A stretch of 64,000 bases of DNA, from contig NC_092383.1 in the NCBI RefSeq assembly GCF_030028105.1, forward strand, positions 97,177,604 to 97,241,603. Reading direction: 5' to 3'. The position numbers and the translations under genes are program-made. Positions 1 through 64,000 of the stretch are shown one piece after another. The notes under the pieces are model-generated. The model searched no databases. It saw only the letters and a list, made by a program, of their open reading frames with translations, and had not been told where the DNA came from. How positions within the stretch are numbered: the first letter of the stretch is position 1; each line of letters starts with the position of its first letter. This stretch comes from Mobula birostris. Its lineage: Eukaryota.

Positions 1-2548
1 TCAACGAGAATTGGAAGAGCAAATCTGCAGAGAGATAGCAGGCAACTGCAGGAAACAAAGTTGTGGTGGTAGGGGATTTTAATTTTCCATACATTGATTG
101 GGTCTCCCCTACTGTTAGGGGTCTAGATGGTTTAGAGTTTGTAAAATGTGTTCAGGAAAGTTTTCTAAATCAATATATAGAGGGACCAACTAGAGGGGAT
201 GCAATATTGGATCTCCTGTTAGAAAACGAGTTAGGACAAGTGACAGAAGTCTGTGTAGGGGAGCACTTTGGTTCCAGTGATCATAACACCATTAGTTTCA
301 ATTTGATCATGGACAAGGATAGATCTGGTCCTAGGGTTGAGGTTCTGAACTGGAAGAAGGCCAAATTTGAAGAAATGAGAAAGGATCTAAAATGCGTGGA
401 TTGGGACAGGTTGTTCTCTGGCAAAGATGTGATCAGTAGGTGGGAAGCCTTCAAAGGAGAAATTTTGAGAGTGCAGAGTTTGTATGTTCCTGTCAGGATT
501 AAAGGCAAAGTGAATAGGAATAAGGAACCTTGGTCCTCAAGGGATATTGCAACTCTGATAAAGAAGAAGCGGGAGTTGTATGACATGTATAGGAAGCAGG
601 GAGTAAATAAGGTGCTTGAGGAGTATAAGAAGTGCAAGAAAATACTTAAGAAAGAAATCAGGAGGGCTAAAAGAAGACATGAGGTTGCCTTGGCAGTCAA
701 AGTGAAGGATAATCCAAAGATCTTTTACAGGTATATTAAGAGCAAAAGGATTGTAAGGGATAAAATTGGTCCTCTTGAAGATCAGAGTGGTTGGCTATGT
801 GCGGAACCAAAGGAAATGGGGGAGATCTTAAATAGGTTTTTTGCATCTGTATTTACTAAGGAAACTGGCATGAAGTCTATGGAATTAAGAGAAACAAGTA
901 GTGAGATCATGGAAACTGTACAGATTGAAAAGGAGGAGGTCCTTGCTGTCTTGAGGAAAATTAAAGTGAATAAATCCCCGGGACCTGACAGGGTGTTCCC
1001 TCGGACCTTGAAGGAGACTAATGTTGAAATTGCAGGGGTCCTGGCAGAAATATTTAAAATGTCGCTGTCTACAGGTGAGGTGCCGGAGGATTGGAGAGTG
1101 GCTCATGTTGTTCCGTTGTTTAAAAAAGGATCGAAAAGTAATCCAGGAAATTATAGGCCAGAAAGTTTAACGTCAGTAGTAGGTAAGTTATTGGAGGGAG
1201 TACCAAGAGACAGAATCTACAAGCATTTGGATAGACAGGGACTTATTACGGAGAGTCAACATGGCTTTGTGCGTGGTAGGTCATGTTGGACCAATCTATT
1301 GGAGTTTTTCAAGGAGGTTACCAGGAAAGTGGACGAAGGGAAGGCAGTGGATATTGTCTACATGGACTTCAGTAAGGCCTTTGACAAGGTCCCGCATGGG
1401 AGGTTAGTTAGGAAAATTCAGTCGCTAGGTATATATGGAGAGGTGGTAAATTGGATTAGGCATTGGCTCAATGGAAGAAGCCAAAGAGTGGTGGTAGAGA
1501 ATTGCTTCTCTGAGTGGAGGCCTGTGACTAGTGGTGTGCCACAGGGATCAGTGCTGGGTCCATTGTTATTTGTCATCTATATCAATGATCTGGATGATAA
1601 TGTGGTAAATTGGATCAGCAAATTTGCTGATGATACAAAGATTGGAGGTGTAGTAGACAGTGAGGAAGGTTTTCAGAGCCTGCAGAGGGACTTGGACCAG
1701 CTGGAAAAATGGGCTGAAAAATGGCAGATGGAGATTAATACAGACAAGTGTGAGGTATTGCATGTTGGAAGGACAAACCAAGGTAGAACACACAGGGTTA
1801 ATGGTAAGGCACTGAGGAGTGTAGTGGAACAGAGGGATCTGGGAATACAGATACAAAATTCCCTAAAAGTGGCGTCACAGGTAGATAGGGTCATAAAGAG
1901 AGCTTTTGGTACATTGGCCTTTATTAATCGAAGTATTGAGTATAAGAGCTGGAAAGTTATGATGAGGTTGTATAAGGCATTGGTGAGGCCGAATCTGGAG
2001 TATTGTGTTCAGTTTTGGTCACCAAATTACAGGAAGGATATAAATAAGATTGAAAGAGTGCAGAGGAGGTTTACAAGGATGTTGCCGGGACTTGAGAAAG
2101 TCAGTTACAGAGAAAGGTTGAATAGGTTTGGACTTTATTCCCTGGAGCGCAGAAGAATGAGGGGAGATTTGATAGAGGTATATAAAATTATGATGGGTAT
2201 AGATAGAGTGAATGCAAGCAGGCTTTTTCCACTGAGGCAAGGGGAGAAACAAACCAGAGGACATGGTTTAAGGGTGAGGGGGGAAAAGTTTAAAGGGAAC
2301 ATTAGGGGGGGCTTCTTCACACAGAGAGTGGTGGGAGTATGGAATGAGCTGCCAGACGAGGTGGTAAATGCGGGTTCTTTTTTAACATTTAAGAATAAAT
2401 TGGACAGATACATGGATGGGAGGTGTATGGTGGGATATGGTCCGTGTGCAGGTCAGTGGGACTAGGCAGAAAATGGATCGGCACAGACAAGAAGGGCCAA
2501 AAGGCCTGTTTCTGTGCTGTAGTTTCTATGGTTTCTATAGTTTCTATG
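1..2548 (+). mobile_element. CR1 LINE, young copy, ORF2 (end of endonuclease plus RT) and 3' tail; 5' part outside window
   Basis: 800-aa ORF 63-2465 with VVGDFNFP, KSPGPD, SGVPQGSVLGPLLF and KFADDTK motifs; (TTTCTATR)n tail ending 2548. Frame from base 2 (QRELEEQICREIA) shifts into the long ORF near 57, indicating a 1-bp deletion. Confidence 0.97.
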
Positions 2549-5500
2549 ATATGAAAATATCTTAATTGGAGGGGATTTCAATTTTTGTCTGGATCCAATT
2601 TTAGATAGATCAGTGAAGGTCAGGGCAGCAAAAACCACCCTGGCCTTCATGAAGGACTTGAATATAATAGATGCTTGGAGATGGCAGCACCCAAGGGAAA
2701 GAGACTACTTTTTCTATTCAAAACAATATGATTCCTACTCTAGAACTGACATTTCTAATACCAGCTAAATTAGAAAGTAGGACCATTCAAACAGAATATC
2801 CCGCTAGACTACTATCCGACCATTCACCTTTAATTGTATCAATTGAAATGCCTGATAAACAAAAAACATTATATAGATGGCGTTTTAATCCTTTGCTGTT
2901 GAAAAGACCAGAGTTTTGCAGTTTTATTAGACCTCAAATAGAATTGTTCTGTGAGTCGAACTCACCCTCTACTGCCAATAATTTCTTAATGTGGGACACA
3001 TTAAAAGCATACTTAAGAGGACAGATAATTGGATATGTTAAGGGTATAAAAAATAAATATGTAACAGAATTAAATGAATTGGGTAAAGAAATAACACAAT
3101 TAGAAAAAGACTGTCAGAATTTAACAGAGGAAAATTATATTAAAAAAATAAAAATTAGAGTATAACACAAAACAAACCTATAGAATAGAAAAAATGATAC
3201 TAAAATCAAAACAAAATATTATGAATCAGCAGAGAGAACCCAAAAAGTACTATTTTGGCAATTGAGGGTGGAAGAAACCTCCGGAACAATAAATGCGATT
3301 CAAACAGGGGAAGGTAAAATTTCATATAAGCCAAAGAAACAAATGTTACTTTTAAGCAGTTCTATTCGGAACTATATAAAATCAGAATCAGTGGGTGACT
3401 CACTGAAAATTGATGATTTCTTGTCTAATTTACAACTTCCCAAATTGAGTCAACAAGATCAGGAAGAATTGAATGTCCCTTTTTCTCGGGATGAAATTGA
3501 AAGAGCCCTAGGCTTATTACAGGCTAATAAATCGCCGGGAGATGATGGTTTTCCCCCTGAATTTTATAGAGAATTTAAGGATTAATTAATGACCCTTTTT
3601 ATGAAGGTTGTGACTCAGGCTGAGGAGACCCATACTATACCGGAATCCTTTTCAACAGCAATTATTACGTTAATTCTTAAGAAGGATATGGATCCACTGA
3701 AACCAGCACCTTATAGGCTTATCTCACTTTTAAATGCGGACTATAAGATTACAGCAAAGGCATTGGCTAATATCTGCCAAAATTGATTAAATCTGATCAA
3801 ACAGGATTTATTAAAAATAGACAATTATCTGATAATTTGGCAGACTATTGACTATATTACATTTAGCTGGGACGAAGGTGGACCCGACTGTAGCAGTGGT
3901 TTTAGATGCTGAAAAGGCCAGACTTGAATGGGATTTTTTTTTATTTAAAACAATGGAAAAATTTGGTCTAGGCCAAATATTCATAAATTGGATAAGAGCA
4001 CTTTGCCATCAGTCTAAGGCCAAAATAATTACGAACGGGCAGATTTCACCAGTTTTCTCTCTACATAGATCTAGTAGACAAGGTTGCCCACTATCTCCAG
4101 CTCTATTTGTTCTGGCAATAGAGACATTGGCTGAGGCTGTTAGATGGGATCCAGACATAAAGGGGTTTAAAGTGGCCCAGGAAGAATATAAAATTAATTT
4201 ATTTGCTGATGACATTTTAGTATATTTGGCTGATCCGGCCAGCTCTTTGGTAAGACTTAGGGCCTTGCTGGACAATTATGTTATAGTCTTGGGATATAAA
4301 ATAAATTGGAATAAAAGTGAAAATTTACCTTTAGATAGAGGAGACTATGCCCAATATCAATATGGCACTCAGTTCAGATGGGTTAAATTCAACATGAAAT
4401 ATCTGGGGTTTAAGTTTAATCGTAATTTGGATGACCTTTATAAACTTCAATATCTCCCCTTGCTGCGAAATGTCGAAGAGGACCTACATAGGTGGATAAA
4501 CCTTCCCATCACACTATTGGGCAGGGTAAACTGTATAAAAATGAAGATAATGCCAAGACTTCAGTAATTTTTTTTAAGTCTTCACCTATCCCATTATCCA
4601 ATAATTTTTTAGGACTCCTAATGGACATATTCGTCTATTTTTATGGTTGGGTAAAATATCTAGAATCTCCATGGAAAAATTGACCTGGGACTATAAATTG
4701 GGAGGTTTAAAAAAAAATCTAAAAAGATTTTAAAAAATATTATTTAGCTGCACAAGCACATTTTATTGCTTCTTTTTTTGATGAGACAACTGTTCCTTCT
4801 TGGGTTACAATTGGCTTACCTATGGTAGGAGAAGAGATGGCAGAAGAATTTATATATAAATGGGACTCCAAATTAATTAAAAAGAAAACAAACAATCCTC
4901 TACTGAGACATAATTTATATCTGGGAAAAAATTAAACAATTTATGGGTCAAAAAAAAAAAGGGATATCCTCAAAGACGTCTCTATCTCAGAACAGATTAA
5001 TACCCATGACTCTGGGTAATAAGTTTCTAGTCACCTGGTATCAACATTGTATCAAGCACACTGAAGATTGTTATAATCAGCAGAAGCAACTTATGTCTTT
5101 TGAGGGACTTAAAAATAAATATAGTTTGTCTAATAACTCATTCTTTTGCTATCTCTAATTACGATCTTTTCTGAGGGACTGTCTGGGTCCATCGCTGGTC
5201 CTACCAAGGTGCTCAGACATGGAGATTCTAATTCGAAAGGGGAATATAACTAAATTTATTTCTAATATATATTCTCTATTCCAGGACCAATGCCCAAAGC
5301 TTGGTATACACAGATCGAGGGAGAGATGGGAGTTGGACTTGGGCATTGTAATTGATCATCAACGTTGGTCACATCTATGTTTGGATAGTGTTACCACTCT
5401 TATCAACTCTGGATACAGAATGATACATTTTTTTTTTTTTAACATCAGTTGTATCTCACACCTGAAAAAATACATAAAAATAAACCAGAAATTTCTGACA

Positions 5501-6213
5501 AGTGTTTCGGGTGTAGCATAGATGTTGGTACCTTTTTGCATTCCACCTGGCTATGCACGAAACTGAGATCTTTATGGATGATCTGGGGGAGGTACTGGGA
5601 AAGATTCTGGGGATGGATTTCCCTCGAGACCCAGAATTGTTTCTCCTGGTGAACTTAGCAGTTTGGAAAATTAACCTCCCCAGGGATAAATCCAAATTTA
5701 TTAAAATTGCGTTGTCAGTGGACAGGAAATGTATAGCGGTAACATGGAAATCCCATTCCCTTGTACATATTGATCGTTGGAATAAAGAAATGCAAAGTTG
5801 TATACTCCTTGAGAAGATTACTTCTACCCTCAGGAATGGATACACTATGTTCATTGAGATTTGGCAACCATATTTGGGTTACTTAAATGCCCAGATTGTT
5901 TAATTTATTTTTTTTTTTTTAAATATATCCCTTATTATAAGCTAGTTTCTTTAATTTTTGTTTTAAACTGACTCTGAGAGCTGGATGCCTACTCTTTTTT
6001 TCTCTTTTCTTCTCTCCTTTCTTTCCTCTGTCTTTCATGTTTTGTTTTCTCCCTCCTTTTTTCTAAATGAGGGGAGATGCTGTTGGGATGGGTGTTCCTT
6101 TTTTTCTCTCTGACTTATTAATGTATTTGAATTAATTTTTTTTCAATGTGTATTAATTGTTATATTGATTGAGTTCTTATATTTTTCAAAAAATTAAATA
6201 AAATATTTAAAAA
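2549..6213 (+). mobile_element. Fish-type L1 LINE, degenerate ORF2, interrupted at its 5' side by the CR1
   Basis: Starts in endonuclease (ENILIGGDFNFCLDP), then WRFNPLLL, KSPGDDGFPPEFY, SRQGCPLSPALF, LFADDIL, C-terminal CFGC..H..C knuckle near 5500, T-rich 3' UTR and A-rich end; many stops and frameshifts. Confidence 0.93.
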
Positions 6214-6540
6214 AGAGGGAAAGGAGGAGAAAGAAAGGGAGAAGTAGAGGCAGAGAGAGAGCAGTAATGGGAGAGGAAATGAGAGAGAGAGAGAGGAGGG
6301 AGAGGGACAGCAGTGCAGAGAGAGATGGAGAGAGAGGGGGGAATGTGTACACGTATGTGCTGTAGGTATGGTGTGTGTGTGCGTGCGCTTGTTTTGTGTG
6401 AGTGTGTGTTTGTGTCTGTTTGTATATGCTTTTGCATGTTTGTTTTTTGTGTGTGTCTGCGTGTCCACGTGTCTGCGTGTGTGGGTTTGTAGTGTGTGTG
6501 TTTGTGTCTGTGTGTTTGTGTCTGTGTGTCCGTCTCTCAC
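6214..6540. repeat. Low-complexity GA-rich then GT-rich microsatellite
   Basis: Degenerate (GA)n followed by (GT)n directly visible. Confidence 0.9.
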
Positions 6541-7015
6541 TCTATATTGGCATCCCAGCTACATTCTCCACTTCACGTATCTCTCCTCTTCCTGCTTACC
6601 AGAGCCGTTCTAATACTCTCCCACTTTCTGCCACGATTTGATGCCGTGTTTCACTAGCCACTCATCCTGTCAGACCGAGGTCACTGCGCACTGACACCTG
6701 CTCACCACTCCGGGTTGAAACATTTCCAGATGGTGCACGGTGTCCACATGGATGGCAGAGGAAAGAACAGCTACGAACCACAGGAAGGTGGAGCTGGACT
6801 GGTCACCCGGGCAGGGATGCGGCAAATGGAGTCAAGGGAGATCATCCACTCAGCACTTCTGTCTGAACACGGATGTGAACGATCAGCCTTGTCTCCAGCA
6901 CTCACGAGCTGGGTCCCACCGTCAGTGAGGGAGGGTGGGGATGTTCATGCAGCCGCCTCCTCCCGTCAACTGTTGTCTATCAGCAAATGTAGTGGGGGGA
7001 GGGGGGGTACAGCCA

Positions 7016-7200
7016 GCCGGTGGAGTAATGGTATCAGCACCAGACTTTGAGACCGAACGGTCCTGGGTTCGAATCCGGCACACTTTCCATCCATACTGGG
7101 TTGAATGTCGAGCTAGCAAGTCGGGCTTGTGGAAAAAAAACAGACAAATGCTAATGAAATGGCAAAAAATGTTGCCTGATCTGCCACAAAGGAGCGAAAA
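7016..7200 (+). mobile_element. tRNA-derived SINE (head resembles tRNA-Gln TTG)
   Basis: A box TGGAGTAATGG 7021-7031, B box GGTTCGAATCC 7066-7076, CTTTGA anticodon-like loop with unpaired stem; followed by non-tRNA body and A-rich tract. Confidence 0.75.
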
Positions 7201-7756
7201 TGTTGTAGACATTTACTACTGGAATGTTGTAAAACTGCAAAGCATAAACAAACTATAAATTACAATATAAAATATTACATTAAATAAGTAGTGCAAAAGA
7301 GAGCAAATAGAGTGCACAGCTTATTTAATTTAATTTGGGGCTGTTTGTCCTGGAAAGGGGAGGCAAAGAGACAATGGAACAGGGGTAAGGTAGTGAGGGT
7401 AGGGGTCTGCACCGTGTAACCGGGAAGAACTGATTTCCCCAAGCACAGGGGCAGAGACCTGGACAGACATCTAAAGAAACTGAGGCAAGGATCTAGGGCA
7501 GCATGGACAGAGAACTTCAGCTCACCACATTCTTGCCGATAATCATGTACCCATCTATACTTATCCCTTTACCAGCAGAATACTCAGATGAAGGAGGGCC
7601 AGCACTGGCAATTCGATGTTCCTGGGAAGAGAAGATTCAGATGTGACCAGCTGGAAGACAGCAGAGGAGGGGAAATCACAACATTGATATAGGAAAATAT
7701 CAGAGTTGTATTCAGACAGGATTTCTTACAAAGCTTTCCTAATCAGGGCAAATGGG

Positions 7757-9870
7757 TTCAAAATTCAAAGTTCACAGTTAAATTTTTTATCAAAGTACAT
7801 ACATATCACCACATACAACCTTGAGATTCTTTTTCTGCTGTCCAAACTTAGCAAATCTATAGAACAGTAATTGTAAACATCAGGAACTGTTCACTGCAAA
7901 CAAACTGTGCAAATGCAGGTATAATTAAATAGCAGTAAATAACCAGCATGAAATGACAATATAACAGAATCCTTAAATGAGTGCAACTATCCCTTTTGTT
8001 CAATAGCCTGATGTTTGAGGGTAGAAACTGTTTGTGAACCGGGAGGTGTGAGTCCTGAGGCACCTGCAGGTTCTATCTGATGACAGCAGTGAGAAGACAG
8101 CATGGCCTGGGTGGTGAGGATCTTTGATGATGGATGCTGCTTTTCTACGGCAACGTTTCATGTAGATGTGCTCAATGATTGGAGGCTTTTACCAGTGATG
8201 TACTGGGCCAAATTCATTACCTTTTGTAGGATTTTCTGCTCAAGGGCATTGGTGTTCCCATACCAAGCCGTAATGCAGTCATCAGCACACTTTCCACCAC
8301 ATTATCTATAGAAGTTTGTCAAGTTCTTGGAACCTCCGCAGATTCCTGAGGAAGTTGAGGTGCTGTCGTGCTTTCTTCAAAACAACATTTATATGATGGA
8401 TCCAGGTCGGGTCCTCTGAGATAGTGACACCCATGAACTTAAATTTACTGACCCCCTCCACCTCTGATCCTCTGATGATTACTGGCTCATGGACCTCTGG
8501 TTCCCTCTCCTGAAGTCTACGATCAGTTTCTTGGTCTTGTTGGCATTGAGTGAGAGGTGGTTGTTATTCCACCTCTCAGCCAAGTTTTCAATCTCCTGCC
8601 TGTGTGCTGATTCATCATGCCCTTTAACACAGCCCACAACAGTGGTCTCGTCAGCAAACTTGTATGTGGTGTTGGAGGTGTACTTAGCCACACAGTCAGA
8701 GGTGTAAAGCGAGTAGAGCAGGGGACTAAGCATACATCCCTGCGGTGTTCCTGTGCTGATGGAGATTGTGCAGGAGATGTTTTTGCCAATCCTTCTGACT
8801 GGGGTCTACAAGTGAGGAAATCCAGAATCCAATTACACAAGCAGTATTGATGCTCAGGTTTTGGAGTTTACTGATCAGTTTTGAGGGGATGATGGTGTTA
8901 AATACTCAGCTGTAATCGATAATGAGCATCTTGATGTACACATCTTTGCTGTCCAGATGTTCCTAGGTGTGTGAAGAGCCAATGAGATAGCATCTGCTGT
9001 AGACCTGTTGCTTCAGTAGGCAAAATGGAAAAGATTCAAGTCACCATTCAGACAGGAGCTGATATGCTTCAACACCCAGTTTTCAAAACATTTTATCACT
9101 GTGGATGTAAGTGCTACTAGGCGATAGTCATTTAGACAGGTTACCACACTCTTCTTGGGTATCGGTATGATTGATGCCCACTTGAAGCAGTCAGATACTA
9201 CACACTGCTGGAGTGAGAGGTTGAAGATATCCGTGAATACACCAGCCAGTTGGTCAGCACAGGTCTTCAGTACTCGGCCAGGTAATCTGTCCAGCTCAGA
9301 TGCTTTCCTTGCATTCACTTTCTTGAAGGCAGCCCACATGTTAGTTCAGATACTGAAACTAAAGGATCATCAGGAAACATGGGGGTGCATGACGGTTCCT
9401 CCCTGTGCTGGTGGTCAAAGCAAGCATAGAGCTCAGCTGGAAACGGAGCTCTGCTGTCCCCCATGTGGCAAGATTTCACTTTGTAGGAGGTTATGGCGTT
9501 CAAACCCTGCCAGAGCTGTCGAGCATCTCACATTGATTCCAGTCTAGTCCAGAATCTCCACTTCGCCTGAGAGATGGCTTTTCAGAGATCATACCTGCAC
9601 CTTTTGTAGCATTCTTGATCTCCAGCCTTGACTGCCTCTGATCCGGTTCTCAGCAGGTTCTGGATTTTGTTTTTCATCCAGGGCTTCTGACTGGGGAAAG
9701 TCCTGAACCATTTCATGGAGACACACTCATCCACAGTTGTTTTAATACAGTCTGTAACGATTCTGGAGTAGTCAGTCAGGTCTTCAGATGAGTTCTCGAA
9801 CACGGCCAAGTCCACCGACTCCAGATAATCTTGTAACCACTCCTCAGCCTCCCGTGTCCACCTCTTGGTT
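7757..9870 (-). mobile_element. Rex1/Babar LINE, 5'-truncated and degenerate
   Basis: Minus-strand ORF pieces FPSQKPWM, GRVLKTCADQLAGVFTDIFNLSL, LSPLLYSLYTSDC, KFADETTVVG; short TTCAAA-type tail repeats at 7757. Confidence 0.92.
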
Positions 9871-10178
9871 GCCTTGGGCTCTGGAGCCTTGCTCGTTAGG
9901 CTCCATGCACCTTCTCTTTAGGGTAGAAGGCAGAAAGAGAAAAGTATTGCTCTGTGGAAAACAGAGACGGAGAAAAATCATAAAGAGGTATAAACGGGCA
10001 AATTTCCAACATCCAATGTTGTCTGGAATATAGAATAAAAAACAAAAGCATTTTTCTCCTCTCTAACTTATTACAACCTCATTACTCCAGGAAAGGGTGA
10101 TCTTTTTGCCTTTAAACTGAATGCATCTCTTCTGATGTTTAGTTATCCTGGAGAGAGGATTACTTTTCTGATAATATA

Positions 10179-10232
10179 CAGTACTGTGCAAAAGTCTTAG
10201 ACACATATCTACAGCTGGGATGCACAGTGCTG
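10179..10232. mobile_element. Tc1/mariner-type miniature element with truncated right TIR
   Basis: TA-CAGTACTGTGCAAAAGTCTTAGACAC...TGCACAGTGCTG-TA; same TIR family as 10628-10698. Confidence 0.6.
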
Positions 10233-10627
10233 TATTTGTCAACGTGGAGCAGAGAGTGAGTTTGTAAATCTGGTGGGAGCAAAGGATGTTGGGAATGGTG
10301 AGGGTGGAGCGCCGTGGGAGGGGTGTGGGACAGGTGGCAGAGAAGTGGTGCCAGGGGTGGGGGTTGGTGCGGGTGCAGATGCACCTAGCCCTGAGACACC
10401 AGGCAAGGTCATTGGATTCCAAACAATTGATTTACTGATCATTACAGAATGTCTCTTTGGTGCTTCCCCCTCCCTCCCCCTTTTCCCAAGCAAGATTCCC
10501 CTCTCCCTGCCCCCTTCCAACCCTCAGTCTACAATAGAGACCCATATCAGAATCAGGTTTATCATCACTCACATATGACATGATTTTGTTTTGCAACAGC
10601 AGTACAGTGCAATACAGAAAATTACTA

Positions 10628-10698
10628 CAGTACTGTGCAAAAGACTTAGGCACCCGAGCTATATTTACACATGTGCCCAAGACTTCTGCACAATATTG
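10628..10698. mobile_element. 71-bp Tc1/mariner-type MITE
   Basis: 26-bp imperfect TIRs (CAGTACTGTGCAAAAGACTTAGGCAC / GTGCCCAAGACTTCTGCACAATATTG), 19-bp spacer, TA on both sides. Confidence 0.8.
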
Positions 10699-11027
10699 TA
10701 TCAACGAAGAACTGTAAGCTGTCACTTATCTTAAGAGCACTCACAATTCCTTGCGCTCACCTCCTGGGTCCCATTTTCCATGTCTGTGCTCTCATGTTTC
10801 CCTACAGCAGGGTTCAGCTTCCTTCCTCAGGGCCGGGTGCGAAGAGTCTTCACACTGCTCCTCCCTTGGGCTCACTGTGTGATGAAGGGACAGTGCACCA
10901 GCTCTTTCACTGGGCTGGGAGCTGGAAGATGAGCCACATGGCCTGCTCTGATATTGGTGATGTCACAGCTCTGACTCCCCTCCAGTTGTTGAGCTCAGCT
11001 ACTGACCATTTCCCTTTGTCTCCACAG

Positions 11028-11348
11028 CAAGTACTGGGGCTTCCCCTCCTACTGTGCATGGAGTTCGGGGCCAGATGGCCTGGTTATCTTCTGGGATCCC
11101 AATTCCATGGAACCTTACGGAGATTGAGTGGAACCGAGTATCACCCCGAATCAGGATCATGAAGTACTCGAGAGGCGGTTTTGAATACTTTGGTACTGTT
11201 GAGGACAGGCGACGAATAACTATTTTCCCCATAGACTTCAGTCTGTTAATCCGTAATCTACGAGCAGAAGATGCTGGTGATTATGAGATGACCATGAGAA
11301 CACATCCGAGAGAAGGGACTTATTCAACAGTGCGACTGGAGGTATATG
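11028..11348 (+). CDS. CD2/SLAM-family Ig V-set exon (gene 1), no cysteines
   Basis: Acceptor ttgtctccacag, donor G|gtgagt, 321 bp, phase 1-1; TVHGVRGQMAWL...EW...FSLLIRNLRAEDAGDYEM...TVRLEVY has the V-set D-x-G-x-Y motif and lacks the B-F disulfide, as in CD2-family N-terminal domains. Confidence 0.92.
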
Positions 11349-12329
11349 GTGAGTGAGACATCACTGAGGGGCCCGGGTTTCACCAGTTCCTGAAACACCC
11401 CCAATTAATGGGTGAGGGCAGATCCTGTGTGTTTCCCTGTTTACTGAACCCCACTGACTGCCGGTGTCCAGAGCTGGGCTCACAGTCCCAGTGTAGTGAG
11501 GCTGAGTCAGTGAGAGTCTGGAGGACACACTCACCACATCCCCAGAGACCAGGAGGCATGAAGGATTGAACCATCAATGGGGGACCTTGTGTATCCAAAA
11601 CTCCAGGAGTTGAGCACATGTGGAGCAGGGGGAGATAAACCGATGGGGTGGAAAAGGCTGATGTGAATGGGCTGAGGGGTCTGTATCTGTGGGTCACAGT
11701 TACACACTGTATCCCCAGGTCAAAGGCCTGGTCTGTCATGTTCAGGGATCCCAGCTGACCTGTCAGTTTCCCAGGCGACTACTTGTTAATTCCCCAGACT
11801 GAGGTCTGAGCTCAGCAAGGTGTTTATTCCTCAGCCTTCATGCTGTGCTGAGTGAGACCCTGTGTATTCATTACACTGAATATAATGTCCCAGTGAGTGA
11901 CACAGTACACGGACACAACAGCACACACACACAGCAATATGGTTCCTGACTCACTCTAACAGTAATATCACATTCACAATAATCTCACTCAGCATTGCCT
12001 GGCTGAGAAATCTTCTCTATCCCAGGGTTAACTATTATATGAAGTACATCAGAACATGGGAAATAGGGCCAAGAGGAGGCCATTCAGCCCATCCAACCTT
12101 TCCTCACTCACTGGGGTCAGAGCTGGGATATAGGCTCAAGGGTTAAATGCTCACCCACATCATGGGAAGCTTCCTGTACTTCCGTTCCTTGTGTGCCTAT
12201 CCAGTTACCTCTGAAGCCCTCAGTGCAATTGAGCAGGGCTACCCCCTGTGGGAACAAATCCCACATTCCCAAAGCTCCATGGGGAAGGTATTTTCTTCTA
12301 GACTCCACATTGGATTTATCATTGTGTCA

Positions 12330-12595
12330 TCAGTGATCATAAGAGCAGAATCAGGCCATTTGGCCCATCGAACCTGTTCCACCATTTCGTCATGGCTGAT
12401 CTATTTCCCTCTCAGCCACAGTCTCCTGCCTTCCCCCTTATTCCTTCATGCCCTGACCAGTCAAGAATCTATCAACATCTGCCTTAAATATACATAAAGA
12501 CTTGGCCTCCACAGCAGCCAGTGGCAAAGAATCCCACAGATTCACCACCCTCTGGCTAAGAAAATTCCTCTTTACCTCCATTCTAAAAGGACACC
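12330..12595 (-). mobile_element. CR1 3' fragment
   Basis: Minus translation MEVKRNFLSQRVVNLWDSLP plus CR1-type 3' UTR. Confidence 0.8.
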
Positions 12596-12909
12596 AAACG
12601 GTTATGGGAAGAACATACAAATTGCTTACACATAGCAGCGGGGTTGCTAACCGTTCCGCCATCGGGCGGCCCCCGCTGTGGTTCTGATGATGGCTATACG
12701 TCTCCAGCAGGACAGACTGGTCACAGGGAGGATAATGGAGGGAGGGGGGCAAGCAGAGAGTTGGTGTGCCGTGTGGGGGGAGGGGAGGGGAGGGGTAGTG
12801 AGGGCACTGGGGTCCTGGGGTGGGTGGGGTGTGGAATGGGTCCTGTCTGTCCCATTTCTTTGGGAGGCAGTCACTGAGTTTTTTTTCTCCTCCCCAACTG
12901 CGAAACCAG

Positions 12910-13019
12910 AATTACCAGGATGGGGGATAGCTCTGTTCGTCATCGTGGCTCTGGTCAGTGTGATGGTCGTGGTCAACATCGTTGTCCTCTGGAGGAGAAC
13001 AGCGGGACTGACACCGTAA
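12910..13019 (+). CDS. Transmembrane exon with in-exon stop, probable exon of gene 1
   Basis: Long pyrimidine tract then ccag|AA, phase 1; ELPGWGIALFVIVALVSVMVVVNIVVLWRRTAGLTP*; donor gtgagt at 13031. Link to the V exon is inferred from phase and order. Confidence 0.72.
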
Positions 13020-13263
13020 TATCTGTACTCGTGAGTACCCGCAGGGGAAGCGGGGAGTGGTCAGGGAGAAGGCATTGGCGAGAGTAGCATTGGATGAGTA
13101 CACAGGAAGGGGTTTGAGTGTGACAGAGAAGAGGGTGCGGCAGAGAGGGTAGGGGTGTAGGGGTGGGAGTGGGGAGAAGGAGGGGAAGGGAAATGAGCCG
13201 TTCAAAGAGAGGGCTGCGTGGCACAGACCAGTGCACACTTTCACAGAGCCAATGTCCTCGTAC

Positions 13264-14138
13264 TGTTACATAACCGGCAAAAATGACTATCAATCCAGAC
13301 AGGTTATATAAAAACCAAACATTTATTAAACACGTATAAACGATAAGGAAGAATAGAAAACAAAGGAAAACTTTAACCGGAGGTTAAACAGGTTCGCAGC
13401 CGTTCACCAACTTCACTCGGCTCTGGTTCTTAAAGCGTTAAATGCGAAAAACAGTTCTTAAAGCGATACAGTCAGATAGAATTCTTAAAGCGATAACTTC
13501 GAAAGTCCAACAGTTTTACACATTCAATTGGGAGAGACTTCTCTGGAGAAAGATTTCTTCACAGACGCACCTTTACTGCTGGTTCTGTCCACAGGATTCC
13601 CGATGCCGAAAATAAACAGTTTAAATCGACTGACCTTAAATTCCTTTAGAGAGAGTGAGAGCACCTTTTTGCATGAACTCATTGCCCTATTGCAAGAGCT
13701 ATCTCAATGCAGGTTCTCTCCAACGAAGACTCAATAAGGTCGATTCTTTATTACACTGCCAAACGATGCCGACTTCTCTCGATCCTTCACTTCGATGAAT
13801 TCTTCACTCTCCCTTCAAAACTGTCGGAATTGAGTAAATTGGCACTTCCAGCCACAACTTCCCAGTCCAATAATACATACCTTGTAAGAGAACGCACCTT
13901 CCGTTTTAAAAATGAAACTGCGTCACAAAAACAAACACGCAACAGAAATGGAAGCACAACATGTTCTACCTGGAAATCTACAAACCCAAAAACTAACTAC
14001 GTCACCTGGGTCGACCCTATACTCACGGGGGGGGGCACATGTCATCACGTGACCTCACATCGGCGGGAAAATCACATCAGGTGACCTCCAAAAGACCATT
14101 ACAGCATTCTCAAAAAAAATGTCCTTGGGCATGTAACA
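13264..14138 (-). mobile_element. Solo LTR (875 bp)
   Basis: TGTTACA...TGTAACA termini, near-TSD GTAC/GTGC, AATAAA on the minus strand near 13320, internal TTCTTAAAGCG x3. Confidence 0.8.
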
Positions 14139-15111
14139 GTGCAAACTGGTGCGATCCAGTCATTACGTACTGCCCCAGACAGACCACAAAGAGTGACCGC
14201 AGAAGTGACCTCATTGGGGACTGTCACAGACCATCACTTTCACCCGTTATGGAGACCCAAGGGGAAGCGCACTCCAGGGAGACAAATCGGGTACAAGGCG
14301 GGAAAGGCCAGGGACCGGAATACTAGCACTGAGCATAGGTCGGTGGGTAGATGGGAATAAGGAAGAAGGGGGGAGCAGTAGTGATAGGGGACTCAATAGT
14401 CAGAAGAATCAACAGGAGCTTTTTTGGATGGTATGTTGCCTCCCAGGTGTCAGGGTCAGGGATGTCTCAGATTGCATCCACAGTATTTTGGATCGGGAGG
14501 GAGAACAAGCAAATGTCTTGGTACATAGTGGTACCAGTAACATATGAAGAGAAAGTAATGAAGTCTTGAAGAGATCATTTAGAGAGCCTATTAGGGGATC
14601 AGCTGTATTGGACTGGGTGTTATGAAATGAACAAGAGGCGATAAGGGAGCTTCAGGTAAAGAAACCCTTAGGAGGCAGTGATCACAATATGACTGAGTTC
14701 AACTTGAAATATGATCAGGAGAAAGTAAAGTCTGATGTAGCAGTATTTCAGTGGAGTAAAGAAATTACAGTGGTATGAGAGAGAAATTGGCCAAAGTAAA
14801 TTGGAAAGAGATGCTGACAGGGATAACACCAGAGCATCAATGGTGTATGTTTCTGGGAAAATGAGGAAGGTGCAGTATAGATGTATTCCAAAAACAAAGA
14901 AATACTCAAATGGCAAAAAAGTACAGTTGTGGCTGACAAAAGAAATCAAAGAGAGGGCATACAAAGCAAAAATTAGCAGGAAGGCAGAGATTGAAAGCTT
15001 TTAAAAACCCATAGAAAGCAACTAAAAGAAACTTTAGGAGGGAAAAGATGACATATGAAAGCAAGCTAGCAAACAATATCAAGGTGGATAGAAGAAGCTT
15101 TATCAAGTATA

Positions 15112-16739
15112 TGAAACCACTTTTTACTGGGTGTATCTAGAGATATGGCTTGTTATCCCCTCTGACTGAGCTGTGAGAAAACCACCTTTCTCAGACTCTG
15201 TCTGTCAAGGGTAGATATGACCTGGGTCTCACCAAATCCGTGAGGTTGGGATGTCTCACTCACCCGAACCCCGATTTGTGTAACTTACTGCTCCCATGTA
15301 ATCATCCATCAGCAAGAAATAACATACCATACACTGCATACAATTGTAAAGAAAATATACTTAAGAATGTTAACTTAGAAACATAGAAAACCTACAGCAC
15401 AATACAGGCCCTTTGGCCCACAAAGCTGTGCCGAACATGTCCCTACCTTAGAACTACCTAGGCTTACCCATAGCTCTCTATTTTCCTAAGCTCCATGTAG
15501 CCATCTAGGAGTCTCTTAAAAAACCCTATCAATTTCACCTCCACCACCACCGCCGGCAGCTCATTCCACGCATTCACCACTCTCTGCGTAAAAAAACTGA
15601 CCCCTGACATCTCCTCTGTACCTACTTCCAAGCACCATAAAACTATGCCCTCTTGTGGCAGCCATTTCAACCCTGGGGAAAAGCCTCTGACTATCCACAC
15701 GATCAATTCCTCTCACTATCTAGTACACTTCTATCAGGTCACCTCTCATCCTCCGTCGCTCCAAGGAGAAAAGGCTGAGTTAATTCAACCTATTCCCATA
15801 AGGCATGCTCCCCAATCCAGGCAACATCCTTGTAAATTTCTTCTGCACCCTTTCTATGGCTTCCAAGTCCTTCCTGTAGTGAGCCGACCAGAACTGAGCA
15901 CAGTACTCCAAGTGGGGTCTGACCAGGGTCCTATATAGCTGCAATATTACCTCTTGGCTCTTAGACTCAATACCATTATTGATGAAGGCTAATGCTTTGT
16001 ATGCCTTCTTAACCACAGAGTCAACCTGCACAGCAGCTTTGAGTGTCCTATGGACTCAGACTCCAAGATCCCTCTGATCCTCCACACTGCCAAGAGTCTT
16101 GCCATTAAATCTACATTCTGCCATCATACTTAACCTAACAAAATGAACCACCTCACACTTTTCTGGGTTGAACTCCATCTGCCACTTCTCAGCCCAGTTT
16201 TGCATCCTATCAAACTTAACCAAACAGTTACTAACAGAAAGAAAGAAAAAACTTAAGGGCCCATAATAATTAAACAGTCAAATGTACACATAAATTGGAG
16301 CTCATCTTGAAGTCTTTAACTCACACTTTAGACCCTCAGACTGCGTAAAAGCACATACCATCTTCCAAATGTCACTCGAAATCCATCTCAAATAAATGGG
16401 CTCTCTAGTGGCAGTATTGGTCCTTCCTCCTTGAAGTCATTCATCTGCACAAAGTGCCTTGTGCAACAGGGATGGCATCCTCAGTCGTCTTCTCTCCTCC
16501 CTTATCCCAGCACTTGCCAAAAAGACCTCGACCCACTCCAGTTTCCATCACTAAAACCTCACCGCAAAGCGTTCTCTAGAACCTTCTTCCAATTCCAGCC
16601 TCTTGATTGGCTGATACCACATTCCTAAGTTAAACAACTTGTCTCAGCCGAAACCCAAGCAGGATGAAAGCAGAACAGACTGCTCTTACAGAACTGCTAA
16701 AATGAAACACCTACAGCATAGCAGTAAAAATCTTAACCA
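15112..16739 (-). mobile_element. LTR-like insertion inside CR1
   Basis: Interrupts CR1 at AAGTATA; TG...CA ends with TATA on both flanks; CCAAT box on minus strand; 5' end resembles the LTR fragment at 24390. Confidence 0.6.
15378..16212 (-). mobile_element. 5'-truncated CR1 nested in the LTR-like element
   Basis: Minus ORF QVDSVVKKAYKALAF...HLEYCAQFW; (TTTCTATG)-type tail; flanking AACTTA at 15372-15377 and 16213-16218. Confidence 0.9.
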
Positions 16740-17306
16740 TATATTAAATATATAAGAGAGATGAGAGTAGAAGTAGCATCACTAGAAAATGAGACCGGAG
16801 GTATAATAACAGGAGAAAGAGGTAGCGGTAGAGATTGTGGAGACATTGGTAATAATCTCTCAGGAATCATTGGACCCTGGCACCGTTCCGGAGGACTGGA
16901 AAATTGCAAAAGTCACTCCACTCTTTAAGAAAGCAGGGAGGCAGCAGAAAGGAAATTATAGACCAGTTAGCCTGATCTCAGTGGTTGGGAAGATGTTGAA
17001 GTCAATAGTTAAGGATGAGGTTATAGAGAACTTGATGACACAGGACAAATTAGGACAAAGTCAGCGTGGTTTCCATAAGGGAAAATCTTCACTGACAAAC
17101 CTGTTAGAATTATTTGAAGAGATTACAGGTAGGATAGATAAAGGGGAGGCAGTATATGTTGTATATTTGGATTTTCAAAAGGCAATTCATAAGGTGCCAC
17201 GCATGAGACTGCTTACCAAATTAAGAGCCCATGTCATTGCAGGAAAGTTACTGGCATTTGCGGATTGATAGCAGGTAGTGAGTGGGAATAAAAGTATCCT
17301 TTTCTG

Positions 17307-17578
17307 CAACACACATCAAAGTTGCTGGTGAACGCAGCAGGCCAGGCAGCATCTCTAGGAAGAGGTACAGTCGACGTTTCAGGCCGAGACCCTTCATCAG
17401 GACTAACTGAAGGAAGAGCGAGTAAGAGATTTGAAAGTTGGAGGGGGAGGGGGAGATCCAAAATGATGGGAGAAGACAGGAGGGGGAAGGATGGACCCAA
17501 GAGCTGGACAGGTGATTGGCAAAGGGGATATGAGAAGAACATGGGACAGGAGGCCCTGGGAGAAGGAAAAGGGGGAGT
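17307..17578 (-). mobile_element. Penelope-like element 3' fragment inserted in CR1
   Basis: Same terminal sequence as copies at 32247, 60283 and 60738; interrupts CR1 between TTTTCTG and GTTGGCTGCC. Confidence 0.8.
17369..17404 (-). ncRNA. Minimal type I hammerhead ribozyme motif, core intact
   Basis: Minus strand AGTC-CTGATGA-AGG gtctcgg CCT-GAAAC-GTC-GACT: stem I AGUC/GACU, CUGAUGA core, stem II, palindromic ACGU stem III, GUC cleavage triplet. Confidence 0.7.
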
Positions 17579-18659
17579 GGTTGGCTGCCAGCGACCAGTG
17601 GTGTTGTGCAGGGGTCGGTATTGGAACCACTTCTTTTTATGCTGCATATAAATGATTTAGATGATGGAATAGATGGCTTTGTTGCCAAGTTTACAAATGA
17701 TACGAAGATTGGTGGAGGGGCAGGTAGTGTTGAGGAAACAGAAGGGATGCGAAAGGATGTAGACAGATTAAGAGAATGGGCAAGAAGGTGGGAAATGAAA
17801 TACAATGGTCATGGTCATGCATTTTGGTAGTAGAAGAAAATGTGCAGAACTTGAGATGGAAAGGGACCTGCGAGCCCTTGTGCAGAACATCCTAAAAGTT
17901 AGCTTGCTGGTTGAGTTGTGGTGCGGAAGACAGATGCAGTGTTAGAATTCATTTCAAGAGGTCTAGAATTACAAGAGCAGGGATGTGATGCTGGGGCTTT
18001 ATAAGGCACTGGTAAGGCCTCACCATGAGTATTGTGAACAGTTTTGGGCTTCTTATCTGAGAAAAGATGTGCTAGCAATGGAGTGGGTTCAGAGGAGGTT
18101 CACATGGATGATACTAGGAGTTAAAGGATTATCTTATGAGGAACGTTTGATGCCTCAGGGTCTGTACTCACTGGAATTTAGAAGGATGAGGTGGGATCTC
18201 ATTGAAATCTTTTGAATGTTGGAAGGTCAAGACAGAGTAGATGTGGAAAGGATGTTTCCCATGATGGTGGAGTCTAGGACAAGAGGGCACAGCTTCAAGG
18301 TAGAGGGCCATCCATTTAATACAGAGCTGCAGAGAATTTTTTTCAGCCGGAGAGTGGTACATTTGTGGAATTTGTTACCACAGGCAGCTGTGGAGGCCTG
18401 GTCACTGGGTGTATTTAAGGCAGAGATTGATAGGTTCTTGATTGGCCATGGCATCAAAGGTTACAGAGAGAGGGTGGGGGAGTGGGGCTGGTGGGGGGTG
18501 GGGGGGAAGAAAAGGATCAGCCGTGATTGAATAGCAGTGCAGACTCAATGGGTCAAAAGGCCTAATCCTGCTCCTATGTTTTATGGTCTAATGGTCTTAT
18601 TGTAACAAAAACATCCACATGCACAAATTACCCAGGACTGAGACACACCATCACGAGTG

Positions 18660-19522
18660 TACTATGTCCCCCGAAACCCAGTCACTGGGGTAAACCATCC
18701 CCGACACATCTCACCACAGGATACACTGTCCCCACACACCCAGTCACTGGGTACACTGTCCCCACACTCTCAGTCACTGGGTTACACTTTCCCACATACA
18801 CCCAGTCACTGGGGTACACTGTCCCCCCCCACACACCCAGTCACTGGGGTACACTGTCCCCCCCCACACACCCAGTTACTGGGGTACACTGTCCCCCATA
18901 CACACCCTGTCACTGGGGTACACTGTCCCCCACACACACCCCATCACTGGGGTACACTGTCCCCCACACACACCCCATCACTGGGGTACACTGTCCCCCA
19001 TACACACCCCATCACTGGGGTACACTGTCCCCCACACACACCCCATCACTAGGGTACACTGTCCCCCATACACACCCCATCACTGGGGTACACTGTCCCC
19101 CATACACACCCCATCACTGGGGTACACTGTCCCCCACACACACCCCATCACTGGGGTACACTGTCCCCCATACACACCCCATCACTGGGGTACACTGTCC
19201 CCCACACACACCCCATCACTGGGGTACACTGTCCCCCACACACACCCCATCACTGGGGTACACTGTCCCCCACACACACCCCATCACTGGGGTACACTGT
19301 CCCCCATACACACCCCATCACTGGGGTACACTGTCCCCCACACACACCCCATCACTGGGGTACACTGTCCCCCATACACGCAGTCACCGGGGTGCACTGT
19401 CCCCCACACACACCCCATCACTGGGGTACACTGTCCCCCATACACGCAGTCACCGGGGTGCACTGTCCCCCACACACCAAATCACTGGGATTCACTGTCC
19501 CAGACACCCAGTCACTGGGGTA
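18660..19522. repeat. 34-bp C-rich minisatellite, about 25 copies
   Basis: Unit CACTGGGGTACACTGTCCCCCACACACACCCCAT; homogeneous core with diverged edges. Confidence 0.95.
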
Positions 19523-20387
19523 GAGTGTATAAGCACCCGATATAATTCTGTTTTGGATTTGTCATAAATGAGAGGGTGTGAGGTTGAAGAATGAGGATGC
19601 CTAAATCTTGTGAAATGGTGGCTCCTAGATTAGTGTTACCAGAAAGAGGTGTGGGCCGATTGAGGGGTCCATTGGTGTTTGGTCGGGGTGAAGGAGGGAA
19701 AGGGGATGGGTGTGGGTGACTAGAACATGTCTGTAGGTGGCTCACTGACTGATGGATCCCCTCACCTCTGCTCTCTGTCCCACAGGTTGGCGCTGACAAG
19801 GGGTTTGTGGAATGGATCAGATGTGGTTTAAACATCCAACTGAGGAGCAGCCCAGCTCAAAGACACCCCCTTTAGTGTTTCCAGCATTTCCTCTTTTAGC
19901 TTCAGATTTCCAGATTGTGCAGTTGTTTGATTTTATTTACTGTTTAAATCTAAAAGTTCAAAGGTCATCTGCTATATTATAAAATATTATAATAGTTTTT
20001 TCTAAACCATTCCATTGTTCTATGTTGCGTTTGTGGGCTGGAGGGAATTATATACATCAGGAGGGGTACACTCGCCATAGAGGGTTGTAGAGAGGGAGGG
20101 GTAGAGAGGCCAGTAGAGCTTGTAGTGATAGTGAAGGGATAAGGGCAAGAGGAGTGGCAGAGATAACGAGGCGTGCAGTGGCCAGAGAGGCTGACAGAGA
20201 TCGGGGTATGGAGGAGAGAGGAGAATACAGAGATAGGAGCGGCTATAGAAGCCAGAGGGGGTTACAGAGATAGGGAAGGAATAAGGGCCAGAGCCGTTTA
20301 CAGAGGTAGTGTTGGGCCAGACAGGGTTACAGAGAAAGGGATATACAGGCCACAGTGGTGTACAGATGGAGGGAGAGCTATAGAGAC

Positions 20388-23300
20388 GAGAGGTTTATGG
20401 AGATAGGGAGGGGTATAGGGGTAGAGAGGTTTACGAAGATAGGGAGGGATATAGGGGTAGAGAGGTTTACAGAGAGGGAGGGGTATAGGGGTAGAGAGGT
20501 TTACGGAGATAGGGAGGGTTATAGAGGTAGAGAGGTTTATGGTGATAGGGAGGGGTATAGGTGCAGAGAGGTTTACGGAGATAGGGAGGGGTATAGGGGT
20601 AGAGAGGTTTACGGAGATAGGGAGGGGTATAGAGGTAGAGAGGTTTATGGAGATAGGGAGGGGTATAGAGGTAGAGCGGTTTACAGATAGGGAGAGGTAT
20701 AGGGTTAGAGAGGTTTACAGAGATAGGGAGGGGTATAGGGGTAGAGAGGTTTACGGAGATAGGGAGGGGTATAGGGGTAGAGCGGTTTACGGAGATAGGG
20801 AGGGGTATAGGTGTAGACATGTTTACGGAGATAGGGAGGGGTATAGGGGTAGAGAGGTTTACGGAGATAGGGAGGGGTATAGGGGTAGAGAGGTTTACGG
20901 AGATAGGGAGGGGTATAGAGGTAGAGAGGTTTACGGAGATAGGGAGAGGTATAGGGGTAGAGAGGTTTACGGAGATAGGGAGGGGTATAGGGGTAGAGAG
21001 GTTTACGGAGATAGGGAGGGGTATAGGGGTAGAGAGGTTTACAGAGATAGGGAGGGGTATAGGGGTAGAGAAGTTTACGGAGATAGGGAGGGGTATAGGG
21101 GTAGAGAGGTTTACGGAGATAGGGAGGGGTATAGGTGCAGAGAGGTTTACAGAGATAGGGAGGAGTATAGGGGTAGAGAGGTTTATGGAGATAGGGAGGG
21201 GTATAGAGGTAGAGAGGTTTACAGATAGGGAGAGGTATAGGGTTAGAGAGGTTTACGGAGATAGGGAGGGGTATAGGGGTAGAGAGGTTTACGGAGATAG
21301 GGAGGGGTATAGGAGTAGAGAGATTTATGGAGATAGGGAGGGGTATCGGGGTAGAGAGGTTTACAGGGAGGGAGGGGTATAGGGGTAGAGAGGTTTACGG
21401 AGATAGGGAGGGGTATAGGGGTAGAGAGGTTTACGGAGATAGGGAGGGGTATAGGGGTAGAGTGGTTTACGGAGATAGGGAGGAGTATAGAGGTAGAGAG
21501 GTTTACGGAGATAGGGAGGGGTATAGAGGTAGAGAGGGTTATGGAGATAGGGAGGGGTATAGAGGTAGAGAGGTTTACAGAGATAGGGAGGGGTATAGGG
21601 TTAGAGAGGTTTACGGAGATAGGGAGGGGTATAGGGGTAGAGAGATTTATGGAGATAGGGAGGGGTATAGGGGTAGAGAGGTTTACAGAGAGGGAGGGGT
21701 ATAGGGGTAGAGAGGTTTACGGAGATAGGGAGGGGTATAGGGGTAGAGAGGTTTACGGAGATAGGGAGGGGTATAGGGGTAGAGAGATTTATGGAGATAG
21801 GGAGGGGTATAGGGGTAGAGAGGTTTACAGAGAGGGAGGGGTATAGGGGTAGAGAGGTTTACGGAGATAGGGAGGGGTATAGGGTTAGAGAGGTTTACGG
21901 AGATAGGGAGGGGTATAGAGGTACAGAGGTTTACGGAGATAGGGAGGGGTATAGGGGTAGAGAGGTTTACGGATATAGGGAGGGGTATAGGGTTAGAGAG
22001 GTTTACGGAGATAGGGAGGGGTATAGGGGTAGAGAGATTTATGGAGATAGGGAGGGGTATAGGGGTAGAGAGGTTTACAGAGAGGGAGGGGTATAGGGGT
22101 AGAGAGGTTTACGGAGATAGGGAGGGGTATAGGGGTAGAGAGGTTTACGGAGATAGGGAGGGGTATAGGGGTAGAGAGATTTATGGAGATAGGGAGGGGT
22201 ATAGGGGTAGAGAGGTTTACAGAGAGGGAGGGGTATAGGGGTAGAGAGGTTTACGGAGATAGGGAGGGGTATAGGGTTAGAGAGGTTTACGGAGATAGGG
22301 AGGGGTATAGAGGTACAGAGGTTTACGGAGATAGGGAGGGGTATAGGGGTAGAGAGGTTTACGGATATAGGGAGGGGTATAGGGTTAGAGAGGTTTACGG
22401 AGATAGGGAGGGGTATAGAGGTACAGAGGTTTACGGAGATAGAGAGGGGTATAGGGGTAGAGAGGTTTACGGATATAGGGAGGGGTATAGGGGTAGAGCG
22501 GTTTATGGAGATAGGGAGGGGTATAGGTGTAGAGATGTTTACGGAGATAGGGAGGGGTATAGGGGTAGAGAGGTTTACGGAGATAGGGAGGGGTATAGGG
22601 GTAGAGAGGTTTACGGAGATAGGGAGGAGTATAGAGGTAGAGAGGTTTACGGAGATAGGGAGGGGTATGGGGTAGAGAGGTTTACGGAGATAGGGAGGGG
22701 TATAGGGGTAGACAGGTTTACGGAGATAGGGGGGGTATAGGGGTAGAGAGGTTTACAGAGATAGGGAGGGGTATAGGGGTAGAGAGGTTTACGGAGATAG
22801 GGAGGTGTATAGGGGTAGAGAGGTTTACGGAGATAGGGAGGGGTATAGAGGTAGAGAGGTTTACGGAGATAGGGAGGGCTATAGGGGTTGAGAGGTTTAC
22901 AGAGATACGGCGGGGTATAGGGGTAGAGAGGTTTACGGAGATAGGGGGGGTATAGGGGTAGAGAGGTTTACGAAGATAGGGAGGGTTATAGGGGTAGAGA
23001 GGTTTACGGAGATAGGGAGGGGTATAGGGGTAGAGAGGTTTACGGAGATAGGGAGGGGTATAGGTGTAGAGAGGTTTACGGAGATAGGGAGGGGTATAGG
23101 GGTAGAGAGGTTTACGGAGATAGGGAGGGGTATAGAGGTAGAGAGGTTTACGGAGGTAGGGAGGGGTATAGAGGTAGAGAGGTTTACGGAGATAGGGAGG
23201 GGTATAGAGGTAGAGAGATTTACGGAGATAGCGAGGGGTATAGGGGTAGAGAGGTTTACGGAGGGGTATAGGGGTAGAGAGGTTTACGGAGATAGGGAGG

Positions 23301-24380
23301 GGTATAGAGGTAGAGAGGTTTACAGAGGTAGGGAGGGGTATAGGGGTAGAGAGGTTTACGGAGATAGGGAGGGGTATAGGGGTAGACAGGTTTACGAGAT
23401 AGGGAGGGGTATAGGGTTAGAGAGGTTTACAGAGAGGGAGGGGTATAGGGGTAGAGAGGTTTACGGAGATAGGGAGGGTTATAGGGGTAGAGAGGTTTAT
23501 GGAGATAGGGAGGGGTATAGGTGTAGAGAGGTTTACAGAGAGGGAGGGGTATAGGGGTAGAGAGATTTACGGAGATAGGGAGGGTTATAGGGGTAAAGAG
23601 GTTTACGGAGATAGGAAGGGGTATAGGGGTAGAGAAGTTTATGGAGATAGGAAGGGGTATGGGGGTAGAGAGGTTTACAGAGAGGGAGGGGTATAGCGGT
23701 AGAGAGGTTTACGGAGATAGGGAGGGGTATAGGGTTAGAGAGGTTTACGGAGATAGGAAGGGGTATAGGGGTAGAGCGGTTTATGGAGATAGGGAGGGGT
23801 ATAGGGGTAGAGAGGTTTACGGACATAGGGAGGGGTATAGGGGTAGAGAGGTTTACGGAGATAGGGAGGGGTATGGATTAGAGAGATTTATGGAGATAGG
23901 GAGGGGTGTAGGGGTAGAGAGGTTTACGGAGATAGGGAGGGGTATAGGGGTGGAGAGGTTTATGTAGATAGGGAGGGGTATAGGGGTAGAGAGGTTTACG
24001 GAGATAGGGAGGGGTATAGGGGTAGAGCGGTTTATGGAGATAGGGAGGGGTATAGGGGTTGATAGGTTTACGGACATAGGGAGGGGTATAGGGGTAGAGA
24101 GGTTTACGGAGATAGGGAGGGGTATGGATTAGAGAGGTTTATGGAGATAGGGAGGGGTGTAGGGGTAGAGAGGTTTACGGAGATAGGGAGGGGTATAGGG
24201 GTGGAGAGGTTTATGTAGATAGGGAGGGGTATAGGGGTAGAGAGGTTTACGGAGATAGGGAGGGGTTTTGGGGTAGAGAGGTTTACGGAGATAGGGAGAG
24301 GTATAGGGGTAGAGAGGTTTACGGAGATAGGGAGGGGTATAGTGGTAGAGAGGTTTACGGAGATTGGAAGGGGATAGAGG
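20388..24380. repeat. 36-bp G/purine-rich minisatellite, about 110 copies
   Basis: Unit GAGATAGGGAGGGGTATAGGGGTAGAGAGGTTTACG with 34- and 35-bp variants. Confidence 0.97.
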
Positions 24381-24389
24381 CCAGAGGGG

Positions 24390-24779
24390 TGTAATGCCCT
24401 GGTTCACATGGTTCATATTTTTTCTCTGTTATGCTTTTCTGTTCCCTGTGTAAGCTGCTTGTTTTTGTTACTGTTGAAGATAAGAGAGAGGAGAAATGTG
24501 CACCATCTAATTGAGATGAACTGATTCGGGAGGCGGGGTGTTCTCTGCTGAGGACACTGAGGTTGGGTTTCTGGCTTTTGAGAGGGGAGAAGAGAGGAGA
24601 TACCGGAGAGAAGAGGTCAGAGGTGTCGACCCAGAATGTTGCTGGGATTCGGTGAAGCCCAGTGAGATCAAAGGACGATCGGCGAAGGGGAAACCGTGAC
24701 CTCCAACTTGTGCACATCAGGCTGTTTCAATAAAATGGGCTCTTTGCTTCTTCTTTACTAACCCCTTAGTCAAATTAAG
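24390..24779 (+). mobile_element. Truncated LTR fragment
   Basis: Begins TGTAATGCCCTGG, contains AATAAA near 24728; degenerate 36-mer-like sequence resumes after it. Confidence 0.6.
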
Positions 24780-24869
24780 AGATAGGGAGGGGTATTGGGA
24801 CCAGAAGGTATTACAGATACAGGGAGGGGCGTTGGGACCAGAGGGGGTTACTCTGTACATTCTACACAT

Positions 24870-25235
24870 CTGGCTGTGAGTCATTGCCACCATTTACTGC
24901 CTATCTTCAGTTACCCCAGAGAAGGTGGGGTTGAGCTGCCTCTTGACCTACTGCAGTCCATCTGATGAAGGTGCTCCCGTAGGGGGGAGATTTCCAGGAT
25001 TTACGCCCAGTGACAGTGAAGGGCCACTGACAAATTTCCCAGCCAGCATGGTGTGGGACATTGAAGGGAATCTACAGGTGGCGGCGTTCCCCACCACATC
25101 TTCAGTGGTAAAGGTGATGGGTTTGGGAGGTGATGTTGGAGTAGCCTGGTCGAGCAAAGGCAGTCTCTTTTGTCCATGGTGCACACTGCAGCCATCGTGT
25201 TCTGGAGAATAATGTTTCCCTGTGTACAACATTCA
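24870..25235 (-). mobile_element. Old non-LTR retrotransposon 3' fragment (CR1/L2 group)
   Basis: Recalled resemblance to a common elasmobranch LINE 3' end (ACCTGTAGATTCCCTTC...GGACTGCAG...); not verified by search. Confidence 0.5.
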
Positions 25236-25804
25236 CAGCCCTAACCACAACAATCATCTTTTGTTACCTCCTCAAAAACCTCTACCTAGTTTGTAAGACA
25301 TGACCTCCCCTACACAGAGCCGGGCTGATTATCCAAATAAGTCTGTACTTTTCCAGAGGGGATAAAATCCCACTACCAGGAATTTCTCCAATAATATCCT
25401 CTCCACTGATGTTAGAGTCACTGGTGTATAATATCATGCTCTGTCCCTGTTGCCTTCCCTAAATAAAGGAAAGCTTTGTCTGCTCTTCACCCATTCAGGA
25501 TCTGTTGCCTTTGTGAATAACTTGGGGTATATCCCAGTGAGCCCTGGGGACTTACCACCTCAAAGATTTTCGAAAGACCCTACACCTCGTCCTCCTTCAT
25601 AGCAAGGTGCCTGGACTATTAGTATACAGTACTCGTGCCTGATCTCGCTCTCCACCATGGCCTTCCTGGTGAATATGAGTGCGCTGATCAGTACCTCACC
25701 CACTCCTCTGCTCCAGTCATAAATCCCCTTCTTTGTCCATGAGTTGACTCACTCTCTTTCAAGTTCTCCCCTTGTTTTTAAATGTATAAGATGGTTTAGC
25801 ATTC

Positions 25805-26040
25805 ACCCGGTGTACACCTCTGTATTCAGAGTGAGGCCCAGTACCAAATCTGTATTGAGAGGGAGTCCTGGTGTACATCCCTGTATTTAGAGGGAATCCC
25901 ATTGTCTGATTCTGTATCTAGAGGGTATCCCGGTGTATATTTCTGTATTTAGAGTGAGTCCCGGTGTGCGTCTGGATCTAGAGGGAGTCCTGGTGTGCCT
26001 CTGGATTTCGAGCGAGTCCTGGTGTACACCTGTATTTAGA
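25805..26040. repeat. Diverged ~30-bp minisatellite, about 8 copies
   Basis: Repeated GAGGGAGTCCTGGTGTA...CTGTATTTAGA. Confidence 0.8.
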
Positions 26041-26260
26041 CCATAAGACCATAAGACAAAGGAGCAGAAGTCGGCCATTCGGCCCATCGGGTCTTCTCCA
26101 CCATTTTACCATGAGCTGATCCATTCTCCCATTCAGTCCCACTGTCCTGCCTTCTCACCATAACCCTTGATGCCCTGGCTACTCAGATACCTATCAATCT
26201 CTGCCTTAAATACAGCCAATGACTTGGCCTTGGTTGACAGGAGAGACCCCAACTTTCCCT
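26041..26260 (-). mobile_element. CR1 3' end
   Basis: (CCATAAGA)2 tail followed by CR1 3' UTR in reverse orientation. Confidence 0.8.
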
Positions 26261-26682
26261 GTCACTGTCTTTCACCAGCCTTCAATCTACTGGATAGAGT
26301 TAAGCAGATGGATCAAAGGTTCAGTTTATAGTCAAAATATGCATGTACAATACAACTCTGATATCTGTCCACTCCAGATAGCCACTACATACAGAAAGAC
26401 CATGGGTATTGATGAAAGAAAAGAGATCAACTCCCACCCAACCCTTGCACGAGAAAATGTAAAAACAGATAGCAAAAGTTTTTATAAATATATAAAGCGG
26501 AAGAGGGTGGCTAAAGTCAGCGTAGGTCCCTTGGAAAGAGATGAGGGGAAATTGATATTGGGTGATAAGGAAATAAAAGATAGTATCTAATTAAAAGCTC
26601 ATGTGTGCAGAGTCACAAAGAGTTGTGGGAGACTGGAGGATTGGGAAAACTTTAAAAAGCAACAAAGAACAATTAGGAGGCA

Positions 26683-27312
26683 GGAGGAGGTGATAGCAGC
26701 GTGCCGCGCGCACGCTGCTCTCCGGTGAAAATGATATTGTATCCGTTATATAGGGGCTGTGGACAATTCTGATTTGATGGAGACAGACGTGAAAGCACAG
26801 AGGAACATCTGGAGAAATTTCTGAAATGCCAGTTCGCTGCCATTGTTACTGCGTGATCAAGAATCCTCCAGAGGGAAGGCCTCAAAATCCCTGGCTTTGC
26901 CTGCTGCTGGCAACCGAGACTGAGGTCAAATCATTCGGATAGAGATGGTGCTCGGTACTCAGTGTCGAAGGGCTGATCGGAGGCTCAAAGTTTTCGGACG
27001 ACTCAGAGTCGGACTGTGGCCGGGCATGGCAGGGAGAGTTTTCTTCCTTCTCCTGTCTGTGTGAGATGTGGGACTTTCGAGAAACTTTGAACTTTTTTAC
27101 TGTGCCATGGACTGTTCTTCATCAAGTTATGGTATTGTTGCACTGTTGTAACTAGATGTTATAGTTATGGGGTTTTGTTAGTTTTTTCAGTCTTGGTCTG
27201 TCCTGTGTTTTGTGATATCACACCGGAGGAATATTGTATCATTTCTTAATGCATGCATTACTAAATGACAATAAAAGAGGACTGCATATCCTCATAATCT
27301 AATCTAAAATCT
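26683..27312 (+). mobile_element. Non-coding retroposon-like insertion with (AATCT)n tail
   Basis: GC-rich head, AATAAA near 27270 and AATCT tail; sits inside a CR1 whose sequence resumes at 28410. Confidence 0.55.
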
Positions 27313-27314
27313 AA

Positions 27315-28409
27315 ACAAGAAACTCCAAACTCACCCAGCTCACTGCCTCCCCCGCCATCTGTCAGTGGATCACAAGCTTCTTGACTGACAGGGTGCAGCA
27401 AGTGAGGCTGGGGAGCATCATTTCTAGCACCCGGACAATCAGTACCGGTGCGCCCCAGGGATGTGTGCTCTCCCCACTGCTCTTCTCCCTTTACACTAAT
27501 GACTGCACCTCACAGCATCCATCTGTTAAACTCCTGAAGTTTGCAGATGACACAACTGTCATTGGCCTTATCCGAGACGGCGATGAGTCTGCATACAGAC
27601 GGGTGGTGGAACGGCTGGCCCTCTGGTGTGGTCAGAACAATCTGGAACTAAATACGCTTAAGACTGTGGAGATGACAGTGGACTTCAGGAAGAGCCCCCC
27701 AGTACTCCCCCCACTCACTATATTCAACAGTATTGTGTCTGCTGTGGAGACCTTCAGGTTTCTGGGTGTCACAATCTCCCAGGACCTGAAGTGGATACCC
27801 TACGCAGAGACTCTTACCAAAAAAGCTCAGCAGAGGTTGTATTTCCTACGTCAACTCAGGAAGTACAACCTGCCTCAGGAGCTGCTGATTCAATTGTATT
27901 CAGGAATAATCCAGTCTGTTCTCTGTTCGTCCATCACTGTCTGGTTTGGATCAGCTATTAAACAAGACAAGAATAGACTCCAAAGAACCGTCAGGGCTGC
28001 GGAAAGGATTATTGGTGTGAAGCTGCCCTCGATCCAGGACTTATATGCATCTAGAGTCAGGAAGCGAGCAAGCAGCATCATTGTAGACCCATCACACCCT
28101 GGACATCACCTGTCCCAACTCCTTCCTTCTGGTAGGTGCTTTAGATCACTGTATGCCAGGACAAATAGGTACAAGAACAGTTTCTTTCCGTTTATCAGTC
28201 TTATGAACACTTGAATTTTAGTCTATTATAAACCAAGTCCACCTGTACATACACAGGTATACCTCATTGTACATAGTTCGCGATTATTTGCACTATTGTT
28301 TTGTTTGCTTTTCGATTCTGTACAGCGAGAGCTCAGGGAAACCGGCATCAAATTCCCAGTATGTGTCCACGTACTTGGCGATAATAAAAGATTCTGATTC
28401 TGATTCTGA
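27315..28409 (+). mobile_element. Rex1/Babar LINE, 5'-truncated, uninterrupted RT C-terminal ORF
   Basis: 277-aa ORF 27381-28214 with TGAPQGCVLSPLLFSLYTNDC, KFADDTTVIG, YKNSFFP; (GATTCT)n tail ending 28409. Confidence 0.95.
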
Positions 28410-30320
28410 AATAAGGAAAGGGAAGACAGAGTATGAAAGTAAATTAGCACAAAATAAAAAAACAGATACCAAAAGTTTTTATAAATATATAAAGTGGAAG
28501 AGGGTGGCTAAAGTCAATGTAGGTCCCTTGGAAGACGAGAAGGGGAAATTGATATCCGGTAATAAGGAAATGGCTGAGGCATTGAATGACTATTTTGTGT
28601 TGGTTTTCACGGTGGAGGACACGCCTAATATGCCAAAGAAGGATGTTATGGACGAAATAGGAGGTGAAGACCTCAATAAGATCACTGTCACTACAGAGAT
28701 AGTGATGAGCAAACTAGAGGGCCTGAAGGTAGATAAGTCCCCTGGTCCTGATGGGATGCATCCCAGGGTGCTGAGGGAATTGGCGGAGGTTATAGTAGAT
28801 GCATTGATATTAATTTATCAAAACTCTCTAGATGCTAGGCAGGTTCCAGCGGATTGAAAGCCAGCAAATATCACGCCACTTTTTAAAAAAAAGGATGTAG
28901 GCAAAAGACGGGCAACTATAGGCCAGTTAGCTTAACATCTGTAGTCAGGAAAATACTTGAAGCTGTCATTAAGGAAGAAATAGCGAAACATTTAGAAAGA
29001 AGTGGTTCCATTAGACAGACACAGCATGGATTCAGAAAGAGCAGGTCCTGTTTGACAAACTTACTGGAGTTCTTTGAGGACATAATGAGTGCAGTGGATA
29101 GAGGGGAACAGGTGGATGTCGTATACTTGGAATTCGAGAAGGTGTTCGATAAGGTGCCGCCCAAGAGACTTATAAATAAGATATGGATACATAGAGTCAG
29201 AGGAAGTGTATTGCCAAGGATAATGGATTGGTTAACCAATAGAAGGCAGAGAGTTGGCATAAATGGGTGTTTCTCCGGTTGGCAGTCAGTGGTGAGTGGG
29301 GTGCCGCAGGGATTGGTGCTGGGCCCACAGCTATTTACCATTTACATTGATGATTTGGAAGAGGGGACTGAGCGTAGCGTAGCAAAATTTGCTGATGACA
29401 CTAAACTGAGTGGAAAAGCAAATTGTTCAGAGGATGTGGAGAGTCTGCAGAGGGATATAGATAAGTTAAGTGAGTGGACCAAGTTCTGGTAGATGGAATA
29501 CAACGTTGGTAAATGCAAGATCATCCACCTTGGAAGGAATAATAGAAGAGCAGATTACTATTTAAATGGTGAAAGATTGCAGCATGCTGTTGTGCAGAGG
29601 GACTTGGGAGTGCTTGTTCATGAATCGCAAAAGTTGACTTGCAGGTACAACAGGTTATTGAGAAGGCAAACGGAATGTTGGCCTTCATTGCTAGAGGGAT
29701 TGAATTCAAGATCAGGGAGGTCATGCTGCAACTATACAGAGTACTGGTGAGGCCGCACCTGGAGTACTGTGTGCAGTTCTGGTCTCCATACTTGACGAAG
29801 GTTACACTGGCTTTGGAGGCAGTGCAGAGGAGGTTCACCAGGTTGATTCCAGGGATGAAGGGATTAACTTATGAGGAGAGATTGAGTCGCCTGGGACTAT
29901 ACTTTCTGGAATTCAGAAGAATGAGAGGGGATCTTATAGAAACATACAAAATTTTGAAAGGGATAGATAATATAGAAGTAGAAAAGTTGTTTCCATTGGA
30001 AGGTGAGACTAGAACTAGGGGTACTTTGCCTCAAGATTCAGGGGAGAAGATTTAGGATAGAGATGAGGAGAAACTGTATTTCCCAGAGAGTAGTGAATCT
30101 GCGGAATTCTCTGCCCAGGGAAGCAGTTGAGGCTTATTCACTTAATCATTTAAGATGCAGTTAGATAGATGTTTACATTGTAAGGGAATTAAGGGTTATG
30201 GGGAAAAGGCAGGTAGATGGAGCTGAGTTTACGGACAGATCAGCCATGATCTTATTGAATGGCGGGGCAGGCTCGATGGGCCGGATGGCCGACTCCTGTT
30301 CCTATTTCTTATGTTCTTAT
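28410..30320 (+). mobile_element. CR1 LINE, degenerate ORF2 with 3' tail
   Basis: KSPGPDGMHPRVLRE, SGVPQGLVLGPQLF, KFADDTK, HLEYCVQFWSP; (TTCTTATG)-type tail near 30310. Confidence 0.93.
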
Positions 30321-30469
30321 ATTATGCTCTAAAAAAGAAACAGAACTCGCAGACCCCAAAATCCCCCCCACAGCAAAAACAGGCACAATAACAGTCCCCG
30401 AACCCCTCACTTGCAGAAACAAACAGGCACAGTAGTAACAAACCCCCAACCTCTCTCTCACACAAAAAT

Positions 30470-31475
30470 TACTGGACAACAAAGACTTTGCTTCCTCAAT
30501 ACCTTCAGGTGTATCTTATGAATTTTGGGCTACTGATCATGAAAATCACCATGAAATTTCCCTATCACACACCATTTTTTAGTAAATTTATGTTTATTAT
30601 TTCAATTCATAATTCAAGTCAATTAAAATGTTACCTACAATGTAAGCTGGAAAGTTTCCTATCTTGTCCAGGTATGCTTGGGCATGCTTAGGCAGCGCGG
30701 CTGCTGCATGGCAGGGCAGGTTTTAGTAATAGTTATTGGGTTCAGGACTGTAAGGATGGAATTTGCTATCACCAGGCACAAAAATTTCTATGAAGGATTT
30801 TGATATTTGAGACAGATGCTTCCCAGAATAACTGATGCCAAGATTAAGGAAAGCATTTTTGTTGGTCCACAAATCAAACAGGTCATCAATGAAAGGCAAT
30901 TTGAAGAATTTCTAGTGGGACCGGAGAAAATCACATGGAAGGTATTTGAAGGAAGTTGTTGAAATTTTTCTCGGCATCTACAGAGCACCAAACTACATGC
31001 AACTGGTTGAAAGCATGCTTCAAGCATATAAAACCATGAAATGCAACATGTCACTAAAGATTCATTTTCTGCATTCCCATTTAGACTTGTTCCCTGCAAA
31101 TCTTGGTGCTGTTAGTGACGAGCATGATAAAAGGTTTCACCAGGACATTGCGGTCATGGAGAACAGATACCAGGGCAACTGGAATCCATCAATGCTGGTG
31201 AATTATTGTTGGACATAAGCGAGAAGCCTCAGACACTGAGTACAAATGAATATCATTAACAAAATATTTTTAACTTAGTTGAATTCTTGCAAAGCATCAG
31301 CACCATTATGCAATTAAAAACATTATATTCAATAAAAGTTAATTTGTTGTTTCTCCAAATTCCTACGTGATACAAGTAGTCTGAAATTATATTTGTGTTC
31401 ATCTTCAAGTAGTCTATCATAAACAAAAAAAATTCCGAGGAAGCAACGGCTTTGAAAATTTCTTTTTGTCCAGTG
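30470..31475 (+). mobile_element. Internally deleted Chapaev (Chapaev3-like) DNA transposon
   Basis: C-terminal transposase motifs IKESIFVGPQIK and MSLKIHFLHSHLDLFPANLGAVSDEH..RFHQDI..ME.RYQG; imperfect TIRs (T/C)ACTGGACAA...TTGCTTCCTC at both ends. Confidence 0.8.
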
Positions 31476-31599
31476 TGAACAGATCACCCACCCACCATTA
31501 GTCCACAAGAAAGAAAACACAGGAAAGTGAAGGAAACCAATATAGAGTACAGTCAGAAATGACAGAAGGGGAACAGTGAGGGAGGGTCTCACAAAACTC

Positions 31600-32030
31600 C
31601 CAGCGGACAGAGCAGTAAAACCTCTCCAGAGCAGCCGTTCCTCGAAGGGATTTGACAGCGAAGCGGCAAGGACGGGCGCTGTCCGTCCCGCTGAGCTCCT
31701 CCGGCAGCTGCCGTCTCTGGAGCCTCCCGTCAGTCTGCCTTACCGGCCTGTGACCCCCTGCCCCGCGACAACGAGGCTGAGGAAAAGACCCTCAGTCGGC
31801 CCCGGAACACCGCAGCCATCTCGCCTCCATACTGAGCTGCGCAGCGGCACCGCGGGTACGTAGCCGACTCAAGCGGGAAGCAGCGAGAGCACCGGGAGCC
31901 TTCAAACGCATCTGGCCGTGCGGCCAGGCACGGACCAAGGAGAGAGGTGCTTTCGACCTGGCAATCTGTGGCGATCTGAGTGCCCCGGTCGTGCGGGCTC
32001 CTGTCTGCGATTTTCCTGAATATTTCCAGC
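31600..32030. promoter_or_regulatory. CpG-island-like promoter candidate
   Basis: Dense CpG in an otherwise CpG-poor window; GCTGCGCAGC palindrome, GCGGGAAG, and YY1-like GAGATGGCTGC overlapping an ATG. Confidence 0.6.
31744..31819 (-). CDS. Probable first coding exon of an unidentified gene; N-terminus resembles a mitochondrial presequence
   Basis: gagATGG Kozak context, MAAVFRGRLRVFSSASLSRGRGSQA+G (R/S/A rich, no acidic residues), strong donor G|GTAAGG, inside the CpG island. Confidence 0.5.
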
Positions 32031-32246
32031 ATCTGCAGAATCTCTTGCGCGACAGAATGCAGAATGAAGTGTAACTGCTACAGAAACTACATGGGGTATT
32101 TAAATGTTTGACTATTATCAGATTCGACATTTGTCAAATACCATTTTCCAATGTATTGCAACTGAAGTCTACGAAAATCAACATCGTGATGCTAAATTTA
32201 ACATCGGATTGTACTGTACATTTTGAAGTTATTTTGAAAGTCGTTT

Positions 32247-32355
32247 GAACGTCTGGAGTCCTGACGAAGGGTCTCGGCCTGAAACGTCGACTGTACCTCT
32301 TCCTCGAGATGCTGCCTGGCCTGCTGCGTTCACCAGCAACTTTAATGTGTGTTGC
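32247..32355 (+). mobile_element. 109-bp Penelope-like terminal fragment with 13-bp TSD
   Basis: TTGAAAGTCGTTT at 32234-32246 and 32356-32368. Confidence 0.85.
32257..32292 (+). ncRNA. Minimal type I hammerhead ribozyme motif, core intact
   Basis: AGTC-CTGACGA-AGG gtctcgg CCT-GAAAC-GTC-GACT. Confidence 0.7.
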
Positions 32356-32419
32356 TTGAAAGTCGTTTCCCACTTTACCGGAGCCATCTCACAGCTCATG
32401 CCTCTGATAGTTTGCTTTA

Positions 32420-34210
32420 TCCAGATTTAGAGAGGTGTGGTATTTACAGAGAAACTGGGAAGACCACCACAGACCCACCTACCCACCTACATCCAGCATA
32501 CCTCACAGTCCCCACCATTCCAACAACTTCAGATTCCCTGCCCTCCGCTGCCTCACCTTCACCCCGGACTGACATCCCCCATCAGGGAGGCGTAAGGCCT
32601 TTCCATTTCTTTCCAAAACACAGATCCAGACAGTTCTCCTCGACTAACACCCTCCTCCACCAGGCACGAGTGCTCACGGTCAACAACGTCGTTGCCTGGA
32701 GATTAAATGTGCAGCCACGGCACTGGAATTGGCCCCAGCTATGGCTGCCTTTTCTCTGGCTATATGAAATGAACTTTCTTCCAAACCTACCCAGACATCT
32801 CTCCCCAACTCTTCCTCATTGATAACTGCACAGGTGACAATTCCTGCACCGATCTGGAACACAATTTCATTAAGATCCCAACTAACTTCCACCCCCACCC
32901 TTCAAATTCTATTTCTGACACCTTTCTCCCCTTTCTTGATCACTGCGTCTGTCTCTGGAGACATTTACTTCAAACTTACTGACTTCCACAGCTACCCAGA
33001 CCACACCTCCTCCCAGCATGTCCCTTGTTTGGACTCCATTGCTCTTGCAGTTTGTGGATTTCTACTGTACTTGAGATGAGGCTTTCCACTACAGGATGTT
33101 TGTGATCCTCGTTCTTGAAGAACTGTCCCCCGCCCACCACCCACCAACACTCTGTCAGAGGGCACCCACATCTCCTCCCTTGTACATCTCAACTCACCTT
33201 CTCTCAGCCAAGACAGAACAGGGAGGGAGTTCTTACATCCAACCAGCCCAGGTATGCAGCACATCACCTACCAGTCCTGTCAACTGCAACGTGATCCCTA
33301 CACTACCCCACCTCCCCAATTCCCTGACCCCTTGCTGATTTCCATATCATCACTCTCTCCATGATTCCCCACCTCACTCATCTCTCCCCCTCCCCAGACA
33401 CGATGCTGTGTGACTGTAGGAGGTGTAATACTTGTCCCTACACCTCCTCCCTCCCTCATCACCTTCCAGATGAGGCAGACATTCACAAGCCCCTCCTCTG
33501 ACCTTGTCTGAAGCATTCAGTGCTCTTGTTGTGCGCTGCTCTGCATTGTCGAGTCTCAGCACTTGCAGTCCACCCACCAGTGCTATCTGGAGCTCACAGA
33601 TTTGAGCAATTTTAATTCCTGTCTCCGTTCTCATAATGACATAGATGTCCTTCGCCTCTTCATCTGCCAGGATGAGGCCAAACACAACTAGAGAAGCATC
33701 GCCTTGTATTCTGCCTGGGTAGTTTACAACCCGATGGAGAATTCAATCATGTACATGCCAATCTCAGATAGACTGCCCCCACTCTGTTCCTTTTCTTTTT
33801 CCCACCTAATCTTCCCAGTTCCTCCTATACCCAGCATACACTCGCTGCCACCTATCAATCCATGTATTTCCCTCTTCCTCTTTCTCCATATTCTCCATCT
33901 GCCCCACTTCTCCCACCAGGTCCCCACCCACTCTCTTCTCATCTGCTCACTCCACCTGTCACCTCCCAGCCGTCCTCACTATTTCACTTCTCCTCTCCTT
34001 GTTCTGCCTATCATCCAATAATCTGGATCCACATGTCATCTCCTCCTCCCACTTTCTCTTTATATTGACCACTCTCCCTCTATCAGTCCAGTGAAGGGTC
34101 TCATCGCGAAATGTTGGCAGTCCATTTCCCTCCACAAATTCTGGCCAACCGTTGAGTTTCTCCAGCAGATTGTTGCTTCAGATTCCATCATCTGCAGATT
34201 CCCGTCTCCC
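32420..34210 (+). mobile_element. Degenerate Penelope-like element (RT and GIY-YIG remnants, terminal repeat)
   Basis: IPHQGG...FSSTNTLL...TVNN RT remnant; FQMRQTFT and LVFCLGSLQPDG-like GIY-YIG end; typical GATTCC...ATCTGCAG terminus. Confidence 0.7.
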
Positions 34211-35063
34211 CACAGAACAATCAGTGTTGCTTGGCAGCTGCCGGGATATTGTGCCATCTTTTGGGAAAGGTCTTGCAGTCCTATTGTTTCAAGGAATGGT
34301 TCCATAGTTTCCCGAAATAAATGGGCAGGCACAGGCCCCCTCCGGTCCTAATCCTGCATCATTCTCTCCCTACTGGTTTCACTTTACAGTCTCTTTATCT
34401 CACCACCCTCAAATCCCACTCCTTTATTTTCCCTTCCTCTCTTTCCTCCAATCTCCAAATCCACCCGTCTTCCCAACTGCCCCAATCTGTCTCCCACCTG
34501 CACCAGCTCCCTTGTCGTCCTCTCACTGTGTCTCACCTGCTCTGCTCCAGGTCCGTGTATCTCACCACCTCAGATCCCCTGTGCTTCCCCGATGAACCCA
34601 CTCCTTTCTCTGCCTCCTGCCTTCCCTCACTCTGCCCACCCTCCCTGCGACCCCTCCCAGTATATTCTTCCCTCCCTCCCCCTCCCCCCCAGATTTTCAT
34701 GCTCTCCTTCTCTTGCCCCTTCGATCACTCCGAGTATCCTCACACCTCTCCGCATCCACACTCCATACCTTTCCCTCCTCTCCACTCTCCTGCCTCCTCT
34801 CCTTCCCTCTGACCTTTGACATCCCCTCCTCCACTGTCCACCCCCAACTGTCCCTCTGCCTTCCTCCCTCCGTATTCCATACCTCATCCCCTCTGCCTTC
34901 CATTCAACTGACCCACCCATCTGTGTGTGGTGGTGGGGGGTCCGAACAGGAGACAGGAGAGGCAGGTAGGGAGAGGGAGGGAAGGGGAAGAGAGGAATGA
35001 GGAGGGAAGAGTGGAGAGGAAGAGGATGATGGGGATGGGGAGAAGGGAAGAGGTGACGGGGAG

Positions 35064-35113
35064 TCATTCGGCCTTGTGGAGTCTGCCTTCTGCTCCGGTG
35101 CCTGGGCGGGAGC
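35064..35113 (-). CDS. Cassette A cytoplasmic exon (SSRPGTGAEGRLHKAE*)
   Basis: Acceptor ctctgtcccccacag, phase 1, open to TGA; conserved in copy B. Confidence 0.75.
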
Positions 35114-35704
35114 CTGTGGGGGACAGAGGAGAGATGTCAGTTCACCCTGTGAGGGGTCTGAGGTTTCAATTACTTTCTCATCACACTAGGACCTCTTCAC
35201 TGCTGAGGGCAATGTCATGTGGTCTCTCTTGTCTGATCTGGAAGAAAACTCTCTCCCTCTCCCAGTCTCAATGTCTCAAGTCTCAAGTCTCCATATCCCC
35301 CCTTGTGGTTTGTATCTTGTATTGTCCTGGACTTTACATCTCCCCCTTCCCTATTTTTATATCTTCCTCTTTAGAACTGCATATCCGCATGTTCCCAATC
35401 TCCACATTCCACCATCCCTCTGTCCTTATCCCAAACCCCTGGTCCCTGTTATACTCGTTCAGATTAAACGAGGAGTGAACGATGAAGAGTGCAGAGTCTG
35501 GGACAAGAGCGATTCAGAGAACTGAGGTGGAAGAGATTGAGAGATCTGGGACAGTGGAGGTGGATGGGATTCAGAGTCACAGGGGGGTGGGATTGACAGA
35601 CTGAAACGGGGATTTTAAACACCGGTCTGAATCCACCCCTCACTGTTGACACTACCCTTCAGAACAACAGATTTTCACTGGAAACACACAAAAACAGTTC
35701 TCAC

Positions 35705-35803
35705 TGATAACGTGTACGGCGACTGTGACTGAGAGCAGAATCAGGAGCAGGACGGCAATGATTGTGGCCCTCAGCCGACATCCACAGAGACAGCTTCTCT
35801 CCG
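35705..35803 (-). CDS. Cassette A stalk/TM exon (AERSCLCGCRLRATIIAVLLLILLSVTVAVHVI)
   Basis: NAGNAG acceptor, donor A|gtgaga, 99 bp, phase 1-1, 20-residue hydrophobic run; conserved in copy B. Confidence 0.85.
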
Positions 35804-36029
35804 CTGCTGAAAGAGAGAGGATCACGGATTATATAGACGGTACCAGGCCTTCTCCAGCCCCACCTTCCCAACACTGACTAACATCACAAACCCATGGACA
35901 TCACTGTCCCATCACACACATTCAGGGCAGGGATTAAATACAAAGTAAAACTCTCTAAGTCCAATCATACCCTGCTGGGCTACAAGTCAGGTACTGGATT
36001 ATGCTAGTTTCTCATTACACACTATCCTG

Positions 36030-36905
36030 GTCAGGGAAACACCACCTTCTCCTACTCAATGTCAGCAAGACTGTGGAGCTGATTGTTGCCTTCAGTAGGA
36101 GGAAAGCAAAGGTTCAATTGCCAGTCCACATCGGAGGATCAGAGGAGGCAATGAACATCAACTTTAAAGTCCTTTGTGTTATGATTTCAGAGGTCGGTCC
36201 TGGGAGTAGCACGTAGGTGCGTTTACAATGAAAGCATGGCAGCACCTTGACTTTCACAGGAGTTCGTGAAGATTCAGCATGACATTGAAAACTTTAACAA
36301 ACTTTTATGATGTGTAATGGGGAGTATGTTGACTGGCTGAATCACAGCCTGGTATGGAAATGCTAATGCCGTTGAGGGAAAAATCTTGGTGCATATGATT
36401 CAGTCCATCAATGGTAAAGTCTTCCCCACCATTGAGCACATCTACACAGGGCACCGATGCTGGAAAGCAGCACCATTATCAGGGATCGCCACATCCACTG
36501 TCACGCAAACTTCTTGCTGCTGCCATCAGGAAGAAGATACAGAGCCTGAGGACTCACACCACCAGGTTCAGGAACAGTTACCATCCCTCAACCACCAAGG
36601 CTCTTGAAACAAAGGGGATAACTTCACTAAACTTCACTAGCCTCATCACTGAACTGTTCCCACAACCTTTGGACTCACTGTCAAGGACTCATCTCATGTT
36701 CTCGATATTTATTGCTTATTTATTGTTGTTATTATTGCTTCTTTCATTTTGTATTTGCAATTTGTTCTCTTTCACTCACCAGTCGAACACCCAGTTGGTG
36801 CAGTCTCTCACTGATTCTATGATGGATTTATTTAGAAAGCTGCAAGACAATGAATCTCAGGGTTGTATATTGTGACATATTTGTACTTCCATAATAAATT
36901 TACTT
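36030..36905 (+). mobile_element. Rex1-type 3' fragment in the C2-TM intron of cassette A
   Basis: LLLNVSKTVELIVAF...; HTTRFRNSYHP; AATAAA plus ACTTT-type tail. Confidence 0.75.
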
Positions 36906-36943
36906 TCAACATTATAATTCCAATTCCTGCCCCAGACACTCGC

Positions 36944-37231
36944 CAGACTTGTCCAGTTTACAGAAATCCCCCAGCCGGATCTGAGCTGTGTCCACACTGA
37001 CAGGGTTCCTGGCCTCACATCTGTACACAACAGTTTCTCTCTCTGCGGTGTGATGAACCTTCAGTGTCTCTCCGTGTTCCCAGAGGTGATGGGTTCTGTC
37101 GTTCACCACAGCTTCTCGTCCCCTCCACCATCTGAAGCTGGTGTGGTCACCAGAGGTCACAGAGCAGGTCAGGGTAAGCTCACAGGTCCCAGTGATGTTC
37201 TGAACTGTGATGTGTGTTCCTGACACCGGCT
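36944..37231 (-). CDS. Cassette A CD2/SLAM-type Ig C2 exon, with GC splice donor
   Basis: EPVS...TCELTLTCSV...W...YRCEARNPVS...DFC: four Cys and the NPVS motif typical of the SLAM/CD2 second domain; 288 bp, phase 1-1; donor G|gcgagt. Confidence 0.9.
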
Positions 37232-38354
37232 CTGGGTCTGGATGAAGAAATGAAAGATGAGTAAAGGAGATCTTTAAGGACACTGTATCCACCCCCCCCC
37301 CACTGTCTCTGACAGTCCCAAGTGTGGTTTAAGCCAATCTCAAATCATTTCCACCCACCTGTTTAACCCTTCCCTCAGCATTCAGTTCAGTCAGTTGCTG
37401 CTGGAGGAAGTTCCCACATGTTCTGTGCCCTCTTTCCCGACCACGCCCCGCACATTTCCATAAGAAATCCCCAGTATCCTATTTATGGTTCTGTAGCCCA
37501 GCAATTCTCTCCAGTTCACAACTGTTGTCACTGTTGTAACTGGCCCCAATGTCCCTTTGACACCTGAGTGTGTCCCACCCGGACCAGCCGGAATCTGGTC
37601 CAAGAGCAGCAGCCCTGGGACTGTGATCGACACAGACCCAGACTGGGACTGTCTGGTGAAACTGGCACTGTTCAGATCCTGGGTACACAGCCTCTCCACC
37701 ACAGAGCCACTCATTAACACACAGATCGGGGTGGAACCAGTAAGTTAATTCCAGTCTGGTGATGGGACACATTCTGGAAACAAAGTGTCAGAATGGGGAG
37801 TCAGTCACAGAGACAGTGCTGGGATCTGGGGCGAAAGATTCACCCTCGCTGTAAGCAGAGACAGATTAATATGGTGATGAACAGCAAACCAATCAAAAGA
37901 TTCTCAGACTGAACAAAGAAACAAAGGACCAGGCATTAAAATCGGACTGCAAATATAAGGCACAGCTGATAACAATGAACTAAGATAAGCGAATAAAGTG
38001 GGCAGGAAGGAGTTGGCCTTCTCATCTCTGCCTCCCTCTGGTGGCCAGTCCGAGGTTGACAGTTGGTTTCTGCAGAGCCATCGACTGCCCACCAACTGGA
38101 ACCTTGAATGGGCAACTTGGGAAGGACACAAGCAAACGGACCAGGAGATCCCCTGAACCGCCCACCACCACTCGCACTTTGGGTGTCTGAAGTTCAGGAG
38201 TGTGAGGCTGAAGTGGAGTCAAAACTGGAGGAGCCCACAGACTCATCCCAGTCACAGAAAGGGAAAACAGCGTGGGTGCCCGGAAACTGGTTTAGGAATC
38301 TATTGCACTGTACAGCTCTGTACAATACTCTCCACCCCAGGACCCCAGTGTAAA

Positions 38355-38815
38355 GGGGCAGTTGTAGCGAGGGTGAGGCCTCAAGCCTCGAGCTTGCCTG
38401 GTGTTGCAGACCAGGTGAGAGATAAAGAATCATTACAGCATGGTGTCTGTGGTTGGCTGGGACCTGACCTCTCCCATCGTTACTCCCCGTCAGTGTTCGA
38501 GTGGTGGAACGACAGGCTGGATGGCATGCGTCTGCACACTGCCGGGAGACCGTACCATCGATTGCTGGACATTGTCTCTGAAGGTCTTGGACAATACTGG
38601 TATATATATTTTATTATTCTAGTCAATACGCTTCTTTGCAAGCTGTTTTAAGTTATGTTCCTTGCTATTTTGAATGTTCGTCGCTACTTTGAACTTTGCT
38701 TTGTATTTTGAATGTTTTGTCCCACGGCTCCAGAGGAACCACCCCTTCAGCTGTATCTGTGTATGGTTTGAATGATAATTAATCTTGATTTGATTTGATT
38801 TTGAATTTGATTTGG
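38355..38815 (+). mobile_element. Retroposon-like insertion with (ATTTG)n tail, only in copy A
   Basis: Absent at the homologous point in copy B (after GTGTAAAGGGGCAG); ends in GATTT repeats. Confidence 0.55.
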
Positions 38816-41800
38816 AGCTAGCATGCTCCCCAGTGACGTCCTCCCGTTCTAGGTACAGGAACAGCTGGTGCTGGAAAGGAAAACCACGGTGAAGGAAGTT
38901 CTCCCGAAGTCTGAGCAGGATTTGGGGGGGGAAACCAAACCCCCAGAAGAGACAGCTGGGGGAGGAGGAACTCACCAGCAACAAGGGTCGGAGGTTAGAA
39001 ATGAAGACCCTCTCTGCAAAAGCCTCCAGTGGGACCGCCAGCAGCAGGTTCCCCCACCCCCACCACCATAATTCATCAGTTCAGGGTCAGGGACACAACC
39101 CTCTCAGCCATCAGGGAGAACACAGCTTCCCAGACACCACAGAGGCTGAAGGGCCAACACCTCCAGCCATTGCTTTCACAAAGACCCCAATTGTCATATT
39201 TGGTTATCCAGGGCTTTTTTGTCCATTTTCTCAAACCAACGTCCTGAAAGGTGACATGGCCACAGGAATAACCGGAACTGTAGAACCGTGGCTGGATCTG
39301 ACACCGTCAGTCATTTGGCTCACTACGTCTTCCATTCCCCACTCTAGCCTCTTCTGTCTTCTCCTCAGCCACCTGTCAGCTCCCCCTGCTGTCCCTCCTT
39401 CTTCCCTTTCTCCCATGGTCTGTTTCTTCTCCTGCCAGATTCATTCTTCTCCAGTTCTTTACCTTCCCCACACACCTGGGTTCACCTGTCTCCTCTAGCT
39501 AGTCCTCCATCCCTGACCACCACCCCCATCTTTTTGTCTGTGGTATTCTCCCTTCAATTCCAATTCTGAAGAAGGGTCTTCCTCTCCATAGATGCTGCCT
39601 GAGCTGCAGAGTTCCTTCAGCATTTTGTGTGCGTTGCTCTGGATTTCCAGCATCTGCAGAATCTCATGGATGAGTATCAATATGATGTTGTTTTTAGCAC
39701 CGACACCACCAATTACAGCAGAATCACAGACAACATGGCAATATACTGTAGAACCAATCACAGGGAGATGGGAAAATGAGAGTGAAGACAGGAACACAAG
39801 GGACATGTCGGTGATCTCTCTACACTGACCCTGCAGCTTGGGAGAGACTTCTTCACCCAGGTCAGTTGGAGCCTCATGAATATTCAAGAAGTTGACAGAA
39901 TATACACTCTGCCTGTTTCCCGATTCTGGATTTTGGATTTCTCTGGATGTTTTGATCTCTGCCTGAACTTTGACACCAACTTTGATTGCACCTCGGGATT
40001 TGTTACTCAATTAATATCACTGTGTGCACAGTACTGTGCCTGTGATTGGATCCCTGCTCCAGCGTCCTGACACAATGGCCTTTGAGTGTTATGGACCGTC
40101 AAAGTCATTTGTTGCATCTAAATATGGGAATTAAAATAAATCCATTTATCTTTTTAAAATTTAAGCTGAACCGCATGCATTGTATGGAAATATCAATTTT
40201 GCATGGACAGAAGATGTACCACAATCTTGTTGTCCAGAGCAATGACAATAAGGTCCTGTTTTATTCTGTTATATTCTTAGTTTCCTCTGAGTTTGTTGAA
40301 AACTCCACTCTGGATCAGATCATCCTGGGAGCATCGTGCACACTTCCAGTCTGCAACACTTCACATTTATCAGGATTAAATTCCACCTAGCATTGCTCTG
40401 CCTGATTTACCAGCTGTTCAACGTTTTCCCGTATACTCAGGATCTAAAACTCCACCAAGTTTCATGCCACTGTGCAGTTACCTCTCACACCTCGTTTGCA
40501 GATCAGCACTGTGACAGTCAAAGTACTGATCCCTATAGCACACCCTGGCTCACAGGCTTCAACCCACCAACATAATTCTCCATCTCCCTCAGCCTTTGAT
40601 TTCCAAGTGTGTGGTTGTGTCTGTGTACTGTGTCACTCACTGGGACACTATATTCAGTGTAATGAATACACAGGGTCTCACTCAGCACAGACCAGCATGA
40701 AGGCTGAGGAATAAACACGTTGCTGAGCTCAGACCTCAGTCTGAGCAATTACCAAGCAGCGCTTTGAGAAACCTATGGGATATCTGGAGTCCATGTACAT
40801 GACAGACCAGACCTTTGACCGGGGGATACAGTGGGATCTGTTGAACTGTGACCCACAGATACAGAACACTGATAAGGATGAAGAATGTCACCCCCTCTGA
40901 GAGACAGCACTCTACTTTCCCCCTCTCCTTCCATCTCCCCTCCCTACCTCTCTCCCTCCCCTCCCTCTTCCCTCCACACTCCCTGTCTTGCCCTTCTCCC
41001 ATAGCCCTCTCCCATTCCCCCTCTCCTGATCACCCTCACCCTCTCCCCCATCTGCCCTACCACCCTCCCCCTCCTCCTCTCCCCCACCCCTTATCCCCCA
41101 CCCACTCTCACCCAAACCCTCTTCTCCACCTTCCCCTTCCCTCCCTCTGCCCTCTCCCTCCTGGGCTGGACGTGTCTACCAGCCAACCTGGGCAAGTGAA
41201 CGGGGTAAAGAGGGAGCTCTCCAGTCAGAGCAATTAAAGTCGGTCACTGTCCCTTCAGGTTAACAGCCTCACCCTCCTAATCTTCCAGCCATTGGTTCCT
41301 CCATGCACTCCCTCAAATCACTCCCTCAAACCTCACAAAGCTGAAATTCTCTGCCATACTCTGCTGCTCACTCAGAAGCTCTATCTCCTTGCAATTAAAT
41401 CCTCCTGTCTTCAGTTTTGTCCTTCAGGACGGCAACAGGTCCCAAGCAAGCCCACGATTCATAAACGGTGAGGTAGTGGAAAGGGTGTCTAGTTTCAAGT
41501 TTTTGGGGATGAATATCATTGAGAAGTTTTCTTGGTCCATCAACACAGCCTCGATAGTAGGGAAGGCACAATGGCACCTACACTAATGGAGGTGTTAAAG
41601 GAGAGCTGATCTGCCTCAAGAATTGCCGGCCATCTTTTATCAGTGTGTAATGGAGACCATACTGACATACAAAATGACAGTGTGGTACTCTAGCTGCAGC
41701 AAGACAGATCACAAATCACTGGTGATTGGGAATGCTCAGCACGTCATTGGGACTCAACTACCAGACCTGGAGACAACCTACAACTCTCGATGCCTACAGC

Positions 41801-43179
41801 ATGCTTATAACATCATTAAAGACCCATCCCATCCCGGACACTGTCAGTTCAATCTTCCATCTGGTAGGAGATAGGAACATCTTAGCCAAGACAGGAAGAC
41901 TGCATACTTACCTCTCCCATCCCAAACATTCATATACAGATCAGTAGTGAGTTACCTCTCACACCTCATATGCAGATCAGTACTGTAAGAGTCAAAGTAC
42001 TGATCCCTATAGCACACCCTGGGTCACAGGCTTCAACTCACCAACATAATTCTCCATCTCCCTCAGCCTTTGATTTCCAAGTGTGTGGTTGTGTCCATGT
42101 ACTGTGACACTCACTGGGACACTATGTTCAGTGTAATGAATACACAGAGTCTCACTCAGCACAGCACAGCATGAAGGCTGAGGAATAAACACCTTGCTGA
42201 GCTCAGACCTCAGTCTGGGCAATTAACAAGAAATACCCTGGGTAACAGACAGAATAACTGGGATCTGTTGAACTGTGACCCACAGTTACAGAACACTGAT
42301 AAGGATGAAATCCTGAGGCTTCATTAGACATTGGTCAGACCGCATGGAGTATTGTGAGCAGTTTTAGACAACTTATCCAAGAAATGATATGCTGGCACTG
42401 GAGAGTTTCCAGAGGAGGTTCTCAGGATTTGTTTTAGGAATGAAAGGATTAACATATGAGGAGCATTGAATGGCCCTGAGGCTGTACTCACTGGAATTTA
42501 GCAGTATGAGTCAGGAGGAATCTCACTGAAAGCTATCGACTGTTGAAAAGTCTTGTTAGAGTGGATGTGGAGAAGATGATTCGTGTAGTGAGAGAGTCTG
42601 GGACCAGGGCCATAACCTTCAAATAGAGGCACATCCATTTAGAACAGAGGTGAGAGGGAATTCGAGTAGCCAGAGTGTTGTGAGTGTGTGGAATTCATTG
42701 CCACAGAATTCTGTGCAGGCCATCATTCCGTGTATTTACAGTGAAGGTCATGGGTTCTATATCAGTCAGGGCATCAATGGTTAAAGAGAAGGCAGAGGAA
42801 TGGGGTTAAGAGAAGTAATAAATCAGTTAGGATTGAATGGTGGGTCAGAATTGATGGGCTGAATGGCCTAATTCTTCCCCTTTTTCTTATGGTCTAGACC
42901 ATTCAGCCCAACCACGTCAGCCCCTCCTACCCCATCAACCTGTGCTCAGCTCCCCTAGCCTCCGAGCCACCAGGTCTATGCTGCAGTGCTCTCTGACTGT
43001 CTCACTCTGTGACCCTCTCAAACTATTAAACATAAACAGAAATGTATGCCCTCTGCTTTCAGACACCACTCCTGTGGAGAGCGATATTCCTCCCACCTCC
43101 CATATTCACGTTACTTATCATTATGTGTATGACTATCTCGTCTCCCCTCAGTCTCCTCCACTTGAGGGAAATCACAACA

Positions 43180-44600
43180 GCACATCGTCTCTCCTCTCAC
43201 TGAAATGCTACATCCAAAATTCCAAGTATTTATTCTGCATCCTGTCCAGAGTAATCACATCCTTCGAGATTGCACACAATATGCCAATCTTGTCCTATCT
43301 GTACTTTGTAATGTTTCAACATAATGGTGTAACACTTGTCTGTGTCCTGCACAATGAAGCCAAGCACGTCAAAAACACACTCACCACCCTTTCTGACTGT
43401 GCTGTCAAATTCGGTGATTCTGGGACGTACACCAAGAATCTTCTGTTTCTCTGCACTGCTGACAGCCCTCCCATTCATGGTGAATGTCCTTCCCTGTAAT
43501 GTTCCCCAAAGCCATCATCTCATTTGAACCAGGATTAGATTCTATTGGTCACTGCCCACCTTAACAGCTGATCAACATCATCTTGTGAGGGGAAATCGAC
43601 TGTTTCCCTCACTGTCAGCAACTGGTCAATTTTGGTGTCAACTATGTACAACTCATCAAACTGCCTACATTCACGATCCAGATACAACAGACACAAAGAT
43701 CTCAGCACTGATCTCTGTGGGACACCACAGGCTACAGTTCACAAACGCAACCCCCCCCACCATCCTATTACAAAGCTAATTTTAGATCCAATGTGCCAAC
43801 TTTCTCTGGATCCCATGGACTCTCACTATTTGGTCTACTCTTCCGTATCAAAGGACTTACTGGATGGAGACTATGTCAACCACATTGTCCTGATCAATGC
43901 ATTTTGCTTCCTCTTCAAAATATTCCATTACATTGTACTGACAGAGCTTTTTCTAATGGAGCCAGGCTGATGAACTTTGATTAATTCCCCCTTTCTAAGA
44001 TGTTAATCCTGTCTCCCATTATTTCCGGTAATTCCTCTACCATTGATGTTGGACTCACAGGTTTATTACTGCTGCCCTTATTGAAGAAAGGGATCACATT
44101 TACTGTCCCCCAGTAATCTGCAGCTCATCTGTGACCAGAGACCCCAAGAAATGAGTTGCTAGATACTGTGTTATACAATTTCACCAACACCCTCCCTGAA
44201 ATCTGGTTCCACACAAATCTCCTTCGTGAGTACAGATGACATGTGTGCATTGTATATCACACCACATCCTGTAGCTCCACCTCTCTACAATTGCCACTTT
44301 GGTCCCACATGGTCTCTACTCTTTCTCTGATTACTCTCCTGGCCTTAACACATTGGCACCTACTCAAAGTTTGTCTCTGGCTTCCTGATTTCTATTTCAC
44401 ATTCTTGCCCTACACTCTAGATAGTGCTGAAGGGCCTCCAGTGTTTTCAGTTCAATCTGGTGAACCATTTGTTTCCTTCTTTTTCAAACCTTTCCATATC
44501 CCGAGAGATCCAGTGTCTTTGTACTTGCTGTCACCTCTCACCTCAATGAGAATGCCTTATCCTGAATTCTCATTACTTTGATAGGAGTTTGAGGAGATCT
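43180..44600 (-). mobile_element. Highly degenerate CR1
   Basis: Minus translation MNGRAVSSAEKQKILGV... echoes the CR1 RT C-terminus; SGVPQ-like remnant near 43720. Confidence 0.65.
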
Positions 44601-44619
44601 GGCATGTCACCAAAGACAC

Positions 44620-45120
44620 TTGCAATTCTCTACCGATGTACTGTTGAGAGCATTTGAACTAGCTAAATCACTGTCTGGTGTGACGGGAGGGGTTGCCTAC
44701 AGAGAATTGAAAAAACCTGCAGAGAGTTGTAAACTCAGTCAGCTCCATCATGGGCACTATCCTCCAGAGTATCCAGGACGTCTTCAAGGAGCGATGCTTC
44801 AAACAGGCAGCATGCATCATTACAGACCCCCAATACCCAGGTCATGCCTTCTCATTGCTACCATCAGAGAAGAGGTACAGAAGCCTGAAAGTGCACACTC
44901 AATGATTCAGGAACAGCTTCTTCCCCGCCGCCATCAGATTTCCAAATGGACACTCAACCTCAGTCTGTTTTCATTTTTATTTGTGCACTACTTATTGAAT
45001 TTAACATATACACACATACTGGAATTCACATTTTCTATCATTATGTATTGCAATGTACTGCTGCTGCAAAGACAACAAACTTCATGACATTTGCCAATGA
45101 TATGAAACCTGATTCTCATT
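44620..45120 (+). mobile_element. Rex1-type 3' fragment
   Basis: Similar to other Rex1 3' ends in the window (GGAACAGCTTCTTCCCC...GCCATCAG; AAACCTGATTCT tail). Confidence 0.7.
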
Positions 45121-45144
45121 CACCTTTGAATAATTCCCAATACA

Positions 45145-45410
45145 GAGAGGGCGGTTGTAAGGAGGAATTACTGGTGGGCTTGCTTCTGGGCCTGGCCAAG
45201 AAGACCATTCACAGGTCTAGGCGGCTTAAAGTCGGCCAGGGCCGACAGCCTGCCTCTCTTCCAAGGATGTGCTCGTGCCTGGCTGTCCCTGGAGAGGGAG
45301 CATGCCATCATTATGGGTACACTGGGAGATTGCCTTGAGCAGTGGCCCAACCAAGGAATTGACTGCTTTACAGACCGTAGTAATCACATTATAATTCAAA
45401 TTTATTTACT
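45145..45410 (+). mobile_element. L1/Tx1-clade ORF2 C-terminal fragment
   Basis: EELLVGLLLGLAKKTIHRSRR...SLEREHA-like translation. Confidence 0.65.
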
Positions 45411-48299
45411 AACTTGTAAATACTGAATGTGTGCACCTTGTGTATTATTTGTGTAAATAACTTTTATAGTTTTGAAAAAGAAAGACAGACTTTTTTGTGT
45501 CCGTTGTTGTACTAGTTCTGTGAAATGACTCAAAAGATTGTAATTCTTCCTCATTAACCCTATCAGAATTGTCTTGTGGCCCAGGACTAAAATCCTCCTC
45601 TTCCAACTCACATCTTCTCTCCACTGGACCGTCTTTAGAATGAGAATTTCCCTCCTATTTCTACTACATTGGTAGAATTTGTTCACTCCCATATCAGTCG
45701 GCAGCGCATACGGGGAAGTTGGTGGAGATAATTCAGGAGGGAGAGGCTGCCATCACACCCAAGTTGGGTGAGTCTATTCAATGCTCGGAAAAACTCACTT
45801 CACGTTTCTCATCAGCCTACCGTCCTCCCCTCCGTGCAATATAGAGCTCAGCAATTATCAACAGCCTCCCCTATCTCGCGTCCCAAACAGAATAAACACA
45901 GTGCCACTGTACAACTGCCACACTGGGCTGAGATTGCTACTGGGGTTGCTCGGACACTGTCCAACACTGAGAGCGCTACCATTGCACGTTGTGTGACGTT
46001 CAGAGAACAATGGTTTTATTTTATTAAATCACGATCTCTCGCAGAGCTCTCATGGAACCCCAGTAGAGAAATTCTCTATTATACACCTGTGCCCATCTCT
46101 CTCTGATTTAGGGAGGTTAAAAGTACATTTATTATCAAAGTATGAATACATTATACAACTTTGAGTTTCGTCTCCTTACAGGGAGCCAAAAAAAACCCCA
46201 GAAAATCAAACATCCAATGTGCAGAAAAAATTATGCAAACAATAAATGCAAGCAAATAGCATCCAACTCACCCTCAAATTCTCCCAGATCATCCCCAGCT
46301 TCTCTCTACTGTCTTGATTTCTCTGAATCCATCGCAAGAAACTTTACCACAAACCCACCAACTTCCTGTTACCTACACCAGACCCTTTTCCATCATGTTC
46401 TTTGTAAGGACTCCATTTCTTTCTCACAGTTTCTGTGTCTCACGTTGGGATGAGATCTTCCAGGCCAGAATATCGAAAATATCCTCCGTTTTTCAGCACT
46501 GTGGTAGATGAAGTCTTCAACCTCATATCCTCGATTTAACAAACCTCTGGTCTCAACATACTTCCCCCCAGACACTTTGCTCTGTGACTAAAGGAGGTGT
46601 AACATGTCCCTACACCTCCTCCCTCCCTCATCACCTTCCAGATGAGGCAGACATTCACATGCCCCTCCTCCAACCTTGTCGGCTGCAGCCGGCACTCTAA
46701 TTCTGACCTCCTCCACCCTGATGAGACCAATCACCGACTACGTACCAACACTCAGTCCACTGATGCCAACTGAAGCACCTGGTTCTGAGTCATTTTAGTC
46801 CTTATCTCCATTCCCTCTCTGACCTGATTGACTTTAGCTTCCTCCTCTGCCAGGATGAGACCAAACACAACCGGAGAAACAACACCTTGTATTCTGCCTG
46901 GGTAGTCTAAAACCCAATGCCATATACATGGTTGAATTCTCCAATCTCAGATAAACTGTTCCCCCTCTGTTCCTTTTCTTTCTCCTAATCTGCCCCGTTC
47001 CTCCTACACCCAGCATACCTCCCTATCAGTCCATTTCCTTCCCCTTCCTCCATCTGCCAATCACCTACACACTCCCATCACTGGGTCCCCACCCACTCTC
47101 TTCCCATCTGTTCTCTCCACCTCCCTTATTTGGTTCCATGTTTCATTTCTAATCAGATTCTATCATCTGCAGCCCTTCATCTCTTCCAAGCCTTTGTCAC
47201 TATTTGCACCCTCCTCTGCTTCATCTGTCTATCAACCCCTCCCCATTTAGATCCACCTATCACCTCCCAGCCTTCCTCACTATTTCACTCCTCCTCTCCT
47301 CCTCCTGCCTATCATCCAATAATTTGGATCCACAAGTCACCTCCTCCTCCCCCTCTCTCTTTATATTGAACATTCTCCCTCTATCCGTCCGGAGAAGGGT
47401 CGTGACTCGAAACGTTGACAGTCTGTTTCCCTCCACGGATGCTGCCTGACCCGTCGAGTTCCTCCAGCAGATTGTCTGTTGCTTCAGATTCCAGCATCTG
47501 CAGTTTCCTGTCTCCCCACAGAATGATCGAGGTTGCTCGGCAGCTGCTGGGATGTTGTGCCATGCTTTGGCCCAGCTCCCCCCTGGTCCTAATCCTGCAT
47601 TGTTCTCCCCTACTAGTTTCATTTTACAGTCCCTTTATCTCACCATCCTCAAATCCCACTCCCTTATTTTCCCTTCCTCTCTTTCCTCCAATCTCCAAAT
47701 CCACCCGTCTTCCCAACTGCCCCAATCTGTCTCCCACCTGCACCAGCTCCCTTGTCGTCCTCTCACTGTGTCTCACCTGCTCTGCTCCAGGTCCGTGTAT
47801 CTCACCACCTCAGATCCCCTGTGCTTCCCCGACAAACCCAGTCCTTTCTCTGCCTCCTGCTTTCCCTCACTCTGCCCACCCTTCCTGCTACCCCTCCCAG
47901 TATATTCTTCCCTCCCTCCCCCTCCCTCCCGGACCTTCATGCTCTCCTTCTCTTGCCCCTTCGATCACTCCGAGTATCCTCACACCTCTCCCCATCCACA
48001 CTCCGTACCTTTCCCTCCTCTCCACTCTCCTGCCTCCTCTCCTTCCCTCTGACCTTTGAAATCCCTTCCTCCACTGCCCACCCCCAACTGTCCCTCTGCC
48101 TTCCTCCCTCCATATTCCGTACCTCATCCCCTCTGCCTTCCATTCAACCGACCCACCCATCTGTGTGTAGTGGTGGGGGGTCAGAACAGGAGACAGGAGA
48201 GGCAGGGAGAGGGAAGGAAGGGGAAGAGAGGAATGAGTAGGGAGGAGTGGAGAGGAAGAGGATGATGGGGATGGGGAGAAGGGAAGAGGTGACGGGGAG

Positions 48300-48349
48300 T
48301 CATTCGGCCTTGTGGAGTCTGCCTTCTGCTCCGGTGCCTGGATGGGAGC
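48300..48349 (-). CDS. Gene B cytoplasmic exon (SSHPGTGAEGRLHKAE*)
   Basis: Acceptor ctctgtccccccacag, phase 1, stop at 48300-48302. Confidence 0.75.
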
Positions 48350-48937
48350 CTGTGGGGGGACAGAGGAGAGAGGTCAGTTCACCCTGTGAGGGGTCTGAGG
48401 TTTCAATTCCTTTCTCATCACACTAGGACCCCTTCACTGCTGAGGGCAATGTCATGTGGTCTCTCTTGTCTGATCTGGAAGAAAACTCTCCCTCTCCCAG
48501 TCTCAATGAAAAGTCTCAAGTCTCCATATCCCCCCTTGTGGTTTGTATCTCATATTGTCCCGGATTTTACATCTCCCCCTTCCCTATTTTTATATCTTCC
48601 TCTTTAGAACTGCATATCTGCATGTTCCCAATCTCCACATTCCACCATCCCTCTGTCTTTATCCCAAACCCCTGGTCCCTGTTATACTCGTTCAGATTAA
48701 ATGAGGAGTGAAGGATGAAGAGTGCAGAGTCTGGGACAAGAGCGATTCAGAGAACTGAGGTGGGAGAGATTGAGAGATCTGGGACAGTGGAGGTGGATGG
48801 GATTCAGAGTCACAGGGGGGTGGGACTGAGAGACCGAAACGGGGATTTTAAACACCAGTTTGAATCCACCCCTCACTGTTGACACTACCCTTCAGAACAA
48901 CAGATTTTCACTGGAAACACACAAAAACAGTTCTCAC

Positions 48938-49036
48938 TGATGACGTGTACGGCGACTGTGACTGAGAGGAGAATCAGGAGCAGGACAGCAATGATTGTGG
49001 CCCTCAGCCGACATCCACAGAGACAGCTTCTCTCCA
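48938..49036 (-). CDS. Gene B stalk/TM exon (VERSCLCGCRLRATIIAVLLLILLSVTVAVHVI)
   Basis: Acceptor ttttgccag, donor gtgaga, 99 bp, phase 1-1. Confidence 0.85.
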
Positions 49037-49649
49037 CTGGCAAAAGAGAGAGGATCACGAATTATAGAGACGGTACCAGGCCTTCTCCAGCCCCACCCTC
49101 CCAACACTGACTAACATCACATACTCACGGACATCACTGTCCCATCACACATATCCAGGGCAGCGATTACAGACGAAGTAAAACTCTCTAAATCCAATCA
49201 TACCCTGCCGAGCTAGAAGTTAGATACTTTATTATGCTAGTGTCTCATTACACACTATCCTGGTCAGGGAAACACTACCTTCTCCTACTCAATGTCAGCA
49301 AGACTGTGGAGCTGATTGTTGGGATAACTTCACTAAACTTCACTAGCCTCATCACTGAACTGTTCCCGCAACCTATGGACTCACTGTCAAGGACTTATCT
49401 CATGTTCTCGATATTTATTGCTTATTTATTGTTATTATTATTGCTTCTTTCATTTTGTGTTTGCAGTTTGTTCTCTTTCACACACCAGTCGAACACCCAG
49501 TTGGTGCTGTCTCTCACTGATTCTTTGATGGATTTATTTAGAAAGCTGCAAGACAATGAATCTCAGGGTTGTATATTGTGACATATTTGTACTTCCATAA
49601 TAAATTTACTTTTAACATTATAGTTCCAATTCCTGCCTCAGACACTCAC

Positions 49650-49937
49650 CAGACTTGTCCAGTTTACAGAAATCCCCCAGCCGGATCTGAGCTGTGTCCA
49701 CACTGATGGTGTTCCTGGCCTCACATCTGTACACAACAGCTTCGCTCTCTGCAGTGCGATGAACCTTCAGTGTCTCTCCGTGTCCCCAGAGGTGATGGGT
49801 TCTGTCGTTCACCACAGCTTCTCGTCCCCTCCACCATCTGAAGCTGGTGTGGTCACCAGAGGTCACAGAGCAGGTCAGGGTAAGCTCACAGGTCCCAGTG
49901 ATGTTCTGAACTGTGATGTGTGTTTCTGACACCGGCT
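49650..49937 (-). CDS. Gene B CD2/SLAM-type Ig C2 exon
   Basis: Four-Cys C2 domain, 288 bp, canonical G|gtgagt donor; NPVS changed to NTIS. Confidence 0.92.
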
Positions 49938-52900
49938 CTGGGTCTGGATGAAGAGATAAAAGATGAGCAAAGGAGATCTTCATGAACACTCGATCCGCCC
50001 CCCACTGTCTCTGACAGTCCTAAATATGGTTTAAGCCAATCTCAAATCATTTCCACCCACCTGTTTAACCCTTCCCTCAGCATTCAGTTCAGTCAGTTGC
50101 TGCTGGAGGAAGTTCCCACGTGTTCTGTGCCCTCTTTCCCGACCACGCCCCGCACATTTCCATAAGAAATCCCCAGTATCCTATTTATGGTTCTGTAGCC
50201 CAGCAATTCTCTCCAGTTCACAACTGTTGTCACTGTTGTAACTGGCCCCAATGTCCCTTTGACACCTGAGTGTGTCCCACCCGGACCAGCCGGAATCTGG
50301 TCCAAGAGCAGCAGCCCTGGGACTGTGATCGACACAGACCCAGACTGGGACTGTCTGGTGAAACTGGCACTGTTCAGATCCTGGGTACACAGCCTCTTCA
50401 CCACAGAGCCACTCATTAACACACAGATCGGGGTGGAACCAGTAAGTTAATTCCAGTCTGGTGATGGGACACATTCTGGAAACAAAGTGTCAGAATGGGG
50501 AGTCAGTCACTGAGACAGTGCTGGGATCTGGGGCGAAAGATTCACCCTCGCTGTAAGCAGAGACAGATTAATATGGTGATGAACAGCAAACCAATCAAAA
50601 GATTCTCAGACTGAACAAAGAAACAAAGGACCAGCATTAAAATCGGACTGCAAATATAATCACAGGTGATAACAATGAACTAAGATAAGCGAATAGGGTG
50701 GGCAGGAAGGAGTTGACCTTCTCATCTCTGCCTCCCTCTGGTGGCCGGTCCGAGGTTGACAGTTGGTTTCTGCAGAGCCATCGACTGCCCACTACCTGGA
50801 ACCTTGAATGGGCAACTTGGGAAGGACGCAAGCAAACGGACCAGGAGATCCCCTGAACAACCCACCACCACTCGCACTTTGGGTGTCTGAAGTTCCGGAG
50901 TGTGAGGCTGAAGCGGAGCCAAAACTGGATGAGACCCACGGACTGATACACAGAGTCATCCCAACCACAGAAAGGGAGAACAACGTGGGTGCCCGTAAAC
51001 TGTCTTAGGAATCCGTTGCCCGGTACTGCTCTTTGCAATACTCTCCACCCCAGGACCCCAGTGTAAAGGGGCAGGACCCACACACAGAGAGAACTCCACT
51101 GGGCACTATCCTCGCTACTGAATCACAATTAGTTTCATTATTTTTCTTTCTTTTCAAATCTCCCGGGGTATTGGGAAAGGGGCCCCCGGGGTACTGGGAA
51201 AGGGGCTGGTTTGGGTCCGGAGGAACCGACCTGGCTGCAGACTGTGTTGCTACCTTCTACTCAGGAAGCTTCAAAGTTGGTGCAGTATAATCGTGCGAGA
51301 TTGTCTCGGACATTTCACTTGTGATTCATCAGTTCAGGGTCAGGGACATAACCTCCTCAGCCATCAGGGAGAGCACAGTTTCCCAGATACCATAGAGGCT
51401 GGAGGGCCAACACCTCCAGCCACTGCTTTCACAAAGACCCCAATTGTCATATTTGGCTATGCAGGGCTTTTCTGTCCGTTTTTTCAAACCAACATCCTGA
51501 AAGGTGACATGGCCACAGGATTAACCGGTACTGTAGAACAGTGGTTGGATCTGACACTGTCAGTCATTTGGCTCACTATGTCTTTCATTGCCCACTCTAG
51601 CCTCTTCTGTCTTTTCCTCAGCCACCTGTCAGCTCCCCCTGCTGTCCCTCCTTCTTCCCTTTCTCCCATGGTCTGTTTCCTCTCCTGTCAGATTCATTCT
51701 TCTCCAGTTCTTTACCTTCCCCGCACACCTGGGTTCACCTGTCTCCTCTAGCTAGCCCTCCATCCCTGACCACCACCCCCATCTTTTTATCTGTGGTATT
51801 CTCCCTTCAATTCCAATTCTGAAGAAGGGTCTTCCTCTCCATAGATGCTGCCTGAGCTGCAGAGTTCCTTCAGCATTTTGTGTGCGTTGCTCTGGATTTC
51901 CAGCATCTGCAGAATCTCATGGATGAGTATCAATATGATGTTGTTTTTATCACTGACACCACCAATTACTGCAGAATCCCAGACAACATGGCAATTACAC
52001 GGTAGAACCAATCACAGAGATGGGAAAATGAGACTGAAGACAGGAACACAAGGGACATGTCGGTGATCTCTCTACACTGACCCTGCAGCTTGGGAGAGGC
52101 TCCTTCACCCAGGTCAGTTGGAGCCTCTTGAATGTTCAAGAAGTTGACAGACATGTCTGCACCAGTAAAACTGGGCAAGTGACCGGGGTAAGGAGGGAGC
52201 TCTCCAGTTGGACCAATTATGTCGCTTTCAGTCACAGATCCCTTCAGTCTGTCATCCTCACACCCAGTATCTTCCACTGTCCACTCAGGAAAGTGTCTCC
52301 TTGCAAATAAATCTTCCTTTCTTTCAGTTTTGTCCTTCAGGGAGGCAAGAGGAACCAAAATGGTGAAGTAGTGGAAAGGATCTCCAGTTTCAAGGTTTTG
52401 TGGATGAACATCACCGAGGAGCTCCCTTGGTCCATCAACATAACCTCGACAGTAGAGAAGGCACAACAGTGACTACACTATCCAAGGTGCTTAAGGAGAG
52501 CTAATCTGCCCCAAAGATTCAATTCATTTCAAGCTTAATTGTCATTCGACCTGACATGAATCCAGCCAAACGAAACAGCATTACTCCAGGGTCAAGGTGG
52601 AAAACACAGTACAACAGTCACACAGTAAAACAGTAAACCCCACGGCTTGAGACCCTGAGTGCATTGAATGCCATCAGAATCTGCAGTCAACAACAACAGA
52701 GCTTGTCTTCTGCCAAGTGAAGGTCAGGGAGGGCAGCACCGACTCTGTCCTGGACGCCGCACCACACCGCCCCCTATGGACCACACCGGCTTTGACGCCT
52801 CTCTCCTGGCGGCTGCAAACAGGTGACACCGTGGCTTGAGGCCTGGATCTCGCTACGAGCAAGGTCATGTGGTTCTGCCGACATTCACTCCTGCTCCCCT

Positions 52901-53449
52901 CCGACACATCAGCGAATCGAACATGTGACAAACCATATTAACAACGTTCAGAAGGGTTTTGTAATAACAAGACGGCTACTCGCAATTAGACTATAGGCCT
53001 CCATCAGCTCAGGCAGCAGCATTTCTCCACCAGCGAGCAACTTCATTTTCTCCGCCAGTGAGCAACTCGCTGATGGTGTAGACCTGCAGTACTTTGAAGT
53101 TCTTAACGGAAAGCGGGATGTTATGATCATTAGAAATTTATTTAAATAAGAGAGTGGCACATTGTTAACCCTGTAGACTCTGCTGCATCAAGACAGCTCA
53201 CAAAGCACAGGTGATTGGAAAGGCTCAGCACATCGCTGGGACTCAACGACTGGATCTGGAGACAATCTACAACACTCAGTACCTGTGTTGCCCTCATAAC
53301 ATCATTAAAGACCCGTCCCACCCCAGACACTGTTCAATCTCCTGCCATCTCGCCAGAGATACAGAAACTTCCCAGCCAAGACAGTAAAAGTGAAAAGCAG
53401 CTTCTTCCCAAGGGTTATTGTGCAGCTGAATAATACTACATCCAGACTT

Positions 53450-53935
53450 GCCAATGTATCAGTACCTCCAGTTGAAGTCTGTCTTTTTGTGTGTTTCACC
53501 CCAGCTGTCAGTCTGTGGTTTTGTATTACCATGTGCTCCTGTCTCCGCTCCTGCTCTACTCCGGCCCCGGTATTACTGAGTACTCCGTCTCTCACCTGTT
53601 TCTCATTATTACCTGTATTGCTGCCACGTGTCTCATTGTGCTCCACCTATCATCTGCCTCTCTGTTTATTGCTCAGTGTATCTCAGTCCTGTGATTTCAT
53701 CAGATTGCACCAGTGAATTTTCCTGAGTCTTTCCAGCATTTGTATCTGTACCCTGTCTGTCTGAGTATCAACTCTGCCAGTTTCCCGATTCTGGTTTTTG
53801 ATTTCTCTGGATGTTTGGATCTCTGCCTGAACTTTGACACCAACCTTGTTTGGACCTTGGGATTTGTTACTCAATTAATATCACTGTGTGCACGGTACTG
53901 GGTCTGCGATTGGATCCCTGCTCCAGTGTGATAAA
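53450..53935 (+). mobile_element. Gypsy-like LTR fragment; only its 3' 170 bp survive in copy A (39900-40071)
   Basis: Pyrimidine-rich CACCTG-containing LTR-like sequence; copy A counterpart ends TGACA. Confidence 0.45.
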
Positions 53936-54963
53936 TACACAGGGTCTCACTCAGCACAGCACAGCATGAAGGCTGAGGAATAAACACCTTGCTGAGCTCA
54001 GACCTCAGTCTGGGCAATTACCAAGCAGCGCTTTGAGAAACCTATGGAATATCTGGAGTCCATGTACATGACAGACCAGGCCTTTGACTGGGGGTTACAG
54101 TGGGATCTGTTGAACTGTGACCCACAGATACAGAACACTGATAAGGATGAAGTCCTGAGGCTTCATTAGACATTGGTCAGACCGCACTTGGAGTATTGTG
54201 AGCGGTTCTGGGTCCCTTATCGAAGAAAGGATATGCTGGCACTGGAGGGGGTCCAGAGGAGGTTCTCAGGATTTGTTTAAGGAATGAAAGGATTAACACA
54301 TGAGGAAAATTGAATGGCTCTGGGGCTGTACTCACTGCAATTTAGCAGTATGAGTCAGGGGGAATCTTATTGAAAGCTTTCAAATATTAAAAAAGCCTTG
54401 TTAGAGTGGATGTGGAGAAGATGTTTCCTGTAATGAGAGAGTCTGGGACCAGGGGCCACAGCCTTCGAATAGAGGCACATTCATTTAGAACAGAGGTGAG
54501 GGAATTCCTGTAGCCAGAGTGTTGTGAATGTGTGGAATTCATTGTCACAGAATGCTATGGAGGCCACCATTTGGTATATTTGAAGTGAAGGTTCATGGGT
54601 TCTATATTAGTCAGGGCATGAAAGGTTACAGAGAAGGCAGGAAAATGGGGCGAAGAGAAGTAATAAATCAGCTATGATTGAATGGTGGGGCAGAATCGAT
54701 GGGCCGAATGGCCTAATTCTGATCCTTTATCTTATGGTCTATACCGCTGAGCCCAACCACTCCAGCCCCCTCCTACCCCATCAACCTACCCCCCTCATTC
54801 CCTACACCCTGTGTGCTCAGCTCCTCCAGTCTCAGAGCCACATGGACTTTGCTGGTGAATCCTTCACAGCCTCTGGTTCAGTCTCCGGGGATGTGGTGAA
54901 TGTGTCCCCCAGACTCAGCCACAATACACTGGGACTGTGAGCCCAGATCTGGCCACAGACAGT

Positions 54964-57939
54964 TAGAATCAGAATCAGGTTTATTATCACCGGCATGTGA
55001 TGTGAAATTTGTTAACTTAGTGGCAGTGAGAAAAGGACATGCCCTGGGTGCTGGAGGTCTTTAATAATAGACGCTGCCTTTCTAAGACACTGCTCCCTAA
55101 AGATGTCCTGGGTACTTTGTAGGCTAGTGCCCAGGATGGAGCTGACTAGATTTACAACATTCTGCAGCTTCTTTCAGTCCTGTGCAGTGGCCTCTCCATT
55201 CCGGACAGTGATGCAGCCTGTCAGATTGCTCTCCACAATACAACTATAGAAGTTTTTGAGTGTATTTATTGACATGCCAAAACTCTTCAAACTCCTGATA
55301 AAAGTATAACTGCTGTCTTGCCTTCTTTATGACTGCATCAATATGTTGGGACCAGGTTAGATCCTCAGAGATGTTGACACCCAGGAACTTGAAGCTGCTC
55401 ACTCTCTCCACTTCTGATCCCTCTGTGAGGATTGGTATGTGTTCCTTCATCTTACCCTTCCTGAAGTCTACAATCAGCTCTTTCATCTTACTGACATTGA
55501 GTACCAGGTTGTTGCTGTGGCACCACTCCACTAGTTGGCATATCTCACTCCTGTACGCCCTCTCGTCACCACCTGAGATTCTACCAACAATGCTTGTATC
55601 ATCAGCAAATTTATAGCTGGTATTTGAGCTATGCCTAGCCACACAGTTTTTATATATATATGAGAGAGAGAGAGAGTTAGAGAGAGAGAGTTAGAGAGAG
55701 AGAGTTAGAGAGAGAGAGTTAGAGAGAGAGAGTTAGAGAGAGAGAGTTAGAGAGAGAGAGTTAGAGAGAGAGAGTTAGAGAGAGAGTGAGAGAGAGAGAG
55801 TGAGAGAGAGAGTGAGAGAGAGATTAGAGCAGTGGGCTAAGCACACACACCTGAGGTGCGCCAGTGTTGATTGTCAGCAAGGAGGAGATGTTATCACCAA
55901 TCCGCACAGACTGTGGTCTTCCAGTTTGGAAGTTTAGGATCCATTTGCAGAGAGAGGTTCAGAGGCCCAGGTTCTGCAGCTTTGCAATCCGGATTGCAGG
56001 AATGTTGGTATTAAATGCTTGGTTAGAGTCGATGAACAGCATCCTGATGTAGGTGTTTGTGTTCTCTAGGTGGTCTAAAGTCGTGTGGAGAGCCAATGAG
56101 ATTGCGTCTGCTTTTGACCTATTGTGGCGCTAGGCAAATGGCAACGGGTCCAGGTCCTTGCTGAGGCAGGAGTTCAGTCGAGTCATGACCAATCTCTCAA
56201 AGCATTTCATCACTATTAATGTAAGTGCAGCCTGGCGATAGTCACTAAGGCAGCTCACATTATTCTTCTTTGACACTGGTATAATTATTCCCTTTTTGTA
56301 GCAAGAGGGAACTTCTGCCTGTAGCAGTGAGAGGTTCAAAATATCCTTGAATACTCCCGCTATTTGGTTGGCACAGGTTTTCAGAGCCTTACCAGGTACT
56401 CCATCGGGACCTTCTGCCTTGTGAGGGTTCACTCTCTTTTGAGACAGTCTAACATCGGTTTCTGAAACAGAGATCACAGGGTCATCAGGTGCAGCAGGGA
56501 TCTCCACAGCTGTAGTTGTGTTCTCCCTTTCAAAACGTGCATGGAAGGCGTTGAGTTCATCTGGTAGTGAAGCATCGCTGCCATTGGGTTTCGCTTTGTA
56601 GGAAGTAATGTCTTGCAGTCCCTGCCAGAGTTGCCGTGCATCTGATGTCACCTCCAACCTCGTTCGAAATTGTCTCTTCACCCTTGAAATAACCCTCCAC
56701 AAATCATACCTGGTTTTCTGGTACAGGCCTGGGTCGCCAGACTTGAATGCACAGATCTAGTCTTCAGCAGACACTGTACCTCCTGGTTCATCTGTGGCTT
56801 TTGGCTTGGGAATGTACAGTAAGACTTTGTGAGCACACACTCGTCCACACAGGTTGAAATGAGGTCGGTAACAAATGCAGCATATTCAACCAGATTCAAA
56901 AATGAATCCCTGAATACAGTCCAGTCCACCGATTCAAAGCAGTCCTGTAGGCGCTCCTGTGCTTCCCTTGTCCAAACCTTCTTGGTCCTCACTACTGGTG
57001 CTGCAGTCTTCAGTCTCCGCCTGTACTCAGGGAGTAGAAGTACAGCTACGTGATCAGATTCCCGAAGTGAGGACGTGGATTAGCACGGTAGGCATTCTTG
57101 ATGGTGGTGTAACAATGGTCCAGTGTGTTGTTTCCTCTGGTGTTGCAAGTGACCTGTTGATGGGAATTGCTTTGTGATTTTTTTTCAGACTGGCCTGGTT
57201 AAAATCTCCCAAAACGATGGTGAAGGTGTTAGGGTGCGCTGTTTCGTGCATGTTGATCCCATTGCTCAGATCATCTAAAGCCTGATTGACACTGGCCTGA
57301 GGTTTAATGTAAACTGTTACCAGAATGACCCCAGAGAACTCCCGTGGTGGGTAAAAATGATGACACTTTACTGCTAGATATTCCAGGTCTGGAGAGCAGA
57401 ATTGGGACGGCACTGATATATTTGTGCACCAAGAAGAACTGATCATGAGGCAAACTCCTCCACCTCTGCTTTTGAGAGACTCTATAGACCAATCCTGGCG
57501 GTGAAGAGTAAACCCGTCCATCTGAATCACTGCATCCGGTAGGGAAGGGGTTAACCAGGATTCCGTGAAACAAAGGACACACGCGGTCCTAATGTCCCTC
57601 TGATCCAACACCCTGGCTCTGAGATCATCGCAGCTATTCACCAGAGACTGCACGTTCGCCAGCAAGGCCGTCAGTCTGGGGAGTTTAAAACCCCGTTTCA
57701 TTAAACTCACTTGTAATCCTGATCTTCACTCACGCTTCCTCCGAGGTTTTCTCCGTGGGCACTTCCGACCACAGACTGTTTTTTCCCGTCGGTTTTAAGC
57801 AGCAATAGTTCATTTAAACGCATTAAGACAGCTTTGTTGACTGTACTGACCTTGGAAGCAGTTGTGCTGGCTGAAACGGGAATATTTAATCGTATCCATT
57901 GGGAGTTCTGCTGCTACTTGAGTCGCCCCTAGTATGTTG
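54964..57939 (-). mobile_element. Near full-length Rex1/Babar LINE in the V-C2 intron of gene B
   Basis: APE endonuclease ORF (LANVQSL, CFTESWL, GGGVCLMI, LGDFN), RT pieces (KAEGPDGVPG, KFADDT), (GATTCT)n tail at 54964; host intron continues on both sides. Confidence 0.95.
55645..55826. repeat. (GAGAGAGAGTTA)n microsatellite inside Rex1 RT
   Basis: About ten 12-bp units plus (GA)nGT variants. Confidence 0.95.
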
Positions 57940-58047
57940 CAGTGGGGTTCAGTAAAAAGGGGGACACACAGGATCTGCCCTCACCCATTAATTAGGAATG
58001 TTTCAGGAACTGGTGAAACCCGGGCCCCTCCGCGGTGTCTCACTCAC

Positions 58048-58371
58048 CGTACACCTCCAGTCGCACTGTTGTTATACTTTCAGCTCCTGAAACTGCTGCT
58101 GCAAACATCACCTCGTAATCACCGGAGTCCTCTCTCCGTAGATCATGGATTTCCAGACTGAAATTCCCACGATGAAAGGTTCTCCGTCGCTTGTACTCGT
58201 CAGGACCGAAGTAGCTAACGTTACCCTTCGAGTACTTCACTATCATGTTTCTGGGTGATACCCATCTCCACACAACATCAGCAACGTCCAGTCCGACTGG
58301 GATCCCAGAAGGTAAGGAGACCGAGTGTCCCCGAGTTCCGTTCACGGTGGTCGGGGAAGCCCCAGTCCCAG
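58048..58371 (-). CDS. Gene B CD2/SLAM-family Ig V-set exon, no cysteines
   Basis: Acceptor ttgtctcctcag, donor G|gtgagt, 324 bp, phase 1-1; FSLEIHDLRREDSGDYEV...TVRLEVY; N-glycosylation sequons NGT, NVS, NFS. Confidence 0.93.
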
Positions 58372-58694
58372 CTGAGGAGACAAGAGGAGAGAGTCAGCAG
58401 ATCAGCTCAGTGACTGGTGGAGGAATCAGAGCTGTGAGAATCATAGATATAGCAACAGGCCGTACGGCCCATCGTCTGTCTCCCAGCCCCGTGAGAGAGC
58501 TGGCCCACAGATCCTACATCACACAGTGAGCCCATGGAGGGTGGGGGAACAGAGTGAAGACTCTGCACCCCACCCTGAGGAAGAAAGATACAGCCTGTAG
58601 CCAGGTTGGGGGAGGGGGCTGGGACATGAACATGTCAAATGGGACCCAATCCAGAAAATAGGGTGGGCAGAGATTGTTTGGGAATGGGTGAAAA

Positions 58695-58905
58695 ACTGTG
58701 AGTGAACTCGGGATAAATGAAACAACAGTGCGACTGGAGGTGTACGGTGAGTGAGACACCACAGAGGGGCCCGGCTTTCACCCATTCCTGAAACACCCCT
58801 AACTACTGGGTGAGGGTAGATCCTGTGTGTTTCCCTGTTTACTGAACCCCAGTGACTGCCCATGTCCAGAGCTGGGCTCACGGTCCCAGTGTAGTGAGGC
58901 TGAGG
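58695..58905 (+). pseudogene. Remnant of a third V exon (TVSELGINETTVRLEVY), its donor and the start of the intron
   Basis: Exon end at 58746, GTGAGT donor, then about 160 bp homologous to the post-V introns of genes 1 and B; in-frame TGA at 58689 and no V body upstream. Confidence 0.85.
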
Positions 58906-60282
58906 GTGCGAGTGGGTGGAGGGATAGAAGGGGCTTTGAGTGTATGTATCCTAATCATAAAGGTTACAGGACAGGTGAATAAGGGGTTAAACAGACAGAT
59001 GGCTTTCTTTAACTGAGACACACGGAGTATGAGATTGCGACAGGACACTGGAACGGTGGCCAACCGCAGTTTGAACACAGTTCGACACTGAGATGAGTAT
59101 GTTCACCACATCCCAGGACAGACCGGGTCACTCTTGGAGAGGGTGAAGGGGGAATTTACCAAACTGTTGCAGGGCTTGGAACATTATTATTGAGAGGAAA
59201 GATCAGAGAGTCTGGGTTGCTTTTGCTTGGAACAGGGGATATCGAGCAGGAGACTATGGAGGGTGCAAAATAACAAGGGGCCTGAGCAGAGTAAATGGGA
59301 AGGAGGGATTTCCCTGAGCAGAGGGCTGGAGATTCACAGACACTGTGAATGATGAGTTGCAATGTCAAAGAGAGACAAAATCTTGATGAATACAGGACTG
59401 AAGGTGTTATATTTGAATGCACGCTGTATATGGAATAAGGTAGATGAACTTGCAGGATAGTTACAGATTGGCATTTATGATGTTGTGGACATCACTGAAT
59501 CAGGGCTGAAAGAAGATTATAGCTGGGAGCTGAACATCCCAGCACACATTGTGTCAAAAGGGCAGGTAGTCAGGCAGAGGGGGTGGGGTAGCTCTGTTGG
59601 TAAGAAATGAAATCAAGTCATTAGGAAGAGGTGGTATAGGATCAGAAAGTATAGAATCATTTCGGGTAGAGCAAAGAAACTGCAAGGGTAAAAAGATCCT
59701 AATGGAAGTTATATACAGACCTACAAACAGCAACAAAGATGTGAGCTACAGATTACCATGGAAAATGCACATCAAGAGGGCAATGTTACAACAATCATGG
59801 GGAATTTCAATGTGGACTTTTATCAGGAAAATCAGATTGGTGCTGGAACCCAAGAGGGGGAATTTGTAGAATACCTACAATATGGCTTTTTAGGGCAGCT
59901 TGTGGTTGAGTCCACTAGGGGTATTCTGGATTGGGCATTGTGCACTGAACCAGAATTGATAGCGAGCTTAAGGTAAAGATCTCCTTCAGGAGCAGTGATC
60001 ATAATATAATAGAATTCACCCTGCAGTTTCAGAGAGAGAAGCTAAAGTCAGATGTATCAGTATTACAGTGGAGTAACGGGAATTTCAGAGGCGTGAGGGA
60101 GGAGCTGGCCCAAACTGATTGGAAGGGTCTCTAGCAGGGATGACAACAGAGCAACACTGGCTGGAGTTTCTGAGAGGAAATTGGAAGTTCTGGATATATA
60201 CATCCCAACGAAGAAATCTTCCAAAGGCAGGATGAAGCAACTGTGGGTGAAAGGGAATTCGAAGCCAACATAAAAACCGAAG

Positions 60283-60446
60283 ACAACAGGAATTCTGCAG
60301 ATGCTGGAAATTCAAGCAACACACATCAAAGTTGCTGGTGAACGCAGCAGTCCTGACGGAGGGTCTCGGCCTGAAACGTCGACTGCACCTCTTCCTTCAG
60401 ATGCTGCCTGGCCTGCTGCGTTCACCAGCAACTTTGATGTGTGTTG
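60283..60446. mobile_element. Short Penelope-like insertion with internal 34-bp perfect inverted repeat and 13-bp TSD
   Basis: Arms 60317-60350 and 60413-60446; TSD ATAAAAACCGAAG / ATAAAATCCGAAG; hammerhead motif 60349-60384 with CTGACGG (A9 changed). Confidence 0.85.
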
Positions 60447-60737
60447 ATAAAATCCGAAGAGAGGGCACACAATAGAGCAAAAATTACTGGGAAGTGAGAG
60501 GATTGGCAAGTTTTTAAAAATCACCAGAAGGCAATTTAAAATATCAAAAGGAAGGTAAAGATGGAATATGAAGATAAGCTAGCCAATAATACTTCAGAGG
60601 ATACTGAATGTTTCTGCAGATATATAAGGAGTAAAAGAGAGGCAAGAATCGATATTGTGCTGCTGGAAAATGATGCTGGAATAATATTAATGGGGGACAA
60701 GTAAATGGTGGATGAACTGAAGTAGTATTTTGCTTCA

Positions 60738-61844
60738 CACACAAAATGCTGGTGGAACGCAGCAGGCCAGACAGCATCTAAAGGAAGAGGTACAGTCGAT
60801 GTTTCGGGCTGAGGCCCTTCGTCAGGACTAATTGAAGGAAGAGCTAGTAAGAGATTTGGAAGTGGGAGGGGGAGATCTGAAATGATAGGAGAAGACAGGA
60901 GGGGAGGGATGGAGCCAAGAGCTGGACAGGTGATTGGCAAAAGGGATACGAGGCAGGAGAAGGGAGAGAATCATGGGATGGGAGACCTGAGGAGAAAGAA
61001 AGGGGGAGGGGAGCCCAGAGGATGGAGAGCATGCAAGGAGTTATAGTGAGAAGGACAGAGGGAGAAAAAAAGAGACAGAAAAAGGGGGGGGAATAAATAA
61101 ATAGATAAGGGATAGGGTACGGAGGGGCATTAACGGTAGTTAGAGGAGTCAATGTTCATGCCATCAGGTTGGAGGCTACCCAGATGGAATACAAGGTGTT
61201 GTTCCTCCAACCTGAGTGTGGCTTCATCTTTACAGTAGAGGAGGCCGTGGATAGACATGTCAGAATGGGAATGGGATGTGGAATTAAAATGTGTGGCCAC
61301 TGGGAGATCCTGCTTTCTCTGGCGGACAGAGCGTAGATGTTCAGCGAAGCGGTCTCCCAGTCTGCGTCAGGTCTCGCCATTATATAGAAGGCAGCACTGG
61401 GAGCACCAGACGCAGTATATCACCCCAGCCAACTCACAGGTGAAGTGTCGCCTCACCTGGGAGGACGGTCTGGGGCCCTGAATGGTGGTGAGGGAGGAAG
61501 TGTAAGGGCAGGTGTAGCACTTGTTCTGCTTACAAGGATAAGTACCAGGAGGGAGATCAGTGGGAAGGGGGGGGGGGACGAATGGACAAGGGAGTCGTTT
61601 AGGGAGCGATCCCTGCAGAAAGCAGAAAGGGAGGGGGAGGGAAAGATGTGCTTAATGGTGGGATCCCGTTGGAGGTGGCGGAAGTTATGGAGAATTATAT
61701 GTTGGACCCGGAGGCTGGGGGGGTGGTAGGTGAGGACCAGGGGAACCCTATTCCTAGTGGGGTGGCAGGAGGATGGGGTGAGAGCAGATGTTCATGAAAT
61801 AACCACCAAGCTTGAATTTCCAGCATCTGCAGATTTCCTCGTGT
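60738..61844 (-). mobile_element. Penelope-like element (GIY-YIG C-terminus and terminal repeat) with 15-bp TSD
   Basis: TAGTATTTTGCTTCA at 60723-60737 and 61845-61859; minus frame GETRRRLGDRFAEHLRSV...LEEQHL; inverted terminal piece at the right end. Confidence 0.88.
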
Positions 61845-63349
61845 TAGTATTTTGCTTCAGTGTTTACTGCGAAAGACAACAGCAGTATGCCGAAGGTTTG
61901 AGAGTGATAGGGGAAGGAAGTGTGAGAAGTTGCCATTATAATGAAGGAGGTGCTTGCGAAACTGAAAGATCTGACGGCACACAACTCACCTGGACCAGTT
62001 GGATTACACACAAAGATTCTGAAAAAGGTGGCTGAAGAGACTGTGGATTCATCAGTAATGATCTTTGAAAAATCAATGGAAAATGGCATGGGTCCAGAGG
62101 TCTGGAAAATTTCAGATGTCACTCCACTCTTCAAGAAGGGAGAGGGGCAGAAGGAAGGGAATTATAGGCCAATTAGTCTTAACTCAGTGCTTGGGAAGAT
62201 GTTGGAATCGCTTGTTAAGGATGTGGTTTCAGGTACTTGGAGGCACATGATGAAATAAGCCAAAGTCAGCCTCGTTTCCTTAAGGGATAATCTTGCCTGA
62301 CAATTCTGTGGAAATTCTTTAAAGAAATAATCAGTAAGTAGGACAGACAAAGGAGAATTAGTAGAGGTTGTGTAGTTGGGTTCTCAGAAAGCTTTTGACA
62401 AGTTGACACATATAAGGCTTCTTAACAAGAGCCCATGGGATTACAGGAAAGATATTAGCATGGATTGAGCATTAGCTGATTGGCAGGAGGATAAAGGGAG
62501 CCTTTTCTGGTAAGCATTTGATGTCCCTTTTCCTGAATTTACTGGAATTCAGAAGGACAAGGGGGATCTCATTGAAACCTATTGAATGCTGAAAGGTGTC
62601 AACAGAGAGTATTTGGAGATGATATTTCCAATGGTAGGGGAATCTAAGACCAGAGGACACAGCCTCAGAATAGAGGGATGAACATTTAGAAAGGAGGAAC
62701 TTCTTTAGCCAGAGAATGGTGAATCCGCAGAATTCATTGCCAGAGGCAGCTGTGGAGGCCAAGTCATTGGGTATGTATAAGAGAGGTTGTTAGATTCTTG
62801 ATTAGCCAGGTCATGAAAGGTTACATGGAGAATGCAAGAGATTGAGGTTGAGGGGGAAATGGGTCAGCAGTGATGAAGCTTGGAGCAGACTCGACAATCC
62901 ATCTAATCCCATTTCTTGCCTGCTGTATCTCAGAAAATAAAGTCCTTGTGCAAAGGTTCTTAAATGTTTAGAGAGTTTCAGTCTGCACCACCCCCTCAGG
63001 CAGTGTGTTCCAGCACTCAACCCTCCTCCTGCTGACAAGCTTTTTCCTTTAAGACACCTTTTACGTGCCACAGTCCTGAGGAGAACAGGATTGCATGGAA
63101 GGAAAGACAGTTTAACAGAAGTGTGTGTGGGCAGTCGGCACATTACAGCACCCCACAGACCCAAGGAGACATTGGATTGCACAGAGTGAGACAGACATTA
63201 AAAGAAGCAAGCAGGGACAGTGGGCACGTTTCGTGCACCACAGTTCCCAAGGAGACACTGGATTGTGCATAATTAGGCTCTTGGTAAGGTCCAATAAAAT
63301 TTGTTAGGTTTAAGTGGAGCATCAATTATATGAGTGGGCCAGTGTTGGA

Positions 63350-64000
63350 GAAGGGAGCTGAGGCTTTGATTCATTAAGGTTTCAGTGATGAGAAGTGCAG
63401 GCACATTTAGAACAGTGGGGATGCCAGTCGGGACAGTGGATTACTTTTCTTGCAGGGTGGGGGAAGGCAGGCAGACTTCCAGTCTCCTTGGCAACCAGAG
63501 CTGCAGAAAGTGCATCCAGCTTCTGCTTTGAACAGACCGTATTGAGGAGTTGGAGCTGGATCTGAATGAACTTTGGGTCATTCAGGATGCTGATGGGTAG
63601 AGAGACAGGACATACAGGGAGGTAGTTACACCCGAGGTGTATGATACATCGGACTGGATGACCATCAGGACGGGGACTAAAGGACAGGAAGCCCGTGCAG
63701 AGTTCCCCTGAGGCTAGTCCCCTCAGCAACAGGTGTTTCACACTGGATACTTTGGAGAAGGGGGTTTACCTGGCAGAGGAAAGCCACAGTGGTCAGGTCT
63801 CTGGCCCTGAGTAGGGCTTATGGCTCAGAAGGAAGAGTGTAGAAGAGGCAAGCTACAGTGTTAGGAGATTCATTGCTTAGGGGCACAGAAAGGAGGGTCT
63901 GTTGATGAGAACGAGATTCCCCGATGGTTTGTTGCCTCCTGGGTGCCAGGGTCAGGGAAATCTCTGATCATGTCCATAGTGTTCTTAAGTGGGAGGGTGA
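63350..64000 (+). mobile_element. CR1 5' region (degenerate ORF1)
   Basis: CRKCIQLLL...DRIEELELDLNEL...DA zinc-finger/coiled-coil remnant and GDSLLRGT esterase remnant. Confidence 0.75.

What the first reader, a model, noticed from the sequence alone, without database searches (positions are those of the whole stretch)
11028..11460. V exons diverge far more than their adjacent intron, with changes clustered in loops
Seen: V of gene 1 and V of gene B share about 50% amino acids by hand alignment, while the first 108 nt of the following intron differ at only about 9 positions. Differences cluster in blocks: IPWNLTEIE/VGLDVADVV, GFE/NVS, IFPID/FHRGN, and the F-G segment MTMRTHPREGTYS/VMFAAAVSGAESI, with a third F-G version TVSELGINE at 58695. 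The terminal TVRLEVY is invariant. Inference: diversifying selection on a ligand-binding face, or gene conversion homogenising the exon end and intron.
Basis: partly seen in the sequence, partly recalled or inferred. Interest (0 to 1): 0.7.

Follow-up and report, generated by a model that had tools for sequence, protein, structure and literature searches.

The report
Conserved intron element beside fast-evolving V exons

Summary
The two V exons share 48% of amino acids and 64% of nucleotides in the exon body.

The cause is broader than either reading offered. A discrete block of about 225 nt (window 11325-11549) is multi-copy in three ray genomes, at about 25-40 times single-copy contig depth. 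It follows V exons of the same CD2/SLAM-like family in sawfish (93%) and skate (74-77%). It is absent from a zebra-shark gene. Between manta gene B and the sawfish gene it diverges 6.8%, against dS of about 0.19 and 16.5% in other intron parts. That indicates purifying selection on a non-coding element.

Gene 1 has a short branch in the block but a long one in the exon and upstream intron. This also points to recombination or gene conversion.

V exon bodies evolve at omega about 0.7-1.2. The ligand-binding sheet side is higher (0.8-1.3) and the G strand lower (0.1-0.45). Diversifying selection is plausible but unproven.

The "third F-G version" is an isolated copy of the block, not a V exon.

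The parts
11028..11348 (+). Gene 1 V exon (cysteine-less V-set, CD2/SLAM type), phase 1-1
   Evidence: The translation is open across 106 codons. Pfam V-set E = 1.9e-7. AlphaFold pLDDT is 91 and the top Foldseek hits are 2B4, CD48 and CD84. It is single-copy at 80% or more likeness in three ray genomes.
11325..11549 (+). Conserved junction block, gene 1 copy: last 24 nt of the exon (G strand TVRLEVY), the splice donor, and the first ~200 nt of the intron
   Evidence: It is 92% identical to gene B, 89% to the isolated copy, 90-93% to sawfish and 76-77% to skate. Summed contig depth is 25-40 times single-copy in runs X1, X5 and X9. No ORF is conserved and variable sites show no 3-periodicity. 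There is no Rfam hit and no fold signal.
11437..11475 (+). Most conserved core of the block (CTGTTTACTGAACCCCACTGACTGCCGGTGTCCAGAGCT)
   Evidence: It is nearly invariant in manta, sawfish and skate copies.
10818..10920 (+). Upstream-intron segment shared by gene 1 and gene B only (85%), mildly multi-copy
   Evidence: Identity. Depth is 2-8 times single-copy. It does not align with the sawfish locus.
12910..13019 (+). Gene 1 transmembrane exon (ELPGWGIALFVIVALVSVMVVVNIVVLWRRTAGLTP, then stop), in frame with the V exon
   Evidence: It scores as the strongest hydrophobic segment in the window and has an acceptor with a long pyrimidine tract. No RNA support was found.
58048..58371 (-). Gene B V exon, a typical family member
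   Evidence: It is 92% identical at amino-acid level to Mobula birostris 'CD48 antigen-like' XP_072133953. It departs from the family consensus at 0 of 29 conserved sites.
57940..58071 (-). Block copy of gene B, first part, interrupted by a LINE insertion
   Evidence: It is 91.7% identical to gene 1 over 132 nt. A LINE ORF lies at 57057-57725 on the minus strand.
54880..54966 (-). Block copy of gene B, continuation after the LINE insertion
   Evidence: Aligned pieces are about 92% identical, with a 10-nt deletion.
58723..58922 (+). Isolated third copy of the block with no V exon body, inverted relative to the gene B copy ~650 nt away
   Evidence: It is 89% identical to gene 1 over 200 nt. Its upstream flank is unrelated to V exons.
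49660..49938 (-). C2 exon most likely used by gene B. The TM exon lies at 49034-48936 and the tail exon at 48347-48303.
   Evidence: tblastn with family proteins gives 63-85% identity.

Best explanation
The window lies in a CD2/SLAM-like receptor gene cluster of a manta-ray-like genome.

First, a discrete non-coding element of about 200-225 nt sits at the 3' junction of the V exon. It covers the G-strand codons, the splice donor and the first ~200 nt of the intron. It is under purifying selection. It accompanies the family's V exons in dozens of copies per manta genome, and in the sawfish and skate genes examined. It evolves about three times more slowly than synonymous sites. The likeliest role is a cis-acting RNA-level signal that controls use of the V-exon splice donor. 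These genes have very long, transposon-filled introns and many alternative isoforms. This role is inferred. A transcriptional enhancer is the main alternative.

Second, the V exon bodies evolve at about the neutral rate (omega ~1). Most change falls on the CD2/SLAM ligand-binding sheet, and the G strand is kept. Gene 1 is an extreme, possibly decaying or re-purposed, V-TM member.

Recombination or gene conversion among paralogues adds to the block's uniformity.
For: Shown:
- The block boundaries (about 11325 to about 11549) are the same in the gene 1/gene B comparison, in the isolated copy, and in the paralogous contigs.
- Copy number. Summed contig depth in the block is 79-97 against 3-4 in X1, 288-400 against ~10 in X5, and 400-494 against ~11 in X9. 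Six to 28 distinct contigs cover the variable sites. The majority letters are the same in all three species.
- Cross-order conservation directly after the V exon. Identities for upstream 100 nt / exon body / intron 1-110 / intron 111-200 are: gene B-sawfish .83/.83/.94/.84; gene 1-sawfish .74/.69/.93/.89; sawfish-skate .59/.66/.76/.86. The zebra shark shows none, at about .45-.5.
- For gene B versus sawfish, block divergence is 6.8% against 16.5% in other intron parts (P = 0.01), and dS is 0.18-0.20.
- Control. The intron downstream of the C2 exon is not conserved between manta and sawfish (.50).
- The block is not coding, not a known RNA, and has no significant structure.
- Family assignment rests on Pfam V-set, Foldseek hits to 2B4/CD48/CD84, and NCBI names such as CD48-like, SLAMF5/7/8/9-like and Ly-9-like.
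- Family variability is higher on the GFCC'C'' side: 1.68 against 1.10 bits, P = 0.003.
- Gene 1 has a terminal branch of 0.88 against a median of 0.21.

Inferred:
- The splicing role. It rests on the fixed position and orientation next to the donor, with almost no indels over 110 nt across batoids. It also rests on the many isoform names and the 57-590 kb gene models.
Against: - No RNA evidence for gene 1 or for any role of the block. No listed RNA run holds the V exon.
- An isolated block copy without a V exon (58723-58922) is hard to reconcile with a purely donor-linked function.
- Only one locus each from sawfish, skate and shark could be fetched, so 'family-wide' outside manta rests on single genes.
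- Copy number comes from summed contig depth, which is only semi-quantitative. The link of those copies to V exons is inferred from the three copies in this window.
- The manta-sawfish gene pair may be paralogous rather than orthologous.
- Elasmobranch substitution rates are low, and the rate contrast is about 3-fold, not extreme.
Confidence: 0.65

Rival explanations
1. Pure concerted evolution. Repeated gene conversion or unequal crossing-over homogenises the exon end and the start of the intron among paralogues. The element has no function. Selection for diversity keeps conversion tracts out of the V body.
For: The block is multi-copy and highly similar. Gene 1's branch in the block is 0.03-0.045, against 0.24 in the upstream intron and dS 0.44 in the exon. 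Intron positions 111-200 show 9-10 differences where about 24 are expected (P ~1e-4). An isolated copy lies nearby in inverted orientation.
Against: Conversion cannot act between species, yet the manta-sawfish block identity (93-94%) equals the within-genome identity (92%). Block divergence is about one third of dS and of the other intron parts. The block is still 74-77% identical (intron 1-110) in a skate whose V exon is 59-66% identical.
Confidence: 0.15
2. The intron is the neutral yardstick. The V exon is driven far beyond it by positive (diversifying) selection on a ligand-binding face.
For: Omega is about 1 overall and 0.8-1.3 on the GFCC'C'' side in a domain with an invariant framework. 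The differences are clustered. Family variability concentrates on that face. Five of the six listed differences from the related species' contigs are non-synonymous.
Against: Exon-body divergence of 31-36% is about the same as non-block intron divergence of 26-38% for gene 1. Synonymous sites are as diverged as non-synonymous ones. The differences between gene 1 and gene B are not face-specific: 27/48 against 17/32. No omega estimate is significantly above 1. The block is slower than neutral rather than the exon being faster.
Confidence: 0.1
3. The block is a transcriptional enhancer or other DNA-level regulatory module shared by the family, not an RNA or splicing signal.
For: It survives as an isolated copy without an exon. 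A second conserved element lies 100-200 nt upstream of the C2 exon, 90% identical between manta and sawfish, and contains GGGAACTTCC, which fits the NF-kB consensus from my own knowledge. The core contains TGTTTAC, a forkhead-type motif from my own knowledge.
Against: Its position and orientation relative to the donor are fixed, and it includes exon sequence. No chromatin or reporter data exist. The motif matches are recalled from memory, not tested.
Confidence: 0.2
4. The block is part of a transposable element or other dispersed repeat that happens to abut V exons.
For: Depth is multi-copy, and one isolated copy exists. Neighbouring intron segments (11672-12157 and 12320-12643) are repeats.
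Against: All three copies in 64 kb sit in the SLAM-like gene context. The block starts inside the coding G strand and includes the donor at the same place in manta, sawfish and skate. Copy number of about 25-40 fits a gene family, against about 1e5 for the true repeat at 12320-12643. No terminal repeats, poly-A tail or ORF were seen.
Confidence: 0.04

Closest known systems
CD2/SLAM family receptors (CD48, 2B4/CD244, CD84, Ly-9, SLAMF8/9)
   Same: The N-terminal V-set domain lacks the canonical disulfide, and the best fold matches are 2B4, CD48 and CD84. Gene B and many relatives have a V-C2-TM layout. Relatives carry ITSM-like TxYxxV/I motifs (P0008: TVYANI, TVYAAV). The genes sit in a cluster.
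   Different: This is a large batoid expansion with V-only, V-V-V and V-TM forms. Gene 1 joins the V exon directly to an unrelated TM exon and has no signalling tail. Sequence identity to mammalian members is only about 18-25%.
Multigene families with conserved introns and fast-changing exons, for example snake three-finger toxin genes (ASSET; PMC2474615, PMC2711939)
   Same: Intron segments stay above 85% identical while exon segments differ in blocks, and the structural framework is kept.
   Different: Here only a discrete ~200-nt piece of the intron is conserved, and the rest diverges like the exon. The conservation also holds between orders of rays. Omega is about 1 rather than clearly above 1.
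Conserved intronic flanks and intronic splicing regulatory elements of alternatively spliced exons (PMC1635713, PMC1877881)
   Same: About 100-200 nt of intron next to an exon is more conserved than neutral. The genes have many annotated isoforms.
   Different: Only the downstream flank is conserved, and the upstream 100 nt look neutral. The same element is shared by dozens of paralogous exons. Alternative use of these exons was not shown with reads here.
Intron homogenisation next to polymorphic exons in MHC genes (recalled from my own knowledge, not checked here)
   Same: Diverse ligand-binding exons sit beside uniform introns, with recombination or conversion as one cause.
   Different: That pattern is within a locus and a species. 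Here the uniformity spans paralogues and distant species, which needs constraint.

Membership tests
CD2/SLAM family | Membrane-distal V-set Ig domain without the canonical B-F disulfide | tested here: met
   Neither V exon contains a Cys. Pfam V-set E = 1.9e-7 and 3.4e-9. The top Foldseek hits are 2B4, CD48 and CD84, with TM 0.75-0.86.
CD2/SLAM family | Membrane-proximal C2-set domain following the V domain | tested here: inconclusive
   For gene B, a C2 exon at 49938-49660 (-) is 63-85% identical to family C2 domains, but the splice link was not shown. For gene 1, no C2 exon lies between the V exon and the TM exon, so the feature is not met for gene 1.
CD2/SLAM family | Cytoplasmic ITSM (TxYxxV/I) or GPI/short tail | tested here: inconclusive
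   ITSM-like motifs are present in the close relative P0008. The gene 1 tail is about 9 residues with no Tyr. The gene B tail exon has no Tyr.
CD2/SLAM family | Genes clustered in one chromosomal region | tested here: met
   Two V exons, two C2-TM modules and one V-TM gene lie in 64 kb. Earlier scan notes describe a cluster of more than 1 Mb. Those notes are unchecked.
Gene-conversion tract | The segment has a different (younger) history than its flanks | tested here: met
   The gene 1 branch is 0.03-0.045 in the block, against 0.24 in the upstream intron and dS 0.44 in the exon. Binomial P is about 1e-4 for intron positions 111-200.
Gene-conversion tract | Paralogues within a genome are more alike than copies in different species | tested here: not met
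   Gene 1-gene B is 92%, gene 1-sawfish 93%, and gene B-sawfish 94% in intron 1-110.
Conserved non-coding element under purifying selection | Between-species divergence significantly below neutral (synonymous or other intron) divergence | tested here: met
   6.8% against 16.5%, P = 0.01, with dS 0.18-0.20. Sawfish-skate gives 19.6% against 34-41%, P below 1e-3. One locus pair for each comparison.
Positively selected V domain | omega significantly above 1 at a class of sites | tested here: inconclusive
   Pairwise omega is 0.7-1.2 for the whole exon and 0.8-1.3 on the GFCC'C'' side. Only five codon sequences were available and no site model could be run.
Flanks of alternatively spliced cassette exons | Both intronic flanks conserved, and alternative use seen in transcripts | tested here: not met
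   Only the downstream flank is conserved. No RNA reads were found on the exon. Isoform names in NCBI records are the only hint.
Structured RNA / known RNA family | Rfam match, or stable conserved structure with covariation | tested here: not met
   No relevant Rfam hit. Fold z-score is 0.5. The RNAalifold covariation term is +1.75, with 3 of 63 pairs compensated.

The most novel reading that the evidence does not exclude
The junction block would act together with the second conserved element ~100-200 nt upstream of the C2 exon. In that reading the two form a family-wide cis-acting system that decides which V exon is joined to which downstream module (next V, C2 or TM) across a cluster of more than 1 Mb. 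That would be a protocadherin- or Dscam-like way of making combinatorial receptor isoforms in rays. Alternatively, the two conserved flanks could serve as homology anchors for exchanging V-exon cassettes between paralogues.
Probability: 0.1. Interest if true: 0.8.

Novelty: new member of a known kind. Interest (0 to 1): 0.5.

Why it matters
The result changes the question. The exon is not diverging oddly fast. Instead, a short non-coding piece has been held nearly constant for what I take, from memory, to be well over 100 million years, next to dozens of rapidly changing immune-receptor exons.

This gives a concrete, testable candidate regulatory element, with a 39-nt core, for an undescribed ray-specific expansion of SLAM/CD2-like receptors.

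It is also a caution. Introns next to such exons cannot be used as neutral yardsticks in tests for positive selection or gene conversion.

Tried and rejected
- The block as a coding extension or alternative exon. Every frame has stops in some copy, and variable sites show no 3-periodicity (20:17:17).
- The block as a known or structured RNA or mirtron. There is no Rfam hit, the fold z-score is 0.5, and there is no covariation.
- Docking/selector-type base pairing between the block and the intron upstream of C2 or TM. Duplex energies lie within 0.6 sd of shuffles. The longest complementary run is 10 nt against a shuffle mean of 10.5. One apparent compensatory change between sawfish and skate is broken in manta.
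- The fragment at 58695 as a decayed V exon. It has no similarity to V exons beyond the block.
- RNA support. No listed RNA run holds the V exon, and the one 'RNA?' run laid is probably DNA.
- The search for homologous proteins with the gene 1 V domain found nothing in its length range. That is uninformative.
- DNA for Mobula, Hypanus and Amblyraja, and for further Pristis loci, could not be fetched because files or gene ranges were too large. Three other proteins were not on record.
- The list of differences from the related species' contigs is truncated, with 305 rows hidden. I did not use it to compare exon and intron rates between species. I used only the 5:1 non-synonymous to synonymous count, as a weak hint.

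Full report
**What is there**

The window is vertebrate DNA rich in LINEs and satellites. It holds two complete V-type exons. Gene 1 is at 11028-11348 (+) and gene B at 58371-58048 (-). Both are phase 1-1 with good splice sites and no cysteine.

Both exons match Pfam V-set. The best solved-structure sequence hit is SLAMF5/CD84. An AlphaFold model built on 46 family V domains has pLDDT 91. Its closest solved folds are 2B4, CD48 and CD84.

A full HMMER search found a large family. NCBI names its members CD48-like, SLAMF5/7/8/9-like or Ly-9-like. They occur in Mobula, Hemitrygon, Hypanus, Pristis, skates, Narcine and some sharks. Gene B is 92% identical to a Mobula birostris protein. The genome is therefore manta-like, which agrees with earlier scan notes.

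Gene 1's V exon is followed in frame by a TM exon at 12910-13019 with a 9-residue tail. Gene B most likely continues to a C2 exon (49938-49660), a TM exon and a tail exon. A second, 95% identical C2-TM-tail module lies at about 37.2-35.1 kb and has no V exon.

**The observation**

It holds as written. Amino-acid identity is 48%. From:
- exon body: 64.3% nucleotide identity
- last 25 nt of the exon: 92%
- first 107 nt of the intron: 91.6% (9 differences)
- upstream intron: 78%

The three codon positions are equally diverged, at 62%, 68% and 62% identity. The amino-acid differences are clustered (P = 0.013). They sit in the BC loop and C strand, in C'', in the DE loop, and from the end of F to the start of G.

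The 'third F-G version' is different. At 58723-58922 (+) only the block is present. The DNA before it is unrelated to V exons.

**The block is a discrete, multi-copy unit**

After removing a LINE inserted in gene B's intron (57939-54967), gene B's similarity to gene 1 continues at about 89% to about 11540 and then drops. The isolated copy ends at 11524.

I laid contigs of three ray genomes on 10700-13100 at 80% or more likeness. The V exon body is single-copy. The stretch 11325-11549 carries 25-40 times the single-copy depth:

| Run | Block depth | Single-copy depth |
|---|---|---|
| X1 | 79-97 | 3-4 |
| X5 | 288-400 | ~10 |
| X9 | 400-494 | ~11 |

Six to 28 distinct contigs cover the variable sites. 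Contigs break at the block. The majority letter at four sites is the same in all three species and differs from gene 1.

**The block is conserved between orders of rays**

Three loci could be fetched: sawfish (L001), zebra shark (L002) and little skate (L003). In sawfish and skate the same sequence follows the V exon. Identities:

| Pair | Upstream 100 nt | Exon body | Intron 1-110 | Intron 111-200 |
|---|---|---|---|---|
| gene 1 - gene B | .72 | .65 | .92 | .89 |
| gene 1 - sawfish | .74 | .69 | .93 | .89 |
| gene B - sawfish | .83 | .83 | .94 | .84 |
| gene 1 - skate | .55 | .59 | .77 | .76 |
| sawfish - skate | .59 | .66 | .76 | .86 |

Against the shark the introns are at random level, about .45-.5.

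For gene B versus sawfish, dS is 0.18-0.20. That matches the upstream intron and intron 111-200. The block itself (last 25 nt of exon plus first 107 nt of intron) differs at 6.8%, against 16.5% (P = 0.01).

As a control, the intron downstream of the C2 exon is not conserved between manta and sawfish (.50). Gene conversion cannot act between species. This roughly 3-fold rate reduction therefore indicates purifying selection.

**What the block is not**

- It has no conserved reading frame and no codon periodicity.
- It has no Rfam match.
- It has no unusual stability and no covariation.
- It has no excess complementarity to the intron upstream of C2 or TM.

Its position and orientation next to the donor are fixed, with almost no indels across batoids. 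The most conserved core is 11437-11475.

**Recombination as a second factor**

In the exon and the upstream intron, gene 1 is the distant sequence. Its branch has dS 0.44 and dN 0.31, and the upstream intron gives about 0.24. In the block its branch is the shortest, at 0.03-0.045. In intron 111-200 it shows 9-10 differences where scaling from the flanks predicts about 24 (P ~1e-4). Uniform constraint does not produce this. A younger origin of gene 1's block, by conversion or recombination, does.

**Selection on the V exon**

- Omega is 0.69-0.86 for gene 1 versus gene B (bootstrap CI 0.43-1.14).
- It is 0.8-1.15 for gene 1 versus sawfish.
- It is 1.0-1.2 for gene B versus sawfish.
- Split by structure, the GFCC'C'' side gives 0.8-1.3, the ABED side 0.5-1.0, and the last eight codons 0.1-0.45. 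The GFCC'C'' side is higher than the ABED side in 9 of 10 pairs.
- Family-wide variability is higher on the GFCC'C'' side (P = 0.003). That side is the ligand-binding face in CD2/SLAM proteins, a point from established knowledge rather than a test here.

Diversifying selection on that face is plausible but not demonstrated.

Gene 1 itself looks relaxed or re-purposed:
- Its tree branch is 0.88 against a median of 0.21.
- It breaks 7 of 29 well-conserved family residues, against none for gene B.
- Its differences from gene B are not face-specific.
- No RNA evidence was found for it.

**Comparison with known cases**

The pattern resembles toxin gene families with conserved introns and block-wise changing exons (PMC2474615). 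It also resembles conserved intronic flanks of regulated exons. It differs in three ways. Only one short, sharply bounded piece is conserved. Dozens of paralogous exons share it. It persists across ray orders.

I found no paper on SLAM-like expansions or this element in cartilaginous fish in two searches. That is not proof that none exists.

**Verdict**

The main new point is a conserved non-coding junction element of unknown function, most likely regulatory for splicing. An enhancer role and pure concerted evolution are the main rivals.

Noticed in passing
window 50039-50138 (-) and 37333-37432 (-); L001 about 17133-17232; L003 about 12473-12572: A second conserved intronic element lies 100-200 nt upstream of the C2 exon. 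It is 89-90% identical between manta and sawfish with no gaps and 81% between sawfish and skate, and it is absent in the zebra shark. It contains GGGAACTTCC, which fits the NF-kB consensus from my own knowledge. The flanks on both sides are only about 71-74% identical.
   Followed up: partly
window 57940-58071 (-) and 58723-58922 (+): Two copies of the junction block form an inverted pair that brackets the gene B V exon and about 200 nt of its upstream intron. The outer copy has no exon of its own. Its origin is unexplained. Rearrangement at the block and a functional stand-alone copy are both possible.
   Followed up: partly
window 34328-38361 and 47569-51074: This is a 95% identical duplication carrying C2, TM and tail exons on the minus strand. 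The copy at about 37-35 kb has no V exon in the window. Intron remnants at 40476-42941 match gene B's intron.
   Followed up: partly
window 54967-57939: A LINE-type element on the minus strand, with an endonuclease/RT ORF at 57057-57725 and 55247-56756, is inserted inside gene B's copy of the conserved block and splits it.
   Followed up: partly
window 12320-12643: This is a very high-copy short repeat, with summed contig depth around 1e5 in all runs. Copies also lie at 54484-54724, 62691-62877, 26062-26230 and 18334-18578.
   Followed up: no
window 11672-12157: This intron segment is multi-copy at about the same level as the block (15-25 times). It is found again in gene B's intron (54134-53924) and at 40607-40865 and 42081-42265. 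It is absent from the sawfish locus. It is probably a manta-lineage addition to the family's intron.
   Followed up: no
window 20388-24377 and 18722-19501: Two satellites: a 36-nt unit in 112 copies with strong G-over-C skew, and a 34-nt unit in 23 copies.
   Followed up: no
window 10625-10701: A palindromic hairpin matches mir-5879 on both strands, far below the gathering score (34.7 against 97 bits). It is probably a transposon hairpin.
   Followed up: no
NCBI gene models of the family (Mobula, Pristis, Amblyraja): Annotated gene ranges of 57-590 kb overlap other family genes and chain V exons from distant positions. This suggests either read-through splicing across the cluster or annotation artefacts.
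   Followed up: no

Follow-up and report, generated by a model that had tools for sequence, protein, structure and literature searches.

Whether the single variable (V) exon of a manta ray immune-receptor gene is joined to one or to either of two downstream sets of C2, transmembrane (TM) and tail exons is the question raised by this locus. The window, the whole stretch of 64,000 nucleotides from Mobula birostris that was analysed, carries a minus-strand gene of the CD2/SLAM family in which the V exon is followed by a 9-kb segment present in two collinear copies, each containing most of the V-C2 intron and the C2, TM and tail exons. The proximal set is referred to here as cassette B and the distal set as cassette A. 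The first-pass annotation had proposed that the V exon could be spliced to either cassette, in the manner of alternative constant regions, and had offered as a fallback that cassette A is a V-less copy that has not yet decayed. The absence of a V exon for A, RefSeq models that use B only, a GC donor in A and the divergence statistics favour the fallback, and cassette A is quite probably a V-less partial tandem duplicate, birth-and-death debris of a kind typical of this ray gene cluster.

The gene is 20,260 bp long and comprises, in order, a leader that lies outside the window (a search within the window did not find it), a disulfide-free V domain, a C2 domain with four cysteines, a Cys-rich juxtamembrane and TM segment, and a 16-residue tail. 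Exon limits were set against the RefSeq protein P0224 (XP_072133951.1), and all exons are in phase 1. The V exon (58048..58371, minus strand, phase 1/1) encodes a cysteine-free V-set domain (Pfam V-set, E 7e-8) bounded by the splice sites CAG|CTGGG and TACG|GTGAGT, and matches residues 20-126 of P0224 and of a second M. birostris RefSeq protein, P0178 (XP_072133952.1), at 100%. Cassette B likewise matches these proteins at 100%. RefSeq isoform X2 omits the TM exon of cassette B, and both RefSeq isoforms of the gene use cassette B only. That one V exon lies on this strand, as previously claimed, was borne out by tblastn and by a 153-sequence family HMM, which recover it as the sole minus-strand V exon; a second V exon found by these means, at 11006-11353, is on the plus strand. 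No other V exon was found between 37 and 58 kb by tblastn, blastn at word size 7 or the family HMM, and a hidden V exon for copy A in the 37-58 kb interval is thereby excluded.

To judge from its sequence and its modelled fold, the gene is a CD2/SLAM-family receptor of the immunoglobulin superfamily and belongs to a short-tail subfamily. The V exon translation has zero cysteines, and the canonical intradomain disulfide is therefore absent, as in CD2/SLAM V domains. In phmmer searches the protein matches structures of SLAMF6, SLAMF5 and CD48, with about 20-24% identity to solved structures. An AF2 model (mean pLDDT 79.6) shows a two-domain ectodomain fold for which the top Foldseek matches are CD48 (2dru), NTB-A (2if7), CD2 (1hng/1hnf) and CD58 (1ccz), at E values of 1e-14 to 1e-12. 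The cysteines C145, C151, C200 and C219 show little or no variation among 40 relatives, and all four are present in both cassettes. RefSeq names such proteins SLAM family member 5-like or CD48 antigen-like. The architecture of a disulfide-free V-set domain followed by a four-cysteine C2 domain is shared with mammalian CD48, SLAMF6/NTB-A, CD2, CD58 and the short-tailed SLAMF8 and SLAMF9. Unlike these, the manta protein has a Cys-rich juxtamembrane motif, ERSCLCGC, and a 16-residue tail with neither tyrosine nor an ITSM. ITSM motifs typify the SLAM receptors proper and are absent in CD48, SLAMF8 and SLAMF9. No ITSM (TxYxxV/I) occurs in the manta tail, and a search of the window with P0177 and P0008 as queries yielded no tail exon of the ITSM type. 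As in mammals, the gene lies within a large paralogue cluster on one chromosome, but it belongs to a batoid-specific expansion (Pristis, Hemitrygon, Hypanus, Mobula) in which V exons are homogenised within species.

Within cassette B, the C2 exon (49650..49943, minus strand) has a GT donor and matches residues 127-224 of P0224 at 100%, the TM exon (48938..49036, minus strand) encodes VERSCLCGCRLRATIIAVLLLILLSVTVAVHVI, and the tail exon (48300..48349, minus strand) encodes SSHPGTGAEGRLHKAE, followed by a TGA stop at 48302-48300. The corresponding minus-strand exons of cassette A are a C2 exon at 36944..37237, a TM exon at 35705..35803 with a CAGCAG tandem acceptor, and a tail exon at 35064..35113 that encodes SSRPGTGAEGRLHKAE and then a stop. 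The C2 acceptors had earlier been placed at 49937 and 37231, which is 6 nt off; the real junction, EVY|DPEPVS, puts them at 49943 and 37237. Additional small cytoplasmic exons between TM and tail were considered and are excluded, as the RefSeq proteins join the TM exon straight to the tail exon. It had also been claimed that all of these exons are open with usable splice sites. The open frames stand, with no stop or frameshift in cassette A and with its acceptors and polypyrimidine tracts intact, but the C2-A donor dinucleotide (36943-36942) is a non-canonical GC (TCTG|GCGAGT), as opposed to GT in B. Roughly 1% of human introns use GC donors, which tend to be weaker (PMC3167603), and a +2 T>C change leads to exon skipping in the immunoglobulin-superfamily gene TREM2 (PMC5931963). 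The GT-to-GC change would thus be expected to weaken the C2-A donor without necessarily abolishing it. With this caveat, two complete and splice-compatible terminal exon sets lie on the same strand downstream of one V exon, and because all exons are in phase 1, joins of V to C2-A or of C2-B to C2-A would stay in frame. As first reported, the C2 exons of A and B differ at 7 residues and 9 nt. Outside C2, the two cassettes differ at one residue at the C2/TM junction (Ala versus Val), the TM exons being otherwise identical in amino acid sequence, and at one residue in the tail, which reads SS[H/R]PGTGAEGRLHKAE and lacks tyrosine.

Self-BLAST and a MAFFT alignment agree with the first-pass annotation that the C2-TM-tail set is present twice, and resolve two collinear minus-strand copies. 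Copy B (46563..54854) takes in cassette B together with most of the V-C2 intron before it and 1.7 kb of 3' flank after it, and copy A (33392..42972) is the duplicated segment without the V exon. Identity between them is 95-96% across exons and core, 89% in the distal intron and 71-85% in the 3' flank. The observation that homology in copy A stops short of V also holds: the limit lies at 42972 in A and 54854 in B, within a few hundred bp of V once a B-specific LINE is discounted. This degenerate LINE, in the same orientation as the gene, occupies about 54963..57750 of the V-C2 intron in copy B (minus strand; the 5' limit is approximate, 57710 to 57940) and is marked by an endonuclease-type ORF at 57057-57710 (Pfam Exo_endo_phos), RT-like ORFs and a GATTCT-repeat tail ending near 54963. 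The duplicated segment would start roughly 0.2-0.45 kb downstream of the V exon and end about 1.7 kb past the stop codon. The copies are separated by a 3.6-kb spacer (42973..46562) in which no homology to the V region was found and which includes an inverted LINE 3' fragment at 44574-45121. Each copy has acquired its own transposable element (TE) insertions of 0.5-1.6 kb, among them a 527-bp A-specific insertion in the C2-TM intron (36089..36615, plus strand), which is a LINE 3'-end fragment in antisense orientation relative to the gene and has an ORF that resembles the C-terminus of LINE ORF2. Directly upstream of C2-A, about 600 bp of intron (37340..37940, minus strand) is 99.4% identical to B (50044-50640), a tract that probably represents recent gene conversion. 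Taken together, introns in cassette A are kept and collinear, while V and leader coding sequence is missing from 37-58 kb save for the single V exon.

It might be supposed that the animal has only one cassette and that copy A arose in assembly, through false retention of a haplotype or the misjoining of a contig, since errors are easily made in assembling immune gene clusters. Duplicates of haplotypic origin should be almost the same in sequence and should extend over the V exon. Copies A and B instead diverge by 4-6% in the core and by up to 11-29% at the edges, carry different TE insertions of 0.5-1.6 kb and have 3.6 kb of unique sequence between them, in a window with zero N. An artefact of this kind is accordingly very improbable. 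With some 5% divergence, copy-specific TEs and no N, the sequence indicates that copies A and B are real paralogues as opposed to retained haplotypes.

Divergence between the two cassettes gives no statistical indication that both copies are under purifying selection. Exons differ at 15 of 443 positions (3.4%), a level similar to the 89 of 1920 (4.6%) in the cassette introns and 3' flank, and pN/pS is 0.49, which is not significant (Fisher p 0.22). A neutral copy at this divergence stays open with a probability of ~0.76 x 0.47 = ~0.36, and the open frame of A is therefore uninformative, as about one in three such copies is expected to be open under neutrality. In one respect the pattern runs against expectation. 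Of the polarised changes, five fall on B and two on A, and the family C2 HMM scores C2-A at 165.7 bits versus 158.8 for C2-B. Cassette A keeps Gly133, which is invariant in 38 of 38 relatives and is Glu in B, as well as His189 and Pro205, positions at which the B residues are unique (0 of 38 relatives). That A is nearer the family consensus than B is the opposite of what would be expected for a decaying copy beside a constrained one, with the limit that the counts are small.

These consensus residues are among the features that would speak for use of cassette A as an alternative 3' cassette, in which read-through of B in some transcripts allows the C2-A acceptor (37237) to be joined to the donor of V (58048) or of C2-B (49650). 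The outcome would be a membrane isoform with 9 residue differences or a V-C2-C2 form, and the AATAAA at 34428 would serve for polyadenylation. Both cassettes lie on the same strand with open frames and every exon in phase 1, and exon-skipping isoforms are common in the family: both M. birostris and Hypanus sabinus have a soluble form without the TM exon, and Hemitrygon akajei has one without C2. Cassette A has an AATAAA hexamer 637 nt past its stop codon (34423..34428, minus strand), whereas the homologous site in B (47668) is AATAAG. As the first AATAAA hexamers downstream of cassette B are in the spacer, at 46133 and 46025, with none for 2.2 kb past the stop, read-through towards A is conceivable. 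Nevertheless, no RefSeq isoform or database protein joins V to A, even though two isoforms have been modelled, and the proximal acceptor is 12.7 kb closer to V and identical in sequence. The GC donor of C2-A and the lack of a selection signal on both copies weigh on the same side. The products would also hardly differ in their properties, as the TM peptide is identical and only one tail residue, the Ala/Val junction and 7 C2 residues distinguish them; V-A and V-B proteins being almost equivalent, there would be little for selection to maintain. Splicing of this kind is thus unlikely, and it is perhaps a shade less likely that A serves as a used second 'constant region', so that under some conditions, or in some cells, V is joined to either cassette or to both C2 exons in series.

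Database proteins bear both on this reading and on a quite improbable one, in which cassette A is transcribed from a promoter of its own, perhaps derived from a TE, and yields a C2-TM-tail protein or a non-coding RNA. Cassette A matches P0224 and P0178 at only 92.8%. None of the retrieved database proteins contains C2-A, the best matches (94.8%) coming from other genes, and the 90% clusters able to absorb a cassette A product hold only NCBI models that use B or other loci. P0166 (XP_072133950.1) was considered as a V plus cassette A product and rejected; with a V of 84% identity and 8 residue differences from A across C2, TM and tail, it is a third copy outside the window. An independent product finds a precedent in M. 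hypostoma, in which NCBI models a V-less C2-TM-tail protein of 146 aa, annotated as protein-coding (P0225, XP_062922422.1), and it would be in keeping with the open frame and own AATAAA of cassette A. On the other hand, no M. birostris protein model covering cassette A was found, the C2 exon is not preceded by a signal peptide, and no equivalent of the M. hypostoma start (MNPPN) is present in the window, including upstream of C2-A. Furthermore, the C2 domain of P0225 is itself shortened by a 5-residue deletion, and the family-invariant Phe161 is replaced by Leu, lesions which suggest that V-less copies decay in a relative. In the library searched, no relevant publication was found on SLAM/CD2 genes of rays or sharks or on the immune genome of mantas.

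Known systems offer parallels for both use and disuse. In TCR beta (C1/C2) and IgH (mu/delta), the choice between constant cassettes, whose use is documented, depends on V(D)J recombination or on regulated splicing and polyadenylation. TRBC1 and TRBC2 differ by only a few residues. What the manta locus shares with these is a pair of constant exon sets, related or nearly identical, that follow variable exons on the same strand. Unlike them, it has no recombination system and no functional difference between its cassettes, and both of its modelled isoforms use the proximal one. KIR/LILR fragments and the expanded Cd244 copies of mouse SLAM haplotypes are partial duplicates or pseudogenes of fast-evolving immune-receptor clusters, and they resemble the manta locus in evolving by tandem birth-and-death, in lacking 5' exons, in gene conversion among copies and in TE insertions that one copy carries and the other does not. 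They differ in that cassette A as yet has no stop or frameshift and encodes a protein that departs less from the family consensus than the expressed copy does. The open frame, consensus residues and AATAAA of A, its phase-1 exons and the V-less annotation in M. hypostoma are the points that may be held against the debris reading.

If cassette A is a V-less partial duplicate, transcription from a single promoter would join V to cassette B and give the annotated membrane isoform, while skipping of the TM exon of B would give the annotated soluble one. The distal cassette, with no leader, V exon or known promoter, sits 11 kb beyond the cassette B stop codon and past two AATAAA signals, and would be a young unprocessed gene fragment subject to neutral drift and occasional gene conversion from B. 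Its frame would be open because too little time has elapsed, and not because of selection. Most likely, cassette A is unused and contributes little or nothing to protein. If it were used, the locus would be a rare example of duplicate 'constant' cassettes selected by splicing in a non-rearranging receptor of a cartilaginous fish; even then, the functional consequence would be small since the two products are nearly identical. If it is unused, its main value would lie in annotation, in that cassette A should be neither merged into the gene nor called a separate gene, and the locus would provide a snapshot of birth-and-death evolution, a partial tandem duplicate caught before decay within the large and poorly studied CD2/SLAM-like expansion of rays.

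The structure in the window is real. As the first-pass annotation had described, a single V exon precedes two C2-TM-tail cassettes, of which the distal one (cassette A) has no V exon of its own, and self-BLAST, alignment and V searches all agree on this arrangement. On the minus strand, the shared V exon (58048-58371) is followed by the C2 (49650-49943), TM (48938-49036) and tail (48300-48349) exons of cassette B, and then by the C2 (36944-37237), TM (35705-35803) and tail (35064-35113) exons of cassette A. A base-by-base check places each of these exons in phase 1. The C2 exons first proposed are genuine, but their acceptors had been set 6 nt off, as the RefSeq V/C2 junction (...LEVY/DPEPVS) shows; the 7 residues and 9 nucleotides said to separate the two C2 exons were recovered exactly.

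Self-BLAST and global alignment resolve two collinear copies, A at 33392-42972 and B at 46563-54854, which are 95-96% identical across the exons and adjacent introns; identity falls to 89% within the distal intron and to 71-85% across the 3' flank. The C2-TM intron of copy A carries a private 527-bp insertion (36089-36615) derived from a LINE 3' end, and larger private blocks are found in both copies further upstream within the V-C2 intron. Homology ends at 42972 in A and 54854 in B. Beyond this breakpoint, copy B continues through approximately 110 bp of intron and a degenerate LINE in gene orientation with an endonuclease ORF (~54963-57750), after which ~0.1-0.3 kb remain to the V exon, while copy A is followed by a 3.6-kb spacer of unrelated sequence (42973-46562). 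No V remnant was found in this spacer by tblastn with the V peptide, a search the first-pass annotation had proposed, by blastn with a word size of 7, or by an HMM built from 153 family V domains; the only other V exon found by these searches is a plus-strand paralogue at 11006-11353. That copy A is an assembly artefact is very improbable, as divergence between the copies is at least 4-6%, their TE insertions differ, unique gap-free sequence lies between them (the window contains zero N), and the V exon stands beside one copy only.

Two further features of the V-C2 intron were observed. Approximately 600 bp just upstream of the C2 exons (37340-37940 and 50044-50640) are 99.4% identical between A and B, against a surrounding divergence of 4-6% and of 12% in the 100 bp adjoining the acceptor. 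This is probably a recent gene-conversion tract ending short of the exon, and would mean that the copies still exchange sequence. Within the A-specific insertion, a 285-bp direct repeat (40472-40756 and 41947-42230, 93.7% identical) flanks ~1.2 kb and may represent the LTR-like ends of a small element. Elsewhere in the window are two large minisatellites, one with 112 copies of a 36-bp unit over 4 kb and a very strong G-over-C skew (20388-24377) and one with 23 copies of a 34-bp unit (18722-19501).

Two RefSeq isoforms from M. birostris assembly GCA_030028105.1 (99.8-Mb chromosome), XP_072133951.1 (P0224, 273 aa) and XP_072133952.1 (P0178, 240 aa), match the window exactly in the shared V exon on the minus strand and in cassette B. 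No coding sequence for the leader peptide MDAVSLFSCFWLTLSIIN was found within the window, and the gene span of 20,260 bp puts the gene start a few kb past the window end. In isoform X2 the TM exon is left out and C2 is spliced straight to the tail, which gives a soluble form; a TM-skipped isoform is also modelled in Hypanus sabinus (P0176) and a C2-skipped form in Hemitrygon akajei (P0012). Isoforms X1 and X2 of M. hypostoma (P0226 and P0164) are distinguished by a single Ala where C2 meets TM. At the same junction, cassette A has a CAGCAG tandem acceptor (35804-35809) and B has GCCAG. Together, these two observations suggest NAGNAG-type acceptor wobble in this subfamily.

The encoded protein has a V domain with zero cysteines and a C2 domain with all four conserved cysteines, giving Pfam matches to V-set and Ig_3/I-set. 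A phmmer search against solved structures matched SLAMF6, SLAMF5 and CD48, and the AF2 model of XP_072133951.1 (mean pLDDT 79.6) has CD48, NTB-A, CD2 and CD58 as its best structural matches. With a tyrosine-free cytoplasmic tail of 16 residues, this is a CD2/SLAM-like receptor of the short-tail type. Pristis, Hemitrygon, Hypanus and Mobula have relatives that share its leader, its Cys-rich juxtamembrane motif and its tail. The V domains cluster by species rather than by gene type, a grouping that indicates concerted evolution or rapid turnover. The leader is shared by a third full copy located beyond the window, XP_072133950.1 (P0166), whose cassette is no closer to A than to B. The plus-strand V exon is also CD2/SLAM-type, convergent with the gene and 47% identical to it in protein; no accompanying C2 exon turned up within the window. 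A 182-bp plus-strand fragment (58723-58904) is 92% identical to 11325-11506, which covers the last part of this exon together with its donor and the beginning of the intron. The fragment lies ~350 bp upstream of, and inverted relative to, the minus-strand V exon, and resembles the trace left by a rearrangement or conversion between these paralogues.

The first-pass annotation had proposed that V splices to either cassette. However, both RefSeq isoforms are built on cassette B. C2-A is absent from all 226 family proteins retrieved (the best matches, at 94.8%, come from other loci), and no cassette A product is present in the 90% clusters expected to absorb one. Additional isoform models in the NCBI pipeline generally require transcript support, so that a V>A junction in frequent use would probably have yielded a third isoform. 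The first-pass annotation had called all splice sites usable, but the C2 donor reads TCTG/GCGAGT in A versus TCTG/GTGAGT in B. GC donors, found in ~1% of human introns, are inherently weak sites (PMC3167603), and in TREM2 a +2 T>C donor change leads to exon skipping (PMC5931963). The remaining positions of the C2-A donor fit the consensus well, and thus the site may still be functional. Between A and B, 15 of 443 exonic sites differ (3.4%), compared with 89 of 1920 (4.6%) in the cassette introns plus 3' flank, and pN/pS is 0.49 (Fisher p 0.22). A constrained copy paired with a neutral one would explain these values roughly as well as any alternative. In simulation, the probability of no stop codon after 10 substitutions is ~0.76. 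Multiplied by a probability of ~0.47 that no indel occurs, this leaves a neutral copy with an open frame in about one case in three, and the open frame of cassette A is therefore not evidence of function. The predicted products share their TM peptide and differ at 7 C2 residues, 1 junction residue and 1 tail residue, leaving little for selection to act on.

Other evidence, small in its counts, points the opposite way. Gly133 is found in 38 of 38 relatives and in cassette A, with Glu in B; A also retains His189 and Pro205, where the residues of B (R189, T205) occur in no relative. With a family C2 profile score of 165.7 bits against 158.8 for B, cassette A is, judged by its residues, the more orthodox copy. 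The V exon likewise has, at conserved positions, unusual residues (W55 and R86) shared by hardly any or none of the 38 relatives, so that the annotated, presumably expressed gene as a whole appears to be diverging fast. Either this fast evolution or conversion of A from other paralogues would leave the consensus in the orphan cassette. Cassette A also has an AATAAA 637 nt past its stop codon (34423-34428), where the homologous B site (47663-47668) is AATAAG; the first AATAAA after cassette B lies 2.2 kb downstream in the non-duplicated spacer (46133, followed by one at 46025), which leaves room for read-through toward A. Even so, use of A as an alternative 3' cassette seems unlikely, and an independent V-less transcript slightly more so. 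The V-less copy modelled in M. hypostoma, XP_062922422.1 (P0225), lacks five residues of C2, and its Phe161, invariant in the family, is replaced by Leu. Taken together, the sequence comparisons favor cassette A as a partial tandem duplicate without a V exon that has not so far been disabled and probably goes unused, a reading we hold with reasonable though incomplete confidence. It adds another example of a familiar type of event, here within an annotated family of genes.

Follow-up and report, generated by a model that had tools for sequence, protein, structure and literature searches.

We analyzed a continuous stretch of 64,000 nt from the giant manta ray, Mobula birostris (assembly GCF_030028105.1, contig NC_092383.1, forward strand, positions 97,177,604 to 97,241,603), referred to below as the window and numbered from its first letter. 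Two members of a SLAM/CD48-like receptor gene family, here called gene A and gene B, lie in the window on opposite strands: the V exon of gene A occupies positions 11029-11348 of the plus strand, and that of gene B occupies positions 58048-58371 of the minus strand. The V exon of gene B is bracketed by an inverted repeat, one arm of which is formed by the end of that exon and the start of the following intron, and the other by a short segment on the opposite strand. The analysis combined comparisons within the window, searches against annotated proteins and a comparison with Logan contigs, which are short, unitig-like sequences assembled from both DNA and RNA data and carrying two organism labels.

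Gene B corresponds to a pair of existing NCBI models from M. birostris, XP_072133951.1 and XP_072133952.1, which represent two isoforms. Its minus-strand V, C2, transmembrane and tail exons, joined at canonical AG/GT sites, give residues 20-273 of XP_072133951.1 exactly. The V exon is 324 nt long, runs from phase 1 to phase 1 in an open frame and encodes a V-set immunoglobulin domain (residues 20-126), the translation being 100% identical to both isoforms over these 107 residues. It is followed by a C2-type immunoglobulin exon at 49650-49943 (residues 127-224), a transmembrane exon at 48938-49036, which is skipped in isoform X2, and the last coding exon at 48300-48349, which includes the stop codon; the C2 and transmembrane exons are both flanked by AG and GT.

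The V domain of gene B matches the Pfam family PF07686 (E = 4e-9), with weaker matches to 2B4 and SLAM, and relatives of the gene match the Pfam families Ig, I-set and Ig_3. No cysteine is present in the V-exon translation, and the canonical intradomain disulfide is thus absent. In the exons that match the annotated protein, a membrane-proximal C2-type domain precedes the transmembrane segment, and the cytoplasmic tail of 15 residues contains no tyrosine and hence no ITSM (TxYxxV/I). In this respect gene B resembles the short-tailed, CD48-like members of the family; one relative, P0008, carries ITSM-like motifs. Skipping of the transmembrane exon, as in isoform X2 (XP_072133952.1), keeps the reading frame, and the predicted product is a secreted V-C2 protein ending in the same 15 residues. 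Searches against protein representatives and with a word index placed gene B in a large ray family, whose members NCBI names SLAM family member or CD48 antigen-like, and which was found in Mobula birostris, M. hypostoma, Hypanus, Hemitrygon and Pristis. A literature search on SLAM-family expansion in cartilaginous fish returned no directly relevant work among its top matches.

Among the contigs, RNA-like runs contain only 0.27-0.33 of the sequence words of the gene B V exon, and the RNA contigs that align there differ from it by 3-8% and are probably derived from paralogues. At three positions of this exon (58163, 58170 and 58182), every matched contig of the first organism label (organism A), from DNA and RNA alike, differs from the letter in the window, while exact contigs do exist in the neighbouring stretches; filtering may have removed the reference-like unitig, or there may be a difference between individuals at these sites.

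The 19-residue leader of gene B shares no 6-residue word with any of the six reading frames of the window, and a leader exon was not found there by tblastn with 24 family leaders, by a motif scan or by following a 30-nt RNA loose end. The recorded span of the gene is 20,260 nt and its last coding exon lies at 48.3 kb, which would place the leader about 2-4.5 kb beyond position 64000, a placement that depends on an automatic gene model built from this same assembly. With the leader beyond the window, the sequence from 58372 to the window end would be intron 1. Gene B is therefore a complete and already annotated gene, intact in the window from the V exon onwards and, according to the model, continuing to its leader outside it.

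The inverted repeat was recovered by three routes. A repeat search reported inverted copies at 57940-58073 and 58721-58854, each 134 nt long, 90% complementary and separated by 647 nt; BLAST of the repeat region against the 64-kb window gave 89.6% identity over 134 nt (E = 6.5e-47); and a direct count of one arm against the other found 120 of 134 positions identical, with 14 differences and complete identity over the initial 40 positions. Arm 1 (57940-58073, minus strand) begins with the terminal 26 nt of the V exon of gene B (58073-58048), which close with the codons for TTVRLEVY and a single G, and continues through the GT donor (58047-58046) into a further 106 bases of the intron. These measurements agree with the initial annotation of the locus, which had described arms of 133 bp with about 89% identity, the first 39 bp being the same, and had recognized in them the end of the V exon together with its splice donor. 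Arm 2 (58721-58854, plus strand) is part of a longer segment, 58721-58922, in which the first 26 nt are the end of a V exon (58721-58746, translated as TTVRLEVY), the next two are a GT donor (58747-58748), and the remaining 175 nt or so belong to an intron.

The origin of this plus-strand segment becomes clearer when gene A is included as a third copy of the same block (V exon plus conserved intron start, 11029-11524, plus strand). Positions 58723-58922 match gene A at 11325-11524 on the same strand, with 89% identity over 200 nt, gene A lying 47 kb away; this match runs 68 nt further than the match to gene B, which covers 134 nt and ends at a LINE. Across the 132-134 nt that all three copies share, the segment is 89.6% identical to gene B and 90.9% identical to gene A, and genes A and B are 91.7% identical to each other. 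This star-like pattern indicates that the segment is not specifically a copy of gene B's own end, contrary to the earlier description of the repeat as made from the 3' end of the gene B exon.

The same segment is truncated at its 5' side. It keeps only nine V codons, an in-frame stop lies 11 codons upstream, and the plus strand upstream of 58721 has no similarity to the V body in DNA or protein, the tblastn match being confined to TTVRLEVYG. Being 89-91% identical to both genes over 134-200 nt, truncated at one end and without coding continuity, it has the make-up of a gene fragment, and we refer to it below as the relic. It sits 350 nt upstream of the gene B V exon, in inverted orientation. 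The 133-nt spacer at 58588-58720, which separates it from the intron-1 homology described below, and the sequence on its other side (58923-59383) have no other match in the window at a word size of 7; the inner edge of the repeat (58721) and the 3' edge of the relic (about 58922) thus both adjoin sequence unmatched elsewhere in the window. The locus had previously been read as a deletion scar between two head-to-head paralogues, in which both leader exons and most of the plus-strand V exon were removed. Homology bears out one part of that reading, namely a 5'-truncated V exon and intron remnant of a paralogue lying opposite to gene B. The loss of both leaders is contradicted by the complete model XP_072133951.1, whose recorded span puts the leader outside the window; and since the relic would then lie inside intron 1, a deletion that removed the leader is not needed.

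The comparison of genes A and B also accounts for why the relic pairs so well with the end of the gene B V exon. The end of the V exon and the start of the intron are the best-conserved part of the family in this comparison, and the relic pairs with the V end of gene B because this block is about 90% conserved across family members, not because of any local design. The apparent bracketing of the V exon is accordingly a family-wide conserved block meeting a stray inverted copy of it. Along the two genes, identity is 69% in the V body, 78% in the upstream intron (gene B proximal intron 1, 58372-58587, against 10818-11028 upstream of the gene A V exon) and 90% over the last 26 nt of the V exon plus the first 108 nt of the intron. 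The low value in the V body may mean either that the V body is diversifying or that its flanks have been homogenised. Read-through of the donor leads to a stop after two codons in gene A and gene B alike (VYGE*). A conserved CACAGTG/CACTGTG heptamer precedes each V exon at corresponding positions of the upstream intron (58522-58528 and 10872-10878), with no nonamer, and is probably there by chance or as part of a conserved intron element. For contigs with at least 90% likeness, the depth summed over the arms reaches about 10 times the value of the unique flanks; this depth is not a copy number, and it does no more than fit the dozens of paralogues recovered by the protein search.

The outer edge of the repeat has a separate cause. 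Positions 57940 and 58854 mark the 5' end of a LINE in gene B and not the end of the homology of the relic. This element, a decayed non-LTR retrotransposon of 2,973 nt on the minus strand (54967-57939), lies inside intron 2 of gene B and carries an Exo_endo_phos (AP-endonuclease) remnant with an E-value of 1.8e-4, below Pfam's cut-off, a weak RVT_1 remnant (E = 0.015) with a YxDD-type motif, and a 3' tail with a (GATTCT)n-like microsatellite. Further copies of it occur within the window, and contig depth over it is very high. Read along the minus strand, the gene B intron tracks gene A as far as an ACTG, which is followed by the LINE, a second ACTG (a possible target duplication) and then, at 54966, gene A sequence again. 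The stretch of intron 2 past the element (54812-54966) is homologous both to gene A at 11454-11618 and to the relic at 58855-58904, the latter matching positions 54966-54914 with 84% identity. Since the relic also resembles the far side of the insertion, the LINE is younger than the divergence of the copies, and its arrival shortened the repeat that can now be seen; on these alignments, the repeat stops at 57940 because the element was later inserted into gene B intron 2.

An inverted repeat of this kind may also be produced by the assembly itself, through a chimeric fold-back or the collapse of a paralogue near 58.7 kb, and no contig of organism A crosses the junction 58720/58721 with 31 nt on each side. 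However, 14 mismatches separate the arms over their 134 nt, where the arms of a fold-back would be near-identical, and contigs cover both sides of the relic junctions. Those of organism A match the window exactly at 58460-58716 (depth about 8) and at 58875-59412, at the depth of unique sequence, and those of the second organism, 4-8% different from the window, cover 58544-58744, reaching 24 nt into the relic, and 58878-59411, with 45 nt of relic plus its flank. The right junction is thus bridged by contigs of both organism labels (58875-59412 and 58878-59411), and the left junction by the second organism only, over 24 nt, which is under the 31-nt rule. The contigs of the second organism suggest that the relic occupies the same setting in a relative. 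The 10% divergence between the arms and the contigs of two organisms together suggest that the relic is old and not an assembly fold-back, and we consider an artefact highly improbable.

Taken together, these observations lead us to propose, with a probability of about 0.8, that the plus-strand arm is a functionless relic of gene-family turnover. Some 200 nt of a paralogous SLAM/CD48-like gene, now a dead fragment, would have come to lie backwards in intron 1 of gene B, either through the duplication, inversion and deletion that would accompany turnover of the large manta-ray cluster or as a templated repair patch. Under the first of these routes, the fragment would be the remnant of an inverted paralogue otherwise lost to deletions, and under the second, a short patch copied from a paralogue. 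The outer edge of the repeat was set by the later LINE insertion in intron 2. The repeat as a whole would have no programmed function at the DNA level.

Known birth-and-death clusters offer close parallels to such a history. Gene-fragment pseudogenes in the mammalian SLAM/CD2, KIR/LILR and CEACAM clusters likewise consist of a truncated, non-coding piece of a paralogue beside an intact member, and these clusters share with the locus the LINEs, segmental duplications and partial copies that surround the relic. The manta-ray relic differs from those fragments in being very short (about 200 nt) and inverted, and in having its counterpart in a live gene only 350 nt away, an arrangement that yields a hairpin-capable repeat that includes a splice donor. 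If the proposed reading is correct, the repeat is one of the ordinary scars that birth and death leave in the megabase-scale SLAM/CD2-like cluster of this species, and it carries little mechanistic weight. For annotation, the relic should be taken neither as a second gene nor as a sign that gene B has lost its leader.

The initial annotation had also raised, more speculatively, the possibility of an invertible switch, in which recombination between the arms would flip the V body in some cells or individuals and couple it to other exons. Some features of the locus fit this idea: the inverted arms bracket the V body, the relic retains an intact, in-frame GT donor, and the short contigs are compatible with either orientation, as they end at the arms, whose first 40 nt are identical, and are therefore blind to orientation. 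Nevertheless, a flipped V exon would find no partners, because no plus-strand C2, transmembrane or leader exon was found on either side of the repeat. In tblastn searches with 186 family proteins, only minus-strand exons were recovered (at 49.6-49.9, 48.9-49.0 and 48.3 kb, with duplicates at 35.0-37.3 kb), plus-strand immunoglobulin or transmembrane exons were not found in 58.9-64 kb, gene B has no called neighbour within 10 kb of either end, and the left flank is occupied by the LINE. No RSS-like combination of heptamer and nonamer was found either: the region 57.5-59.3 kb holds two CACAGTG-type heptamers, and the best nonamer at 12- or 23-nt spacing matches at 4 of 9 positions.

The arms themselves also speak against frequent exchange. 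Their perfect identity extends over only 40 nt, which is far too little for efficient homologous exchange in vertebrate cells, and they have drifted apart by 10%, whereas frequent exchange would homogenise them. Among the joints listed, none changes strand in 57.9-58.9 kb, and a comparison of gene A with the rest of the window shows no inverted partner in the neighbourhood of its V exon. Comparison with established inversion systems leads to the same point, as the sole likeness to the Hin and Fim invertases or to RAG-mediated inversional V(D)J joining is the presence of inverted repeats around a coding segment; unlike in those systems, the repeat has neither a recombinase signal nor an RSS, its arms have diverged, and there is no functional flipped state. 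A switch, if real, would silence or re-wire the receptor each time the V exon was flipped and would represent a RAG-independent DNA switch in a vertebrate immune gene. With no partner exons in 58.9-64 kb, no RSS-like signal and no called gene nearby, we find the proposal unsupported and give it next to no chance of being correct.

The repeat might instead act on RNA. According to this alternative, the two arms pair within the gene B pre-mRNA over about 134 bp, so that the V exon is looped out and its 5' splice site is hidden in the duplex, which could lower the use of the donor, promote skipping of the V exon (neutral to the frame, from phase 1 to phase 1) or back-splicing, or attract A-to-I editing, whether as an accidental or as an exapted regulator of the output of gene B. 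Long complementary intronic sequences around exons promote exon skipping and the formation of circular RNAs, and they are substrates for ADAR enzymes. The NCBI gene model puts both arms in one predicted primary transcript, given its 20,260-nt span and the absence of the leader from the window. In the predicted fold of the minus strand over 57930-58865 (936 nt), the arms pair from end to end with a minimum free energy of -486.5 kcal/mol, against -331.6 kcal/mol for shuffled sequences (z = -26), and the two-strand duplex reaches -247.8 kcal/mol with a perfect 40-bp stretch over the donor, a stability that is a trivial consequence of the repeat.

Several observations stand against a role of this kind. 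Among the contigs examined, no exact gene B RNA contig, no skipped junction and no back-splice was found, and the NCBI isoforms differ in the transmembrane exon and not in the V exon. The conserved block of gene A has no pairing partner, and nothing therefore suggests selection for pairing. In addition, helicases and co-transcriptional splicing often stop pairing over a distance such as 650 nt. Separately, local folding of the three copies of the conserved intron block gave z-scores of -0.2, -0.5 and +1.0, with no signal of a structured RNA, and an Rfam scan of 57-60 kb gave no match at E <= 1. Considering both sides, an effect on RNA appears unlikely, even if it is the least improbable of the alternatives to a functionless relic.

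The nearest known counterparts of such an effect are inverted pairs of Alu or other SINE elements, with which the locus shares two inverted arms in one predicted transcript, a single bracketed exon and a stable predicted duplex. The arms differ from those elements in not being copies of a transposon. Moreover, one arm is itself an exon end plus its donor, and pairing would consequently mask the donor rather than just bring splice sites together. Were this version true, V-less or circular transcripts of a SLAM/CD48-like gene would arise through masking of the V donor.

Beyond the repeat, the window contains a segmental duplication in which positions 33392-40065 and 46566-53929 match on the same strand with about 95% identity. 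The lower copy carries, on the minus strand, a C2 exon (37238-36939), a transmembrane exon (35807-35697) and a tail exon (35111-35067), whose protein is 89-93% identical to that of gene B, and no V exon lies upstream of this set within the window. The lower copy may be either a V-less partial gene copy or an alternative set of 3' exons; the presence of this second, V-less exon set suggests that partial duplicates are common in the region. Gene A has an apparent transmembrane exon at 12905-13016 (plus strand), which encodes a hydrophobic stretch followed by RRTAGLTP and a stop. The rest of the window, the surroundings of gene B included, contains no counterpart of it, and genes A and B thus use unrelated membrane anchors. 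Finally, the window holds two minisatellites: a 34-nt unit is repeated about 23 times at 18722-19501, and a 36-nt unit about 112 times at 20388-24377, each with about 91% matching.
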